Positions 1 through 62,864 of a stretch of 62,864 nucleotides of DNA are shown piece by piece. Position numbers and translations under genes: made by a program. The notes under the pieces are model-generated. The model saw only the letters and a list, made by a program, of their open reading frames with translations. It had not been told where the DNA came from and searched no databases. Origin of the DNA: Chiloscyllium plagiosum (Eukaryota); contig NC_057757.1 of the NCBI RefSeq assembly GCF_004010195.1, forward strand, positions 834,041-896,904. Reading direction: 5' to 3'. Numbering within the stretch: the first letter of the stretch is position 1; each line of letters opens with the position of its first letter.

Positions 1-104
1 GATCTCCACGGGGAGGGATCCCCCCCCCCCCACCCTCTCCCTTCCAGCAGCAGGATTCACTGTCGAGCTCACTGTGACCAGATGACCATCTGAACGTGAT
101 GGGG

Positions 105-1897
105 TCAGTCTGGTAAGGGAGCTGTTGCTGTGTGGTCTCTGTGAGGAGGGACAATTGCTACAGGATCACTGTGGAGGGGGGTCATGGTTACGCAGTCACT
201 GGGGAGAGACCCTTCCTCGCCAGCACAAACCAGCAGCAGCTCCTCCGAATACACGACTGGATCAGGATCAGGATCGGGATCGGGATCGGGATCGGGGAGA
301 ATGGAGTCTCTCACCTCCACTAGCCGGCCTGTGGTCAGCTTTCCAGCCTGGAATTGGACCGAGCTACTGTTCAGCTCGGGTCCATGTGCCGGTCTTGCTG
401 ATGGTCCCTGTCTCCGGTGAGTGCCCGCTGGGTGAGGTCGGGGTGTCAGCTGGCACCGACCACTGCTGGAATTCCTGGCGGGATCTCTCTGTGCACCCAG
501 ACCAGCTGGTGCCCTGGGATCCTCACGGGAATCACCAACCAATGGGGAAGATAAGATCTGTCGGTTGTTGGTTGAGACTCTGACGGGATCCCCTCTGTCT
601 GTTTCTGGAGAGGGATTCCCTAGGAAGGCGGGAGGTGATTGGCTGAGGTGTTTTGGGGAAACCAGATCCTTTCCTTTCCGTTTATCCAATACATAATCAA
701 TGATGGCATCTGCCTCTTTGGTACCCAGGCGGTACTGGAGATGGTTTCTATTGGCCAACGTGGAGTGTAATGGGATTTTCCTCTCTTTGACAGCCAATGG
801 GATTTGGGCATGCTTTCCCTTCTCTTCAACAGCCAATGAGGGCTGGAGCTGCTTTTGCTTGCTGGCAATCGGCCAATGGGCATCCATCCTCTTCAGATCC
901 ACTGGCCATTGGACCTGTTTTGGCTTGCTGGCCTCTGGGCAATGGACAGGCTTGACCCTCTCATCAGCATCCAATAAGAAATGGACCTGTTTGACTTTGA
1001 CTTTGGTGCGCGGTGGGTAATGGGCAGGACTTTCACCGATGGCCAATGGTTGAGGGGCAAGCTTCCGAGTGACAGCCAATGGTTGATGAGTTTGCTGGTC
1101 ACCGGCAACCAGTGGATGACGGCTCTGCCTCTTCCTGTCTCGAGCAGCCAATGGCTGATGCCCATTCGCTGCCTGCCGTCTCCCCTCACGTTCCGGGCGC
1201 TCTGTGGGATCTCGGGGAGGGTTGAGGTGATTGGCTCCAGGTCCGGTAACCAAGTGGCCGAGACGATCCCGTGGGGGAGCCAATGTCCTGGTATCCCCCT
1301 GGCCTGGAGCTTGGTGTCGGAGGGGTTCCTGGCTCCTTCTACTCCGAGCCGGATGGCCGTCCGCGGATCTGGCCCGGGACCGGATCTCCCCGGGGATCCG
1401 ATTGTGTTTCCGACTCCTCGAGTGTGACTCTGAATCGGAGGCGCCTCTCCGAGTGAGGTCGGGACCTGCACTTGGACGGGAGACGGGGAGAATCCTGGAG
1501 GAATCGGACCCCTCGTCCACTCGTTCCGAACGGCGTTCCCGCTTCCGACCGGCTCCTTCCCTGGCTCTTTCTGCCGCCTGGAGCCCGTCAGTCTTCTGGG
1601 GATGGGGCATTGGCCTGGCTCCAGGAACATCCTCATTGAGGGTCTGGAATGCCTCATCGACATGACCCAGGATGCGCTCGGGAAACGGCCTACTTCCCAG
1701 TCGCTCCTGATCCCGCTGAGAAACGTTGTGGCCCCTCTCCCCTGCTCCACGCTCCGAACCCCCATCGGGGCAGCCATCCCCCTTGTACCATCCAGCATCT
1801 GCCTCCAACTCACTCCACACGAGGGGCTGGCGCGACCGCGGTCGACCGTGCCGGGGAAATTCCCGCCGCACAGGACGATCCCAGTGATCCAGTGAAT
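105..1897 (-). CDS. CCDC50-like protein, last coding exon (exon 6; long low-complexity/repetitive region, stop TGA at 105-107)
   Basis: Pyrimidine-rich acceptor (ctctctcctatctgccag) before 1897. Phase-1 junction G|AT gives D-SLDHWDRP..., in frame with the 626-aa ORF, which is open to TGA. Internal splicing cannot be excluded. Confidence 0.7.
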
Positions 1898-2035
1898 CTG
1901 GCAGATAGGAGAGAGGAGGAGAGTTATTCCTGAAACCCACCCTTGTCCTCCAAATGTTCGGAAATGATGAGGAGCAAAGTGACATTGAGGGCTCCCACCA
2001 CCCCCCCCGGCCCCTGTCCGGGGAACGTTAATTAC

Positions 2036-2138
2036 CATCATCGCTGTTCCCCGTCGTGGACTCCTTCCGATCTTCATGGTCCTCGCTATGTCGGCCCCTC
2101 TCTCTCCTCTCCAACCTCCGTGACCTGCTGCTGCTGAC
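2036..2138 (-). CDS. CCDC50-like coding exon 5 (VSSSRSRRLERRERG...GNSD)
   Basis: ttgcag acceptor and G|gtaatt donor; 103 nt, phase 0 to phase 1, linking exon 4 to the terminal exon in frame. Confidence 0.7.
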
Positions 2139-2199
2139 CTGCAAACCAAGGAGCAGAGTTTAAAACCAGAGTGATCTCTTACCCTGAATCCAACCACCA

Positions 2200-3320
2200 G
2201 TGAGGATCAGGAGCAGGAATCTTCCCTAACCCAGGGCTCACTGGGACAGTGATCAGGATTCCTGCCTAACCCAGGGCTCAATGGGACAGTGATCAGGATT
2301 CCTCCCTAACCCAGGGCTCACTGGGACAGTGATCAGGATTCCTCCCTAACCCAGGGCTCACTGAGACAGTGATCAGGAATCCTCCCTAACCCAGGGCTCA
2401 CTGGGACAGTGATCAGGAATCCCCTCTAACCCAGGGCTCACTGGGACAGTGATCAGGAATCCTCCCTAACCCAGGGCTCACTGGGACAGTGATCAGGAAT
2501 CTTCCCTAACCCAGGGCTCACTGGGACAGTGAACAGGAATCCCCCCTAACCCAGGGCTCATTGGGACAGTGATCAGGGCAGCAATCCTTCCTAATCCAGG
2601 CCTCACTGGGACAGTGATCAGGAATCCCCTCTAACCCAGGCCTCACTGGGACAGCGATCAGGAATCCTCCCTAACCCAGGGCTCACTGGGACAGTGATCA
2701 GAAATTCTCCCTAACCCAGGGCACACTGGGACAGTGATCAGGAATCCCCCTTAACCAAGGGCTCACTGGAACAGTGATCAGGAATCCCCCCTAACCCAGG
2801 CCACACTGGGACAGTGATCAGGAATCCCTGGGACAGTGATCAGGAATCCTCCCTAACCCAGGGCTCACTGGGACAGTGATCAGGAATCCCCCTAACCCAG
2901 GGCTCACTGGGACAGTGATCAGGAATCCTCCCTAACCCAGGGCTCACAGGGATAGTGATCAGGAATCTCCCCTCACACAGGGCTCACTGGGACAGTGATC
3001 AGTAATCCCCCCTCACCCAGTGCTCACTGGGACAGTGATCAGGAATGCTCCCTAACCCAGGGCTCACTGGGACAGTGATCAGGAATCTCAGACTAACCCA
3101 GGGCTCACTGGGACAGGGATCAGGAATCCTCCCTAACCCAGGCCACACTGGGACAGTGATCAGGAATCCTCCCTAACCCAGGGTTCACTGGGACAGTGAT
3201 CAGGAATCCTCCCTAACCCAGGGCTCACTGGGACAGTGATCTGAAATCCCCCCTAACCCAGGGCTCACTGGGACAGTGAGCAGGAATTCCCCCCGTAACC
3301 CAGAGCTCACTAGGACAGCG
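2200..3320. repeat. Minisatellite, ~40-bp unit (CCTCCCTAACCCAGGGCTCACTGGGACAGTGATCAGGAAT), in a CCDC50-like intron
   Basis: More than 20 near-identical tandem units. Confidence 0.95.
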
Positions 3321-3589
3321 ATGGGAAGGTATAATCAGGTCCTGTCCTCTAGCACCAGCACTGCCTATCACACAGACAAGACCAGCAGGGGCTCAGGGAG
3401 AACACATGGTCAATCCTTGCCAAAACATTATTAGCTGGGAGTGACCCTGCACGTGCCCAAAAAGATTGTGTGTTCAAGGTGCATTCCAGGGATCCGAGCA
3501 CAAATCCAGACAGACTGTCCCAGTGTCAGACTGAGTAACACACCACGACCAGGGGATCATACTGTGCACACTTTCAGAATATGGGGTCA

Positions 3590-3720
3590 ACACTGGGGGA
3601 GCACTTGCACTGTCAGAGGGTCAGTGCAGACTTAGTGCCGCACTGTCGGAGGGTCAGCGCTGAGGGAGCGCCGCACTGTCGGAGGGTCAGCGCTGAGGGA
3701 GCGCCGCACTGTCGGAGCAG
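3590..3720. repeat. Short run of the ~31-bp GCACTGTCGGAGGGTCAGTGCTGAGGGAG satellite
   Basis: Same unit as at 13.2 kb and 26.5 kb. Confidence 0.85.
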
Positions 3721-4052
3721 CTGTTTTTCAGATGTGAACACGACCCTGAGATGAGGTCCACTTTCCGAGGTGAGTGTTGAAGATCTGAAGGCACTATTGA
3801 GGAAGGGATGGTGAGTTCACACCCACGACCTGGGGCTAACCATTGACACTTTAGCTAATTGTCCTAAAAACAGGTGAGCGGGATCATTGGCACACCACAA
3901 TCTTTGGGATTCAGCCGTACACAAACATGCTGCTGATATTGCTGGTGAGCGCACTGCCTTGTGTTGACATGTCCTTATGTTGGGGATGGTGCTACAGAAT
4001 TCTAGAGTCTGACCTCGAGCACTCCGGCCCCAATGGTTGGTGATAATCTCAC

Positions 4053-4143
4053 CTCTGTGTGCAGGAGCCTCTGATGTTGGCTGGCTTCCTTTTGCTGTTG
4101 TTCCTCCTGGATTGTCTGGGGATAATCACTCTGCATGTTCTGA
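4053..4143 (-). CDS. CCDC50-like coding exon 4 (QNMQSDYPQTIQEEQQQKEASQHQRLLHTE)
   Basis: tttttcctggacag acceptor and GAG|gtgaga donor; 91 nt, phase 2 to 0; Q/E-rich coiled-coil-like sequence. Confidence 0.75.
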
Positions 4144-4760
4144 CTGTCCAGGAAAAAGGCACGGGTTAAAATTCCCTCATGGCCCACAGACACGACACCG
4201 AGCTCTAACGAGATCGTTGTGCCCCTCACAGTGGAAGGGCTGTGTGCTTCCTGGTGACTACTGTAGAAACTCACCAAGGCTCCTTCCAAATCCATCACCA
4301 CTTCCATCTAGGAGGACATGGGCAGCAGATCCATGGGAACACCACCCCCTGAGAGCTCCGCTCTGAAACACTCACCATCCTGACCTAAAAACCAGGAGCA
4401 GGAGTAGGCCGTCCGGCCCTTTGAACCTGCTCCGCCATTTCCATAAGATCATGGTTGATCTCTTCATGGCCTCAGCTCCACTTAGCCGCCCTCTCACCAT
4501 ATCCCTTAACTCCTTTATTGTTCAAAAAAAAATCTACCTTAGCTTTAAAAACATTTACTGAAGTAGGGTTCAACTACTTCACTGGGCAAGGAATTCCACA
4601 GGTTAACAGCTCTCTGGGTGATGATGTTCCTTCTCAATTCAGTCTGAAATCTGCTCCCTCTAATCTGGAGGCTATTGTACTAGTTTCACTGCTTCTCTAC
4701 TTCCACCTTACCGATTCCCTTCATAATTTTATATGTTTCTGTAAGATTCCCCCTCATTTT

Positions 4761-5035
4761 TAGATTAGATTACTTACAGTGTGGAAACAGGCCCCTCGGC
4801 CCACCAGGTCCCTCCGAAGAGCAACCCACCCATACCCCTACACCTAACACTAAGGGCAATTTAGCATGACCAATTCACCTAACCTGCACATTTTTGGACT
4901 GTGGGAGTAAACCAGACAAAACCCACGCAGACACGGGGAGAATGTGCAAACTCCACACAGACAGTCACCTGAGGCGGGAATTGAACCCAGGTCTCTGGCG
5001 CTGTGAGGCAGCAGTGCTAACCACTGTGCCACCGT
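4761..5035 (-). mobile_element. tRNA-derived V-SINE (HE1-like)
   Basis: A/B-box head GGTGGCACAGTGGTTAGC...GGTTCAATTCC, V-domain TGTGTGGAGTTTGCACATTCTCCCC, and (TCTAA)n-like tail. Confidence 0.85.
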
Positions 5036-5039
5036 GTAT

Positions 5040-7400
5040 TCCAATGAATACAATCCCAGTCTACTCAACCTCTCCTCAAAAGCCAACCCCCTCAGCTCCC
5101 AGAATCAAGCTAGTGAACCCCCTCTGCACCTTCTCCAGCACCAGTACATCAATCATTTCTCAAGTAAGGAGACCAAATCTGCACACTGTACTCCAGATGT
5201 GGCCTGACCAGCACCTTGTACAGCTGTAACATTACCTCTCTGCTTTTAAACTCAACCCCTTTAGCAATGAAGGACAACATTCCATTTGCCTTCCTAATTA
5301 CTTGTTGTACCTGCAGACCAACCTTCTGCGATTCATGCACAAGGACACCCAGGTCCCTCTGCACAGCAGCATGCTGCAATGTTTTACCATTCAAGTAATA
5401 ATCTGTTTTACTGTTACCCCTACCAAAAAGTATGACTTCACATTTACTAACATTGTATTCCATCTGCCAGACCTTTGCCAACTCACTCAATATATCTATG
5501 TTCCTGTACAAAGTTTCGCAGTCCCCTGCACACTTTGCTCTGCCACGCATCTTCGTGTCATCGGCAAATTTTGACACCGTACGTGTGGTCCCCAATTCCA
5601 AATCATCTATATAACTTACAAATAATTGTGGTCCCAACACCGATCCCTGAGGCACACCACTAGTCACTGATTGCCATCCAGGATCGCACTCATTTATCCC
5701 CACTCTTTGCTTTCCATCAATCAACCAATCCTCTAACACGCTAATATTCTATCCCTAACACCATGCACCCTTATCTTATGCAGCAGCTTTATGTGTGACA
5801 CCTTGTCAAAGGCCTTTTGGAAATCTAGGTACACCACCTCCACTGGGTCCCCATTAGCCACCTTGCTTGAAATGTCTTCATAGAATTCCAAAAGTTTGTG
5901 AAGCATGACCTGCCCTCATGAACCCATATGGTGTCTGTACAATGGGACAATTTTTATTGAGATGCCTTGCTAGTTCTCCTTGATAATAGACTCAAGCATC
6001 TTCCCCACTACAGATGTTATGCTCACTGGTCAATAATTCCCCATGTTTTGTCTACTTTCCTTTTTAAACAGTGGTGTCACATTTGCTATTTACCAATCTG
6101 TTGGAACTGCGTCAGAGTCCAGTGAATGTTGGAAAATTACCACCAGTCCATCTGCTATTTCTCCTGCCATTTCTTTTAGTACCCTGGGATGCATTCCATC
6201 AGGGCTAGGAGACTTATCTATCCTTAGATCCATTAACTTACCCAACACTAGCTCTTTCTTAATAATGATTATTTCCAGGCCCTCACCTACATTCATCTCT
6301 TTGTCACTTACTGGCACGTTATTAGTATCCTCCACCAATGCAAGCACCTGTTCAATACCTCAGCCATTTCATCATATTCCATAACTAACTGCACTTTCTC
6401 ATCCTCTAATGGGCCAACATTAAGATGAGATGAGATTAGATTCTCTACAGTGTGGAAACAGGCCCTTCAGCCCAACAAGTCCACACCGACCCTCTGAAGA
6501 GCAACCCACCCAGACCCATTCCCCTACATTTACCCCTTCACCTTACACTATGGGACAATTTCCCATGTAATCTGCACATCTTTGGACTGTGGGAGGAAAT
6601 TGGAGCACCCGGAGGAAACCCACGCAGACACTGGGAGAATGTGCAAACTCCACACAGTCAGTTGCCTGAGGCAGGGATTGAACCTGGGTCCCCTGGCGCT
6701 GTGAGGCAGCAGGGCTAACCACTGAGCCACCGTGCCACCCCATTTACTTTCGCCAGTCTTCTTTTTTTTATATATAACTTTTGCGATCGGTCTTTATAAT
6801 TCAGTGCTAGTTTTTTTTTCTCATGTTGGATCTTACGTTTCTTTAAAGCTCTTTTTGTGGCTTTCTGTTGACCTTTAAAGTTTTCCCAACCTTCTAGTTT
6901 TCCGCTGATCTTGGCCACTGTATCTGCCTCCTCTCTCACTTTGATAGTCTCCCTTATTTCCTTCACCACCCGGGGCGGATTACCCCTTTTCTTACACTCC
7001 TTCCTTTTCACTGGAATATACTTTTGCTGAGCACTTTGAAAAATTGCTTGGAAAGTCCTCCACTGGTATTCCTCCATAAAATCTTTCTTTCCAGTCTACT
7101 TTAGTCAAGCCCTCCCTCATTCTAATGCAGTTCCCCTTGTTTAAGCACAGGACCTTGGTATTGGATTTTTATCCTCACACTCTCCATCTGTATTCTAAAT
7201 TCAATCACTCCATCCAAGAGGATCCCTTACTGTGAGGTCATTAATTATTCCAATCCTCATGACACAGGACCAGATCTAGGACAGCTTGCTCCCTCGTCGG
7301 TTCCATTACACACTGTTCAAGAAAACTATCACAGCCACACTCAATGAGCTCCTCCTCAAGGCTACCCTGACTGAGCTGGTTCGACCAATCAACATGCAGG
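5040..7400 (-). mobile_element. Degenerate CR1-clade LINE ORF2 (RT) remnant, with a SINE inserted at about 6430-6740
   Basis: GVPQGSVLGP, SKFADDTK, KSPSPDGMHPRVLKE and LVRPHLEY motifs in broken frames. Confidence 0.9.
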
Positions 7401-7439
7401 TTTCACAAGGAGAATCCCAGAACCTGGCACCCAGGCAGC

Positions 7440-8600
7440 TGAAGGCACTGCCAGCAGTGAGGGAGCGGTGGGAATCGCGGGATGGTCAAGGGGCTGGAAT
7501 TGAAGGGGGTTACAGAGATAGGGAGGGGAGTGTNNNNNNNNNNNNNNNNNNNNNNNNNNNNNNNNNNNNNNNNNNNNNNNNNNNNNNNNNNNNNNNNNNN
7601 NNNNNNNNNNNNNNNNNNNNNNNNNNNNNNNNNNNNNNNNNNNNNNNNNNNNNNNNNNNNNNNNNNNNNNNNNNNNNNNNNNNNNNNNNNNNNNNNNNNN
7701 NNNNNNNNNNNNNNNNNNNNNNNNNNNNNNNNNNNNNNNNNNNNNNNNNNNNNNNNNNNNNNNNNNNNNNNNNNNNNNNNNNNNNNNNNNNNNNNNNNNN
7801 NNNNNNNNNNNNNNNNNNNNNNNNNNNNNNNNNNNNNNNNNNNNNNNNNNNNNNNNNNNNNNNNNNNNNNNNNNNNNNNNNNNNNNNNNNNNNNNNNNNN
7901 NNNNNNNNNNNNNNNNNNNNNNNNNNNNNNNNNNNNNNNNNNNNNNNNNNNNNNNNNNNNNNNNNNNNNNNNNNNNNNNNNNNNNNNNNNNNNNNNNNNN
8001 NNNNNNNNNNNNNNNNNNNNNNNNNNNNNNNNNNNNNNNNNNNNNNNNNNNNNNNNNNNNNNNNNNNNNNNNNNNNNNNNNNNNNNNNNNNNNNNNNNNN
8101 NNNNNNNNNNNNNNNNNNNNNNNNNNNNNNNNNNNNNNNNNNNNNNNNNNNNNNNNNNNNNNNNNNNNNNNNNNNNNNNNNNNNNNNNNNNNNNNNNNNN
8201 NNNNNNNNNNNNNNNNNNNNNNNNNNNNNNNNNNNNNNNNNNNNNNNNNNNNNNNNNNNNNNNNNNNNNNNNNNNNNNNNNNNNNNNNNNNNNNNNNNNN
8301 NNNNNNNNNNNNNNNNNNNNNNNNNNNNNNNNNNNNNNNNNNNNNNNNNNNNNNNNNNNNNNNNNNNNNNNNNNNNNNNNNNNNNNNNNNNNNNNNNNNN
8401 NNNNNNNNNNNNNNNNNNNNNNNNNNNNNNNNNNNNNNNNNNNNNNNNNNNNNNNNNNNNNNATAGGGAGGGGGTGTAGGGGCTGGAGGGGATTACAGAG
8501 ATAGGGAGGAGGTGTAGGGGCTGGAGGGGATTACAGAAATAGGGAGGGATGTAGGGGCTGGAGGGGGTTACAGAGATAGGAAGGGGGTGTATGGGGGAGG
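7440..8600. repeat. G-rich minisatellite (GGAGGGGGTTACAGAGATAGGGAGGGGGTGTAGGGGCT family) spanning an N-gap
   Basis: Units on both sides of the gap at 7534-8462. Confidence 0.75.
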
Positions 8601-8903
8601 GGAGGTGTCAATCACTGGATTTTAAGGAATCAGAATCTTGAGGAAGATGGTTTGAGAGAGGCCCCAATGGGCTGAATGGCCTCTTCCTTCCCACCGGAGA
8701 GGAGGAACGAGTGGGAGCACAGGAAGACCGAGTTCAAAAGGCCTCTGGATTCTGCAGGGTTTGTTCCTTTAGCCGACTGAGTCATAGCGAGGCCATGGCT
8801 ACTCAATACGAGGAGGAAGCAGAGCCTGGTGTCTGCAGCCAGCAATGGCCCTGTCCCTTCCTCCCTGTGCTGTTCCCTCCTCTCTCCCTTGCCCAAGCCT
8901 CAC

Positions 8904-9033
8904 GTGTATTTGTGCAGCTTCCATCGGAGTTGCCTGCTCCTCTCATCCTCCTGCTCCTGCAGTTTCCTTGCCAGCTCGAGATTGAGGCGAACCCCCTGGC
9001 TCTTCAGTTTGTTGGCGGAGAGATGCTGCTGAA
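8904..9033 (-). CDS. CCDC50-like coding exon 3 (IQQHLSANKLKSQGVRLNLELARKLQEQEDERSRQLRWKLHKYT)
   Basis: attacag acceptor and AC|gtgagg donor; resembles CCDC50 [29 protein letters not shown]. Confidence 0.85.
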
Positions 9034-9753
9034 CTGTAATAGGATTCAGAGAGGGAATTAAATCACTGAGACAGACAGATAGACAGACACACACCCAGAT
9101 TCACCCCCAGACCCAGACGCACGCTCACCCCCAGACCCAGACATAGCCAGCCACAAACACTGATCCAGGCACAGACACGTACACCCCACTACAGATGTAA
9201 TCATACAGACACTCATTCTTCGATACAGGCACAGCTCCAACCATTCCCCAACACAGACCCCAACTCCATATACATTCACAGTCCCGCACTCTCTCAGCCC
9301 CCAAAACAAGCATGAATACCAGCTCAAATAAGCACAAACACACACACCTCAATACAAGCATTAATCACACCCTCAAATATCCACATAGAGGCATCAGTAC
9401 ACACCCACATTCCATCACACGCAAACACATGAGTGTTCGTGCACACACACACACACAATACAGGCCTAAATACGACAGTGGCATCAACAATGATGCATGC
9501 TGATACAGGCGTGTCACTCCTGTACATTGATACAGGCATAAACAGGTGGAAATGCAAACATGCACTGACCTCATCACAGGCATAACTGATACAGGCACAG
9601 ATTGCCTGCATAGGCACAGGCATGAAGAAGAGATAAAAATGATCTGATACAGGCACTAATATACAGCAAGACAACACAGGCAGGCACAGAGACAGGTAGA
9701 CATACACACAGGCACATCTCAGTATGCACATGTGCACACAACCCCATACTCAC

Positions 9754-9816
9754 TCTCTTGCTCCTGTAGCACATGGGCCACTGTTTGATCTTCCAGAACC
9801 TGGAATTTTTGGCACA
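9754..9816 (-). CDS. CCDC50-like coding exon 2 (VCQKFQVLEDQTVAHVLQEQE)
   Basis: ttgcag acceptor and A|gtgagt donor; 63 nt; closely matches the CCDC50 N-terminal motif [21 protein letters not shown]. Confidence 0.88.
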
Positions 9817-10472
9817 CTGCAAGTGGAAAAGACAGGAATGGAGTAATGCTGAAATTCAGGCTCAGCTTCTTGAAGTCAGCACAAAGGTACATCGAGCACA
9901 GGCCTGAGAAGGGTGACCCCTCTGATCACTGCTCATTCAAACAATCACTCCCCATACCCACAGTCCTGACAGGGAAGCACTGAGCAACACAACAGCTCAA
10001 CTACAGTCAGCAACAGGTAAGAGAAATCTTCAGTTTCTCAACGCTGTTTTCAAATATCCCATGAGCTCGCTCCATATCTCTGTCACCTCCTCCAGCCCCT
10101 ACATCCCCCTCCCTCCCTATCTCTGTCACCTCCTCCAGCCCCTACACCCCTCCCTACCTCTGTAACCCCTCCAATTCCAGCTTCTTGACCATTCCCCGAT
10201 TCCCATCGCTCCACCATTGCGGGCCGTGCTTTCAGCTGTCTGGGCCCCAGGCTCTGGAACTCTCTCTCTCTTTAGATACACTCCTTAAAAATCAACCTCT
10301 TGTCTTACTGTCTCTAAATGGGAAGCTTTACTATGTTGACAGCTACATAAATACATGTCATTGATAACGAGTAAAAACGTTTAAATGAAATAGTTGGTTT
10401 GTATTGAATTTCATCCACCGTTCCCAAGATTCCCTGCAAACCTTTGTAGTCAATTTAAAGTTTAATTCTTAC

Positions 10473-10512
10473 CGTCTTGGACTCGATTCTGTCCCATCTC
10501 CCCATTCTCCAT
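10473..10512 (-). CDS. CCDC50-like first coding exon (MENGEMGQNRVQD)
   Basis: ctatcag acceptor (exon starts 10518), ATG at 10512, G|gtaaga donor; phase 1 joins to VCQKF. Confidence 0.7.
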
Positions 10513-11469
10513 CAAGTCCTGATAGCCGCCAAAGGATTAACAGGAAGGTGAGGGCTCATTGCATGGTGACAGTCTGTCCAATCCAGCTACAAGATCAATA
10601 CTGATCAGATAGCCTGGATCAACTCACTGCCCTCGTCTCAGTCAAATGACCCGAAATACCGAAGGGGTCACCAACACTAATAACAATTCAGTCAGTTCTG
10701 TTTCCTGTAGTTTATAGTAAGGTTAGGTTAATGCATAGTTAAGTGACCAAATGCTCAGTTATTGGCATTCAGTTGGAGTTACTGAAGTTAGTATTTTCTT
10801 GATTTAGTTACTACATTTCAATAAGTTACTGCAGCTGAGGTTTGGTTATTCACTGCAAGTTAGTTTCGCTGGCTATATTCCATCTTGTACTTTATTTCTG
10901 TAGATTACTGATTCACATGCCAGCATTAAGAGATCAATCATTCATGATTCGGTACCGGAGTTTGATCAGTTACGACAACTTAATAACTCAGAATTAATTT
11001 TAACAGCTTGATAACATCTACCAGCAGGTTAGTTACTGTCACTAAAAACTGGATTGGTTAATTCTAGTTTAATGAAGAATTCCAACAACAAAATAACTAA
11101 ATGGTTCCAATCCTTCGATTTGTCAGTGATTTCATGATTGGATCAAAGTAACCAAAGGTTTAGTGACAAATTCCAGCAGTTTGATCGGTTCCACTAGTTG
11201 AGCGATTAGTTAGTGATGCCAAGCTGTAGTTTAACAATTAGTTTAGTTAGTTTAGTTAGTTAGAGTTGAATTAGTGACAGTGGGAGGTAAATCAGTTCTG
11301 AGGAGGGAGGGGGGTGATTGGGAAACATTTCTCTGTGTCCACACAGACGCTGCTGTTTCTCCAGGTAACCTCCTGGTTTGCAGTTACTTTCAGGGTTGTT
11401 TTTGTAGCTGGTTATCCCCCGGGTTGGCTCAGCTCCCCAGGATCACTGAGGAAACCTCTTGCTGCAGGT

Positions 11470-12570
11470 GAAGGCCGGGTTCCTGCGGTTTATCCGACGC
11501 CGAGGCTCGGCTCCGGCTCCGGCTCCTTCCCGTGTCCCTGGGCCGGGTTTCTCGCTGTCTCCGTACCCGCCCCTCGGTGTGAGGATCCTCTGCCTCGGCC
11601 CTGAGGCCTCTCACTCCGAGCCTGAGCGGAAGGCCTCACCTGCGGGAGGGGGGCGGGGCTAGTGTCAGGACTCCACCGGAACGGGGGCGGGGCAGGAATG
11701 AAGGGGCGGGGCAGGAATGAAAGGGCGGGGCNNNNNNNNNNNNNNNNNNNNNNNNNNNNNNNNNNNNNNNNNNNNNNNNNNNNNNNNNNNNNNNNNNNNN
11801 NNNNNNNNNNNNNNNNNNNNNNNNNNNNNNNNNNNNNNNNNNNNNNNNNNNNNNNNNNNNNNNNNNNNNNNNNNNNNNNNNNNNNNNNNNNNNNNNNNNN
11901 NNNNNNNNNNNNNNNNNNNNNNNNNNNNNNNNNNNNNNNNNNNNNNNNNNNNNNNNNNNNNNNNNNNNNNNNNNNNNNNNNNNNNNNNNNNNNNNNNNNN
12001 NNNNNNNNNNNNNNNNNNNNNNNNNNNNNNNNNNNNNNNNNNNNNNNNNNNNNNNNNNNNNNNNNNNNNNNNNNNNNNNNNNNNNNNNNNNNNNNNNNNN
12101 NNNNNNNNNNNNNNNNNNNNNNNNNNNNNNNNNNNNNNNNNNNNNNNNNNNNNNNNNNNNNNNNNNNNNNNNNNNNNNNNNNNNNNNNNNNNNNNNNNNN
12201 NNNNNNNNNNNNNNNNNNNNNNNNNNNNNNNNNNNNNNNNNNNNNNNNNNNNNNNNNNNNNNNNNNNNNNNNNNNNNNNNNNNNNNNNNNNNNNNNNNNN
12301 NNNNNNNNNNNNNNNNNNNNNNNNNNNNNNNNNNNNNNNNNNNNNNNNNNNNNNNNNNNNNNNNNNNNNNNNNNNNNNNNNNNNNNNNNNNNNNNNNNNN
12401 NNNNNNNNNNNNNNNNGCTAATATCGGGGCGGGGGCTAGACTGGGGGGGCGGGGCTGGTGTCGGGGGGGTGCGCGACTGTAAGGGGCGGGGTTAGCATTG
12501 AGGGCGTGGTCACCATCAGTGGGCGGGGCCCGTGCCTGTGGGCGGAGACCAGTCGCGGGACGCGGTCTTT
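11470..12570 (-). promoter_or_regulatory. CpG/GC-box-rich promoter and probable non-coding first exon of the CCDC50-like gene (interrupted by an N-gap)
   Basis: High CpG density, many GGGGCGGGG (Sp1-type) boxes, and a minus-strand CAG|gtgagg donor at 11640/11639. Confidence 0.6.
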
Positions 12571-13224
12571 TTAAAATTAAAGTCCCATTTATTCTTGAAA
12601 ATGTACAATAAATCTGGATAAATTAACATGAAACCGGTCTTTTGAGTTTATTTTCTGCACAGACGTAACCTGAACAGCAGCATTTCAAAGTTTAATACGT
12701 TTGTAAAGCTACTATAGGACAGTAAAAGTTTACATTTAAATTAATTTTTGCTTTAAAATAAATTCCCCCTCCCCAGCAACTTCCCCAGGTCTTCCCTGTA
12801 ATTCCAGTCCCCCCCCACCCCATCGCTGTAACCATTCCTGTGAAACTTGTCCACGCTCTTTCCAATAACTTCACACCGAGTGTGACAGAGAGGATCAGCA
12901 TTACAAACAGAAAAGAGAGATTTCCTGGATTATGGTCTTTATTCTACATCAACATTCATATTAGTCACAGCTGACACCAGGATGAAAAGACCCACTCTCA
13001 ACCCAGCTAGAGACCGCAGGCCGAGAGGTACAGCTGTCAATCCGATGCAGCGTCCGTCCTCCACAACAACTTGCATTTATGTAGCACTTTAATACCAGAA
13101 AGCATACCCAGGCTCCCTCACAGGACCGAAAATCAGTCAACCACTTGATGTGCACACAGAAAATCAGATATAACCGGGCATACGATGCAATTCCCCAATG
13201 CAGAAACATCATATTGGTTGACAG

Positions 13225-13800
13225 TGCAGTGCTGAGTGAATGCCGCACTGTTGGAGGGTCAGTACTGAGGGAGTGGGCACTGTCGGAGGGTCAGTGCTGA
13301 GGGAGTGGGCACTGTCAGGGGGTCAGCACTGAGGGAGTGCCTCTCTGTCGGAGGATCGGTGCTGAGGGAGTGCCGAACTATCAGAGGATCAGTGCTGAGG
13401 GAGCGGGCACTGTTGGAGGGTGAGTGTTGAGAGAGTGCTGCACTGTTGGAGGGTCAGCGCTGTGGGAGTGCCGCACTGTCAGAGGGTCAGCACTGAGGGA
13501 GTGGGCACTGTCGGAGGGTCAGTGCTGAAGGAGTGCCGCAATGTCGGAAGGTCAATACTGAGGGAGTGCCACACTGTTGGAGGGTCAGTGCTGAGGGAGC
13601 GCTGCACTGTCGGAGGGTCAGCGCTGAGGCAGCGGGCACTGTTGGAGGGTCAGTGCTGAAGGAGCGCCGCACTGTCGGAGGGTCAGCGCTGAGGGAGCAC
13701 CGCACTGTCAGAGGGTCAGCGCTGAGGGAGCGGGCACTGTTGGAGGGTCAGTGCTGAGGCAGCGGGCACTGTTGTAGGGTCAGTGCTGAGGGAGCCCCAC
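13225..13800. repeat. ~31-bp satellite array
   Basis: Tandem GCACTGTCGGAGGGTCAGTGCTGAGGGAG units. Confidence 0.92.
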
Positions 13801-14361
13801 AGTTTGCTGGCTAGGTATTTTCAGATGTTCTGGGTGAGGCAGTGGAGATGGAGGGGTGAGGAAAGGGGAATTTTGCTCAATACCTTGAGCTAACAATAAT
13901 CCCTCAACCAACATCACTGGAAAACCATCCCCTCCCTATTTATCACATCACTGGTTTCGAGAGCTTGCTATTTGAAAATTGGTCATAATGGTTCTGAGAA
14001 TCGAGCAGTAAGTATGAAATCACTGCTGAGTTCCTGAGAAGCTACAGAAATGCAAGTTATTCCTTCCTGGTTCCATGCTGTGTATATATCTGCGGTTTTG
14101 TCATGAGGTTTTCTGTGTGCAGGAGAAAATGAATTCCACTTGAATGACACTCACAGCAAGACAACAGAGAATCTAACATTAGCTCTGCTATTGACAGTAT
14201 CTCAAATTCACCCACAGAACCCCCACACCACGCCCTTCCAAATTAAATCATTAATTACAAGCGAAAAAGCAGGATATTTGTTTCAAAAGTGCCGAGCATT
14301 TGCGATGCTGAGAATTCTTCCAAACGGAGGGTTAATCCCCTGCTGGCTATTGATTGGCATT

Positions 14362-14430
14362 TTATTCCCAATCAGTCAAGCGTCCGTTCAGTTCATCACC
14401 ATCCAAATTCCACTCTGCCTCTGGATCATC
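14362..14430 (-). CDS. Osteocrin-like precursor, candidate terminal coding exon (DDPEAEWNLDGDELNGRLTDWE*)
   Basis: Branch-point-like cactaac, pyrimidine tract and cag acceptor; phase 0 matches the donor at 17654; AATAAA overlaps the stop. Confidence 0.55.
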   Translation of the reverse strand, partial: DDPEAEWNLDGDELNGRLTDWE

Positions 14431-14509
14431 CTGATTAGGAGAGAGGTGCCACGTTAGTGAAGGTTCCCTAAACGAAAAGGCTTAGGTACAGAGCAACAGG
14501 AGTTGGCCT

Positions 14510-17295
14510 ATTGGTGGAGCCCAGAACAAGAGGGCATAGGTTTATGGTGAGAGGGGAAAGATTTAGAACGGCACTAAGGGGTTACTTTTTCACACAGAAG
14601 GTGATGCGTGTATGGAATGAGCTGCCAGAGGAAGTGGTGGAGGCTGGTACAATTACAGCATTTAAAAGGCATCTGGATGGGTATGTGAATTTGGAGGGAT
14701 ATGGGCCGGGTGCTGGCAAAGTTTAATTCAGATAAATACGAGATGCTGCATTTTGGGAAAGCAAATCTTAGCAGGATTTATACACTTAATGGTAAGGTCC
14801 TAGGGAGTGTTGCTGAACAAAGACCTTGCAGCGCAGGTTCATAAATTCCATGAAAGTAGAGTTGCAAGTAGATAGGATAGTGAAGATGGCATTTGGTATG
14901 CTTTCCTTTATTGGTCAGAGTATTGAGTACAGGAGTTGGAAGGTCATGTTNNNNNNNNNNNNNNNNNNNNNNNNNNNNNNNNNNNNNNNNNNNNNNNNNN
15001 NNNNNNNNNNNNNNNNNNNNNNNNNNGTCGGGGAGTCCAGAACTAGAGGGCATAGGTTTAGGGTGAGAGGGGAAAGATATAAAAGAGACCAAAGGGGCAA
15101 CGTTTTCATGCAGAGGGTGGTACGTGTATGGAATGAGCTGCCAGAGGAAGTGGTGGAGGCTGGTACAATTGCAACATTTAAGAGGCATTTGGATGGGTAT
15201 ATGAATAGGAAGGGTTTGGAGGGATATGGGCCGGGTGCTGGCAGGTGGGAGTAGATTGGGTTGGGATATCTGGTCGGCATGGACGGGTTGGACCGAAGGG
15301 TCTGGTTCCATGCTGTACATCTCTATGACTCTTTGACTCTCCTTTGCCATTCAATAGTATCATGGCTGAAGAGTTATCTAACACCACAGGCCTGCCTTAG
15401 GCCATATCCTTAATGCCATTCCTTAATAAAAATCTGTCTCAGACTGAAATTTACCTATTGAATTTGCATCCACTGCCGTTTGAGGAAGAGAATTTGAAAC
15501 CTTTGTGTGTGGAAGTGCTTCCTAACATCTCTCCTGAATGGTCTGACCTCTATTCTCAGACTATTCTCCCCATGTCTAGAATTCCCAACCAATGGAAATA
15601 GTTTATCTTTATCACCCCTGTATTTGCCTGCTAATCTAACTGATTTGAATGTGAACATAGGAGGTATAGCTAGTAAGTTTGCAGATGACACCAACATTGG
15701 AGGTGTAGTGCACAGCAAAGAAGATTATCTCAGAGTAAAACGCAATCTTGATCAGATGGGCCAATGGACTGAGGAGCGGCAGATGGAGTTTAATTTAGAT
15801 AAATGCAAGGTGCTGCATTTTGGAAAGGCAAATCAAAGCCTTATACACTTATACACTTAATGATAATAGTGAGAGTGTTGCTGAACAAAGAGACCTTGGA
15901 GTGCAGGTTCATAGTTCCTTGAAAGTGGAGTCACAGGTAGTTGGGATAGTGAAGAAGGCGTTTGGTATGCTTTCCTTTATTGGTCAGTGCATTGATTATA
16001 GGAGTTGGGAGGTCATGTTGCGGTTGTACAGGACATTAGTTAGGCCACTGTTGGAATATTGCATGCAATTCCGATCTCCCTCCTATCGGAAGGGTGTTGT
16101 GAAACTTGAAAGGGTTCAGAAAAGATTTACAAGGATGTTGCCAGGGTTGGAGGATTTGAGCTATAGGGAGAGGCAGAACAGGCTGGGGCTGTTTTCCCTG
16201 GAGCGTTGGAGGCTGAGGGGTGATCTTGTAGAGGTTTATAAAATCATGAGGGGCATGGATAGGGTAAATAGGCAAAGTCTTTTCCCTGGGGTGGGGAAGC
16301 CCAGAACTTGAGGGCATAGGTTTGGGGTGAGAGGGGAGGGATATAGAGGGGATTGAAGGGACAACGTTTTCACACAGAGGGTGGTGCGTGTATGGAATGA
16401 GCTGCCAGAGGAAGTGGTGGAGGCTGGTACAATTACAGCATTTAAAAGGCATCTGGATGGGTATGAGAATTTGGAGGATTTGGAGGGATATGGGCCGGGT
16501 GCTGGCAAAGTTTAATTCAGATAAATGCGAGGTGCTGCATTTTGGGAAAGCAAATCTTAGCAGGATTTATACACTTAATGGTAAGGTCCTAGGGAGTGTT
16601 GCTGAACAAAGAGACCTTGGAGGGAAGGTTCATAGCTCCTTGGAAGTGGAGTCGCAGATGGATAGGATAGTGAAGAAGGCGTTTGGTATGCTTTCCTTTA
16701 TTGGTCAGAGTATTGAGTACAGGAGTTGGGAGGTCATGTTGTGGCTGTACAGGACATTGGTTAGGCCACTGTTGGAATATTGTGTGCAATTCTGGTCTCC
16801 TTCCTATCAGAAAGATGTTGTGAAACTTGAAAGGGTTCAGAAAAGATTTACAAGGATGTTACCAGGGTTGGAGGATTTGAGCTACAGGGATAGGCTGAAC
16901 AGGCTGGGGCTGTTTTCCCTGGAGCGTCGGAGGCTGAGGGGTGACCTTATAGAGGTTTACAAAATGATGAGGGGCATGGCTAAGGTAAATGGCAAAGTCT
17001 TTTCCCTGGGACCGGGGAGTCCAGAACTAGAGGGCATAGGTTTAGGGTGAGAGGGGAAAGATATAAAAGAGACCTAAGGGGTAACACTTTCACACAATGG
17101 GTGGTACGTGTATGGAATGAGCTGCCAGATGAAGTGGTGGAGGCTGGTACAATTGCAACATTTAAGAAGCATTTGGATGTGTATATGAATAGGAAGGGTT
17201 TGGAGGGATGTGGGCCAGATGCTGCAAATGGGAGTAGATTAATTTCGGATATCTGGTCAGCATGGAAGAGTTGGACTGAAGGGTTTGTGTCCTTC
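14510..17295 (+). mobile_element. Cluster of 3'-end CR1 LINE fragments, partly head-to-tail
   Basis: Repeated KCEVLHFG...QRDLGV...LVRPLLEYC...RRLRGDLIEVYKIM...RVVRVWNELP ORF2 C-termini and 3' UTRs. Confidence 0.92.
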
Positions 17296-17653
17296 CTGAC
17301 TCTGGGTAGTTTCTTTCGGAGCGATTTTTTGATTCAATCTCCCCTTTGTATTGTTTGCTCTGGCCCTCCCACCCTCACTGACGCCCCCCCCCCCACGCCA
17401 CCTCACACCCACCCACCCCTGAGAGTGTTCGGGAGTAGGGGTATGTAGCCTTCGCATCAGCTGATGGGTGGGATCACTCTGTGAGCCCCCTCACCCATCG
17501 AGGTAGCAAAACCATCTCGAGAAATGTGGGACACTCGAAAAGACTGTGCAATCCCATCTCAGTATATTGGCACAGGACTGGTCCTCAGGAGCTGAGTAAC
17601 CGGGAAAGGGGGTACAAAGAGGGGTCGGGGAAAGGGGGGGGGCATTAACTCAC

Positions 17654-17720
17654 CAACCAGACCCTCCTGTGGAGTAAGGATGGGCCTCCAATGTGATCCA
17701 GCGGGGTCAATATTCTCCGC
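17654..17720 (-). CDS. Osteocrin-like precursor coding exon 3 (RRILTPLDHIGGPSLLHRRVWL)
   Basis: tttctacag acceptor, phase 2 entry, TTG|gtgagt donor (read-through would add VS* ending 17645); resembles OSTN RRFGIPMDRIG. Confidence 0.8.
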
Positions 17721-17989
17721 CTGTAGAAACACATAAAGGATGAACAAAATGTTCAGCGTCATCCAGCCCTCTGATTCCAATTGATATAATTGTTCCCCAG
17801 CCCCAGCACCCAATTCCAGACCTGCCCCTTGAATTTCCAACTGTGCATCCAAGCCAGCACCAAGACTACCTCCCTCTATCATCGCCCCTTCGGCCCCTCT
17901 GGATTCTACTGTCATCAGCCAGTATCCCACCCTCCGTAAACTGTCTCATCCCAGGGACTGGACAGACTGGAGTTGTTTCCCCTGGACCA

Positions 17990-18500
17990 AAGTGAGGACT
18001 GCAGATGCTGGAGATCAGAGTCGAGAGTGCGGTGCTGGAAAAGCACAGCAGGTCAGGCAGCATCCGAGGAGCAGGAGAGTCGACGTTTTGGGCAAAAGTC
18101 CTTCATCGGGAATGAGGCTGGGAGCCTCGGGAGTGGAGAGATAAATGGGAGGGGAGTGGGGCTGGGGAGAAGGTAGCTGTGAGTGCAATAGGTGGATGGG
18201 GGGTGGGGTTAAAGGTGATAGGTCAGAGAGGAGGATAGGTGGGAAGGGAGATTGACAGGTAGGACAGGTCATGAGGGCAGTGCCGAGTTGGAGGGCTGGA
18301 TCTGGGATAAGGTGGGAAGAGGGGAAATGAGGACCAGTGGTGAAATCCACATTGATGCCCTGGAGTTGGAGGGTCCCAAGGCAGAAGTTGAGGCATTCTT
18401 CCTCCAAGCGCTGGGTTGTGAGGGAGTGGCGGTGGAGGAGGCCCAGGACCTGCATGTCCTTGGTAGAGTGGGAAGGGAAGCTGAAGTGTTCGGCCACGGG
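17990..18500 (-). mobile_element. Penelope-like element 3' fragment (GIY-YIG endonuclease C-terminus and terminal repeat)
   Basis: VAEHFSFPSHS...LEEECLNFCLGTLQLQGINVDF resembles the GIY-YIG C-terminus of Penelope ORFs; degenerate hammerhead-like motif in the tail. Confidence 0.7.
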
Positions 18501-18629
18501 GCAGTGGGGATAGTTGGTTGCTCCCCTGGAGCAGAGGAGACTGAGAGGGACAGTATAGATTCACAAGGTGCATCGATAGGGCAGACAGATAGGAATTTTC
18601 CCCCCTTTTTGCTGGGATCAATGACCATC

Positions 18630-19440
18630 TTGAAATTAGAGTCCCAGGTAGACAGGGTGATGCAGAAGGCGTTTGGTATGCTTGACTTTATTGGTGATTG
18701 CATTGGGTACAGGGGCTGGGAGGTCATGTTGAGGCTGTACAGGACATTGGTTAGACCACTGTTGGAATATTGTGTTCAGTTCTGGTTTCTGTGCTACAGA
18801 AAAGATGTTGTGAAACCTGAAAGGGTTCAGAAAAGATTCACAAGGATATTGCCAGGGTTGGAGGATCTGAGCTACAGAGAGAGGCTGAACAGGCTGGGGC
18901 TGTTTTCCCTGGAGCGTAGGGGGCTGAGGGGTGACCTTATAGAAGTTTACAAAATTATGAGGGGCATGGATAGGGTAAATAGACAAGGTTGAAAATGTGT
19001 TGCTGGAAAAGCGCAGCAGGTCAGGCAGCATCCAGGGAACAGGAGAATCGACGTTTCGGGGCATAAGCCCTTCCTGAAGCGCTTTTCCAGCAACAAATTT
19101 TCAGCTCTGATCTCCAGCATCTGCAGACCTCACTTTCTCCCTAAGTAGACAAGGTCTCTTCTCTGGGGTGGGGGAGTCCAGAACTAGAGGGCATAGCTTT
19201 AGGGTGAGAGGGGAAAGATATGAAAGGGACCTAAGGGGCGAATTTTTCACACAGAGGGTGGTGTGTATGGAATGAGCTGCCAGAGGAAGTGGTGGAGGTT
19301 GGTCAAATGACAACATTTAAAAGGCATCAGGATGGGTATATGAATAGGAAGGGTTTGGAGGGAGATGGACCAAGTGCTGGTAAATGGGACTAGATTATTT
19401 TATAATATCCGGTCGGCATGGACGAGTTGGACCGAAGGGT
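18630..19440 (+). mobile_element. CR1 3' fragment interrupted by a short Penelope-derived insert (about 18990-19140)
   Basis: CR1 ORF2 C-terminal peptide on both sides; AGACAAGGT is repeated at the two flanks of the insert. Confidence 0.8.
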
Positions 19441-20016
19441 CTACCTCTGTGTGTATACCTCTATGACTCTATGAACAGGGGGCATAGATTGAAGATACGA
19501 AGCAGAGGGTTTAGCGGGGAGGTGAGGGGGTGCGGGGAATCTGGAATTCTGTAGGAGTGGGAGAGGCAGAAACACTCATCACACCACGGAAGGGTTTGGA
19601 TGTGTCCTTGTGATGCCCAGTGCTGTGAATGGGGACTGTAATAGTGACCAGTACAGGGCTCAGTGGGCCAAAGGGTGTCTTCTGCGCTGTTGACCTCTAT
19701 CACTTTTCTTTATCACTGCAAGGTATGGCAGTCCCGAATAAATCCAACAGTGTAACACCTTTCCCTGGAGACTGAGGAGCTCACTCTCACGGGGAGTGGC
19801 TGGATTGTGGTGGGAGTGGGGGTGGGGTGATGACATGGGCGATGCTCAAGTGGGACAGCACAGATGGGCCAAATGGCCTGTTTCTGTGCTGGAGATTCTC
19901 AGTGGGGGGTTGGGATGTTATACTGAGGAACCCCGCCCCCCCTCCCGCCATGGGCAGGTTCTCCTGGCAGTCTGACAGAGCAGACGAGAGGTATGGGGAA
20001 AGAGAGAGGGCCTCAC

Positions 20017-20219
20017 CGAGGAGCTGGGCGGTCACCGTGGATCAGCCGTTTCTCCGAGAAAATCCGATCCAGGGGCCTTCCGAAGTTGGGAAGCAGGGAT
20101 GCTCTGGCCCCTCGCTGTTCACCCACTGACTCTGAGAAACCGGCTGTGTCCAGGTAATCATCATCGTCAGCAAATCGCACACTGGACCTGGAGTCACCTA
20201 CATCCAAAGGAACTGGGGC
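20017..20219 (-). CDS. Osteocrin-like precursor coding exon 2 (APVPLDVG...RGARASLLPNFGRPLDRIFSEKRLIHGDRPAP)
   Basis: gcag acceptor and CG|gtgagg donor; 203 nt, phase 0 to 2; FGRPLDRI resembles OSTN FGSPLDRL and the natriuretic peptide core FG..xDRI. Confidence 0.85.
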
Positions 20220-20299
20220 CTGCTCGTAGAATGACACCATCATGAGCAGCAGAGAAAACAGCTCGAGAGCAAAACACATCTCTCTCCTTCACCTTCTCT

Positions 20300-21070
20300 A
20301 TCTCACTCTCCCTCTCCCCATCCCTCGCTCCATTGATCTCACTCTCTCTCCCCATCCCTCTCTCCATTTATCTCACCCCCTCTCCCCATCCCTCGCTCCA
20401 TTGATCTCACTCTCTCTCCCCATCCCTCTCTCCATTTATCTCACCCCCTCTCCCCATCCCTCGCTCCATTGATCTCACTCTCTCTCCCCATCCCTCTCTC
20501 CATTTATCTCACCCCCTCTCCCCATCCCTCGCTCCATTGATCTCACTCTCTCTCCCCATCCCTCTCTCCATTTATCTCACCCCCTCTCCCCATCCCTCGC
20601 TCCATTGATCTCACTCTCTCTCCCCATCCCTCTCTCCATTTATCTCACCCCCTCTCCCCATCCCTCGCTCCATTGATCTCACTCTCTCTCCCCATCCCTC
20701 TCTCCATTTATCTCACCCCCTCTCCCCATCCCTCGCTCCATTGATCTCACTCTCTCTCCCCATCCCTCTCTCCATTTATCTCACCCCCTCTCCCCATCCC
20801 TCGCTCCATTGATCTCACTCTCTCTCCCCATCCCTCTCTCCATTTATCTCACCCCCTCTCCCCATCCCTCGCTCCATTGATCTCACTCTCTCTCCCCATC
20901 CCTCTCTCCATTTATCTCACCCCCTCTCCCCATCCCTCGCTCCATTGATCTCACTCTCTCTCCCCATCCCTCTCTCCATTTATCTCACCCCCTCTCCCCA
21001 TCCCTCGCTCCATTGATCTCACTCTCTCTCCCCATCCCTCTCTCCATTTATCTCACCCCCTCTCCCCATC
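20300..21070. repeat. Pyrimidine-rich minisatellite, 68-bp unit (dimer of ~34 bp), in the intron between osteocrin-like coding exons 1 and 2
   Basis: About 11 near-perfect tandem copies. Confidence 0.95.
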
Positions 21071-21233
21071 TGCATCTCCCCGTGTGCCATCACCCCCATC
21101 ACTCCCTCTCCCCAGTCACGCCCTCTTCCCCCAGCACTCCTCTCCCCAGTCACTCCCTCTCTCCCCAGTCACTCTCTGCCCCTGGTCACTCCCCACCCGG
21201 CCTCCCCCTATCTGTGTCTCTCTCTGTACGTAC

Positions 21234-21326
21234 CTGTGCCTGGGCTGTGTTCAGTACGAACCCTAGGCTTGGCTGCAGGAGCAGGAGCAGGAGCAGATTC
21301 TGAGCGATGGCCTGACTCAGGAACAT
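21234..21326 (-). CDS. Osteocrin-like precursor coding exon 1, signal peptide (MFLSQAIAQNLLLLLLLQPSLGFVLNTAQAQ)
   Basis: gtacag|ATG acceptor and CAG|gtacgt donor; 93 nt; Leu7 hydrophobic core followed by a PSLG cleavage-like region. Confidence 0.85.
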
Positions 21327-22679
21327 CTGTACGGGAAAGATGTGTTTGTGACCCCTTAATATTCTAGAGAGTGTCTGACAGTATAACTCCCATCCAACTG
21401 TGGAGCCAATCTGGGCGACCCCCCCCCCAATGATTTAAATTTGAAAATAAGGAAGATCCCAAAATCTGTCACAGGAGAGAGCATCCAGGGCAGTAGCAGA
21501 ATGCAGAGGGAGAACTGTCTGTAGACCCAATCCCAGTAACATCCCACTGAGCCTTGTGCGTAAACCCAGGCCAAGTAAAACTAAGGGCTTGCCCACGATG
21601 CCTACTGTTGTCGAACAGCTGCCATTAACAACGGCAGCAGAATCTTACACCAGCCCAAGTGCACTGAGCACAGGAGTGGGGCCCATTGAGGGAGTGAAAC
21701 GTAAATGTCTGCAGCACACAATGAGACCCATCAGTCCATTATGTCTGGACTAGCCCTTTTATCAGAATTATTGAAGGAGTGAGGAATTCCAGCATTGAAG
21801 ACAGATCGAAGAGGTTGGGACCACTCTCCCTGGAGAGAGGAGGCTGAGAGGGAGATTCGATAGAGGTTCCCAAAATCATGGCGGGGTTGGGCAAAGCAGA
21901 GAGCGGGAGGGTGCATAGATTTAAAGAGACGGGCGGGGTTGATGTGAGAAAGATGCACTGCCTGGAAGTGCAATGGGAGGCAGGTTCAATTGAGACTTTC
22001 AAAAGGATGGATATACAGTGGGCAGGGAGGGGGGGGGGGGGAAATGCAGGAGGTTGATGCTAGGGAACAGAACCAGTGCAAGCACAGTGGGCCAAATGGC
22101 CTCCCTCTGTGCCAGAGCAGTTCCGTGATTCTGAGAGAGAGTTGCTCTTTCCCAACAAACTACATCTCCACTCTCCCCTCCTGGAGGTTCCTGCTCCCAC
22201 GTACTTTCAGGCACCCTGTGTTCTTGATCACAACTGCTCACTGTGTCAAAAAGAAACCAAACTCTCACCTCTCCCTTGGACTCTCTGATAAATTATTCTC
22301 TGGTCATCTCCAGCCCTCACTGACCGCCCTCAACCAAAACCCCTCGGAAGTTAGACAGCCTTGGTTCACTCTCATAGACTCCTAACAGCATGGTAAAAGG
22401 CCCTTTGGCCCATCGGGCTATCAATCCTAGTCCCATTTTCCATTTATCCTATCCATGCCCGTCACGATTTTATGGCCTGTAGCCTTGTATTCTCGGGCCT
22501 TACAGCTGCACATCTGAATGTTTCTTTAGATGTCTTGGGAGGGGTTCCCAACTCCAATACTTTTTTAAGACACTGAACTCCAAATACCCACCACCAGCTG
22601 GGAGAAAATGTTCTTCCTCAAATCTCCTTACCTTAAAACTGTGCCCCCTGGTTAGCTCGTTCAATTCTGTCTGCAGCTA

Positions 22680-23310
22680 TGGGTGGCTCAGTGGGTACCA
22701 CTGCTGCCTCAGCGCCAGGGAACTGGGTTCAATTCCAGCCTCAGGCGACTGTCTATGTGGAGTTTGCACATTCTCCCCGTGTCTGTGTGGGTTTCCTCCC
22801 ACAATCCAAAGATTACATTGCATTACCTACAGTATGGAAACACGCCCTTCAGCCCAACAAGTCCATACCGACCCTATGAAGAGCAACCTACCCAGATCTA
22901 TTCCTCTACATTTACCCCTGACTAACGTACCTAATACTACAGGCAATTTAGCATAGCCAATTCACCTAATCTGCATGTCTTTGGATTGTGGGAGGAAACC
23001 GGAGCACCCGGAGGAAACCCACACGGGGAGAATGTGCAAACTCCACATAGAGAGCCACCCGAGGTGGGAATTGAACCCGGCACTGTGAGGCAGCAGTACT
23101 AACCACTGAGCCACCATGCTGCCCAAAAGATGTGCAGGTTAGGGTGGATTGGCCATGGGAAATTGTCCCATAGTGTCCAGGGATGTGCAGGTTGGGGTGG
23201 CTTGGCCATGGGAAATGCAGGGTTATAGGGTAGGGGTGGGATGCTCCTCTTTGGCTGGGGTGGGGGGGGGGGCTCAGTGTAGACTGAACAGCATGTTTCC
23301 ATCCGGTAGG
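22680..23310. mobile_element. Nested/inverted cluster of V-SINE (HE1-like) copies
   Basis: SINE heads and V-domains on both strands. Confidence 0.8.
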
Positions 23311-23462
23311 GATTCTACGATCTGATAGGGATAGGGACCAGTAAACTCTGGCTGAAGAAAAACCGTTAAAAAAAAAACAAATTATGCGTTCGGAATGAAT
23401 CGAATTAATATAAGAATCAAACAATTCTTCCCAGGTTCCCGTGGATAGATTAACAGTCTCAC

Positions 23463-23605
23463 CTTTAGCAGCTCCGCGAACACTGGGGTTAGTTTGCAAA
23501 TGCTACTCTCCTCCGTTGCAGTTGAATTGCGAACCTTCTGCTGTTAAGTCCCTTTTTACTGAGGGGTTTATAAAGGTTGACCTGGGCGGGGTATTTATAA
23601 AAAAG
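23463..23605 (-). promoter_or_regulatory. Candidate TATA promoter and non-coding exon 1 of the osteocrin-like gene
   Basis: Minus-strand TATAAA at 23567-23572, GC box and A/T-rich element just upstream; an ATG-free ~80-nt stretch ends in AAG|gtgaga at 23463; splicing gives AAG-ATG (A at -3). Confidence 0.55.
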
Positions 23606-24164
23606 AAAATCCTTTTCTATGAAGTCACGCGAATGGGTTTGACCTGGGTTCAAGCTGGAGACGTTTTTTTCTTGCTTTTCATTTTAATTTTTGTTATTTT
23701 TCTTCGTTTAATCTGAGTGCGAAATCAGCAAAACCAAAATAATAAGACATTAATCATGTATCCCTCCCAAAAGTGCCAGACAAAAAGACGAGAACTCCTG
23801 TCTCTTTCCCCCCCCCACACCCTCTTTGGTTTCTGACCGGGCCTGACCCAGGTCAATGCGAAGGAGAGTTCTCTTTCACTGTTCATTTTACAGGGTTCAA
23901 TTGTTGATCAATTCTGATGTAGCCCACCTCCCTCTGTCCCATGAATACAAGGGGAGAGATTGCCTGAGACTTAGGTTTGGTTTAGATTTAAGCTTATTGT
24001 CACCTGTACTCAAGTACATTGAAAAATGGACAATTTTACTTGTTACACATCATATAACTTTTGGAGCAGGTGTATTTGATATTCTCGAGATACAGACTGG
24101 CTTTCAGGATTGCAAATCTGCCTAGCAACAGTCTCTGGAATTCTTCATTTGCCCTTTACCTGAG

Positions 24165-24895
24165 GAGTGGGAATGTTGCTGAACAAAGAGACCTTGGAGT
24201 GCAGGTTCATAGTTCCTTGAAAGTGGAGTTGCAGGTAGATAGGATAGTGAAGAAGGCGTTTGGTATGCTTTCCTTTATTGGTCAGAGTATTGAGTACAGG
24301 AGTTGGGAGGTCATGTTGTGGCTGTACAGGACATTGGTTTGGCCACTGTTGGAATATTGCATGCAATTCTGGTCTCCTTCCGAACAGAAAGATGTTGTGA
24401 AACTTGAAAGGGTTCAGAAAAGATTTACAAGGATGTTGCCAGGGTTGGAGGATTTGAGCTATAGGGAGAGGCTGAACAGACTGGGGCTGTTTTCCCTGGA
24501 GCTTCGGAGGCTGAGGGGTGACCTTATAGAGGCTTATAAAATCATGAGGGGCATGGATAGGATAAATATACAAAGACTTTTCCCTGGGCTGGGACAGTCC
24601 AGAACTAGAGGGCATAGGTTTAGGGTGAGAGGGGCAAGATATGAAAGAGACCTAAAGGGCAACTTTCACACGCAGAGGGTGGTACGTGTATGGAATGAGC
24701 TGCCAGAGGAAGTGGTGGAAGCTGGTACAATTGCAACATTTAAAAGGCATCTGGATGGAGATATGAGTAGGAAGGGTTTGGAGGGATATGGGTCGGGTGC
24801 TGGCAGGTGGGACTAGATTGGGTTGGGATATCTGATCGGCATGGACGGGTTAGACCGAAGGGTCTGTTTCCGTGCTGTACATCTCTATGACTCTA
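24165..24895 (+). mobile_element. CR1 LINE 3' fragment with intact ORF2 C-terminus and tail
   Basis: ORF 24061-24816 CR1 motifs; 3' UTR ends ...CTCTATGACTCTA. Confidence 0.92.
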
Positions 24896-25889
24896 AGTGT
24901 GTTTGGACCCTGACATCAGGAATTCCAGTGAGCGAAGGTGATCTCTCTCTTTGTCACCCGTGCTGAGTTTTTTTACAAGTCAGTACTCACCAGACTTAGA
25001 AAAGAAGAACTCCCTTCTCAAACAAAGACCTAGGTCCAACTGACCGGCTACTAATTTTGAGCATCGTCTCAGGCTTTGCACTGCGATTAGCCAAAAGAAC
25101 TGTGAGACAATCACCTCATTCTGGTTTGAATTTTTGATTCATGGAAATTGTTCCTTTTTGCACATTTCCCACCACTGATACCTCTGCAGAGCTCTGACCT
25201 GATTGTGAATGTGTATGTGTGTGTGCGTGTGTGTGTGATTGGATTGAACAGGGATGTCATTTAAATTTGCATAATTGTAGTTAGCAAGCTGTTTTGCCAC
25301 TTGTTAAAGGATATATTTGTTTATCATGAATAAGTTACTTTGTTTACTCCTGGTGGGAGTCAGGTATTGTCCTTGATACCACGCAAGGTCAGGCAAATGA
25401 ACCATTTCAGTGATTCAATTGTCGCTTATACATTTGTGATACCCATCTTGATGGCCAGCAGACTCTTCCTGTCAAGATTATGGAAGTTATAAAAGCCCAT
25501 CCCAGTTCACTAGGGAGTCCTTTAAAAAGACTGGGTGTCCCTCCCACAGCATTGCTGGCATTTTGGAAGGATTTACAGGTTGGTAAGCGAAGGTTTAGGA
25601 ATTCAATGATGAAACCTTCCATAACCCAGCACATCCTGCAGTGAGGCTGGAGTGGGGAGTTGCCTTCCCGAATGGCCACAGCCCTCTCAAATCCAAAAAG
25701 TTGCAATTAGGGGGGCAGGCGGAAGGGGTCAGTGGACAGGAAACAGCAGGATGACAGAGAATGTCTTGAGGTGTTAGAAGAGGAAAGCCTGCTCCTGATC
25801 ATCACTGGCAGCTGAGCTCACCATTTCCAAGGCACGAAAACTTGGAATAATGTTAGACAAACACAGTTTGACCTCTGGGAATGGCTCAG

Positions 25890-26280
25890 TAAGGGTGGCT
25901 CAGTGGTTAGCACTGCTGCCTTACGGCGGCAGGGACCTGGGTTCGATTCCAGCCTCAGACGACTGTCTGTGTGGAGTTTGCACATTCTCCCAGAGTCTGC
26001 ATGGGTTTCCTCCCACAGTCCGAATATGTGCAGATTATGGTGGATTGGCCGTGCTAAATTGTCCCACAGTGTCCAGGGATGTGCAGATTAGGGTGGGTTG
26101 GCCATGGGAAATTGTCCCATAGTGTCCAGGGATGTGCAGGTTAGGGTGGGTGAACCATGGGAAATGTGGGATCATAGGGATGGAGTAAAGAAGTGGCTCT
26201 GGGCGAGATGCTCTTTAGAGGGTGGGTGCTGGGCCAATGGGCCAAATGGCCTCTTTCCGCACTGTAGAGATTCTACGATT
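25890..26280 (+). mobile_element. V-SINE (HE1-like) with an internal duplication
   Basis: tRNA-like head and V-domain; duplicated ATTGTCCCA.AGTGTCCAGGGATGTGCAG.TTAGGGTGG. Confidence 0.8.
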
Positions 26281-26519
26281 CATTTGCTGGAATTAGAGAT
26301 AGCTCACTTGTCCTTCCTCACCCTGCCATTACAGAGTTATCTAAAGCTTCTACAGCCCCTGATAGAGGGTCAGCACTGACTCACATCAGGTCTGCCACTA
26401 GGAGGTCAGGGGCTTGCTCCCCGCAGATGTAATCAGCTCAGACAGCTTCACCACAAAATTCACGGCTCCTGCTAAAAGGATTACATTCAATATGAACGGG
26501 TATGAAGCCAATCAGGACC

Positions 26520-28280
26520 ACAGGATCAGTACTGAGAGAGTGTTGCACTGTCAGAGGGTCAGTGCTGAGGCAGTGTGACACTGTCAGAGGGTTAGTGCTG
26601 AGGCAGTGTGACACTGTCAGAGGGTCAGTGCTGAGGCAGTGTGACACTGTCAGAGGGTCAGTGCTGAGGGAGTGGGCACTGTCAGAGGGTCAGTGCTGAG
26701 GCAGTGTGACACTGTCGCAGGGTCAGTGCTGAGGCAGTGTGACACTGTCGGAGGGTCAGTGCTGAGGCAGTGTGACACTGTCAGAGGGTCAGTGCTGAGG
26801 GAGTGTTGCACTGTCAGAGGGTCAGTGCTGAGGCAGTGTGATGCTGATGGAGGGTCAGTGCTGAGGGAGTGTGACACTGTCGGAGGATCAGTGCTGAGGG
26901 AGTGTGACACTGTCGGAGGGTCAGTACTGAGAGAGTGCTGCACTGTCAGAGGGTCAGTGCTGAGGCAGTGTGACACTGTCAGAGGGTCAGTGCTGAGGGA
27001 GTGGGCACTGTCAGAGGGTCAGTGCTGAGGGAGTGCTGCACTGTCAGAGGGTCAGTGCTGAGGGAGTGGGCACGGTCAGAAAGTCAGCGCTGAGGGAGCA
27101 CTGCACTGTCGGAGGGTCAGCACTGAGGGAGTGCTGCACTGTCGGAGGGTGAGCGCTGAAGGAGTGCTGCACTGTCGGAGGGTCAGCGCTGAGGGAGTGC
27201 TGCACTGTCGGAGGGTGAGTGCTGAGGGGGTGTGACACTGTCAGAGAGTCAGTGCTGAGGGAGCACCGCACTGTTGGAGGGTCAGTGCTTAGGGAGCGCC
27301 GCACTGTTGGAGTGTCAGTGCTAAGGGAGCGCCGCACTGTTGGAGTGTCAGTGCTAAGGGAGCGTCACATTGTCGAAGGTCAGTGCTGAGGTAGCACCGC
27401 ACTTTCAAAGGATCAGTGCTTAGGGAGTGCTGCACTATTGGAGAGTCAGTGCTGAGGGAGTGTTGCACTGTCGTAGGGTCAGCGCTGAGGGAGTGCCGCA
27501 CTGTTGGAGGGTCAGCGCTGGGAGAGCACGCACTATCGGAGGGTTAGTGCTGAGGGAGTGCTACACTGTCAGTGGGTTAGTGCTGAGGAAGTGGGCACTG
27601 TCGGTGGGTTAGTGCTGAGGAAGTGGGCACTGTCGGAGGGTCAGTGCTGAGGGAGCACCGCACTGTCGGAGAGTCAGTGCTGAGGGAGCGCCGCACAGTT
27701 GGAGGGTCAGTGCTAAGGGAGTGGGAAGTGTCAAAGGGTCAGTGCTGAGGCAGTGGGCACTGTAGGGGATCAGGGCTGAGGGACTGTACACTGTTGGAGA
27801 GTCAGTGGTCATGGAGTGCCGCACTGTCGGAGGGTCAGTGCTGAGGGAGTGGGCACTGTCGGAGAGTCAGTGCTGAGGGAGCGCCGCACTGTCTGAGGAT
27901 CAGTGCTGAGGGAGCGCCGCACTGTCTGAGGATCAGTGTTTAGATGGGCCGCACGGTTGGAGGATCAGTGCTGAGGGAGCGCCGCACTGTTGGAGGGTCA
28001 GCGCTGGGAGAGCGGGCTCTATCGGAGGGTTAATGTTGAGGGATCGTCGCACTGACGGAGGAGGCACTGTCGGAGGGTCAGTGCTGAGGGAGCGGCGCAC
28101 TGTCAGAGGGTCAGTGCTGAGGGAGCGGCGCACTGTCAGAGGGTCAGTGCTGAGGGAGCGGCGCACTGTCTGAGGGTCAGTGCTGAGGGAGTGCCGCACT
28201 GTCGGAGGGTCAGTGCTGAGGGAGCGGCGCACTGTTGGAGAGTCAGCGCTGAGGGACTGTCGCACTGTTGGAGGGTCAAG
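26520..28280. repeat. Large ~31-bp satellite array
   Basis: More than 50 tandem degenerate units. Confidence 0.95.
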
Positions 28281-28584
28281 TGACTGTGAAAGATTCCGTG
28301 GCTGAGAGAACAAAGATGAACTGGAGCGAATTCTCTCCCGGTGACCTGGGACTAATAGTAAACCCTGAACTAACAATCACATTTCTGTCTGTTGCAGCTT
28401 GCTGCATGTGCCAATCCCCACGTTACATCAGTCCCCACATTTGAAATAAGTGCATCAGTGGTCTTGGGACCTGTGGGTTCAAGGAAGCTGGTCAGGAAAT
28501 GCAAAACCTTTGCTGTGAAATACTCATGGACACCATGAGCAGCCACTTGGGTGAAGGTACAGAATCTGATTTGGCCATTTGACA

Positions 28585-28930
28585 GCACAGTGGCTCAGTG
28601 GTTAGCACTGCTGCCCACTGCGCCAGGGACCCGGCTTCGATTCCAGCCTCGGGCGACTGTCTGTGTGGAGTTTGCACGTTCTCCCTGAGTCTGCGTGGGT
28701 TTTCTCTGGGTACTCCAGTTTCCTCCAACATTCCAAAGATGTGCAGGTTAGGGTGGAGTGGCCTTGCTAAGTTGTTGCAGGGTGTTCAGGGATGTGTCAG
28801 TTAGGTACATTAGTTAGGGGTAAACATAGGATAACAGCGTAGCTGAATGGTTCTGGGTGGGTTACTCTCCGGAGGGTCGGTGTGAACTTGTTGGGATAAA
28901 GGGCCTGTTTCCACACTGTAAGGATTCTAT
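28585..28930 (+). mobile_element. V-SINE (HE1-like)
   Basis: Head, V-domain and tail recognisable. Confidence 0.8.
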
Positions 28931-29646
28931 GATCTCACAGTGAGAGAAAGCAACTGCTGGAGAGAGAAAGGGGAAGCCTCCAGTGTCCTGGACCATACAC
29001 ACAGCTCGCTCACTCTCTCTCCCTGGGTGGTAATGCCCTGCCAGATCTGTTCCATCTCGGATTGTTCCGAGCAGTTTAAATGACTCCCTCCCAAAGGCAC
29101 GCTGCGATCTGTATCTTGGGCGGGTGCTAATTTGCAGACACCCCAAGTCTATGCCTCAGTTTCTTCTCTTTTGTTCTCCTCAGAGATTCCTGTTTGCTGC
29201 CAATGTCCCGAGTGATTTATAATCGGCCTCCTGCCCAGATGCCTCCTGAGTGTACACTTAATTGCAGGAAGAGAGAGCTTTTAAACAAGGAGGGGTGCTG
29301 CCCTTCAGAACAACACGTTTTCAAAGCTCCTGGGGACGTGTGTGTGTGTTGGTGCTCAGTGCCTTGATCTGGTTCCCAGCACGAAACAGGATAAATATAG
29401 CCAAGTGTTGACAGTTTGTCAATTGTCTGGGCTCCGCTCTCTTGACAATTTGAGTAACCATCCTGCAGGCCCACCTTAATTTGCGCCTAATTGGGTCTCA
29501 TTTCAGTGGGCAAGGTCAGCGATTAGAAGCGACAGATAAGGCCAGAGAGTGGCCTGGTGCAGGAAGATCTGTCCTTGTTCTCATCACAGTGAACATCACG
29601 TCTCCAAACTGCAGCCAGATATTAGGCTCACTTTGGGTGCCTCGGT

Positions 29647-29656
29647 CTATTTTTAG
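29647..29656. promoter_or_regulatory. Perfect MEF2 consensus site CTATTTTTAG in a repeat-poor block upstream of the osteocrin-like gene
   Basis: Exact match to CTA(A/T)4TAG; function untested. Confidence 0.3.
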
Positions 29657-30019
29657 CTTCCCCACCCGCCCCGCGCCTTCTGCGGAGATAAATAAACAGC
29701 AGTGAACCTTCATCTCGGGCAGGTCAGGCCAATTATCTAATTGGGAGGACGGTCAGCTCTCCCAGGCCATCACAGGAGGGTGATGGCACGGGGATCTCCC
29801 GCAATCATACGGCCAGATCTGACAGCACGCTTACTACGTGCCGCCTCCCAAGACGTTCCCTGGCACGGCGAAGCGTTCTGGTCAAATCGCCACAGATCTG
29901 CCCGCTCGACTTGGCCACGCTATCACCAAGCAAGATGTGAAACTGACAGCCCTTGGCACCATTCGACTGTGTGGCATCAAAGCACCCTAGCAAGAACTGA
30001 AGTGAATGGGTATCAGGGG

Positions 30020-30890
30020 GCAAACTGGTTGGAGTCATACCTGGGATGTAGGAAGATGATCGTGGTGGGTTGGAGGATCAGTCATCTCAGCTCCAGGACA
30101 TCTCTGCAGGAGCTCCTCAGGGTAGTGTCCTAGGCCCAACCCTCTTCAGCTGCTTCATCAATGACCTTCCCTCCACCATTAGGTCCAAAGTGGGGATGTT
30201 CACCAATGATTGCACAATGTCCAGCACCATTACCGAATCCTCAGATACTGACGTGGTCCATGTTCAAATGCAGCACAATATCCAGGCTTGGGCTGACAAG
30301 TGGCAAGTCATATATGCACCAGGCAATACCCATCACCAATATTAGATCATCTAACCACTGCCCCACCACGCGCCCAGCTCACACCCGACATTCAATGGTA
30401 TTATCATCACTGAATCCCCCACTGTCAACATATTCTCGGGGTTACCATTGACCAGAAACTGAACTGGACTCTCCACATGTACACAGTGACTGTTGCCCAC
30501 ACTCCTGTGAAATGCGTTTTCATGGAGAAGTGACAAGGTCCATTCTGAGCAGCTTGACTTTGCAGTCACACTGATATGAACACTGGAGGACCATCATCCC
30601 ATGACATGTCTTTGTAGAGGTCTTTTTCCCTGGGGTCGGGGAGTCCAGAACTAGAGGGCATAGGGACAACTTTTTCAAGCAGAGGATGGTGCGTGTATGG
30701 AATGAGCTGCCAGAGGAAGTGGTGGAGGCTGGTACAATTACAAGAGTTAAGAGGCATCTAGATGGGTATATGAATAGGAAGGGTTTAGAGGGATACGGGC
30801 CAGGAGCAGGAAGGTGGGATTAGTTTGAGATTATGGTCAGCCTGGACCGGTTGGACCGAAGGGTTCGTTTCTGGGCCGTAAGACTCTGTG
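30020..30890 (+). mobile_element. Degenerate CR1-clade RT fragment plus a separate CR1 3' end
   Basis: GAPQGSVLGPTLFSCFINDLP motif; CR1 3' UTR at 30620-30890. Confidence 0.75.
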
Positions 30891-31002
30891 ATAGGCTGAT
30901 GGAGTGGCACGTAGAGAGGGAGAAAGGAGAGATAGCAGCACATTTTTAACTTATCACACAGAATTAACTAACTGACTAACAAATGGTGATCAGTGAGTCT
31001 AA

Positions 31003-31008
31003 TTTATT
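31003..31008 (-). other. Candidate distal polyadenylation signal of PHF23 (other AATAAA at about 31394 and 32974)
   Basis: Minus-strand AATAAA at the far end of a ~2.5-kb repeat-free stretch following the PHF23 stop. Confidence 0.45.
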
Positions 31009-33550
31009 GTACTGAAACGTTTTGTGCCTTATTAATGCCAGAAGCCAATGTACAAGTTAAGCAAATTTGGAATACTCGTGGCACAGTATTGGCTTGGGGA
31101 AGCATGGAGGTTGCAGGGAAAGGTTAAGGTAGATGGCTAGCCAAATCCATTAGGGCTCAGCATTACCAGTCACGTTCACATCACATAGTTGGTTCCTGAA
31201 ACTGAAAATGGAACGGGAGCAACGGGAGGAGGAGGAGGTACAATGCCCCGAGATGTTCGGGGAGGGGGGCATAGAAAGCTGCTACCAGATCCCTGCCACG
31301 GTGCACGCTGTCAGAGATGAAGCAGTGGCTGCCCAGAACTGAAGGTGACAACAGACAGTAACAATACAAACACGCCTTGGTTACCAAATCAGTTTTATTT
31401 TCTTCAAAAAAAAATCAAACATTGTTTGTTCAAATCTGCTTCCCCCGCAGCCCCCACCCCCACTTCTGAATATCTGACACACTTATTTACATTCACTTTT
31501 GCAAAAATAGGTTTCAGTCTAAGTTTGGGCACTAACTCTGGACTCGACACCATTCAGGCCCTGGAAATCCTCAGCTGAATTCAAACTATCGAGACCGGTG
31601 AGGGCATGGGCGGGGAGCACTGAAACCAGGGCAATGTGCCGTGCTGGTGTGGCCCAGGTTCCCACTTGGGTAACACAACTGCGGCAGCTCTCGACAGACA
31701 CACAACCACATGTGGACATCGTCTTCATCCGCAGAACGTGCCCTGTTAGGCTTACAACTGTGCACCACACACTGCCTCATGCTCCAGGAAGTGGTCCAAA
31801 ACTCAATGCTACATTCAGTCATCAAGACAGCAATAAAAAGGCAGGCAGCTTGATAAGACAACCTTCCCCCCACCCCACGCAGACACACACACTCTCTCTC
31901 TCTCTCTCTCACGCCTAGGTAAAGCTGTGACAGTGCAGTCATATAGAAGCCACGGAGTATCTACACTGCTGGGAGTCTCCCCTTGTTCTGCACAGGCAAA
32001 AGGTTTAAATATTTACAAGATGTGCATCACTACAATTTCAATAGTTATTGTTTCAGATTACTTTCCAAAACATCGAGTCCTGAGTATAACATTCAAACTG
32101 ATCTGCTTCATGCCTGTTTGTCGTTCCTGCCCCATTATCTGGCCATCCTTACAGCACAGCTACACATCGGACAGGGACAGTCGATCCCCTCTGACCTTTA
32201 AACTCCTCTTAGCGCACAGCTGAGATGGAGGTGCATTCAACAGAAGTGCTCCACTGGGCTGAACATTTAACAAAGGGATGTTATCGACAAGCTGGCCTGG
32301 TCAGGTGCTCACCGCCCATGATGACCGCATCGGGAGCTGGGGTTAACGTGTGGCAGGAGGGCTGTTTGACCAGAGCTGACCCTTTCCTGAACCCATCCGG
32401 GTGGTTTCGAGCAGGGGGTCAGTGCAGAGCCATTCTGAGCACTGGTCCTCAAACATAGCAAGGCACAGCCTCAGGAGTCAGCCACCCACCTCAATCCTAA
32501 ACATCTGGCCGGGAGGCAGGGGGGGAACTCAGCCGCCAGTGCTCAGTTTTATGATTTAAAACCAAGGAGGGAATTGGTAACACTTTGCAATGCCTGAATG
32601 GCCAAGCAGAGAAATGGCTACATTTCCAAACACCCCTCTCCCCCAACACCTCCCCAGCTAAAAGAAACACCTAACTTCTGACTGGACAGTCTTGCACTTG
32701 GTTCCTGGAGACATTCCGGTGTCTCAGGAAGGAGTCAAACACAAACGTTCCCTGTCACTGTCCTCGGGGAAACCACGGAGCGAGGAAACAAACAGTGCCA
32801 TGGCCTAGGATCGCAGGAGGATCAAGCCCCGAATCTTCAGAGAAGACAGTGAGTGCTGGACCTTGCCGACAGTACCAGCACACCATTCCCCAAGGGTCCT
32901 CTTTAAAACAGGTATTTAAAAAGAAAAGACAAACTGAACAGTGAAGCGAAACGTCCACAAATACAGGAAATGGTTTATTTGAGTCCTGTCATCACATGGT
33001 GGCTGCTGCTGGGGTTTCAGATCTGCCAGGCTCCATGTTCACGTGGCCCTCCACCACAGTTCAGGAGAATACTCTCTCTCGCGCCCCAGCAAGCCACCTC
33101 AATCCCGTCCATCTCCAAACTGGGGTGCTAGGCACCAGCAGACCCACACAGTCTCTCCTCTCAAACATCGAGACAGCTTTACTTCTGGTTTGCGAGTTGC
33201 GGGCGGATCGGAGCTGCTGGGGAGTAAGGGTCATTTCTCCAACCTGTAACCCAGCGAGGGGGGATCTTCCAGACCCCACTCCGCCAGAGGTGGAAGACAG
33301 CAGAGACCGCCTGAGCTGGTTTGAGAGCCACCCTAAAGACACAGTCCCCTTTGGCCAGTACCTCACAATGTGAAGAGTTCCTCACATTATTTACTGATGG
33401 TTTCATTTCCCGCTGCCCCCCTCCCAGCCCTGATCCCCGATACCCAAGGTTTCTTACAATGAGCTTGCAGCTTCCTTCATGTGTGTTCCCATTCCTCGGT
33501 TTTGTTTATATATGCCTCATCCAGGCAAGTCACTGACAGAACCTTTAGCT

Positions 33551-33750
33551 TCAGGGAACTTTTTTCCGGCTTGAGTTTGACTTCTTCCCATCTCGGCATC
33601 TCTCGCAGAAAAAGACGTCAGGGACTTTAGACTTGCGGATTTTAGCACAGGACAGGTGGATCCAGGTGTTGCACTGGTTACACTCAATCATCGGCCTGCC
33701 CGCAAACGGCTTCTGGCAGTAACAGGTCACCAGGCTCCAAGAGTCATCAT
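33551..33750 (-). CDS. PHF23: PHD finger protein 23, exon 5 (PHD finger, stop)
   Basis: [51 protein letters not shown] is a C4HC3 PHD finger typical of PHF23/PHF13; gttgtag acceptor. Confidence 0.93.
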
Positions 33751-35614
33751 CTACAACACCGGCAGAGCCAGAGGGGGGAAAGGAGCGAGGGGGGCAGCGC
33801 AGGAACGAGGTGGGGGGGAGCAAGAGCAGTGAGAGTGAGGGGGAAGGGAGCGAGGGAGGCGACAGANNNNNNNNNNNNNNNNNNNNNNNNNNNNNNNNNN
33901 NNNNNNNNNNNNNNNNNNNNNNNNNNNNNNNNNNNNNNNNNNNNNNNNNNNNNNNNNNNNNNNNNNNNNNNNNNNNNNNNNNNNNNNNNNNNNNNNNNNN
34001 NNNNNNNNNNNNNNNNNNNNNNNNNNNNNNNNNNNNNNNNNNNNNNNNNNNNNNNNNNNNNNNNNNNNNNNNNNNNNNNNNNNNNNNNNNNNNNNNNNNN
34101 NNNNNNNNNNNNNNNNNNNNNNNNNNNNNNNNNNNNNNNNNNNNNNNNNNNNNNNNNNNNNNNNNNNNNNNNNNNNNNNNNNNNNNNNNNNNNNNNNNNN
34201 NNNNNNNNNNNNNNNNNNNNNNNNNNNNNNNNNNNNNNNNNNNNNNNNNNNNNNNNNNNNNNNNNNNNNNNNNNNNNNNNNNNNNNNNNNNNNNNNNNNN
34301 NNNNNNNNNNNNNNNNNNNNNNNNNNNNNNNNNNNNNNNNNNNNNNNNNNNNNNNNNNNNNNNNNNNNNNNNNNNNNNNNNNNNNNNNNNNNNNNNNNNN
34401 NNNNNNNNNNNNNNNNNNNNNNNNNNNNNNNNNNNNNNNNNNNNNNNNNNNNNNNNNNNNNNNNNNNNNNNNNNNNNNNNNNNNNNNNNNNAGAGGGAAG
34501 GAGGGAATGAATTTGAGTGACAGAGAGAGGAGGTAACAGTTAAATGAAGAACAATTCCTTTTCTACCCAAGTACCACCCCATCCCTCCCAACTCAAACAC
34601 AAACTAGAGGATGTCGCTGTTCACCTCCACCTGAAATTTCCTATGACAGTAAACATTGCCTGCGTCCCAGCAGGGTGCAGCTGTGGCCTATAACACAAGA
34701 TACACAGCATGAAAACAGGCCATTCTGCCCCAGCCTAGTCCACCTGAGCCTCCTATTACCTTTCCTCATCTAAACACACTGCCGGAACCCTCGATACCTT
34801 TCGATCTCAATCGCTTGTCTATTATCAATGCTGTTGTGGATGAGTCATGCAGAGGCTCTGGGGACAGAGGTGAGGTGAACCAGATGGATTCACACTACAA
34901 TCAATTACAGTATTATGGTCACTGTTAATGCAGATAGCTCCATATTCCAGAACATAAGCAGTAAATTCAAGCTGGAACCAGCTTCCCTGTGCCTCTGGGT
35001 TACCAGTGCAGCAGCATTAGCACACTGCCACTGCCTCCCCACTCTGACGAAAGAACAAAGCTGCATTTATTTAATGTCTCACACGGTAGGCATGTCCCAG
35101 AACACTCTCCAGCCAAAAGACCCATTTTTCAGACGAGGCCATCCATTTTGCAAACCAGCCCAGTTCCACTAGCAACAAGGAGAAGTGATGTGTTTTTAGC
35201 CGTGGAATAAATACCGTGCAGGAAAGCTTGCAAGTACAGCCGAGTCCATAGACATCCGGCCTCAAAGTTTCATCTCATCCAAATTCAATACCTCAGCACA
35301 GCATTCAATATCAGCCTACATTAACACCCATCCCTGTGTGGCACCTTCCAGTTCGGTACTGGGTCAAATGGACCCAACAAATTCAAACTGACAGTTGTGT
35401 TAAAGAGCTGGACACGTTATGAGCCTACATTAGAGTGGTGCTGGAAAAGCACAGCTTCATTCCCGAAGAAGGGCTTTTGCCCAAAACGTTGATCTTCCTG
35501 CTCCTCGGATGCTGCCTCACCTGCTGCGCTTTTCCAGCACCAGTCTAATGTAGACTCTGATTTCCAGCATCTGCAGTCCTCACTTTTGCCTGCACACATT
35601 CTGACCAAACTAAC

Positions 35615-36191
35615 CTGATTCCACCATGATGTCTTCGTCCATGATGCGTGTCTCGCCTTCACTGGAGCTGCTGCCCCCGTCTCGGCTGTTTCCCACACTG
35701 AGCGAGTCTTTGATTTCCATTTGATAACTCTCACTATAAACACCCTCCGGATCTGGCCTCAGAGGCTCGGGGAGAAAGTTCCCTTTCACCAGCTCTTCGT
35801 CCGAGTCGGTCTCACTCAGCGAGGCCTTGACTTTCTTCTCCGCTCTCTCTTTCTTCAGCTTGCGTTTCTTCCTCCTCTTGATCCGGGAGAAGGTGGACTT
35901 CTCGCCATCCAGGGGCCTCAGCTGCTCCGCCTCAGAGGGCCAGTGCTTGCTCCTCTTCTCCTTCTTTTCCTCCGGGGCTGGGTACAAGGAATCCTTGAGC
36001 TTCAGCCTGTCCAGGAGCACCCCGTCCGGTCTCAGGGGATGGAACCCATTCCTCCTGGAGCTGCTCGCCTTCTTCACAAAATTCTGGATGGTGTCAAAGT
36101 CAACAGACTGGGTGGAGTCCCAGCTGTCACTGTCCAAAACACTCTCTGTCGGCACTGGGGAATTTGAACTTGATGGCGTCCAGTCACACTC
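35615..36191 (-). CDS. PHF23: PHF23 exon 4 (ECDW...DSDSWDS...IQNFVKKA...RIKRRKKRKLKK...SSSEGETRIMDEDIMVES)
   Basis: tctcacag acceptor and G|gttagt donor; 577 nt; PHF23-type motifs (FVKKA, LKDSL, MDEDIMVES). Confidence 0.92.
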
Positions 36192-36384
36192 CTGTGAGAA
36201 TTTGAGGGAGAGAGGAGTCACATTGAGTTTTTTCCCCCTCAGTATTGGCCCTGCACTTCAATGTTAATTAACCTCCGTTCCCTTAGAACCCAAAAGTCCC
36301 AACCTTCCCAGCCTCAAAGACTGAGCTGTATAGAACTCCATGTTTTCCACCCACACTCAGTCAGTGTTGCCTTCCTTTTTAGAA

Positions 36385-37095
36385 TAGAGTCATTAGAGTG
36401 TGGAAGCAGGCTATTCGGGTGCGCTATATCCACACCGACCCTCCAAACAGCAAACTCCCCCCACCCTATCTTTGTAACCCTGTATTTGCCATGGCTAATC
36501 CACCTGAACACCACATCTTTGGATTGTGGGAGGAAACCCACATAGACACAGGAAGTTTGCACAGTATCCCGAGTGGAATCAAACCTGGGTCCCTGATGCT
36601 GAGAGGCAGAGGTGCTAACCACTGAGCCACCCCTTCTTTACCTGCACTCAGTCCCTTATTTTTTGTCTCTCTCTTCACACTGGGGCTGTATTCCCTAGAG
36701 CGTCGGAGGCTGAGGGGTGACCTTATATAGGTTTACAAAATTATGAGGGGCATGGATAGGGTAAATAGGCAAAGTCTTTTCCCTGGGGTTGGGGAGTCCA
36801 GAACTAGAGGGGCATAGGTTTAGGGTGAGAGGGGAAAGATATAAAAGAGACCTACGGGGCAACTTTTTCACGCAGACGGTGGTACATGTATGGAATGAGC
36901 TCCCACAGAAAGTGGTGGAGGCTGGTACAATTGCAACATTTAACAGGCGTCTGGATGGGTATATGCATAGGAAGGGTTTGGAGGGATATGGGCCGGGTGC
37001 TGGCAGGTGGGACTAGATTGGGTTGGGATATCTGGTCGGCATGGACGGGTTGGACTGAAGTGTCTGTTTCCATTCTGTACATCTCTATAACTCTA
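36385..37095. mobile_element. V-SINE (minus, about 36385-36630) followed by a CR1 3' fragment (plus, about 36680-37095)
   Basis: SINE head/V-domain; CR1 RGHRFRVRGERYKRD...WNELP. Confidence 0.8.
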
Positions 37096-37889
37096 TGTAC
37101 CTTCTGACCTTACTCTGAAGCCTAGGACTCCTGCTGTGGCAGAGGTTTACCTGCAGAGGCCATCTCCTACCACTAGATGGAGTTTGGGCACAATGGTGAC
37201 TGCAGTATTTTCATCTGCACCTTAAAATTTATTTTAAAAACTATCACATTTATCACTTTGGGCATTTCAAACAGTGTTCCAGCTGAATGTACAGAAGGTG
37301 GCCATTCTCAGAAACAAAAAAAATCAGAGCAACAGCTGGCCATTCAGCCCTTCCAGCCTGCTCTGTCACTGAGCAGCGAACTCGCACTCTGTCCCCATTT
37401 TCTCCCCCATGCTCTTTGATCCCATTGCCTCTGGACGGCTCTCCTTATTGTCAGGTGCCACTCGAGAAATCACCATAAATCAGGGAATGGAAGGGAACAA
37501 GGAACTTGGAAGATGACAATCACCAGGGAAGCGGCACTGAGCGAGGTGCTGGAGTTGTGTGTTGGTACATCCCTGGACTCTGACAGCCTTTCAATCCAAG
37601 GTCTCAAAACAAGTGGTTAGCAATGGTTTCAATTTTCCAGAATCCCGACATTAAAGGAAGATTCCACTGGAAAAGAGTGACTGTAACTCCTCTAATCAAA
37701 AAGGGAGGGACTCCAAAATCAGGCGGCTGCTTGCTGTAGCTATACAGAGCCACCCCTTGAGTACTGAGTGTAGTTCAGGTCTCCACATCTGAGGAAGGAT
37801 ATTCTTGCTATTGAGGGAGTCCAGTGAAGGCTCATCAGACTGATCCCTGGGATAGCAGGACTGACATATGAGAAACAACTGATCGACTG

Positions 37890-40400
37890 AGGATGTTGTG
37901 AAACTTGAAAGGGTTCAGAAAAGATTTACAAGGGTGTTGCCATGGTTGGAGGGTTTGAGCTATAGGGAAGAGGCTGAATAGGCTGGGGCTGTTTTCCCTG
38001 AAACGTTGGAGGCTGGGGGGTGACCTGATAGAGAGGTTTATAAAACCATGACAGGCATGGCATGTTAAAAACCACCCAACACCAGGTTATAGTCCAACAG
38101 GTTTATTTGGAGTCACTAGCTTTTGAAGTCTGCTTCTTCATCAGGTGGTTGTGGAGCAGAATCATAGGACACACAATTTACAGCAACAGGATTGCAGTAT
38201 TATGGAATGTAATCTTAACCACATTTAACTTGAGTCTTTCACCTTTTAGAGTAATCATATTCGTTTTGGTTCCTTCATATGTAAACCCCAGAACTGTTTT
38301 AAAATTACATTCTCAAGATAGCTTTTAACAATAGGTGCCAGCTCAGCTCAGATAATGCATTGAAGGTGTGAGGTTAAAGTCTGTCTGTGTCCTAATGTTA
38401 GATCAGACTGATTCTATTTCTAAAGTGGGATTTACAGCATTTTACATGGATTTATGCAGTGTTTGAGCAAAATATAATGTAATTCTGCAAGTACAAATTC
38501 ACCCCACAAACGCGTGCACGCGCAGGGGAGATAAGTGAGTATGTGTGGGGTGACAGCTTGTGGGGTGTACATATGTGCACATGAGAGAGAGAGCTTGTGT
38601 ATGAGAGAGGGTCTGCGTGGGTGTATGGATCTGTAGGGGTTTGTGTGTGTGTGCGCGCGCCTGTGAGAGAGTTTGAGAGTGTATATTGCAGTGGGATCAC
38701 CCAAGAATTAAGACCTTGGGTTCATGTTGCACTACAGGTGATCCCACTGCACTATACACACTCACACCTACAAACCCACATAGACCCTCTCTCATATGCT
38801 CACACATACACCCTCTCACAGACTTCTACCCCATCACACTTTCATACATATTATGTGTTCGTAATTTTTATTAATGACTTGGATGAGCATATTTTGTGGA
38901 TTGAAGGATGGATCAGCAAGTTTGCAGACAACACAAAGGTTGGAAGTGTCGTTGACAGTACATAGGGCTGTTGTAGGCTGCAGCGGGACATTGACAGGAT
39001 GCAGAGATGGGCCGAGAGGTGGCAGATGGAGTTCAACCTGAATAAATGAGAGGTGATGCATTTTGGAAGGTCGAATTTGAAAGCTGAGTACAGGATTAAG
39101 GAAAAGATTCTTGGTAGTGTGGAGGAACAGAGGGATCTTGGTGTGCAGGTACACAGATCCTTTAAAATGGCCACCCAAGTGAACAGGGTTGTTAAGAAAG
39201 AATGGTGTTCTGGCTTTCATTAACAGGGGGATTGAGTTTAAGAGTCGTGAGATCCTGTTGCAGCTCTATAAAACTTTGGTTAGACCGCACTTGGAATACT
39301 GCGTCCAGTTCTGGTCGCCCTATGATAGGGAAGATGTGGATGCTTTGGAGAGGGTTCAGAGGAGGTTTACCAGGATGCTGCCTGGACTGGAGGGCTTATC
39401 TTATGAAGAGAGGTTGACTGAGCTCGGACTTTTTTCATTGGAGAAAAGGAGGAGGAGAGGGGACCTAATTGAGGTATACAAGATAATGAGAGGCATAGAT
39501 AGAGTCGATAGCCAGAGACTATTTCCCAGAAATGACTAACACGAGGGGTTATAGTTTTAAGCTGGTTGTACACACACTCCCTTGGTCTCCCCTGCGCATG
39601 CACGCATTTGTGGGGTGAATTTGTACTTGCAGAATTACATTATATTTTGCTCAAACACTGCATAAATCCATGTAAAATGCTGTAAATCCCACTTTAGAAA
39701 TAGAATCAGTCTGATCTAACGTTAGGACACAGACAGACTTTAACCTCACACCTTCAATGCATTATCTGAGCTGAGCTGGCACCTATTGTTAAAAGCTATC
39801 TTGAGAATGTAATTTTAAAACAGTTCTGGGATTTACATATGAAGGAACCAAAACGAATATGATTATTCTAAAAGGTGAAAGATTCAAGCTAAATGTGGTT
39901 AAGATTACATTCCATAATACTGCAATCCTGTTGCTGTAAATTTTGTCATCTGATTCTGCTCCACAACCGCCTGAAGGAGCAGTGCTCTGAAAGCTCATGC
40001 TTCCAAATAAACCTGTTGAACTATAATCTGGTGTTGTGTGATTTTTAACTTGGTCCACCCCTGTCCACACTGACACCTCCAAATCCGTAAATAGACAAGA
40101 TCTTTTCACCAGGGTCGGGGAGTCCAGAACTAGAGGGCATAGGTTTAGGGTGAGAGGGAAAAGATATAAAAGGGACCTAAGGGGCAACGTTTTCACACAG
40201 AGGGTGGTACATGTATGGAATGAGCTGCCACAAGAAATGCTGGTACAATTACAACATTTAAAAGGCATCTGGATGGGTATATGAATAGAAAGGGATATGA
40301 GCCAAGTGCTGGCAAATGGGAATAGATTAGTTTGGGATATCTGGTCGGCCTGGACTAATTGGACCAAAGGGTCAGTTTCCATGCTGTACGTCTCTATGAC
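37890..40400 (+). mobile_element. CR1 3' fragment split by a ~2-kb composite insert with long Penelope-derived inverted repeats enclosing a second CR1 RT fragment
   Basis: About 38060-38520 is the reverse complement of about 39600-40050; inner CR1 at about 38860-39565; outer CR1 resumes at about 40086. Confidence 0.8.
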
Positions 40401-42989
40401 ATCGCTTGTCCTCGCTGGAATTTGGAAGAATTGGGGAGGGGGATGAATCTAAAATCCTACTGAGACTGGATAGGCTACATGTGTCTTCACTCAGAGAGAG
40501 TTGTGAACCTGCGGAATTCTCTCAGTTCATTAGATACATTCGAGAGGGAACTGGACGTGATCCTTGTGGCTAAAGGGATCAAGGGGGATGGGGAGAAAGT
40601 GGGAGTGGGATACTGAGATTGCACGATCAGCCATGATCATAATGAATGGTGATGTAGGCTTGAAGGGCTGAATGACCTCCTCCTGTACTGATTTTCTATG
40701 TTTCTACAGGTAATTTACTTTACTTTACAGGTAATTTACTTTACCATCAGTAATAAGAGAAACTATTATGAAACAGGTTACAGCAGAGCACTTTGACATG
40801 TTCACGGAAATCGGGCAGAGTCAATGCGGTTTTGTGTGAAAGGAATCAGGTTGAACCAATTTATTGATATTCTTTGAGGAAGTAACAAGTAGATTATTCT
40901 ATATTTGTAACCAAGCTGCTCAGGTGTGTTATTGCTACTTCTGGAGCAGATGGAACTAACTCAGAGGTAGGGACACTACAATGATATAGGCAAATCAGCC
41001 CACGGAGTCTCCTCTCTACCGTTCGATCATGACTGATATATTTCTCAATAATGGGCCTTTGCCCCATTATCCTTGATCATCTTACTAATCAAGAACTTAT
41101 TTCTGTCTTAGTTATAGAGTCACACAGCACAGCAACAGACCCTTCGGTCCAACTCGGCCTTACCAACCAGACATGCTAAGTTAATCTAGTCCCATTTGCC
41201 AGCTCTTGGCCCATATCCCCCTAAACCCTTCATATTCATATACCCATCCAGATGCCTTTTAAATGTTGTAATTGTACCAGCCTCCATCACGTCCACCAGA
41301 AACTCATTCCATAAATGCACCACCCTCTGCATGAAAAATTTGTCCCTTAGGTCCCTTTTATATTTTTCCCCTCTGACCTTAAACTTAAGCCTTCGAGTTT
41401 GGGTTCCTCACACTGGGAATTAAATACACTCAGGTTTCAGACACTCCCTCAGACCTATTAGATGTTGACAGATGTACGTAATGTACTTGGATTTCCAGAA
41501 AGCCTAAGACAAGGTGCCAAATATATGTTTAGTGGAATATAAAAGCTCATAGCAAATGGGTTAGCATGTTGGCACAAGTGGAAGATCTGACGGGCTAACA
41601 GGACAGAATGGGCAAAAATAGGACAGTTTTCTGGTTGGAAAGTTGCAGGTGGTATGCCACAGGGGTGATGCTAGGGTGTCAACCTTTTATAATAAACGCC
41701 TGCTTAAACTGGTTGTCATGTTTCTAAAAATTGTAACTTTAAATGAGACACGATTTCCCATAGGAACCAACGTGAAAACCAGAATTAAGTCCCTCCAGAC
41801 ATTTCTGCTCTGAAAATAAGTGTAGAGATTGAAATTCCAAATTGTACATGCATGCTCCCTAGCCGATGATAATCTGTAGAATAACGTAAACCACTAAACG
41901 TAAAAGAAACTCCGCACAGTTAGCTAGCCAAGGACTTTTCTCAGCAGAAAACCATTTTAAGACATTAAACTGAAACGGTAAAAACCCGAAAGAAATGCGG
42001 ATACTGGGAATCAGAAATGAAAACAGAAATGGCTGGAAAAGCTCAGCAGGTAAGGCAGCATCTGTGGAGAGAAATCAAGAAGCTAAAATGACACAAATTC
42101 CTAAATGCCTTCATTGATAAATAGTCACTAAAACAAAATAATTCAAAATACACTAAAGAAAAATTATTCATTTAAAGCTTTAATTGATCGGGTATCATCT
42201 AGTGGCAGAAGTCAGTTGGTACAGGAAGAAATTCCTGTACTGACCAAACTTTGGCATTAGATGGATCCCAGGGTTTCAGTGCAAGCTCAGAGCAAGAGGC
42301 AGGGAAAAAGCCTGAAAGTAGGCCGGCTACAGAATAGGAAGCCTGGGGAACAACAGTAAACTGAAACTCAACGTCCAACACATATCTTGTTGCTATTTTA
42401 TGAACGCCTTTAAAGTGAAACATTGTTAACTGAGCCAACTTTAAATGGAGATTTGGTATAGAAACATCTTGGATGAAGGCACTAAAGGTATGGTTGCTAA
42501 GTTTCATGATGATACAGAAGTAGGACTCAGGAATGCTCCTGGATCTCCCTCGTGAGCAGAGCAGTAAGAAAATTTAGCAATTTTACTGTCCTGGAATGCG
42601 TGTGTAAGGGTCAGATTTCTGAGGCATTGGGACTGGTTCTGGGGAAGGTGGGACCTGCACAAGCCAAATGGTCTACCCCAGAACAGGAAAATAAAACAAA
42701 AAAGGGGAAAACAGAGACTTGAAATATTAGCTTGCTTTCTCTCCCCGGATACTGCCTGACCTGCTGTGAATTCCAGCATCTGCTCCTACAAAGAACTGGG
42801 GATGCTGAAGATCTGAAACCAAAACACAAATTGCTGGAGAAACCCAGCATGGCTGACAGCATTTGCGCAGCGAAAGCAGAGTTAACAATTCAGATCCAGT
42901 GATCCTGCTTCAGAACTCATAATGCACTCACGAATTGAAAAGTCTGCTGATCGCACAGTTAAAAGCAGATTGGGTTAACAGTGGCTCAC

Positions 42990-43082
42990 CTCTCTGCAGG
43001 GCGGAATGTAGCCAGTGTACGCCAGAACAAAGTTACAGAACTGATTGAAGTCCTCCACTGTACGCTTCCGTTTCTCAGCTGG
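42990..43082 (-). CDS. PHF23: PHF23 exon 3 ([31 protein letters not shown])
   Basis: ttgcag acceptor and GAG|gtgagc donor; 93 nt; conserved PHF13/PHF23 N-terminal motif. Confidence 0.93.
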
Positions 43083-43769
43083 CTGCAATGATACACGAGG
43101 GTTAGACAGGGACAGGCAGGGCAGGCACAAAAACTGGGAGTGTCAGTCGGGATAAACAACACTTCCGTCGTCACACTTGGCTCATATTCACAAATCAAAT
43201 TGCATGGATTCGTGATTTTTTTTTGTTTAATTTTTTGTGGGCGTCAATGACAAAGCCAGCATTTGTTACCCATCTTGAAGTGAGTGACCATTTAACAGGG
43301 TAGTTGAGAGTTTAACCACGTCACAGACAGGCCTGGCCAGGTAAGGATGCCTTCCCTGAAGGATTTGAGTGTCCATTTCTATGACTCTGAGAGAACAAGG
43401 TGGTGATGATCAATGATTTATTAACGAATTGAGTCGACATGCTAGGATTTGGCATGGTATTAGCCTGGGTCTCTGGATTATTAATCTGGTAACATTACCA
43501 CGGTGCTATTTCCCACCGGTTCTCAAAAGTAAAGAGCACGATCCCACTCTCCAGAGCTGGCAGAACACCTACTCTGGCCTGTTCAGGAAGAAGGATGAGG
43601 GGACTGGGGAAGGATGAGGGGACTGGGGAAGGATGGGAGGACAAGGTTGAGTGAATTTTGTGCATCTCTGGGCACCCTCAAGTCTACCTGGCAGTAATCA
43701 GAAGTTGAACCAGAGTGACATGCCTCAAGCTACATGGGGTCAGGGTCTCGTTGTACAGTCAGCACTCAC

Positions 43770-43801
43770 CTGAGAGTCTGCTCCGACAGTTTGCAATGGA
43801 T
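43770..43801 (-). CDS. PHF23: PHF23 micro-exon 2 (DPLQTVGADSQ)
   Basis: ttttctttggctttcag acceptor and CAG|gtgagt donor; 32 nt converts phase 1 to phase 0 exactly as needed. Confidence 0.8.
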
Positions 43802-44389
43802 CTGAAAGCCAAAGAAAACCAAGTTAGAGAACTGCAGATTCAGGGCTTTCCTGACAATGGCACTCACTCCCATAAAGCAATCCATTTAATCCAACATCCT
43901 TGTACTACTCTCGACCTCAGATGGCAGACTTCTTCTGCTGCACCACCACCGCGCCCCCTCCAACGTCCCCAGAAAACAGTCCATGCTCTTATCACCCACT
44001 CACACTTCAACCATCGATTCTAGGGAACGTTTATCTCTCATCGGCCCAACTGTCACAGCAACCAGTGTCCCGCTCTCAACCCTCTCCCACTCTGTATTTC
44101 TCACTCTCCAACATGTTCCACTACGAAACACTGGCTTAATGGGTAGCGGATATGCCTGAGTCATAGTTATTCAGCACAGAAACATGGCCATGCCATTTGT
44201 CAGCACTTGGCCCATATCCCTCTAAACCCTTCCTGTTCATATTCCCATCCAGATGCCTTCTCTATTTACCCTAACCATGTCCCTAATGATTTTATAAAGC
44301 ATTATAAGGTCACCAGTCAGCATCTGATGATCCAGGGAAAATAGCTTAGGGTGGGCACAGAGTGAGTGCACACTGGGGGGGGGAGAACA

Positions 44390-45140
44390 GAGGGAGCGCT
44401 GCACTGTGGGGTGCGGGGGCAGCGAGGGAGCGCTGCACTGTGGGGTGCGGGGGCAGCGAGGGAGCGCTGCACTGTGGGGTGCGGGGGCAGCGCCGCACTG
44501 CGGGCTGCGGGGGCAGCGCCGCACTGCGGGCTGCGGGGGCAGCGAGGGAGCGCCGCACTGCGGGCTGCGGGGGCAGCGAGGGAGCGCCGCACTGCGGGCT
44601 GCGGGGGCAGCGAGGGAGCACCGCACTGCGGGGTGCGGGGGCAGCGAGGGAGCGCCGCACTGCGGGCTGCGGGGGCAGCGAGGGAGCACCGCACTGCGGG
44701 GTGCGGGGGCAGCGAGGGAGCGCCGCACTGCGGGCTGCGGGGGCAGCGAGGGAGCACCGCACTGCGGGGTGCGGGGGCAGCGAGGGAGCGCCGCACTGCG
44801 GGGTGCAGGGGCAGCGAGGGAGCGCCGCACTGCGGGCTGCGGGGGCAGCGAGGGAGCGCCGCACTGCGGGCTGCGGGGGCAGCGAGGGAGCACCGCACTG
44901 CGGGGTGCGGGGGCAGCGAGGGAGCGCCGCACTGCGGGCTGCGGGGGCAGCGAGGGAGCACCGCACTGCGGGGTGCGGGGGCAGCGAGGGAGCGCCGCAC
45001 TGCGGGCTGCGGGGGCAGCGAGGGAGCACCGCACTGCGGGGTGCGGGGGCAGCGAGGGAGCGCCGCACTGCGGGCTGCGGGGGCAGCGAGGGAGCACCGC
45101 ACTGCGGGGTGCGGGGGCAGCGAGGGAGCGCCGCACTGCG
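44390..45140. repeat. Very GC/CpG-rich 31-bp tandem repeat (GCAGCGAGGGAGCGCCGCACTGCGGGCTGCGGGG family)
   Basis: More than 20 tandem units; related to the 31-bp satellite elsewhere in the window. Confidence 0.92.
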
Positions 45141-46940
45141 GGACATATCGCAGAGAGACCAGGCCGACATACCGCCCAGAGACTGGGTTTACTTACTGCA
45201 GAGAGACCAGGCAGACATATTGCAGAGAGACCGGGCTGACTTACTGCCCAGCGACTGGGCAGACATACCGCCCAGAGACCGGAATAACATACCGCAGAGA
45301 GACCAGGCTGACATACCGCCCAGAGACCGGCTCACATACCACAGAATGACCAGGCTGATATACTGCTGAGAGACCGGGCTGATGTACCGCTGACAGACGG
45401 GGCTGACATATTGCTGAGAGACCGGGGTGTTATATTGCTGAGAGACTGGACTGACAGACCGCTGACAGACTGGGCTGACTTACCGCAGAGACCGGGCTGA
45501 CATATTGCAGAGAGACTGAGCTGACATACCGCCCAGCGACCGGGCTGACAGACCGCCCAGAGAGAGGAATAACATACCGCAGAGAGCGGGCAGACATACC
45601 GCCCAGAGACCGAACTGATATACCGCAGAGAGACTGGGCTGACATACCGCACAGAGACCGTACTGACATACCACCCAGAGACTGAAATGACATACCGCAC
45701 AGAGACCGGGCTGACATACTGCACAGAGACCGGATTGCCATACCGCACAGAGACTGGGCTCACACGCCGCAGAGAGACCGGACTGCCATACCGTACAGAG
45801 ATCGTGCTTACAAACTGCCCTGAGACCAGGCTGACATACTACAGAGAGACAAAGCTGACATACTGCAGAGAGACCGGGCCGACATACAGCCGAGAGACCG
45901 GGCTGACATACTGCAGAGAGATCGGGCTGATATACCACAGTGAGACCATCCTGACGTTCCGCCTAGAGACTGGGCTGACATTCCGCAGAGAGACTGGGCT
46001 GACATACCGGACAGAGAGCGGGCTGACATATCGCACAGAGACTGGGCTGTCATACCGCACAGAGACCGGGTTGACATATTGCAGAGAGACCGGCCTGAAA
46101 TACCGCTTAGAGGCTGGGTTGACATACAGCAGAGAGACCGGACAGATATACCACAGGGAGACCGGGCTGGCATACTGCAGGCAGACCTGGCTGACATACC
46201 GCCCAGAGACCGGGCTGACATACCGCAGACAAACCGGGCTGATATACCGCCGTGAGACCAGGCTGTCATATCGCAGAGAGACCGGGCTGACATACCTCAG
46301 AGAGACCGGGCCGACATACAACCCAGAGACCAGGCTGACATACCACAGAGAGACAAAGCTGACATACCGCAGAGAGACCGGGTTGACATACTGCACAGAC
46401 CAGGCTGACATACTGCAGAGAGACCGGGCCGACATACAGCAGAGAGACCAGGCAGATATACCACAGGGAGCCGGGCTGGCATACCGCAGGCAGACCAGGC
46501 TAACATACCGCCCAGAGACCAGGCCGACATACCGCAGACAAACCGGGCTGATATATCGTCGTGAGACCAAGCTGGCATATCGCAGAGAGACCTGGCTGAC
46601 ATACCTCAGAGAGACCGGGCCGACATACAATCCAGAGACCGGGTTGACATACCGCACAGAGACCGGCTGACATACTGCAGAGAGACTGGGCCCACATACT
46701 GTAAAGAGATCGGGCTGACATACCGCCCAAAGACCATGGTGACATACCGCAGAGAGACCGGGCTGACATACTGCCGAGAGACCGCGCAGACATACCGCTG
46801 ATAGACTGGGCTGACATACCGCAGAGAGACCGGGCAGACTTACCGCACAGAGAGCAGGCCGACATACAGCCCAGAGACTGGGCTGATATACTGCAGAGTG
46901 ACCGGGCTGACATACCGCAGAGAGACCAGGCTGACATATT
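45140..46940. repeat. 24-bp minisatellite (CTGACATACCGCAGAGAGACCGGG)
   Basis: Dozens of degenerate tandem units; translates as TYRRETGL repeats. Confidence 0.92.
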
Positions 46941-47459
46941 ATAATTTGTCTGCTCACTGAATATGGGGATTTTTTTCAATTTTGTGCCCCTGTTTTAATG
47001 TCGTCCGCTCATGATGAAGAGATGTTGCTTTTCACTGAGTCAGAGTCAGCGATACTCAGCAGAGAAAATTGGCAAAACATAACATGAAATAAACATTCTG
47101 AAAATGATAGCTAGGCAGAGTTTAAAAGTGACACAATATTAGTGTCCTTGGGTATTACAGAAAACAACTCTTCACTCATAGTCATCAACAGTCAAACATG
47201 ATTTTTTTTTAGGCTGTTATTGCTAGATTGGAGATTGTCTGAGTTAAACATTGATGCAAATTCTGTTTTTCAGCAAAATTGCATTTAATCTGTCAGAAGC
47301 TAAGAAATTTTACTGTGTTCTCATTAACTTCTGTCACAATCTGCGATATGCAATTAGAGAGATTGATATTCATTGCATAACCTCAAGCTGAACTTTTTCT
47401 ATCTTTTCTACAAGTTTGTTCTCCCAATCGCGCTCTCCTATGCCATTAGGCTTTGATTC

Positions 47460-47790
47460 ATTGAATCCCGACAATGAAAAAGGGTCCATTTGGCTCATTG
47501 AGTCTGCATCAACCCTGTGAAGAGCAACCCCCCAAGACCCAGCTCCCCTCAACCGTTCCCCATAACCCTGCATTTCTCCAAGGCTAATCCACCCAGCCTG
47601 CACATCCCTGGACACTGCAGACAACCTGTATATCTTTGTACTATGGTAGGAAACTGGAGAACCCAGCAGAAACCCACGTAGGCATGGGAAGATTATACAA
47701 ATTCTACATAGACAGCTACCCAAGGCTGGAATCCAACCTGGGTCCCTGGCATTGTGAAGCTGCAGTGCTAACCATTGAGCCACCATGCTG
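47460..47790 (-). mobile_element. Degenerate V-SINE
   Basis: tRNA-like head at about 47720-47790 and a diverged V-domain. Confidence 0.7.
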
Positions 47791-49129
47791 CCCCAATCCC
47801 ACAAAATTCTTCTGTGCCTTGATAGCTTACTGTACTTTCTGGAAGAATGGGAGTGTAATTGGCAAAGGAGAGAACAGTAACATGCCACAGATAGCAGAGA
47901 CCCTGACCATGCCAGGACTTTGGATCTTCTGAAGACCCTTGCAAGAGTCCAGGTTTCTTACAATGTCTTTACAAAGATCGTATTGACACTGCTTTTATCT
48001 CCTTGAATACTGAAGATGGAGGGGTTTAATGACTTGGTGAAGTGGCAGATGAATCCAGAACAAGAGGGTTTGCAGTAAATGTAGAGCCAGAGCCATTCAG
48101 AGGTAATGTCTGGAAACACTCCCTCATACAATGGGAGGTTGGACATCTGCAACTCCCTCTCGCAAGCAGCTCTGACTGTTGGAGATTAATGAAATTGCTC
48201 CAATGTGAAATTCATAGATTTCTATTATTAATAGGCATTATGAGTTTGGGAACCAAGATATGTGGAAAGAGGGAGGTGATGACCTAGTGGTATTATTACT
48301 AGACTGTTAATCCAGAGACCCAGGTAATGTTCTGGGGATTGGATTTGAATCCCACAATGGTAGATGGTTGAATTTGAATTCAATGAAAATCTGGAATGAA
48401 CTGCCTAATGATGATCATGAATCTATTGTCAATTTTCAAGACAAACCGATGTGATTCACTAACGTCCTTCAGGGAAGGAGACTGCCATCCTTATCTGGTC
48501 TGGACTACATGGTTTGCCTGACCCACAACTATGTGGTTGACTCTTAACTGCCTTCAGGGATGGCCTAGCCAGTGATGCCCTCACCCTGTGAATGAATGAA
48601 AATCAAACATGATTTCATCAAAGAGTGGAACACGATCAATGTGCAGAATGACCTCCTCCTGCTTCTAAATAATGGAAGATCTAAGTGTGTAAACAAACAT
48701 AGCAATTAATAGACAAATATAAAAGAAGCAATGTCTTGCATTTATATTGTGCCTTTTACAGTCAACAAATGAACCAAAGTGCTTTACTGGTCACAGATAT
48801 AATAGAGGTAGCACCACGAATAAAAATGTTTGAATTCATCTCTTCAGTAGGCACATAATGCAATGTTAATAGAGTTGTTGACTTTCCCAGAGATCAATAT
48901 CTGTCAATGAGTTGACAATAGATCCAGCCATGAGGTGGGGAAAATCCACAGAGATGGAGAGACTTGAGAACCAAAAATCCAAGGTCACCTTCCCCTCACA
49001 AGTGTTTCTCTATGTTATGTACCAAATTACTGAGATACTGGATATCAAAACATTATTATCTGAAAGAAACCAATCTAATTTTTATTTGAAATATTTTGAA
49101 TTCAAAACCCTACCATTTCTGAATTCAAC

Positions 49130-50100
49130 ACCTCCCCCTCACCCCCCCGCCCCCCCCCCCCCCCCCCCCCGAGTGTACCCCCCCCCACCCCCCGGGACTC
49201 CCTCTGGGGGTCGGTCTCTCTCCCCCCTCCCCCTCCCCGGGGTCTCCCTGCCCCCCGGGGCACGGGCTCGGTGATGTTGATGAAGACTCTCTCACCCTCC
49301 GCCATCTTCAGCATCGCCGCCGCCGCCGAGAACCGACTCCTCCTCCTCACGGACACGCGCACCGACCCTCTCCCCCGCGCGCGCCCCCGCTCGCCGGCCG
49401 CACTCGATGCCACGAGGACGCGCTTTCCACCGCCCGCAACAAACACACTCTCTGCCTTTCCCGGCGCGCGCTCCTCCCTCACCGTCACGTGTTTCCCCCC
49501 TTTTCCCGGGAGCGCGCGCTCGCCCCACCACCAACCCCCCTCCTCCGCGGGGGCGTGCCCGCCTCTCGCGCCCTTTTTCCCCTCGGGACGTTTTTTTTTC
49601 GCACACTCCGCCCTTCCAGTGACGCAAGACACCAGCACGGAGCAACGCAGGAGTGGGGGGGGGGCTTCCTCCTCCTCATTCAAAGCAAAAAGCGGCTTCT
49701 TCATCTCATCTCCCTGCCGTCACGTTGAATACCCTTTATAATAATAATGTTCACTTTCTAATTGTATAAACGCATGAAGAAAAGTCCTCGAAGCTTTCGA
49801 TTTGTTTCAACCTAAACCTTGATATTCCTGCCCCCCCCCCCACTATTCCTCTGCTTTGGATTACTCCAGCTTCAAAGGCCAAGGTCGTTTCGTCAGAGCG
49901 TACTTTTTTTCAGCGCGCAGCGACGTGGGGCGTGCTTACGTCATCACACGGGGGCGGGGAAGCGCGCCTATGTCATGCACAATGCGCCTACGCATACGCA
50001 GTAATGCGTCATCGCGTCAGGTTGGACGTACAGTAGTAGGTTGGTAGAAGAAATCGCCGCCATGTTGGTAATGGAGCTGGACCAAGTTGGCACATCAGGT
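49130..50100. promoter_or_regulatory. CpG-island promoter of PHF23, probably bidirectional
   Basis: CpG-rich; CRE/ATF-like TTACGTCA and TGCGTCA, GC box, and YY1-like CCGCCATGTT at about 50057-50066. Confidence 0.7.
49296..49314 (-). CDS. PHF23: PHF23 exon 1 coding part (MLKMAE)
   Basis: ATG preceded by a GCG repeat in the CpG island; G|gtgaga donor; resembles human MLEAMAE. Confidence 0.8.
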
Positions 50101-50559
50101 GGGTGTAGAGTTTAGAGATCTTTCTAATCACTGAGTTGCCATTATTAAAGCTTGCACACTTTTATTGTTTTATAGAGAGTTTTTCATCATTGGCGTTTGG
50201 CTGAATTCCCCAAACCTGAATTATATCTTGGTGGTTGTGGCAGCAGCCATCCCTCAGACCCTTTGAATCATTGATTTCCATTTTGTTGGAAAGTCGAGGT
50301 GACATCTGTTGGGACTCTTCCTAGATTTTCTCAAGAGCACTTAACTTTGTCAGTGATACTGTTCTCACATCTCTCGAGTGGGTGGGCTGATTCTGAAGAT
50401 ATAATCTCTTGGAGACAGCAATAGCAATGAATAAGACAAGGAGAGCATAAGAAATAGGAAATAAGGCGTGTGTTCAGCCAGTCGAGCCTGCTTTGCCATT
50501 CAAGAAGATCATGGCTCCTCTGACATTCCTCACGTACACCTTCCTGCTCTTTCCCCATA

Positions 50560-51623
50560 ACTGGCTCCAAGGTAGAAGACAGAGGGTGGTGGTGGTGGAG
50601 GGTTGTTTTTCACACTGGAGACGTCCGACCAGTGGAGTGTCACAAGGATCGGTGCTGCGTCCACTACTTTTTGTCATTTATATAAATGATTTGGATGCGA
50701 GCATAAGAGGTGCAGTTAGTAAGTTTGTAAACGACACCAAAATTGGAGGTGTAGTGGACAGTGGAAAAGGTTACCTCAGATTGCAACAGGATCTCGAACA
50801 GATGGGCCAATGGGCTGAGAAGTGGCAGATGGAGTTTAATTCAGATAAATGCGAGGTGCTGCATTTTGGGAAAGCAAATCTTAGCAGGACTTATACACTT
50901 AATGGTAAGGTCCTAGGGAGTGTTGCTGAACAAAGAGACATTGGGGTGCAGGTTCATAGCTCGTTGAAAGTGGAGTCACAGGTAAATAGGATAGTGAAGG
51001 CGGTGTTTGATATGCTTTCCTTTATTGGTCAGAGTACTGAGTACTGGAGTTGGGAGGTCATGTTGCAGCTGTACAGGACTTTGGTTAGGCCACTGTTGGA
51101 ATATTGCATGCAATTCTAGTCTCCTTCCTATCGGAAACATGTTATGAAACTTGAAAGAGTTTAGAGTCATAGAGATGTACAGCATAGAAACAGACCCTTC
51201 GGTCCAACCCGTCCATGCTGACCAGATATTCCAACCCAGTCTAGTCCCACTGGCCCATATCCCTCTAAACCCTTCTTATTCATATACCCATCCAAATGCC
51301 TCTTAAATGTTGCAATTGTACCAGCCTCCACCACTTCCTCTGGCAGCTAATTCCATACACATACCACCCTCTGTATGAATAGGTTGCCCCGTAGGTCTCT
51401 TTTATATCTTTCCCCTCTCACCCTAAACCTATGCCCTCTAGTTCTGGACTCCCTGACCCCAGAGAAAAGACTTTGTCTATTTATCCTATCCATGCCCCTC
51501 ATAATTTTGTAAACCTCTATAAGGTCACCCCTCAGCCTCCGACACTCCAGGGAGAACAGCCCCAGCCAATTCAGCCTCGCCCTATAGTTCAAATCCTCCA
51601 ACCCTGGCAACATCCTTGTAAAT
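50560..51623. mobile_element. CR1 LINE with its 3' ~460 bp in inverted orientation
   Basis: Plus-strand RT to about 51161; the continuation lies on the minus strand from 51623 to the tail at about 51162. Confidence 0.85.
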
Positions 51624-51944
51624 ATTCAGTGACCTCCCTTCCCTATCTAATTCTACACAAGAATGCCTTCCCTCTCACCAGTTTCTGAGATGCACTCATG
51701 TCATTCCTGAGTTGGCTTCGTTACAGGGCTGCAAATATTTTCCTAATAGCACTGTGGGTGTACCTACAGGATTGCAGTTGTTTGAGAAGGCAGCTCACCA
51801 CCACTTTCTTAAGGGCAAATAATACTGAGATAAAATCTGTAGGCTGTAGTTTGATTTGATGCTGCTACTGACAGAGTTTGCATTTCGCTTGGAGGTATTT
51901 GGGCTTCCCTGAGATTATAACTATCAAAATGAAACTGAATATTT

Positions 51945-52222
51945 ATAGAATCCCTACAGTGTGGAAACAGGCCCTTTGGCCCAACTAGTCCACACCAACC
52001 CTCTGAAGAGTATCCCACCCAAACCCTATTACTCTACATTTACCCCTTACTAACACATGCCAGTTCACCTAATCTTTGGATTGTGGGAGGAAACTGGAGG
52101 AAACCCACGCAGACACGGGGAGAATGTGCAAACTCCACACAGACAGTTGCCTGAGGTGGGAATCGAACCAGAGTCCCTGGTACGGTGAGGCAGCAGTGCT
52201 AACCACTGTGCCACCGTGCCCC
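51945..52222 (-). mobile_element. V-SINE (HE1-like)
   Basis: Head GGGGCACGGTGGCACAGTGGTTAGC, V-domain and tail. Confidence 0.85.
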
Positions 52223-52799
52223 CATTTCCTCTGAAGTAGATATACTTTAGAGAATGGATAAAGTTATTAGTCAATTAGTAATGACGTGACAAAACGACCA
52301 AGAGATTCAGTTTATCAATATCTTTGTTTACTAGTTGGAGTCCAAAAGTGCAAAGTTGGATTTAATCAGTTTGGAATTTTTTTTGCAGAAGTAGGTTGAT
52401 TGGTTAGCCAGCCGCTGAGGAGTTCTAGGCAGCTTCTTCTCATTAAAAACTCCTTTCAAAATCTTCTGCTTCCTACAGGTCAGAGACATTTCTTTTATGA
52501 CAGCGGAGTCAGGGTGTCCATTTTGTCAATGGGTGTGTTATGGCTGACCCTATAAACAGCCTGCTCTTTCACATTATCACGTTTAAAAGGTTCTGCATGT
52601 GACCAGGCCTTCTGAGGGTAGAGAAGCAGTGTCCATTTCAGACAAGGGCTTCAGACATTGTAGATAACCAACTGTGTATGGCCCCTCCCAAGGGTTAAGT
52701 GGAAAGCTATTAATACATCTTGTTGGATGAGTGTAACTTGCAATTCCATTGTTTAAGGGATTTTCTAGGTGAGAATTTTCTCTGTAGCAGTTTTGGGTA

Positions 52800-53730
52800 G
52801 GGACTAGGTTGGTCCTGGACATGGAAGGATTTTCTGATGAAGAGAGGTTGAGTAGTCTGCGACTGTACTGTTTGGGATTTAGAAGAATGAGATGCCGACC
52901 TATTGAAACATATAAGATCCTGAATGGAATTGATAGGGTAGGTGCGGAGAGGTTGTTTCCCTTTGTGGGAGAGTCTAGAACCAGAGGGCATCTCCTCAGA
53001 GAAACGGGTCATCAATTTAAGATAGAGACAAGGAGGAATTTCTTCTTTCAGAATCACAGACATGGACAGCACAGGAACAGACCCTTCGGTCTAACTCATC
53101 CGCACCGACCAGATATCCTAAATTAATCTAGTTCCATTTGCCAGCACTTGGCCCATAATCCATCTAAACCCTTCCTATTCATATACCCATCCAGATGCTG
53201 CAATTATACCAGCATCCACCACTTCCTCTAGCAGCTCATTCCATACACTCACCATTCTGCGTGAAGAAGTCCCTTTTATATCTTTTCCCATCTCACCCTA
53301 AACCTAAGCGCTCTGGTTTCAGACTCCTCTACCCTGGGAAAAAGGAGCTGTTTACCCTATCAATGCCCCTCATGATTTTATAAACCTCTAAAGGTCACCC
53401 CTCAGCCTCCGACGCTCCGGGGAAAACACCCCCAGCCTGTTCAGCCTCTCCCTGTAGCTCAAGCCCTCCAACCCTGGCAACATCCTGGTAAATCTTGTCT
53501 GAACCCTTTCAAGTTTCACAACATCTTTCCGATAGCAAGTAGTGAATCTGTGAAATTCTTTACTGCAGGGAGATGTAGAAGCTGGGTCATGAAGTTTATT
53601 AAAGGCTGAGATAGACAGATTTTTAATCAGTCAGGGAATTGAATGGTGTGGGGCAAGAGGTAAGTGGGGTTGAGGATGATCGGATCAGCCATGACCCCAC
53701 TGAATGGATGGGCTGAATGGCCTACGTCTG
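52800..53730. mobile_element. Nested CR1 3' fragments in opposite orientations
   Basis: Plus-strand CR1 interrupted by a minus-strand CR1 3' end at about 53050-53535. Confidence 0.7.
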
Positions 53731-54664
53731 TTCCGACATGTTATGGGTTTGGTGGAAGATTGTGCCTGAATTTGGAAGCTGCACTTTCAGGAAGGATGCT
53801 GAGGCCCCGGAGAGGGTGTGGAGGGGTTTTATCAGAATGCTACGAGGTAGGGGCCTCAGTTACTGGGGAGGTGACAAGGCCGGGCTTATTCTCTTTCAGA
53901 AGAGAAGCTTGAAGGGACCTGGATTGCTCTGCATCATATCCAGTGATTCCTGCCCGGAAGTTTGGAGAGTTTGGATGGGGGCAACCCCCCCACCCCGCCT
54001 TCACCTCGCCCACCCCCCCCACCATCACCACCACCGGTACAATACCTACCCAGATTCTAGGATCAGTTCCACGTCCCTGAAAGCTGAACCCCAGCCAGCG
54101 CTTTTGGAGAAAGGGCAAGAGGGGATTGTTTTGTTTTGTTGATCATTCTAACTCTGCAGAATGATCCTGACAGATTCTGTGTTTTTTCTCCATCTGCTGA
54201 TCCTCACGGAGGTTCATGGTAGCAGTCCGAAGCAATGGCAAACTGCCTGCAGTTCACTGCGTTACTGCTCAAAGCCATGTCTGACCTGTCTGAACCCGAA
54301 ACAGCTCCTTCGCTCCACCATTATCGTGGGAGAATCTGTGGTTTTGGAAATAACTCTTCAAATGAGGCCGTATTTGTCGCTGTCACTGATGGCGCTACCA
54401 AAAATTGGAATTATTGAATATTTACAATGTAGGAGGAGGCTATTCATCCCATCATATCCACTCTGGCTCTCCTCAAAGGCAGCGTACTTAATCCCCACTC
54501 CCCCTGCCATTTCCTCAAGCCGTCCTGAATATATTTCCTCTTCAATTCTCCTCTGAAAGCCAAATCTGAACTTGCCTCCATCACACTCTCGGGCGATACA
54601 TTCCAGGCACTCACTCACTCATGATACAAAAAGGATTGGCTCATTTCGCTCTTTAGACAGAAGT

Positions 54665-54870
54665 GGGTGCTGCAGATGCTGGAGATTAGAGTCAAGATTA
54701 GAGCGGTGCTGGAAAAGCACAGCAGGTCAGGCAGCTTCCGAGGAGCAGGAAAATCAACGTTTCAGGCAAAAGCCCTTCATCGGGAAGAGCTTTTGCTCGA
54801 AATGTCAATTTTTCCTGCTCCTCAGATGCTGCCTGACCTGCTGTGCTTTTCCAGCACCGCTCTAATCTTG
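54665..54870. mobile_element. Palindromic Penelope-derived short element
   Basis: GTGCTGGAAAAGCACAGCAGGTCAGGCAGC and its reverse complement flank a hammerhead-like core; similar pieces at about 18990 and 35430-35590. Confidence 0.7.
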
Positions 54871-55366
54871 ATTCTAATTTTGCTCTTTGCTAATATTTTA
54901 AATCAATGTCCTTTTTTTAAAGTTTAATTTATTCACACACAGCTCATGGCACGACCAGTATTTACTCTCATCCTTAATTGTACAGAAGGTGGTGAGTTAC
55001 CTTGTTGAACTGCTGTGGTCTGTGTGGTATCTGTGCACTCATTAGGGAGGGATTGCAGGAGCCTGAATAAATCCGGACGGGCTGTTCCCATGTATCTGTC
55101 TGTGTAGGTCCTTCAAGATATTAGGAGATCATGGGTTCGAAAGGCGCTGTCTCAGCAGTCTTGAGCTTTCTGCCAATGGCTAGTATTTCCCCCCTATCTG
55201 TTCTGTCCAGGGTACCTGGGTTTTGGATATCCCATTGCAAGATATTCCTCGTTACTGCTGGATTTACGAGGTGGGGGAGGCTCTGTCAGCAGATATTTCA
55301 GTCTTTGCCACCAGTAGCTCGCCCAAGTATCAGTGTCTTGTCAATTCCACATCCTCAGACGGTGTT

Positions 55367-55605
55367 TAGATTAGATTCCCTACAGTGTGGAAACAGGCCA
55401 TTTAGCCCAACAAGTCCACACCGACCCTCCAAAGAGTAACCCACACTCCGACATTTATCCCTGAGTAATGCACCTTAGACTATGGGCAATTTAGCACGGC
55501 CAATTCACCTAACCTGCACATCTTTGGATTGTGGGAGGAAAGCCACACAGACACGGGGAAAATGTGCAAACTCCACACAGACAGTCACCTGAGGTGGGAA
55601 TCGAA
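55367..55605 (-). mobile_element. 5'-truncated V-SINE
   Basis: V-domain and TAGATTAGATT tail. Confidence 0.8.
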
Positions 55606-56510
55606 CGTGTTTGTGTGTGTGTGTTTATGTGTGTTAATGTGTGTGTGTGCGTGTGTCAGATAGAGAGACGCTAGGAGCTACGGTTCAGCTTGCTGTTGGA
55701 AAGGAATGTTGAAGGAGATTATATCTGGGAAAGATGTTAACCCTCCACCTTTCAGCTGCTAAACGAGGACAGTAACACAGTCCATGCCTGAGCTGCTCCT
55801 GCTAACATGGGGACGGGCAAAGGATCAGGGACAGGAGTTGGTCAATTAACACGAAGCCAATCAAGACTTTTTAAACAGTGCCTTAGGTCCAATTAAACAT
55901 GTTCCAATTGGGCTCCGTGTTATAGAGAATGGAACAGCCTCTGACACTGCTTCTAAGGTTGAGTTTCACCTGCTTGGAAGGCAGTATCATTCTCGGATTC
56001 CCAACACTGGNNNNNNNNNNNNNNNNNNNNNNNNNNNNNNNNNNNNNNNNNNNNNNNNNNNNNNNNNNNNNNNNNNNNNNNNNNNNNNNNNNNNNNNNNN
56101 NNNNNNNNNNNNNNNNNNNNNNNNNNNNNNNNNNNNNNNNNNNNNNNNNNNNNNNNNNNNNNNNNNNNNNNNNNNNNNNNNNNNNNNNNNNNNNNNNNNN
56201 NNNNNNNNNNNNNNNNNNNNNNNNNNNNNNNNNNNNNNNNNNNNNNNNNNNNNNNNNNNNNNNNNNNNNNNNNNNNNNNNNNNNNNNNNNNNNNNNNNNN
56301 NNNNNNNNNNNNNNNNNNNNNNNNNNNNNNNNNNNNNNNNNNNNNNNNNNNNNNNNNNNNNNNNNNNNNNNNNNNNNNNNNNNNNNNNNNNNNNNNNNNN
56401 NNNNNNNNNNNNNNNNNNNNNNNNNNNNNNNNNNNNNNNNNNNNNNNNNNNNNNNNNNNNNNNNNNNNNNNNNNNNNNNNNNNNNNNNNNNNNNNNNNNN
56501 NNNNNNNNNN

Positions 56511-57900
56511 TGGAGGAGTTTATAGAGATAGGGAGGGGTGTAGGGGTGGGAGGAGGTTACAGGGATAGGTAGGGGTGTCGGACCTGGAGGAGTTTATAGA
56601 GATAGGGAGGGGTGTAGGGGTGGGAGGAGGTTACAGGGATAGGTAGGGGTGTCGGACCTGGAGGAGTTTATAGAGATAGGGAGGGGTGTAGGGGTGGGAG
56701 GAGGTTACAGGGATAGGTAGGGGTGTCGGACCTGGAGGAGTTTATAGAGATAGGGAGGGGTGTAGGGGTGGGAGGAGGTTACAGGGATAGGTAGGGGTGT
56801 CGGACCTGGAGGAGTTTATAGAGATAGGGAGGGGTGTAGGGGTGGGAGGAGGTTACAGGGATAGGTAGGGGTGTCGGACCTGGAGGAGTTTATAGAGATA
56901 GGGAGGGGTGTAGGGGTGGGAGGAGGTTACAGGGATAGGTAGGGGTGTCGGACCTGGAGGAGTTTATAGAGATAGGGAGGGGTGTAGGGGTGGGAGGAGG
57001 TTACAGGGATAGGTAGGGGTGTCGGACCTGGAGGAGTTTATAGAGATAGGGAGGGGTGTAGGGGTGGGAGGAGGTTACAGGGATAGGTAGGGGTGTCGGA
57101 CCTGGAGGAGTTTATAGAGATAGGGAGGGGTGTAGGGGTGGGAGGAGGTTACAGGGATAGGTAGGGGTGTCGGACCTGGAGGAGTTTATAGAGATAGGGA
57201 GGGGTGTAGGGGTGGGAGGAGGTTACAGGGATAGGTAGGGGTGTCGGACCTGGAGGAGTTTATAGAGATAGGGAGGGGTGTAGGGGTGGGAGGAGGTTAC
57301 AGGGATAGGTAGGGGTGTCGGACCTGGAGGAGTTTATAGAGATAGGGAGGGGTGTAGGGGTGGGAGGAGGTTACAGGGATAGGTAGGGGTGTCGGACCTG
57401 GAGGAGTTTATAGAGATAGGGAGGGGTGTAGGGGTGGGAGGAGGTTACAGGGATAGGTAGGGGTGTCGGACCTGGAGGAGTTTATAGAGATAGGGAGGGG
57501 TGTAGGGGTGGGAGGAGGTTACAGGGATAGGTAGGGGTGTCGGACCTGGAGGAGTTTATAGAGATAGGGAGGGGTGTAGGGGTGGGAGGAGGTTACAGGG
57601 ATAGGTAGGGGTGTCGGACCTGGAGGAGTTTATAGAGATAGGGAGGGGTGTAGGGGTGGGAGGAGGTTACAGGGATAGGTAGGGGTGTCGGACCTGGAGG
57701 AGTTTATAGAGATAGGGAGGGGTGTAGGGGTGGGAGGAGGTTACAGGGATAGGTAGGGGTGTCGGACCTGGAGGAGTTTATAGAGATAGGGAGGGGTGTA
57801 GGGGTGGGAGGAGGTTACAGGGATAGGTAGGGGTGTCGGACCTGGAGGAGTTTATAGAGATAGGGAGGGGTGTAGGGGTGGGAGGAGGTTACAAGGATAG
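56511..57900. repeat. G-rich minisatellite, 74-bp unit (dimer of ~37 bp), adjacent to an N-gap
   Basis: About 18 essentially identical tandem copies. Confidence 0.95.
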
Positions 57901-58849
57901 GGAAGGATTGTGCGCCGGAGGAGTTTACAGAGTGTAATTGTGTCTGTGTAAGTATCTGTTTCAGAGAGTTACTGAGAGCTGATGTAAACCTGATCCTACT
58001 GCATAATATGTGACCACCTGTAACCCTATGAAAATCTTCCAGGTTCCTACTAACTCAATGTCATTTCACTTGTCGATTTGGCATGTGTATTGTGTCAACA
58101 AACTGCGGCTGTTCAGGATGGGCACATCAGGGGATGGTTGGCCCTGAGTCTCAGTCTCCAGTTGGCACAGGGAGATTCAGGCCTGCTTTAGGCTGCAGCT
58201 GGGGCACTGCTCAGACCCACACAGCCACTCACCCACAGAAGTGTGGACCTGGAATCACCTATAGGGCCTGACAGAAACATTCAGTCATTGATATGGCTCC
58301 ACACGCTGACTGCTCTCATACAGGCTTTGTAACAGCCTCAAGTGTGTGAATGAAAGTGGCTAATGTCCTTTCGGGAAGGAAGCTGCCATCCTTACCCAGT
58401 CTGGCCTACACATGACTATAGACTCACAGCAATGTGTGTTTTCATTCATTCATTCACAGGATGAGGGCTCCGCTGGCTAGGTAGGCATTTATTGCCCATC
58501 CTTTGAAAGCCAGAAGGCAGTGAAGAGCCAACTACCTTGCTGTGGGTCTGGAGTCCCGTGGAGGCCAGACCAGGTAAGGATGGCAGTTTCCTTCCCTCAA
58601 GGACATTAGTGACCCAGATGGGTTTTCATGATAATTGACAATGTTTTCATGGCCATCATTAGACTTTTAATTACAGTTTTTTTTAATTTAATTCAAATTT
58701 GACCGTCTGTCATGGTGGGATTAGAACCTAGGTCCCCAGATCATTATCAGGGTCTCTGGGTTAACAGCCCAGCAATAACACTAATAAGGCACAGCCTCCC
58801 CTGTCTGGTTGATTCTTAACTGCTCTCTGGGCAATTAGGGATGGGGAGG

Positions 58850-59460
58850 TTTGTAGAATCATGAGGGGCTGGATAGGATGGGTGGACATGGTCTTTTTCC
58901 TGGGGTGGGAGGGTCCGTGACTCTATGACAGTAAATGCTGGACTCTTGTCCTGTGAATGAATTAATTTTTAAAGACGCTATAACATGGAGAATTTGATAA
59001 GATGTGGCATAACACAATGACTGACACCTGACAAAAGGGACGTAAGGGGCAACGTTTTCACACAGAGGGTGGTACGTGTGTAGAATGAGCTGCCAGAGGA
59101 AGTGGTGGAGGCTGGTACAATTGCAGCATTTAAGAGGCATCTGGATGGGTATATGAATAGGAAAGGTTTGGAGGGATATGGGCTAAGTGCTGGCAGGTGG
59201 GACTAGATTGGGTTGGGATAACCGGTCAGAATGGATGGGTTGGACCGAAGGGTCTGTTTCCGTGCTGTACATCCCTATGACTGTATGTGTGAGAGAGAGC
59301 AAGAGAATCTTTAAAGACACTTAGATAATTAGATGAATAGGGAAGGGTTTGGAGGGGTATGTGCCAGGAGCAGGCAGGTGGGACTAGTTTAGTTTGGGAT
59401 TATGGTCAGCACGGACTGGTTGGGCCGAAGGGTCTGTTTCTGTGCTGGCTGACTCTAAGA
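58850..59460 (+). mobile_element. CR1 3' end fragments
   Basis: CR1 ORF2 terminal sequence and 3' UTRs. Confidence 0.75.
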
Positions 59461-61034
59461 GAGACAGAATGAGAATGAAAGAACAGGAGAGGTGGAGAAG
59501 AGAGGGAAGAGGAGAGAAAACAAGTGAGATGGCACGAAACAGAAAGAACAAGACAAACAATAAGAGAAAGAATGAGTGAGGGGAGAGAGAGAGAGAGAAA
59601 TGGAGAAGAAAGAGAATTGAAAGGGGGGGGAGAATGAAAGACAAGAGATTGTAAGACCTAAAGGAGAAAAAGTTTGAGATTGAATTATAGAAAGTGAAAG
59701 AGGAAGACAACAAACTGAAAAATAAAGTTTTGTTTCATTCTCTCTGCAAATAAGAAGTTGGTGTTTGATCAGGTACATTTAGAAAGAAACATAAATGAAA
59801 TCATTTGTGGGAAGACCGCAGAGTTTCAAAGCAGAAAATGCAGTTCTGAAATCTTCTAAATCGATTTATTTTGTTGCATCATGCTGGTTACCCGGTGACG
59901 GGGGTGGAACAAGAGGTTTAAACTGGCAATGAGTCTGAAACTGGGAAGAATGAGGACAGCCCAGTTGCCTGGGAGACCGTGGAAGAACATCAATGGAGCA
60001 GTGACAGGGGCTGTCGATCAAACAGGGCAAGCACCTGCAAAATACACAGGGAACACATAAAAACGCTGAGCCAAATCCCGAACCCTCCCCCACCCGAATC
60101 ATTAATATTAATGGCTGGCTGCTCACATTCTGCATCTCAAAGGGACCATGAGAGCAGGAGACTATCACCCAAATAAAATCAGGACCGTAAATATTTTTCT
60201 TTGCAAATAAAAACTGTTGGGAAAAAGGAAGCAGTTTCCAGTCTGGATTTTGCGATTAGGGAATTAGAACAGGGACTTTGGTCCAATCGCAAACTTTACA
60301 GTAAGCAGGCCTCTGGGAGGGTCAGAATTTGAGAAGATGACCATGAGCAAACCAGAGGTAACACTGTGCATTTTGATCACTCTCACACTCCCCTCCAGCT
60401 GAACGCCAAACTGCGGCACTGAGATAATCCTCACTACGTAACAGCAAGGTACTGCGGATCAGAAACAAAAACTAAAAGGGCTGGAGGAACTCATCAGTAT
60501 CTGTGGTGAGGGAGATAACATTTCCAGCCCAACGTGACCCTTTTCTGGGTGGCCCTGGGTTTCGGTTTTTCACTGTAAGCTCAACAGGATTTCCCCCACT
60601 TAACACTACCTTAAAACGTCATCTGCTCTTATTGCCATAGACAGGCACCGCACGCCCTGCTCCCCTTCTCTTACTGAGCCCCTACCCCATGATAAAACCA
60701 CGGTAAGACCACAACGTTCCATGTGAAGGTGTTGCATTTGTGTAGCTCCTGTCATGACCACCAAATGCCCCCAAGCAGCTTTGCGGCCAATGAGGTAATA
60801 TTTTGAAGAAATGGTCTTGCAATGGATGGAACAAGAGTTGCATTTTTTGGTATGAACCAGGTCAATTTTCAGTTCTGTTCATGGAGAAGTGAATATTGAT
60901 CACATGACAGCAGGAAGTCACACCTCCCCCAGTCCTGGCCCTCCAACAGTGCAGTCGCCCCTTCAGTTTATTAGGGAGTATCTTGTAACAATGGCACCAA
61001 GTTCTGCTCTCCCCCACAGATGGAGACATTTTAG

Positions 61035-61490
61035 TCATAGTCATAGAGTCACTGAAAAGCACAGAAACAGACCCTTCGGTCCAACCAGTCCATGCTGACC
61101 ATAATCCCAAACTACAGGCCTGCGCTTGGCCCATATCCCTCCAAACATTTCTTATTCACATACTTTTTTTTAAATAATGTTTTTTAAACGTTGTAACTGT
61201 ACCTAATTAGATTAGATTCCCTACAGTGTGGAAACAGGCCCTTCAGCCCAACCAGTTCACACCGACCCAACCAGTTCACACCGACCCAGCCAGTTCACAC
61301 CGACCCTCCAAAGACTAACCCGCCCAGACCCATTTCCCACTGACTAACATACCTAACACTATGGGGCAATTTAGCATGGCCAATCCACCCTACCCGCACA
61401 TCTTTGGACTGTGGGAGGAAACCGGAGCACCCGGAGGAAACCCACGCAGACACGGGGAGAATGTGCAAACTCCACACAGACAGTCGCCCG
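61035..61490 (-). mobile_element. CR1 3' tail followed by a truncated V-SINE
   Basis: CR1 tail at about 61035-61200; SINE V-domain and tail at 61205-61490. Confidence 0.75.
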
Positions 61491-62864
61491 AAGGATTTTA
61501 TAAACGTCTTCCCTATTGAACCTCCTTTATAATTTTAAAGACCTTTCTCATGGTTTAGCCTTCTCTTTTCCAGAAGGAAGACTGGCAGTCTGTTTACGTC
61601 TTTCCCAATAGTAAAACGCTCCCTGTTCTGATGTTATTCTGATTGGACTTCCATCAATCTCTGCCTGTGAATCGCCTGTTTACATGTTGCTTACAACATG
61701 GTCTTATAAGATCCCAGAGAGAGAACTTTACTCAGCAAGGTCCCAATTTCAGCTCAATTTCCGGGTAATGCCAGCTGCAGTTCTTTTAAATTCACTCATG
61801 CGGTATGGACACGCCTTTCTGGGTTATGTTCAGGTGCAGTAGGAGGCCATTTAGCCCCTCATATCTTATCTCTTCATAAGATCACCCCCAACCCTACACC
61901 CTTCCCTAGCTCTGTAATCTCATTCAACTGCTTTGACTGTCCTGACCTCTGTAACCTTGTCCAGTCCCTTTATGGACACAGGAACAGGAGGCCATTCAGC
62001 CCCTCGAGTCTGTTACAAGAAGAAGCCCTTTCAGGAACAAGAGGCGGTTTTTCAGTGCTCTGAATTTGGTCTGGCCCTCAATTCCTTCCATTCAATTCCA
62101 CATCCCTTGGTGGACCATGCCCCTGATTCTGTAATACAAGCATCTCACTTCTGAATGATCCAACTGCCCACCGCAGAATCTTGCATTTGCGTAGCACCTG
62201 TTACACAGTAACGCATTCCAACTCAGGATTCTAAACCGACAGAGTTTGATACCAAGCCACATCAGAAAATACTAAGGGTAGTGACCAAAAGGTCAGTCAT
62301 GAAGAGTGGACTTAACGGAGCATCCGAAGGGAGTTAGAGAATTCCAGGGTTCAAGTTCCCAGGTCAATCATGGCCACCAACAGAGATTGGGGGGAGGACA
62401 CTCAAGAGGCTGGAATTGACGAGGCCTGACCTCTGAATTCACCTCATCCCATACTCAGACCTCATAGTGTAACTCATTCCAAATCCCAGTTATAAATTAC
62501 CCCATGCTTACAGACTACCAACCCAGCTGGATCGGTTTTAAATTCTCACATTTAGATCTGAATCACACCATGACCTCACGCTCAGCCCCACACCTGTTCC
62601 TATCTCTATGATCTCGCCCAGCCAGCCCCACCCCTCCCTACCTCTATAATCTCCTCGAGCCCTTACACTCCTCCCTATCTCGGTAATCTCTCCCAGTCCC
62701 AACCCTGTCTATCTCAGCGATCTCTCCCAACCCTACCCCTCCCTTCCTCTGTAAGTCCTTCCAGCCCCTATATCCCTCCATCTCAGCGATCTCTCCCAAC
62801 CCTACCCCTCCCTTCCTCTGTACGTCCTTCCAGCCCCTATATCCCTCCTTATCTCTGTAAAGTC

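Follow-up and report, generated by a model that had tools for sequence, protein, structure and literature searches.

A PHF23-linked block in the shark Chiloscyllium plagiosum carries a CCDC50 paralog and a candidate second osteocrin-type peptide gene

The minus strand of a 62,864-nt stretch of Chiloscyllium plagiosum DNA, referred to here as the window, carries PHF23, an OSTN-like gene, and a CCDC50-like gene, in this order. This arrangement raises the question of whether the block is the canonical OSTN-CCDC50 locus or a duplicate of it and, in the latter case, when the duplicate arose. The order on one strand had been proposed in a first-pass annotation of the sequence and was confirmed by our exon models. 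The block end given there, position 105, was wrong: the relatives align only to 315, where a GT donor is located, so the CCDC50-like gene extends past the left edge of the window. The modeled exons are as follows.

49296..49314, minus strand: PHF23 exon 1, with start codon and phase-1 donor; model identical to P0020
43770..43801, minus strand: PHF23 exon 2; tblastn 11/11, AG/GT borders
42990..43082, minus strand: PHF23 exon 3; exon chaining and alignment of relatives
35615..36191, minus strand: PHF23 exon 4; alignment of relatives and splice model
33551..33750, minus strand: PHF23 exon 5, PHD finger and stop; Pfam PHD E 1.4e-8, 100% to P0020
21234..21326, minus strand: first coding exon of the OSTN-like gene, resembling a signal peptide; the ATG immediately follows an AG acceptor, donor in phase 0
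20017..20219, minus strand: OSTN-like exon 2, encoding an acidic pro-region, an RxxR site, and the first motif, FGRPLDRI; donor in phase 2, with a stop at 20013 if the frame is left unspliced
17654..17720, minus strand: OSTN-like exon 3, with the degenerate second motif, ILTPLDHIG, preceded by basic residues; donor in phase 0
10473..10512, minus strand: CCDC50-like (type 3) coding exon 1; 12/13 to P0002
9754..9816, minus strand: CCDC50-like exon 2; Pfam CCDC50_N E 1.7e-5
8904..9033, minus strand: CCDC50-like exon 3; Pfam CCDC50_N E 9e-5
4053..4143, minus strand: CCDC50-like exon 4; alignments of relatives extend to 4011, probably a second donor
2036..2138, minus strand: CCDC50-like exon 5; exon chaining and alignment of relatives
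315..1897, minus strand: CCDC50-like long exon of low complexity; donor at 314, open frame reads to a stop at 105

The PHF23 model runs from 49314 to 33551 in five exons with GT-AG introns, encodes 306 aa, and shows no differences from the Chiloscyllium PHF23 protein (P0020). In a full-length tree made from 36 of the 120 listed matches, with no mammal among those used, the gene was placed inside the PHF23 clade (100/99) together with tetrapod and teleost PHF23, and not with PHF13, which bore out its initial naming. With the PHD finger alone, human PHF13 scored above PHF23 (100.9 and 97 vs 90.2 bits). The tree also indicated that the PHF13/PHF23 duplication predates the split between sharks and bony fishes. 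An ESM Atlas search with exon 4 yielded no usable match.

No flanking gene of the DVL2, GABARAP, or TP53 type was recognized within the window, and a scan of the window, which contains five N gaps, for GABARAP-type exon motifs found nothing. Of the 153 unique-sequence ORFs past 49,800, 150 were scanned with Pfam and none had a match above the cut-off; when 150 of the 283 ORFs between 10,600 and 33,500 were included, the sole match above it was a reverse-transcriptase fragment. The first picture of human OSTN and CCDC50 as same-strand neighbors was incomplete, since UTS2B lies between them; in Xenopus, uts2b is close to ccdc50. The urotensin II family (UII, URP, URP1, and URP2) is a neighboring peptide family that is held to stem from the two genome duplications, with copies that fishes kept and tetrapods lost (PMC4364556); the sequenced part of the window (five N gaps) contains no urotensin-type motif.

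The CCDC50-like exons join in phase, and the last exons lie beyond the window. The exons starting at 9816 and 9033 singly matched CCDC50_N at 25.5 and 23.1 bits, respectively, below the curated cut-off of 27, and all five full-length relatives scanned exceeded this cut-off (51–87 bits). These relatives belong to one of three vertebrate types of the family. The window type (type 3) formed an elasmobranch clade (100/100) apart from canonical CCDC50 (type 1; 99/97), which included the CCDC50 proteins of Callorhinchus, Heterodontus, and Stegostoma; the two stood apart in every tree. Only two types had been assumed at first; this view was incomplete, as a further one (type 2), linked to PHF13, is retained in elasmobranchs and bony vertebrates. 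Type 2 proteins carry the database labels CCDC50-like, CCDC187, or trichohyalin-like. Among the named matches, type 3 was found only in elasmobranchs, and the three types were not observed together in any one genome.

Linkage of the CCDC50 types with PHF genes was judged by record length only. By this measure, type 3 and PHF23 had equal longest-record lengths in all six species in which the two were observed (C. punctatum, Rhincodon, Carcharodon, Cetorhinus with a 238,718-base record, Hypanus, and Narcine). Their accessions were at most three numbers apart in three of the five species with both accessions seen, and 316 apart in Carcharodon; in C. punctatum, the PHF23 accession is followed by that of type 3 with no protein between them, which counts against an OSTN-like protein there. 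Type 2 was located on the PHF13 record in both testable species, Rhinoraja and Heptranchias, and was not on the PHF23 record in Amblyraja, Xenopus, Pleurodeles, and Protopterus. The paralogs are therefore paired on paralogous records, PHF23 with type 3 (6/6) and PHF13 with type 2 (2/2). In Rhincodon, Stegostoma, and Heterodontus, canonical CCDC50 was on a different and larger record. The expectation that it would be found elsewhere in the genome was thus realized in a shark, Rhincodon, where it is on a 73,097,125-base record and type 3 and PHF23 are on one of 11,054,923 bases. The CCDC50-like gene in the window is almost certainly a paralog and not canonical CCDC50.

Type 3 shares the CCDC50_N domain with type 1, and both lack the DPTF motif and the C..Q tail; the type 3 relatives also have an AQ-DEE motif about 60–75 residues before the end, as in type 1, and the exon phases, 1-1-2-0-1, are those of human CCDC50. 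Type 3 differs from type 1 in its long branch, a domain match mostly ending at about model position 102–115 of 127, a low-complexity exon of about 530 residues, a length of 700–920 aa, and its location on another chromosome record. Type 2 (Xenopus MGC84185) has the same N-terminal domain and likewise occurs in elasmobranchs; unlike type 3, it is retained in bony vertebrates, lies on the PHF13 record, and keeps the DPTF motif and C..Q tail seen in lamprey and invertebrate proteins. Among hand-picked rows, these two features were present in 13/13 type 2 proteins and 6/6 outgroups, and in 0/14 type 1 and 0/6 type 3 proteins. The bony-vertebrate CCDC50-like gene, at first expected to be the ortholog of the window gene, was rejected as such on linkage and the C-terminal motifs, not by the tree.

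The trees indicated that the type 1/type 2 duplication predates the shark/bony-fish split, but they do not fix type 3. Trees of 122 columns did not place it: AU p values were 0.40 with type 1 and 0.49 with type 2, 0.07–0.15 for nesting within shark type 1, and 0.34–0.42 within shark type 2, so that no placement was rejected. A larger tree put type 3 within type 2 at 93/87, and the diagnostic columns were divided 5 vs 5.

The OSTN-like gene has three GT-AG coding exons comprising 121 codons with no stop and no cysteine, and its frame seems to run into a putative fourth exon. In simple scans, exon 1 showed a hydrophobic core peaking at 2.39 at residue 11, and an RxxR site was found at residue 67, with no KKKR. 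Compared by eye with published peptides (PMC6838683, PMC11591550), motif 1 agrees with the first motif of human osteocrin at six of seven core positions, and motif 2 has a basic pair, P, L/M, D, I, and G in common with the second motif of human and chicken osteocrin and lacks its F, G, and R. Only one of the 54 listed phase-2 acceptors leads to the exon 3 motif. Each motif occurred once in 120,100 six-frame positions, where 0.0008 and 0.0006 were expected, respectively; the patterns were set after inspection of the sequence, and these figures therefore flatter the match.

Osteocrin has two receptor-binding domains (PMC11591550) and no ring-forming cysteines (PMC12803823). The OSTN-like gene resembles osteocrin/musclin in its signal-like N-terminus, a candidate basic processing site before motif 1, two putative natriuretic-type motifs, the absence of cysteines, and a similar length (121 codons and a presumed short remainder, vs 130 aa in mouse osteocrin; PMC12803823). 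It also lies upstream of a CCDC50-family gene, as OSTN does in human. It differs in having RxxR for KKKR, a motif spacing of 25 vs 29 residues, the altered motif 2, a putative fourth coding exon, and a location on the PHF23 record. Pfam gave neither a Musclin match nor any other family for the single exons or P0001. A PDB sequence search at E up to 10 matched no chain with exon 3 or with the exon 2 tail, and two methane-monooxygenase matches for exon 2 were judged to be due to chance. ESM Atlas gave no usable match for exon 2. In the protein search, no relative was found outside Chiloscyllium and one of three candidates of 50–160 aa was a relative; exon 2 was 94% identical to C. punctatum chiPu_0029489. 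No OSTN protein, and so no canonical shark OSTN, appeared in the search results. The first-pass call of an OSTN-like gene had missed the third exon, and it has no profile support. Homology to OSTN is very likely.

Transcript evidence came from one of the four runs; the stretch used for read mapping takes in exons 2 and 3 and ends short of exon 1. A contig from run X1 (333 bases, depth 3.1, one mismatch) contained a piece, 20016–20222, matching exon 2 from one border to the other; coverage of exon 3 was judged by depth (16+51 covered bases at depth 3.1). Depth was zero in the unique intron bins 17804–17903, 19604–19803, and 19904–20003. This is one spliced transcript fragment joining exons 2 and 3 without the intron; about 44 bases past exon 3 were unplaced. 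Depth was zero in X5, X17, and X19, which is not proof of silence, and none of the run records holding window sequence was registered as RNA. Weak expression is the best reading.

The same gene could share this ancestry and yet be a decaying relic, or consist of upstream exons that join the CCDC50-like transcript by read-through, and yield no useful peptide. The low depth in a single run, the unplaced contig bases, the degenerate second motif, and the lack of a RefSeq-type protein in the other sharks searched would fit, as would the comparison with C. punctatum, in which exon 2 has four changes in 67 residues and the 21 codons upstream of its start, 20 of them intronic, have none. All four changes, however, precede the RxxR site and motif 1, the 121 codons are open from a leucine-rich start, and without selection the motifs would hardly have stayed recognizable since the origin of jawed vertebrates. 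We consider a relic unlikely, and a working peptide somewhat favored. That the small gene is a natriuretic peptide gene minus its cysteines, or an unrelated secreted peptide, is improbable: the missing Musclin match and the resemblance of osteocrin motifs to natriuretic-peptide receptor-binding regions (PMC11591550) are compatible with it, but each of the two motifs has its own exon and the proline typical of osteocrin, the gene immediately precedes a same-strand CCDC50 paralog, and neither exon 3 nor the exon 2 tail matched a PDB chain.

As to the origin of the block, a later segmental duplication in cartilaginous fishes could have put OSTN and CCDC50 beside PHF23, followed by fast divergence. 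The restriction of type 3 to elasmobranchs and the AU values for nesting within shark types 1 and 2 agree with this, but landing beside the paralog of the type 2-linked PHF13 would be a coincidence, and forcing type 3 into shark type 1 costs 11–14 log-likelihood units; we regard it as quite unlikely. Relocation of the canonical locus beside PHF23 or a third PHF13/23 paralog, which the PHD finger scores might suggest, has a negligible probability; it is largely refuted for CCDC50 by the separate canonical records and by the clustering of the PHF gene with tetrapod and teleost PHF23. The explanation that we favor, with some reservation, is that this block is an ohnolog copy of the ancestral OSTN-CCDC50 neighborhood, retained on the PHF23 chromosome and containing a second osteocrin-type peptide gene. 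An origin of the copies in the early vertebrate genome duplications is likely because of the paired PHF/CCDC50 linkage; the trees do not date it. The proposal that sharks kept 17p13-type duplicates of both genes gained support from the PHF23 linkage conserved in sharks and rays, but the duplication date is not given by the AU tests.

Under the retained-duplicate explanation, type 3 and the second OSTN would have been lost in bony vertebrates. Type 3 would act as a coiled-coil adaptor in the cytosol and evolve fast; it would have retained the N-domain and a single AQ-DEE-type motif close to the C-terminus and have lost the prenylation-type tail. The OSTN-like product would be a propeptide without cysteines that is secreted and cleaved at the RxxR site ahead of motif 1. 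By analogy with osteocrin, its C-terminal piece is probably a ligand of the natriuretic-peptide clearance receptor NPR-C, which it would bind by the intact first motif, slowing CNP clearance; the second receptor-binding site would probably be weak.

To our knowledge, osteocrin, a hormone of bone and muscle, is treated as a single-copy gene, and human OSTN and CCDC50 are single copies. A cichlid prohormone survey found one copy of osteocrin, and our literature search found no account of second osteocrin or CCDC50 paralogs; this hormone-type gene has apparently not been described before. That sharks retain ohnologs is in itself already well known. For the CCDC50 family, the results reveal three vertebrate paralogs, two of which were concealed under wrong or empty database names. 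There is about an even chance that sharks possess a second osteocrin-type gene from the vertebrate genome duplications, lost in bony vertebrates, whose product, with one intact and one altered motif, acts as an extra regulator of natriuretic-peptide clearance or as a ligand with a new receptor choice. If so, the shark paralog would mean that OSTN already existed, next to CCDC50, ahead of the genome duplications. The CNP system of a fish with a cartilage skeleton would gain a candidate hormone, and the two motifs would allow a natural test of which one is responsible for NPR-C binding.

The first-pass annotation had described PHF23, an OSTN-like gene, and a CCDC50-like gene, in this order on one strand, as a possible retained ohnolog block with 17p13-type duplicates. 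The gene order was confirmed, on the minus strand, and exons were chained for all three genes.

Features of the block (motifs 1 and 2 are osteocrin-type motifs, motif 2 being degenerate)
49314 to 33551, minus strand: PHF23, five exons, 306 residues, identical to P0020
21326-21234, minus strand: OSTN-like exon 1, leucine-rich core
20219-20017, minus strand: OSTN-like exon 2, RxxR site and motif 1
Opening at acceptor 17720, minus strand: OSTN-like exon 3, motif 2; one of 54 listed downstream phase-2 acceptors
10512 to 315, minus strand: CCDC50-like (type 3), six exons chained in phase

The window, DNA of a cartilaginous fish, contained LINE-type fragments and tandem arrays as well as five N gaps, and the closest relatives of its encoded proteins came from Chiloscyllium. 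Tandem arrays were located at 20299-21070 (68-base unit, 99% homogeneous), 26522-28278 (33-base unit), 44390-46938 (units of 34 and 24 bases), and 56511-57901 (74-base unit, 99% homogeneous). Long ORFs at 44237-46994 were rejected as artefacts of the repeats there. A CpG-rich stretch upstream of PHF23 opened the region 49800-62864; in the 13 kb beyond it, scanning of 150 of the 153 unique ORFs gave no Pfam match above the cut-off, and GABARAP was not found in this region.

P0020 is a C. punctatum protein named PHF23B. Because the PHD finger of the window gene, taken alone, resembled human PHF13 more than human PHF23, a tree was built from 36 of the 120 listed matches (660 in total), with no mammal included. 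PHF23 and PHF13 separated with support of 100/99, with sharks and bony vertebrates on both sides, and the window row fell inside PHF23, as the first-pass identification had it. This row carried a two-base offset in exon 2; once corrected, the model is the same as P0020, also a row of the tree. P0041, a tetrapod model clustering with turtle PHF23, carried a GABARAP-type N-terminus (PF02991) fused to PHF23, indicating adjacency of GABARAP and PHF23 in that genome. P0123 and P0046 were shark PHF13 orthologs labeled MDC1-like or uncharacterized in databases.

For the large exon of the CCDC50-like gene, six relatives were found among 8000 candidates, all elasmobranch; five carried CCDC50_N, and none was named CCDC50. 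These relatives extend beyond the donor at 314, and therefore the gene ends outside the window. The region 11640-12600, about 1.2-2 kb upstream of its start, was GC-box-rich and promoter-like, included a gap of 685 bases and a repeat of 19 bases, and possibly holds a non-coding first exon. Searching 1.84 billion representatives with a profile produced 110 matches, and an 82-row tree was built after 33 of the 108 new rows had been removed as partial, fused, or near-duplicate. Canonical CCDC50 formed type 1 (99/97), the window's clade formed type 3 (100/100) on a long branch, and type 2 was a loose third group. Look-ups gave species names for 16 of the new representatives: type 1 included Callorhinchus, Heterodontus, Stegostoma, and Rhincodon; type 2 included skates, Heptranchias, lungfish, and amphibians, joined by many unnamed rows; and type 3 comprised, among named rows, sharks and rays only (8 species). 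P0264, P0265, P0203, P0149, and P0216 belong to a type 2-like CCDC50 paralog that ends in a prenylation-type C..Q tail; this paralog is widespread in non-mammalian vertebrates, has no mammal among its named rows, and goes by the misleading names CCDC187, trichohyalin-like, and MGC84185. The stingray type 3 protein P0007 contained about nine tandem 11-residue repeats, with degenerate versions at the same region in sharks.

Synteny was assessed by indirect means, using the longest record length and the accession numbers attached to proteins; genes with equal record length lie on one chromosome or scaffold but need not be adjacent. RefSeq accession numbers run in positional order. Type 3 and PHF23 shared record length in all six species with both in one assembly, although these species are related and the count is non-independent; in Hemiscyllium and S. 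torazame, type 3 was present but no PHF23 turned up in the assembly carrying it. The accessions of type 3 and PHF23 were neighbours in C. punctatum, Cetorhinus, and Hypanus, differed by 316 in Carcharodon, and belonged to different series in Rhincodon. In Cetorhinus, a single number (XP_078391834.1), which could stand for an isoform or for the OSTN-like gene, lay between them on a 238,718-base record. Rhincodon had type 1 on a record of 73.1 Mb, and its type 3 gene shared one of 11.05 Mb with PHF23, so types 1 and 3 are paralogs within one genome, bearing out the suggestion that canonical CCDC50 lies elsewhere; this type 1 model is without the N-domain, and its C-terminus matches Stegostoma CCDC50. 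Type 2 and PHF13 shared a record in Rhinoraja and Heptranchias (related, hence non-independent). Such paired paralogs on paired chromosomes are what genome duplication is expected to leave.

The age of type 3 was examined by AU tests on an N-domain alignment of only 122 columns. None of the placements was rejected: p was 0.40 and 0.37 for type 3 joined to type 1, 0.49 and 0.41 for type 3 joined to type 2, 0.07-0.15 when it was nested with shark type 1, and 0.34-0.42 when it was nested with shark type 2. Types 1 and 3 have both lost the DPTF motif and C..Q tail: in 39 rows hand-picked with ends in view, these occurred in 0/14 type 1, 0/6 type 3, 13/13 type 2, and 6/6 lamprey and invertebrate-like rows. 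At one column, types 1 and 3 have leucine and all type 2 and outgroup rows tyrosine; of the diagnostic columns, five side with type 1 and five with type 2. The paralogous regions at human 3q and 17p13 are sisters of each other, a relation that types 1 and 3 would match if they too were sisters. The ohnolog interpretation was partly supported: it stood for the paralogy of type 3 and its linkage to PHF23, and it was widened from two CCDC50 types to three.

The OSTN-like model has 121 codons in an open frame with no cysteine, and its intron phases presumably match human OSTN. The main rival reading is a decaying relic or read-through exons. In X1, a run presumed to be RNA, a 333-base contig (depth 3.1) matched 20016-20222 with one mismatch; exon 3 had been predicted before read mapping, and the X1 depth across 17604-17803 corresponds to 67 covered bases at 3.1, with unique intron bins empty. 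The splice from exon 2 to exon 3 is deduced from this coverage. The leftover contig bases, 15 before and about 44 after the placed parts, would fit exon 1 and a possible fourth exon. Three other runs gave no signal on the OSTN-like exons, and Pfam, ESM Atlas, and PDB searches gave no support; the sole relative was a C. punctatum GenBank model built from exon 2 and intron codons. Motif 1 was close to the human (PMC6838683) and chicken (PMC11591550) osteocrin peptides; relative to the same peptides, motif 2 retained the two basic residues along with P, L, D, I, and G, and had lost F, G, and R. Compared by motif with peptides rather than full OSTN proteins, the gene is a candidate osteocrin-type gene. 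Osteocrin binds NPR-C, leading to slower natriuretic-peptide clearance and higher guanylyl-cyclase signalling (PMC8575949), and is without ring cysteines and cleaved at basic sites (PMC12803823). From its anatomy, the shark peptide would act as an osteocrin via motif 1.

Among the listings and abstracts covered by literature searches, no paper dealt with a second osteocrin or with CCDC50 paralogs; synteny figures in papers by Parmentier and Tostivint may already include paralogs of CCDC50 or OSTN. A cichlid survey gives one OSTN (PMC4992253), the neighbouring urotensin II family is regarded as a genome-duplication quartet (PMC4364556), and in Xenopus uts2b lies near ccdc50 (PMC4319907). The genes would add members to families already described, through a process that is itself well known, and the putative second osteocrin is the finding to pursue.

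Follow-up and report, generated by a model that had tools for sequence, protein, structure and literature searches.

The question raised by this locus was whether the minus strand of a 62 864-nucleotide stretch of Chiloscyllium plagiosum DNA (the window) encodes a second osteocrin-like hormone precursor and, if so, how that precursor is related to osteocrin/musclin (OSTN). Osteocrin acts as a decoy and thereby makes signalling by natriuretic peptides last longer. On balance we favour a real, selectively maintained shark gene for a 143-residue predicted secreted prohormone of the osteocrin/natriuretic-peptide kind, a paralogue and not the orthologue of OSTN, kept in sharks as an ohnologue and proposed as a ligand of the clearance receptor NPR-C (NPR3).

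Four coding exons of 93, 203, 67 and 69 nt were read from the minus strand of the window, with AG/GT borders and matching phases. Pyrimidine-rich tracts lead into the AG of all the acceptors and the donor sequences are gtacgt, gtgagg and gtgagt. The joined frame of 432 nt gives 143 amino acids and a stop codon, identical to the translation in the original prediction. The first coding exon (21234..21326, residues 1–31) has its ATG as the first base past the acceptor and encodes a signal-peptide-like N-terminus with a seven-leucine run. The second (20017..20219, residues 32–98 plus 2 nt) holds an acidic pro-region with FAD..DY, followed by EQRGAR, natriuretic-peptide-like (NP-like) motif 1 and KR. 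The third (17654..17720) completes residue 99 and continues with residues 100–121, RR-ILTPLDHIGGPSLLH-RR-VWL, and the last (14362..14430, 66 nt plus TAA, residues 122–143) encodes an acidic, Trp-containing C-terminal extension. Together with a predicted non-coding exon 1 (5′ UTR; 23464..23570, minus strand; donor AAAG/gtgaga at 23464/23463), in which no ATG was found on reading its sequence, this gives a predicted architecture of one non-coding and four coding exons. The 5′ end of exon 1 is a guess based on a pair of TATAAA boxes, whose first bases are 23599 and 23572; with a CCGCCC box at 23589 they form a putative core promoter (23567..23599, minus strand) recognized by sequence motifs only. 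The AATAAA/ATTAAA signals nearest after the stop, 1271 and 1421 nt downstream, are candidate poly(A) signals. Most of the intron between the first two coding exons is filled by a 68 bp tandem repeat (11.3 copies, 20299..21070), which forms no part of the product.

A protein from Mustelus asterias (P0003; XP_078063474.1, ‘uncharacterized protein LOC144489480’, 141 aa) has the same order of elements. A tblastn search with it over the whole 62.9 kb window gave the four coding exons as its best four matches. They run collinearly along the minus strand, and their E values in exon order are 3.6e-5, 3e-18, 1e-3 (13/20 identical) and 1.1; the second exon was also matched by phmmer. This collinear four-exon match places the gene model beyond chance, and the model as originally proposed is upheld in its borders, phases and single open frame. 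Two further orthologues were found as partial models, GCB80586.1 from Scyliorhinus torazame (P0002) and GCC45196.1 from C. punctatum (P0001; 94% identity over exon 3). The models in other shark species are computer predictions that carry neither a functional name nor a family assignment, and truncation or a wrong start affects two of the three, the start of P0001 falling in an intron. The earlier description of the gene as hidden does not hold entirely, since for one shark RefSeq already has a model of it, annotated as an uncharacterized protein. A phmmer search of 1.84 billion representatives returned three shark proteins (E 1e-33 to 1e-11) and a word-indexed search gave two true matches among ten candidates; neither set contained a relative from beyond the sharks.

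The window protein and its Mustelus counterpart share 69 of 138 residues (50%). The block from EQRGAR to HRR is identical at 37 of 54 positions, compared with 26/62 in the part that precedes this block and 6/22 in the part that follows, the last exon being weakly conserved. In all four aligned sequences LxPNF..PLDRIFSEKR and EQRGAR are invariant, as are Phe46, Ala47, Asp48, Asp51 and Tyr52 of the pro-region. The sharks that keep the gene belong to what we take to be two different orders. With frame, splice sites, cleavage sites and motif all retained, the locus is, on sequence grounds, a real shark gene and not neutral sequence.

Motif 1, FGRPLDRI (residues 77–84; 20061..20084, minus strand; pattern match at 854102–854124 of the contig, window 20062–20084), lies within the predicted peptide ASLLPNFGRPLDRIFSE, with RGAR and KR on either side (20046–20111 translated). 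After KR there follow RRR, the degenerate NP-like motif 2 ILTPLDHIG (residues 102–110; 17687..17713, minus strand) and RR; the Mustelus counterpart of motif 2 is ISTPLDQIS. Because neither Phe-Gly nor Arg of the canonical motif is present in motif 2, at most one of the two looks receptor-competent. The mature part of the window protein contains no cysteine, in agreement with what had been claimed for it, and P0003 and P0002 have one each, inside the putative signal peptide. For the N-terminus a hydropathy heuristic was used, which noted the run of seven leucines, a nine-residue Kyte–Doolittle maximum of 2.39 and a possible signal cleavage after Gly22 (Ser at −3, Gly at −1).

The layout of the C-terminal half, in which tandem NP-like motifs are separated by polybasic sites and no cysteine ring is present, is that of osteocrin with a degenerate second motif. 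In the available text of three reports (bioRxiv 10.1101/697094; PMC10253422; PMC9219612), OSTN is described as having two NP-like regions with polybasic sites between them and no cysteine ring. Judged against the available text of two of these (PMC10253422; bioRxiv 10.1101/697094), OSTN and the window gene both encode small precursors of about 130–145 aa, secreted in the one case and predicted to be so in the other. In each, two tandem motifs whose fourth residue is Pro occupy the C-terminal half, polybasic sites lie between and around them, and there is no cysteine ring. They differ in motif 2, where the window gene lacks Phe-Gly and Arg, and in the extra last exon of the window gene, which gives a 25-residue acidic tail after RR.

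A Pfam scan of P0003 gave Musclin (PF11037) as the sole family match (E 0.0046), at 17.3 bits and so below the curated gathering cut-off of 21 bits. This full-length scan used the Mustelus protein and not the spliced window protein; residues 69–117 were aligned with profile positions 80–131 of 132, spanning both motifs, and the first 79 profile positions have no counterpart. When the four exons of the window were scanned singly, together with P0001 and P0002, no Pfam match was obtained at E ≤ 10, and P0003 gave no match to the ANP family (PF00212) at the same threshold. As a control, all four CNP open frames of the genome matched Pfam ANP alone, at 43–52 bits, and not Musclin. The mark of a natriuretic peptide, a 17-residue disulfide ring (C-F-G-...-C) with a family profile match, was absent from the window gene. 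A protein language-model atlas placed it among generic neuropeptide-precursor neighbours only, below the reliability threshold, and showed no osteocrin cluster. The osteocrin likeness originally proposed is therefore borne out in kind, Musclin being the sole match and covering both motifs, and falls short in score: the resemblance is supported, weakly by formal criteria, as a specific but sub-threshold sequence similarity.

The candidate gene lies between DVL2 and PHF23, at about 848–858 kb on the minus strand of its contig (C48), with DVL exons at 781–786 kb(−) and PHF23 at about 868–870 kb(−). In the window, PHF23 (33551..36257, minus strand) has a PHD-finger exon at 33551–33850 (Pfam PHD and PHD_2), a large exon at 35610–36257 and more exons upstream; of the 11 relatives of the large exon, ten bear the name PHD finger protein 23 while the other is an unnamed metaclust entry, which confirms the neighbour originally named. 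A position beside UTS2B and CCDC50, that of the OSTN orthologue, is not the one occupied by the window gene. That slot is found on another chromosome-scale contig, C13, where the order is a P53-family gene (58.82 Mb), CCDC50 (59.263–59.268 Mb, minus strand), a URP (UTS2B) exon ending ...ACFWKYCV* at 59,350,007(+), and an osteocrin-type last exon at 59,369,299–59,369,379(−), convergent to URP and 19 kb past its 3′ end. The latter encodes 27 residues, ...RKRKTNFPMDRIGR..., including RKRK-TNFPMDRIGR, with the stop eight residues after IGR. Pfam gave Musclin alone for these 27 residues (E 0.027, profile 106–131 of 132) and Musclin again for the 62-residue open frame (E 0.017, profile 105–131). A motif-1 exon was not found by pattern in the 80 kb upstream or by a Pfam scan of 150 open frames in the first 10.6 kb; the C13 OSTN gene is known from its last exon alone and its intactness is not claimed.

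This last exon bears on the possibility that the window gene is the shark OSTN orthologue, relocated beside PHF23. The earliest searches were compatible with such a relocation. The genome-wide pattern FGxP[LMIF]D[RS][LMIF] gave 25 matches, precursor-like at the window locus only; FGIPMDRIG with up to two mismatches gave five, none credible; and Pfam Musclin gave none against the genome. The motif patterns had missed the C13 exon because Thr-Asn replaces Phe-Gly there. With a separate osteocrin-type exon in the conserved CCDC50–UTS2B slot, relocation is largely refuted and we regard it as very improbable; the window thus holds an additional osteocrin-like gene, a paralogue, which is the reading that the original prediction had preferred, and the canonical OSTN that it suggested seeking near UTS2B/CCDC50 is represented there by its last exon. 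It is just as improbable that the gene is not expressed or is decaying, or that it is an artefact of gene prediction. The poorly conserved last exon (6/22 identical), the computed nature of the other species' models and the fact that the window gene is known as DNA sequence would fit such a view, but frame, splice and cleavage sites intact across sharks, together with an invariant motif, would be unexpected in neutral sequence.

Two other readings concern the lineage and the product. The gene could descend from CNP and be the copy of a natriuretic-peptide gene that belongs to the DVL2 paralogous region, with the cysteines lost independently and the osteocrin look convergent. Both kinds of precursor are secreted (predicted for the window gene), both lie in DVL-linked paralogous regions, and they share the core F-G-x-x-L-D-R-I, motif 1 matching seven of the eight positions of the ring core FGRKLDRI of the C13 CNP. 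Contig C34 has two CNP genes less than 1 Mb from a DVL gene, so in this genome true natriuretic-peptide genes, too, are found close to DVL. We nevertheless consider this descent unlikely. P0003 matches Musclin and not ANP, the reverse of the four CNP frames; Pro at the fourth motif position and two polybasically spaced motifs, where CNP has one, fit osteocrin; and the motifs are carried on two exons, as in osteocrin, whereas the CNP prosegment and peptide share a single open frame of 97–122 residues. Slightly more doubtful still is a prohormone whose active product is another part, either the acidic FAD..DY segment with its possible sulfotyrosine site or the Trp-rich C-terminal piece, acting on an unrelated receptor, the NP-like motif being vestigial. 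The five invariant pro-region residues, the degeneracy of motif 2 and the generic neuropeptide neighbours in the atlas (below threshold, as above) would agree with this, but it is the NP-like block that is most conserved (37/54 identical, PLDRIFSEKR invariant) and bracketed by conserved basic cleavage sites.

For the favoured osteocrin paralogue, the position indicates an origin. DVL and P53-family genes occur together in three contig sets (C13; C34; C48 together with C43), and we take these contigs to correspond to the human 17p13.1, 3q28 and 1p36 regions, the DVL2–PHF23 region of C48 presumably being of the 17p13.1 type and the UTS2B/CCDC50 region of the 3q28 type. With the window gene in the former and OSTN in the latter, the most economical origin is as an ohnologue, a copy left by the genome duplications of early vertebrate history; since no relatives were found outside sharks, the age of the duplication is deduced from position alone. 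A fuller scenario is put forward tentatively: the gene may be an ancient OSTN ohnologue of the DVL2–PHF23–TP53 region, lost in mammals and perhaps in all bony vertebrates and kept by sharks, with FGRPLDRI as a second endogenous NPR-C-selective ligand setting CNP tone.

In the mechanism proposed, the signal peptide would be removed near Gly22, and the conserved RGAR, KR, R(R/K)R and RR would serve as cleavage sites for proprotein convertases. The expected products are a linear, cysteine-free FGRPLDRI peptide of about 17 residues, the degenerate ILTPLDHIGGPSLLH as a second peptide, and the acidic C-terminal remainder. According to the available text of the reports on OSTN (bioRxiv 10.1101/697094; PMC10253422; PMC9219612), it binds NPR3 only and shields CNP from clearance. 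By analogy, the first peptide of the window gene may bind NPR-C, would not bind the guanylyl-cyclase receptors for want of a disulfide ring, and would differ from CNP in being expected to bind the clearance receptor only. Competition with CNP for clearance would then raise local CNP/NPR-B/cGMP signalling.

No osteocrin paralogue of this kind was found described in the literature searched. If the assignment is correct, a second, ancient osteocrin-like gene would be an added component of the natriuretic-peptide system and a concrete case of duplicated hormone genes retained differentially in cartilaginous and bony vertebrates. FGRPLDRIFSE would be a natural linear variant with which to probe the ligand requirements of NPR-C. 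Shark CNP-type peptides drive salt secretion by the rectal gland, so a decoy at the clearance receptor could be of physiological importance; in the fuller scenario above, its effects might extend to salt secretion, to control of the cardiovascular system and to the growth of cartilage in animals with natriuretic peptides of the CNP type only. Those found in this genome were all of that type, encoded by four genes.

The splice borders and joined reading frame of the candidate gene were checked on the minus strand of the window. The four coding exons lie at 21326-21234 (93 nt), 20219-20017 (203 nt; exon 3), 17720-17654 (67 nt) and 14430-14362 (69 nt including the TAA stop codon), each behind a pyrimidine-rich acceptor ending in AG, and the donors read gtacgt, gtgagg and gtgagt. 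Joined in frame, the exons give 432 nt encoding 143 residues and TAA, and the model and translation of the original prediction were reproduced exactly. In the first coding exon the ATG directly follows the acceptor. A putative 5' untranslated exon on the same strand, with the donor AAAG/gtgaga at 23464/23463, is preceded by two TATAAA boxes, which start at 23599 and 23572; reading of its sequence by eye revealed no ATG. The first poly(A) signals, 1271 and 1421 nt past the stop codon, mark a putative transcript end. The introns contain LINE-type reverse-transcriptase fragments, and one of them an 11-copy tandem repeat with a 68-bp unit.

Relatives were sought using phmmer with the 67-residue translation of exon 3 against 1.84 billion representative proteins. 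Four proteins were returned at E ≤ 0.001, three of them from sharks: P0001 from Chiloscyllium punctatum (GCC45196.1, 88 residues, 94% identical), the model of which wrongly begins inside an intron; P0002 from Scyliorhinus torazame (GCB80586.1, 99 residues), the model of which stops at the end of exon 3; and P0003 from Mustelus asterias (XP_078063474.1, 'uncharacterized protein LOC144489480', 141 residues), which matches the window protein in the order of its elements, from Met to stop. The remaining match, P0004, a 313-residue tandem-repeat protein (E = 3.9e-4), was dismissed as spurious and of low complexity. A word-indexed search of longer proteins with exon 3 gave 95 candidates, none of which scored, and with P0003 as the query only P0003 itself and P0002 were recovered among ten candidates. 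Among sequencing runs screened for exon 3, no RNA run was listed; several small runs from other organisms, uncertain in kind, share some of its words and are not counted as evidence. Neither phmmer over the 1.84 billion representatives nor the word-indexed search with P0003 yielded a relative beyond sharks.

When P0003 was compared with the entire window using tblastn, the four exons took the top four places, in collinear order on the minus strand (E = 3.6e-5, 3e-18, 1e-3 and 1.1). The window and Mustelus proteins are identical at 69 of 138 positions, unevenly spread: 37 of 54 in the block from EQRGAR to HRR, 26 of 62 before it and 6 of 22 after it. Invariant in the four-sequence alignment are F-A-D..D-Y, E-Q-R-G-A-R, L.PNF and PLDRIFSEKR. 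Since the frame, splice sites and basic sites are kept in sharks that we take to belong to two different orders, the comparison argues for purifying selection.

By heuristic criteria the N-terminus resembles a signal peptide: seven leucines follow one another, hydropathy peaks at 2.39, and a possible site after residue 22 would have Ser at -3 and Gly at -1. The protein beyond it is acidic and Arg-rich, and a disordered propeptide is expected. Cysteine is absent from the window protein and occurs once each in P0003 and P0002, within the signal peptide. From the conserved basic sites, three products are predicted: ASLLPNFGRPLDRIFSE, flanked by RGAR and KR; ILTPLDHIGGPSLLH, flanked by RRR and RR; and an acidic tail of 25 residues. 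Motif 1 (FGRPLDRI, encoded by exon 3) shares seven of its eight positions with FGRKLDRI, the ring core encoded by one of the shark's CNP genes. Motif 2 (ILTPLDHIG, from the 67-nt exon) has neither the Phe-Gly pair nor the Arg, which is His in the window protein and Gln in Mustelus, and is therefore doubtful as a receptor ligand. In the pro-region, the invariant FAD..DY may point to an additional functional element.

The only Pfam family matched by P0003 was Musclin (PF11037; E = 0.0046, 17.3 bits, below the 21-bit cut-off). Residues 69-117 were aligned to positions 80-131 of the 132-position profile, a span that covers both motifs and runs to the end of the profile; this agrees with the proposal that the likeness to osteocrin (OSTN) is limited to the C-terminal motif region. 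As a control, the open frames of all four CNP genes of this genome matched ANP only (43-52 bits) and never Musclin, and P0003 gave no ANP match. The window exons scanned singly against Pfam gave no match. The protein atlas, queried with the whole protein and with residues 62-120, returned generic neighbours only, below threshold; a PDB sequence search with P0003 found nothing, and a PDB profile search only chance-level matches to myosin light chain and COQ9. A likeness to osteocrin that is specific but weak by formal criteria, being sub-threshold, is thus supported at the level of sequence.

The window belongs to contig C48 (9.99 Mb) of the 3.56 Gb assembly. Dishevelled-domain exons lie at 781-786 kb, the candidate at about 848-858 kb and a PHD-finger gene, with PHD domains in its last exon (Pfam), at about 868-870 kb, all on the minus strand. 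The large exon of the PHD-finger gene has 11 relatives, ten of them named PHD finger protein 23 and one an unnamed entry that also bears an ATG8 domain; these names and the PHD domains uphold the predicted adjacency to PHF23. DVL2 and PHF23 flank the candidate and share its orientation; at human 17p13.1 the two genes are presumably immediate neighbours.

Whether the candidate is the only osteocrin-like gene of this genome was decided on contig C13. The Pfam Musclin profile gave no match in the whole genome at E ≤ 10 and missed the candidate as well, so this search is insensitive. The pattern FGIPMDRIG with up to two mismatches gave five genomic hits against three in the control, none credible, and FGxP[LMIF]D[RS][LMIF] gave 25 against 77, the candidate alone being precursor-like. 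With an HMM of the shark family, no match at E < 1 was obtained in 180 kb of C13. Family matches on this contig placed a P53-family gene at 58.82 Mb and the N-terminal exons of CCDC50 at 59.263-59.268 Mb on the minus strand. A six-frame scan of 180 kb (59.27-59.45 Mb, including 4,052 bases of N) revealed the last exon of UTS2B, which encodes URP (L045; ...AACFWKYCV and stop), at 59,350,007 on the plus strand, head to head with CCDC50 and about 82 kb from it. Some 19 kb past the URP exon, the other strand carries an exon that has a strong acceptor (ttctttttgatccctgcag/G) and encodes KGVDGRKRKTNFPMDRIGRMYLPKIRY followed by TGA. Its sole Pfam match is Musclin, with E = 0.027 for 27 residues (profile positions 106-131 of 132) and E = 0.017 for the 62-residue open frame (positions 105-131). 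The chance expectation is roughly 0.027/24,736 families × 7,645 open-frame pieces, or about 0.008, the pieces being the open frames of the 180 kb and the correct strand and position not yet being counted in. With CCDC50 and UTS2B head to head and UTS2B and OSTN tail to tail, the gene order matches the one we take human 3q28 to have.

This exon is the shark's ordinary OSTN, found beside CCDC50 and UTS2B in the neighbourhood that the original prediction had named, and the candidate as sole osteocrin-like gene is rejected. The Phe-Gly patterns missed the exon because Thr-Asn replaces Phe-Gly in it. No motif-1-like frame was seen in the 80 kb upstream, a stretch that contains two runs of N, and in its first 10.6 kb the other 149 of 150 open frames gave no Musclin match in Pfam. 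The Geminin family (for GMNC) is absent from C13.

Two further loci resemble osteocrin. L006 (C35:11,666,070-11,666,095, minus strand) is an open frame ending in RCYNFGIPMERVGSSSLLKCVHCN and a stop codon, with an osteocrin-like core and flanking cysteines 19 residues apart; since the pattern search was at chance level (five hits against three), the core is probably fortuitous. L056 (C9:60,474,731-60,474,928, plus strand, within 60473301-60476300) duplicates, in degenerate form, the last exon of the C13 OSTN gene together with its 3' flank, with 82% mean column identity in the DNA alignment and similarity from the first base of the exon. In L056 the motif has decayed to HFPIDLTGH and TCA replaces the TGA stop codon; L056 is probably a dead segmental copy, and the shared flank looked like an interspersed repeat.

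A DVL gene and a P53-family gene, one of each, recur in three sets of contigs. On C13, DVL is at 63.5 Mb and the P53-family gene at 58.8 Mb, along with CCDC50, URP, OSTN and a CNP gene at 46.4 Mb. On C34, DVL is at 24.1 Mb, the P53-family gene at 29.3 Mb and a tandem pair of CNP genes at 23.2 Mb. The third set joins C48, which bears DVL, the candidate and PHF23, to C43, on which 36 kb separate an ATG8 gene from a P53-family gene. ATG8 (for GABARAP) is absent from C48 and was found beside that P53-family gene. We assume that these sets correspond to human 3q27-28, 1p36 and 17p13.1, respectively, which are classic paralogous regions. Because an osteocrin-like gene occupies the third such region, the candidate's position is most simply explained by origin as an ohnologue of OSTN, which is likelier than the jump of a single gene into exactly that paralogous region. 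A second match to the CCDC50 N-terminal family (C34:25,528,354-25,528,485, plus strand, E = 3.3e-7), in the same region as the C34 DVL, P53-family and two CNP genes, may be a retained CCDC50 duplicate.

The genome contains four CNP-type natriuretic peptide genes (L033-L036), at C34:23,228,329-421 (minus), C34:23,209,121-201 (minus), C13:46,430,508-600 (plus) and C85118:2967-3053 (minus). In all four a stop codon comes directly after the ring CFG(V/R)K(L/M)DRIGAMS.LGC, and two of the genes form a tandem pair separated by 19 kb. To our knowledge, older literature has a single CNP in elasmobranchs.

Passages of the published work on OSTN describe two natriuretic peptide-like regions separated by polybasic sites and lacking a cysteine ring, no binding to guanylyl-cyclase receptors, and binding to NPR3 with natriuretic peptide-like affinity, by which CNP is shielded from clearance (bioRxiv 10.1101/697094; PMC10253422; PMC9219612). 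By analogy, the first peptide of the window gene would be a decoy ligand of the clearance receptor NPR-C (NPR3) and raise CNP signalling, a role that, given that the gene is expressed, we consider about equally likely to hold or to fail. RefSeq already models the gene in one shark, as uncharacterized. The full-text literature searched, with most subscription journals outside its scope, contained no osteocrin paralogue and no osteocrin in cartilaginous fishes. We class the window gene as a new paralogue within the known osteocrin kind; an osteocrin-like gene distinct from OSTN, as originally proposed, is supported, with family similarity that is sub-threshold.

Several other features of the window were recorded. 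A LINE-type reverse-transcriptase tail (...RLNRLGLFSLERRRLRGDLIEVYKIMRGMDRV...) recurs in fragments at 15,498-17,050, 18,222-18,992, 24,058-24,816, 39,183-39,539 and 50,451-51,119, two of the five being within introns of the candidate. Apparent satellite-like repeats, open in many frames (...SLSTDPPTV..., ...PQCGAPSLPP...), occur at 13,227-13,795, 26,645-28,376 and 44,237-46,994; Tandem Repeats Finder confirmed the first alone (33-bp unit, 17 copies), and at 570-1135 nt past the candidate's stop codon this repeat is possibly within the 3' UTR. Long open frames in several frames on both strands at 105-2206 and 49,100-49,741 gave no Pfam match and may be GC-rich or CpG-island-like; the latter may represent a promoter or a first exon, either of PHF23 or of the gene after it.

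Follow-up and report, generated by a model that had tools for sequence, protein, structure and literature searches.

The two natriuretic-like motifs that a sequence-only reading had placed on a 62,864-nt stretch of Chiloscyllium plagiosum DNA (hereafter, the window) are both present, on the minus strand, and sit within a spliced osteocrin-like shark gene of four coding exons, which runs from 21326 to 14362 and encodes a product of 143 residues (Table 1). As judged by sequence comparison, this gene looks like an undescribed paralogue of osteocrin, a hormone of bone and muscle. The span originally proposed for the two peptides (17654..20110) holds both motifs, but it omits the exon encoding the predicted signal peptide and the acidic tail of 25 residues. 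All four basic sites reported to bracket the motifs were also recovered, with one qualification: the RRR ahead of motif 2 exists only after splicing, because a 2.3-kb phase-2 intron splits its first Arg codon, and read-through at this point stops immediately.

Table 1. Features of the osteocrin-like locus and its neighbours, in window coordinates
Feature	Position	Strand	Remarks
CCDC50-family gene, two exons	8919..9818	-	Downstream; Pfam CCDC50_N
Coding exon 4	14362..14430	-	Last 22 residues of the acidic 25-aa tail, stop codon
Coding exon 3, 67 nt	17654..17720	-	Remainder of site 3, peptide 2, site 4; phase-0 donor
Site 4, RR	17663..17668	-	Identical in Mustelus, the sole orthologue reaching it
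Peptide 2, 15 aa	17669..17713	-	Decayed motif (no Phe-Gly, Arg replaced); 9/15 identical in Mustelus
Site 3, RRR	17714..20018	-	Made across the splice junction; RKR in Mustelus
Coding exon 2, 203 nt	20017..20219	-	Acidic pro-region, site 1, peptide 1, site 2, spacer; phase-2 donor
Spacer, 9 aa	20019..20045	-	Length constant; identity 1/9 Mustelus, 2/9 Scyliorhinus
Site 2, KR	20046..20051	-	Identical in 3/3 orthologues
Peptide 1, 17 aa	20052..20102	-	Intact ring-less natriuretic core FGRPLDRI; conserved in orthologues
Site 1, RGAR (minimal R-X-X-R)	20103..20114	-	Identical in 3/3 orthologues
68-bp tandem repeat, 11.3 copies	20299..21070		Intron between coding exons 1 and 2
Coding exon 1	21234..21326	-	31 codons, phase 0; ATG right after acceptor AG; signal peptide, predicted cut after residue 22 (leader homology)
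TATA-like boxes (23599, 23572) and probable non-coding first exon	23463..23599	-	Predicted from sequence pattern; GTGAG donor at 23463/23462
PHF13/PHF23-family gene	33554..36257	-	Upstream; PHD exon match

The 143-codon frame stays open through the four exons, all of which are bounded by canonical AG/GT signals, and an AATAAA overlaps the stop codon in coding exon 4. Coding exon 1 lies outside the stretch to which transcripts were mapped (13800-20298), and we infer its use from its hydrophobic leader, which is homologous across three species: compared with the N-termini of two carcharhiniform orthologues, the exon scores 73 and 68, values reached by 0 of 3000 shuffles in each case. A start at the ATG at 20279, as in the Chiloscyllium punctatum model chiPu_0029489, was rejected, as the resulting leader does no better than shuffles (1210 and 1576 of 3000), and one of the transcript contigs described below (X2) departs from the genome at 20222. 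This in-frame ATG most likely represents intron read-through.

Four sequencing runs were mapped to the stretch 13800-20298, and the exons were found in two of them at a depth of 3-4. Both exon-bearing runs, which come from two organisms, carry the description 'RNA, a guess'. The contig from the first of them (X1, record 8) is 314 nt long with a depth of 4.2, and 165 nt of it match 20016-20180; that from the second (X2, record 16) is 333 nt long with a depth of 3.1, and its positions 16-222 match 20016-20222. Both contigs break off at 20016, at the exon 2 donor. The exon joints themselves are absent from the joint rows shown, where they are crowded out by intronic repeats, so that the evidence for splicing consists of depth arithmetic, bin depth being divided by contig depth. 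The remainder of the X1 contig (149 bases) is met by 13 + 53 + 82 = 148 bases in the bins of exons 3 and 4, and that of the X2 contig (111 bases) by 14 + 53 + 44 = 111. By this book-keeping, 66-67 bases of exon 3 are covered in each contig, and 82 (X1) and 44 (X2) leftover bases fall within the exon 4 bin 14234-14450. Coding exons 2-4 are in this way shown indirectly to be spliced together, matched to within 1 base by two contigs, and spliced contigs imply cDNA. Beyond 20222, X2 carries 15 unmatched letters, which fit an upstream exon ending in CAG and joined to the acceptor at 20220/20219. Two other endings of the gene, a stop by read-through just past exon 3 and an alternative last exon near 14113, were discarded, as coverage of bin 17489-17705 amounts to about 53 bases at most in either contig, the remainder falling in bin 14234-14450. 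Neither the exon 3 bins nor the bin that is mostly exon 2 were covered in the other two runs, X21 (of which about 2% was read) and X4, which are uninformative on expression elsewhere. Run-wide word matches come mostly from intronic repeats.

A phmmer scan of 1.84 billion representatives, together with word-index searches, retrieved three shark proteins only. These are chiPu_0029489 from C. punctatum (88 aa, partial, with 95% identity to the exon that holds motif 1), GCB80586.1 from Scyliorhinus torazame (99 aa, terminating at the exon 2 donor), and XP_078063474.1 from Mustelus asterias, a full-length protein of 141 aa labelled 'uncharacterized' in RefSeq, which shares 69 of 143 identical residues with the window product. 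The phmmer scan also returned P0006 (1062 aa, E 8e-5) as a fourth hit, a repetitive protein that was set aside as spurious, and canonical osteocrin was not found among the matches of the phmmer scan and the word-index searches. The sole Pfam family hit was Musclin (PF11037), whose profile positions 80-131 align with residues 69-117 of the Mustelus protein (E 0.0046). This match, confined to the motif region, reaches 17.3 bits, below the curated cut-off of 21 bits. Pfam gave no hit for the partial Scyliorhinus protein, nor for the exon 2 and exon 3 products of C. plagiosum taken singly, and no relevant match emerged from PDB sequence searches. The look-alikes in the ESM Atlas, with scores of 0.84-0.88, were neuropeptide precursors, to be read as leads only, and AlphaFold2 run on the four-row alignment gave an uninformative model (mean pLDDT 54, pTM 0.14). 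The window holds a single instance of the osteocrin-type pattern FG.P[LM]DR[IL], and 200 triplet shuffles of the window gave one instance among them all. Among the matches listed by a literature search whose coverage stops short of subscription journals, none dealt with osteocrin in sharks or with a paralogue of osteocrin, and the main text of PeptideMiner contains no mention of osteocrin or shark.

Peptide 1 retains 17 of its 17 residues in C. punctatum, 15 in Mustelus and 12 in Scyliorhinus, and Phe, Pro and Leu-Asp-Arg-Ile are constant in all four sharks. The FG..DRI core that had been ascribed to motif 1 is kept, although its true spacing is F-G-x-x-x-D-R-I and its Gly varies, being Arg in Scyliorhinus torazame. 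Peptide 2, as well as sites 3 and 4, is covered by one orthologue (Mustelus), the other two models ending earlier. Motif 2 had been described as having lost FG and carrying His for Arg, and both losses are seen in the two sharks that cover it; the His, however, is not conserved, Mustelus having Gln, and what these two species share is thus a lost Arg, not a gained His. In the comparison with Mustelus, peptide 2 is more conserved than spacer and tail together (9/15 against 7/34, p=0.009), which implies that something still constrains it, and less conserved than peptide 1 (p=0.076). The acidic tail that follows site 4 comprises 25 residues with a net charge of -8; that of Mustelus is also acidic and of similar length, with 6 of 25 residues identical, a homology that is weak by itself (168 of 5000 shuffles). 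There is no Cys in the 143-residue product, nor in either peptide, and neither peptide has a C-terminal Gly, so that both would be linear, as the sequence-only reading had it, and unamidated. The calculated monoisotopic masses are 1931.03 for peptide 1, 974.53 for the spacer, 1581.89 for peptide 2, 2986.33 for the tail and 5203.92 for the uncut tandem. Set beside the human and mouse osteocrin sequences given in parts of PMC6838683 (supplement), PMC3733923, PMC10095193 and PMC10728487, shark peptide 1 corresponds to the first osteocrin motif and peptide 2, behind a polybasic site, to the second.

By their number, the four basic sites are unremarkable, being matched in 1249 of 10,000 shuffles of the mature region (12.5%). 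It is the conservation of the sites, on the sequences aligned, that exceeds chance. Sites 1 and 2 are the same in the three orthologues, which span two shark orders, and the one orthologue of the three that is long enough to contain sites 3 and 4 retains both. Since the sites had been named before any orthologue came into view, this conservation is a fair test, and the outcome that the sequence-only reading had set as its refutation, a lack of conservation of the basic sites among sharks, did not occur. Residues at the sites are basic in Mustelus in 9 of 9 cases, versus 1 of 4 for basic residues that lie neither at a site nor within a peptide (Fisher p=0.014), and in the reverse comparison 1 of the 5 non-site basic residues of Mustelus is kept in C. 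plagiosum. This would correspond to the classic prohormone pattern, in which sites and peptides are kept, whereas spacer, tail and other basic residues drift. None of the four flanking sites is an optimal furin site (R-X-K/R-R). The family has a single optimal site, which directly follows the leader in Mustelus and Scyliorhinus and is missing from C. plagiosum; sites can therefore be lost. The residues that follow sites 2-4 in this species are Leu, Ile and Val, and convertases disfavour aliphatic P1' residues.

The full proposal, in which we place an evenly balanced confidence, is that cuts at the four conserved sites would free a 17-mer able to occupy NPR3 and a decayed 15-mer; secretion, like every cut and every receptor named here, is predicted. 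The product would be a secreted precursor whose signal peptide is removed after residue 22. A furin/PACE4-type cut at RGAR would then, with good probability, expose motif 1, like the basic site ahead of motif 1 in mouse musclin. PACE4 cuts R-X-X-R, RR and KR, and furin cuts R-X-X-R less well (part of PMC9296861). Cleavage at the paired basic residues of KR, R(R/K)R and RR, followed by carboxypeptidase trimming, might or might not, in equal measure, free peptide 1, the spacer, peptide 2 and the acidic tail. Once free, peptide 1 would fairly likely bind NPR3 as a decoy, by analogy with osteocrin, and for lack of a ring it would not trigger the guanylyl-cyclase receptors NPR-A and NPR-B. Osteocrin itself binds NPR3, and not the cyclase receptors, for want of a ring (part of bioRxiv 10.1101/697094), and raises local C-type natriuretic peptide, CNP (parts of bioRxiv 10.1101/697094 and PMC9219612). 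Occupancy of NPR3 by peptide 1 would similarly spare CNP and raise its local level. The 15-residue decayed copy probably no longer binds NPR3; being under constraint, it would not be mere debris, and its target would be other than NPR3 in the usual mode.

In mouse, a peptide that holds motif 1 only (80-112) was infused as active musclin, with an Asp89Gly/Arg90Gly mutant as the control (part of PMC10095193), which lends support to peptide 1 acting as a ligand and to peptide 2 doing so only poorly. Counting against the proposal, this active mouse peptide comprises 33 residues with a basic tail, whereas shark peptide 1 is a neutral 17-mer. The earlier suggestion of one active ligand plus a degenerate copy agrees, by analogy, with these mouse data. 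It fares less well against the report that the mouse motifs, LDRL and MDRI, bind NPR-C cooperatively (part of PMC3733923, citing earlier work), which favours an uncut tandem.

Such a tandem would arise by partial cutting in the style of osteocrin, a possible course to which we give distinctly less credence than to full processing. Only RGAR, and perhaps the last RR, would be cut, and a tandem of about 46-73 residues would circulate. Of its two motifs, the first would bind NPR3 and the weakened second would contribute avidity or stability; the basic residues in its interior would serve in contacts with the receptor or with glycosaminoglycans, or be slowly cut. Musclin has been reported as full-length and once-cut forms (part of PMC12803823). 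In both sharks, the Asp-to-Asp distance between the motifs is 25 residues and the spacer length is equal, the aliphatic residues after sites 2-4 point in the same direction, and a half-site role would explain why peptide 2 is conserved above spacer and tail. On the other hand, exactly kept basic pairs flank a spacer whose own basic residues are not kept, motif 2 is devoid of Phe and Arg, which weakens a cooperative role, and the acidic tail after the kept RR resembles a removable flanking peptide.

Compatible with the full cutting proposed above, and in our estimate unlikely, is that both peptides are freed and that peptide 2 is a hormone of its own with a different receptor, such as a GPCR; peptide 1 might then have signalling roles beyond the natriuretic system as well. 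Between two shark orders, 9 of the 15 residues of peptide 2 are unchanged despite the loss of the NPR3 residues. In addition, single-motif peptides of human osteocrin elicit responses at GPR1 (residues 81-102) and GPR68 (residues 115-133) at about micromolar concentrations (part of PMC6838683), and osteocrin binds PTPRU as well (part of PMC9578707). These human GPCR pairings are, nevertheless, weak in potency, the comparison involves one orthologue, the position of the lost Arg is variable (His or Gln), peptide 2 is less conserved than peptide 1, and there is no amidation signal.

It appears less probable still that the gene is the diverged shark orthologue of osteocrin, with no second gene, in which case the finding would amount to known osteocrin anatomy. 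The two-motif layout is the same, Musclin is the sole Pfam hit, the gene neighbours a CCDC50-family gene, and no canonical shark osteocrin was found in the sequence searches to show a second copy. On human 3q28, the neighbours of OSTN are UTS2B and CCDC50; in tetrapods the gene is found near CCDC50, and in Xenopus ccdc50 adjoins uts2b. However, the CCDC50_N exons of the window are only at or under the Pfam cut-off of 27 (E 4.1e-06 with 27.5 bits and E 2.7e-05 with 24.8 bits), no urotensin-related motif was found in the six frames of the window, which includes 2815 N, and the other neighbour belongs to the PHF13/PHF23 family. The PHD exon of the latter scores 100.9 bits with PHF13 and 90.2 bits with PHF23, slightly nearer the former, and other PHD fingers reach 36 bits at most; by resemblance, the exon at 35613-36257 may also be part of this gene. 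The ESM Atlas gave no match for the PHF exon, and when 139 of the 397 non-repeat ORFs were searched against Pfam along with the tail exon, CCDC50_N and PHD were the sole hits at or near the cut-off. PHF13 and PHF23 are located on the paralogous 1p36 and 17p13 segments, and the neighbour genes suggest that the shark gene may be a whole-genome-duplication paralogue of osteocrin. The RefSeq label of the Mustelus protein, its Pfam match under the cut-off and restricted to the motif region, and its C-terminal extension, missing from mouse musclin, also argue against a plain orthologue. OSTN is listed as one gene in surveys such as that of a cichlid (PMC4992253).

Finally, it is scarcely credible that the motifs are chance fragments in non-coding DNA or part of a pseudogene, since such a reading, in keeping with the two of four mapped runs that have no exon coverage and with the frequency of four basic sites in shuffles, is already largely refuted by the open 143-codon frame, the four canonical exons, the spliced contigs in two organisms and the full-length Mustelus orthologue.

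A more far-reaching scenario, which we regard as improbable, would have sharks retain a second osteocrin from the vertebrate genome duplications and turn it into a multi-peptide prohormone. One of its cut products would adjust the clearance of CNP, and peptide 2, perhaps together with the acidic tail, would act as a new hormone on a non-natriuretic receptor. Osteocrin is the body's own inhibitor of the clearance of natriuretic peptides. In the shark lineage, which has CNP as its heart hormone, an unannotated relative of osteocrin would be an additional regulator. The shark rectal gland is also controlled by CNP. For osteocrin itself, the gene offers a natural experiment on whether the motifs act as a tandem or as separate peptides, and on whether a single linear motif of 17 residues suffices as an NPR3 ligand; two short synthetic peptides make the tandem-versus-separate question directly testable.

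Among known systems, multi-peptide prohormones as a general class share with the shark protein the kept basic pairs around kept peptides, the drifting spacer and the acidic flanks; the shark protein differs in having no amidation glycine, and homology to no family of this class was shown. With ANP, BNP and CNP, it shares the core Phe-Gly-x-x-x-Asp-Arg-Ile, in peptide 1 only, and a prohormone organisation with a basic release site. Unlike these hormones, it holds two motifs instead of one and no Cys, and consequently no 17-residue disulfide ring, with no activation of NPR-A or NPR-B to be expected.

The closest system is osteocrin/musclin (OSTN; Pfam PF11037), a secreted precursor of a size similar to that of the shark product, for which secretion is predicted. 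Both have a basic site ahead of motif 1, a tandem of ring-less natriuretic-like motifs in which Pro precedes L/M-D-R, a polybasic site right before motif 2, and a CCDC50-family neighbour. The first osteocrin motif, FG-x-P-L-D-R-L/I, is present in shark peptide 1, whereas the second, FG-x-P-M-D-R-I, has no Phe-Gly and carries His or Gln for Arg in the shark. Further differences of the shark protein from osteocrin are a conserved KR that closes peptide 1 four residues past the core, a variable 9-residue spacer flanked by two sites, an RR followed by the acidic tail after motif 2, a site 1 that is the minimal RGAR and not KKKR, and a pro-region that has no Pfam match, the overall score remaining below the family cut-off. 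As the second motif is not intact and the score lies under the Pfam cut-off, the shark protein is not filed as OSTN. The C-terminus of osteocrin has been described as tandem natriuretic-like sequences with polybasic residues between them, 'presumably cleaved by peptidases' (part of PMC10253422), and single-motif human osteocrin peptides have been assayed on orphan GPCRs (part of PMC6838683). Cleavage between the motifs being already presumed for osteocrin, the idea of processing into two peptides is not new; what is new is the gene itself, an unnamed shark relative of osteocrin in which the first motif is intact, the second has decayed and an acidic tail follows.

Just past the signal peptide of the osteocrin-like precursor, an optimal furin site is present in Mustelus asterias (RAKR; XP_078063474.1) and Scyliorhinus torazame (RGKR; GCB80586.1, P0004), followed in both by Gln, and has been lost in Chiloscyllium plagiosum (21234-21260, minus strand). 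In carcharhiniform sharks, cleavage at this site could free an acidic pro-peptide starting with pyroglutamate. Within peptide 1, the 17-residue ring-less natriuretic-like segment, a Gly-to-Arg change in S. torazame P0004 (residues 76-80) creates an RK pair followed by Pro. This Pro is expected to shield the pair from cleavage.

The public C. punctatum model chiPu_0029489, a partial protein, was rejected as a guide to the start; its ATG most likely falls within the intron (20220-20279, minus strand); its hydrophobic leader is false because the intronic T-rich acceptor tract is translated. Downstream of the stop exon, contigs from sequencing run X1 (and from X4) give low-depth coverage of 13800-14233, which may represent a longer 3' UTR.

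Repeats, signals and neighbouring genes in the window
Feature	Position	Strand	Remark
Further AATAAA signals	12943, 12652, 12593		
68-bp tandem array	20299-21070		First coding intron; near-perfect, 11.3 copies, 99% matches
33-bp satellite	13227-13795		Downstream of osteocrin-like gene
CCDC50-family gene	8919-9818	-	Divergent
PHF13/PHF23-family gene	33554-36257	-	Possible first exon near 49105-49400

A 640-codon open frame (2027-108, minus strand), which matched no family in the Pfam scan, may belong to the CCDC50-family gene as an internal exon of very large size. As for the PHF13/PHF23-family gene, its PHD exon scores nearer PHF13, and its middle exon presumably resembles PHF23.
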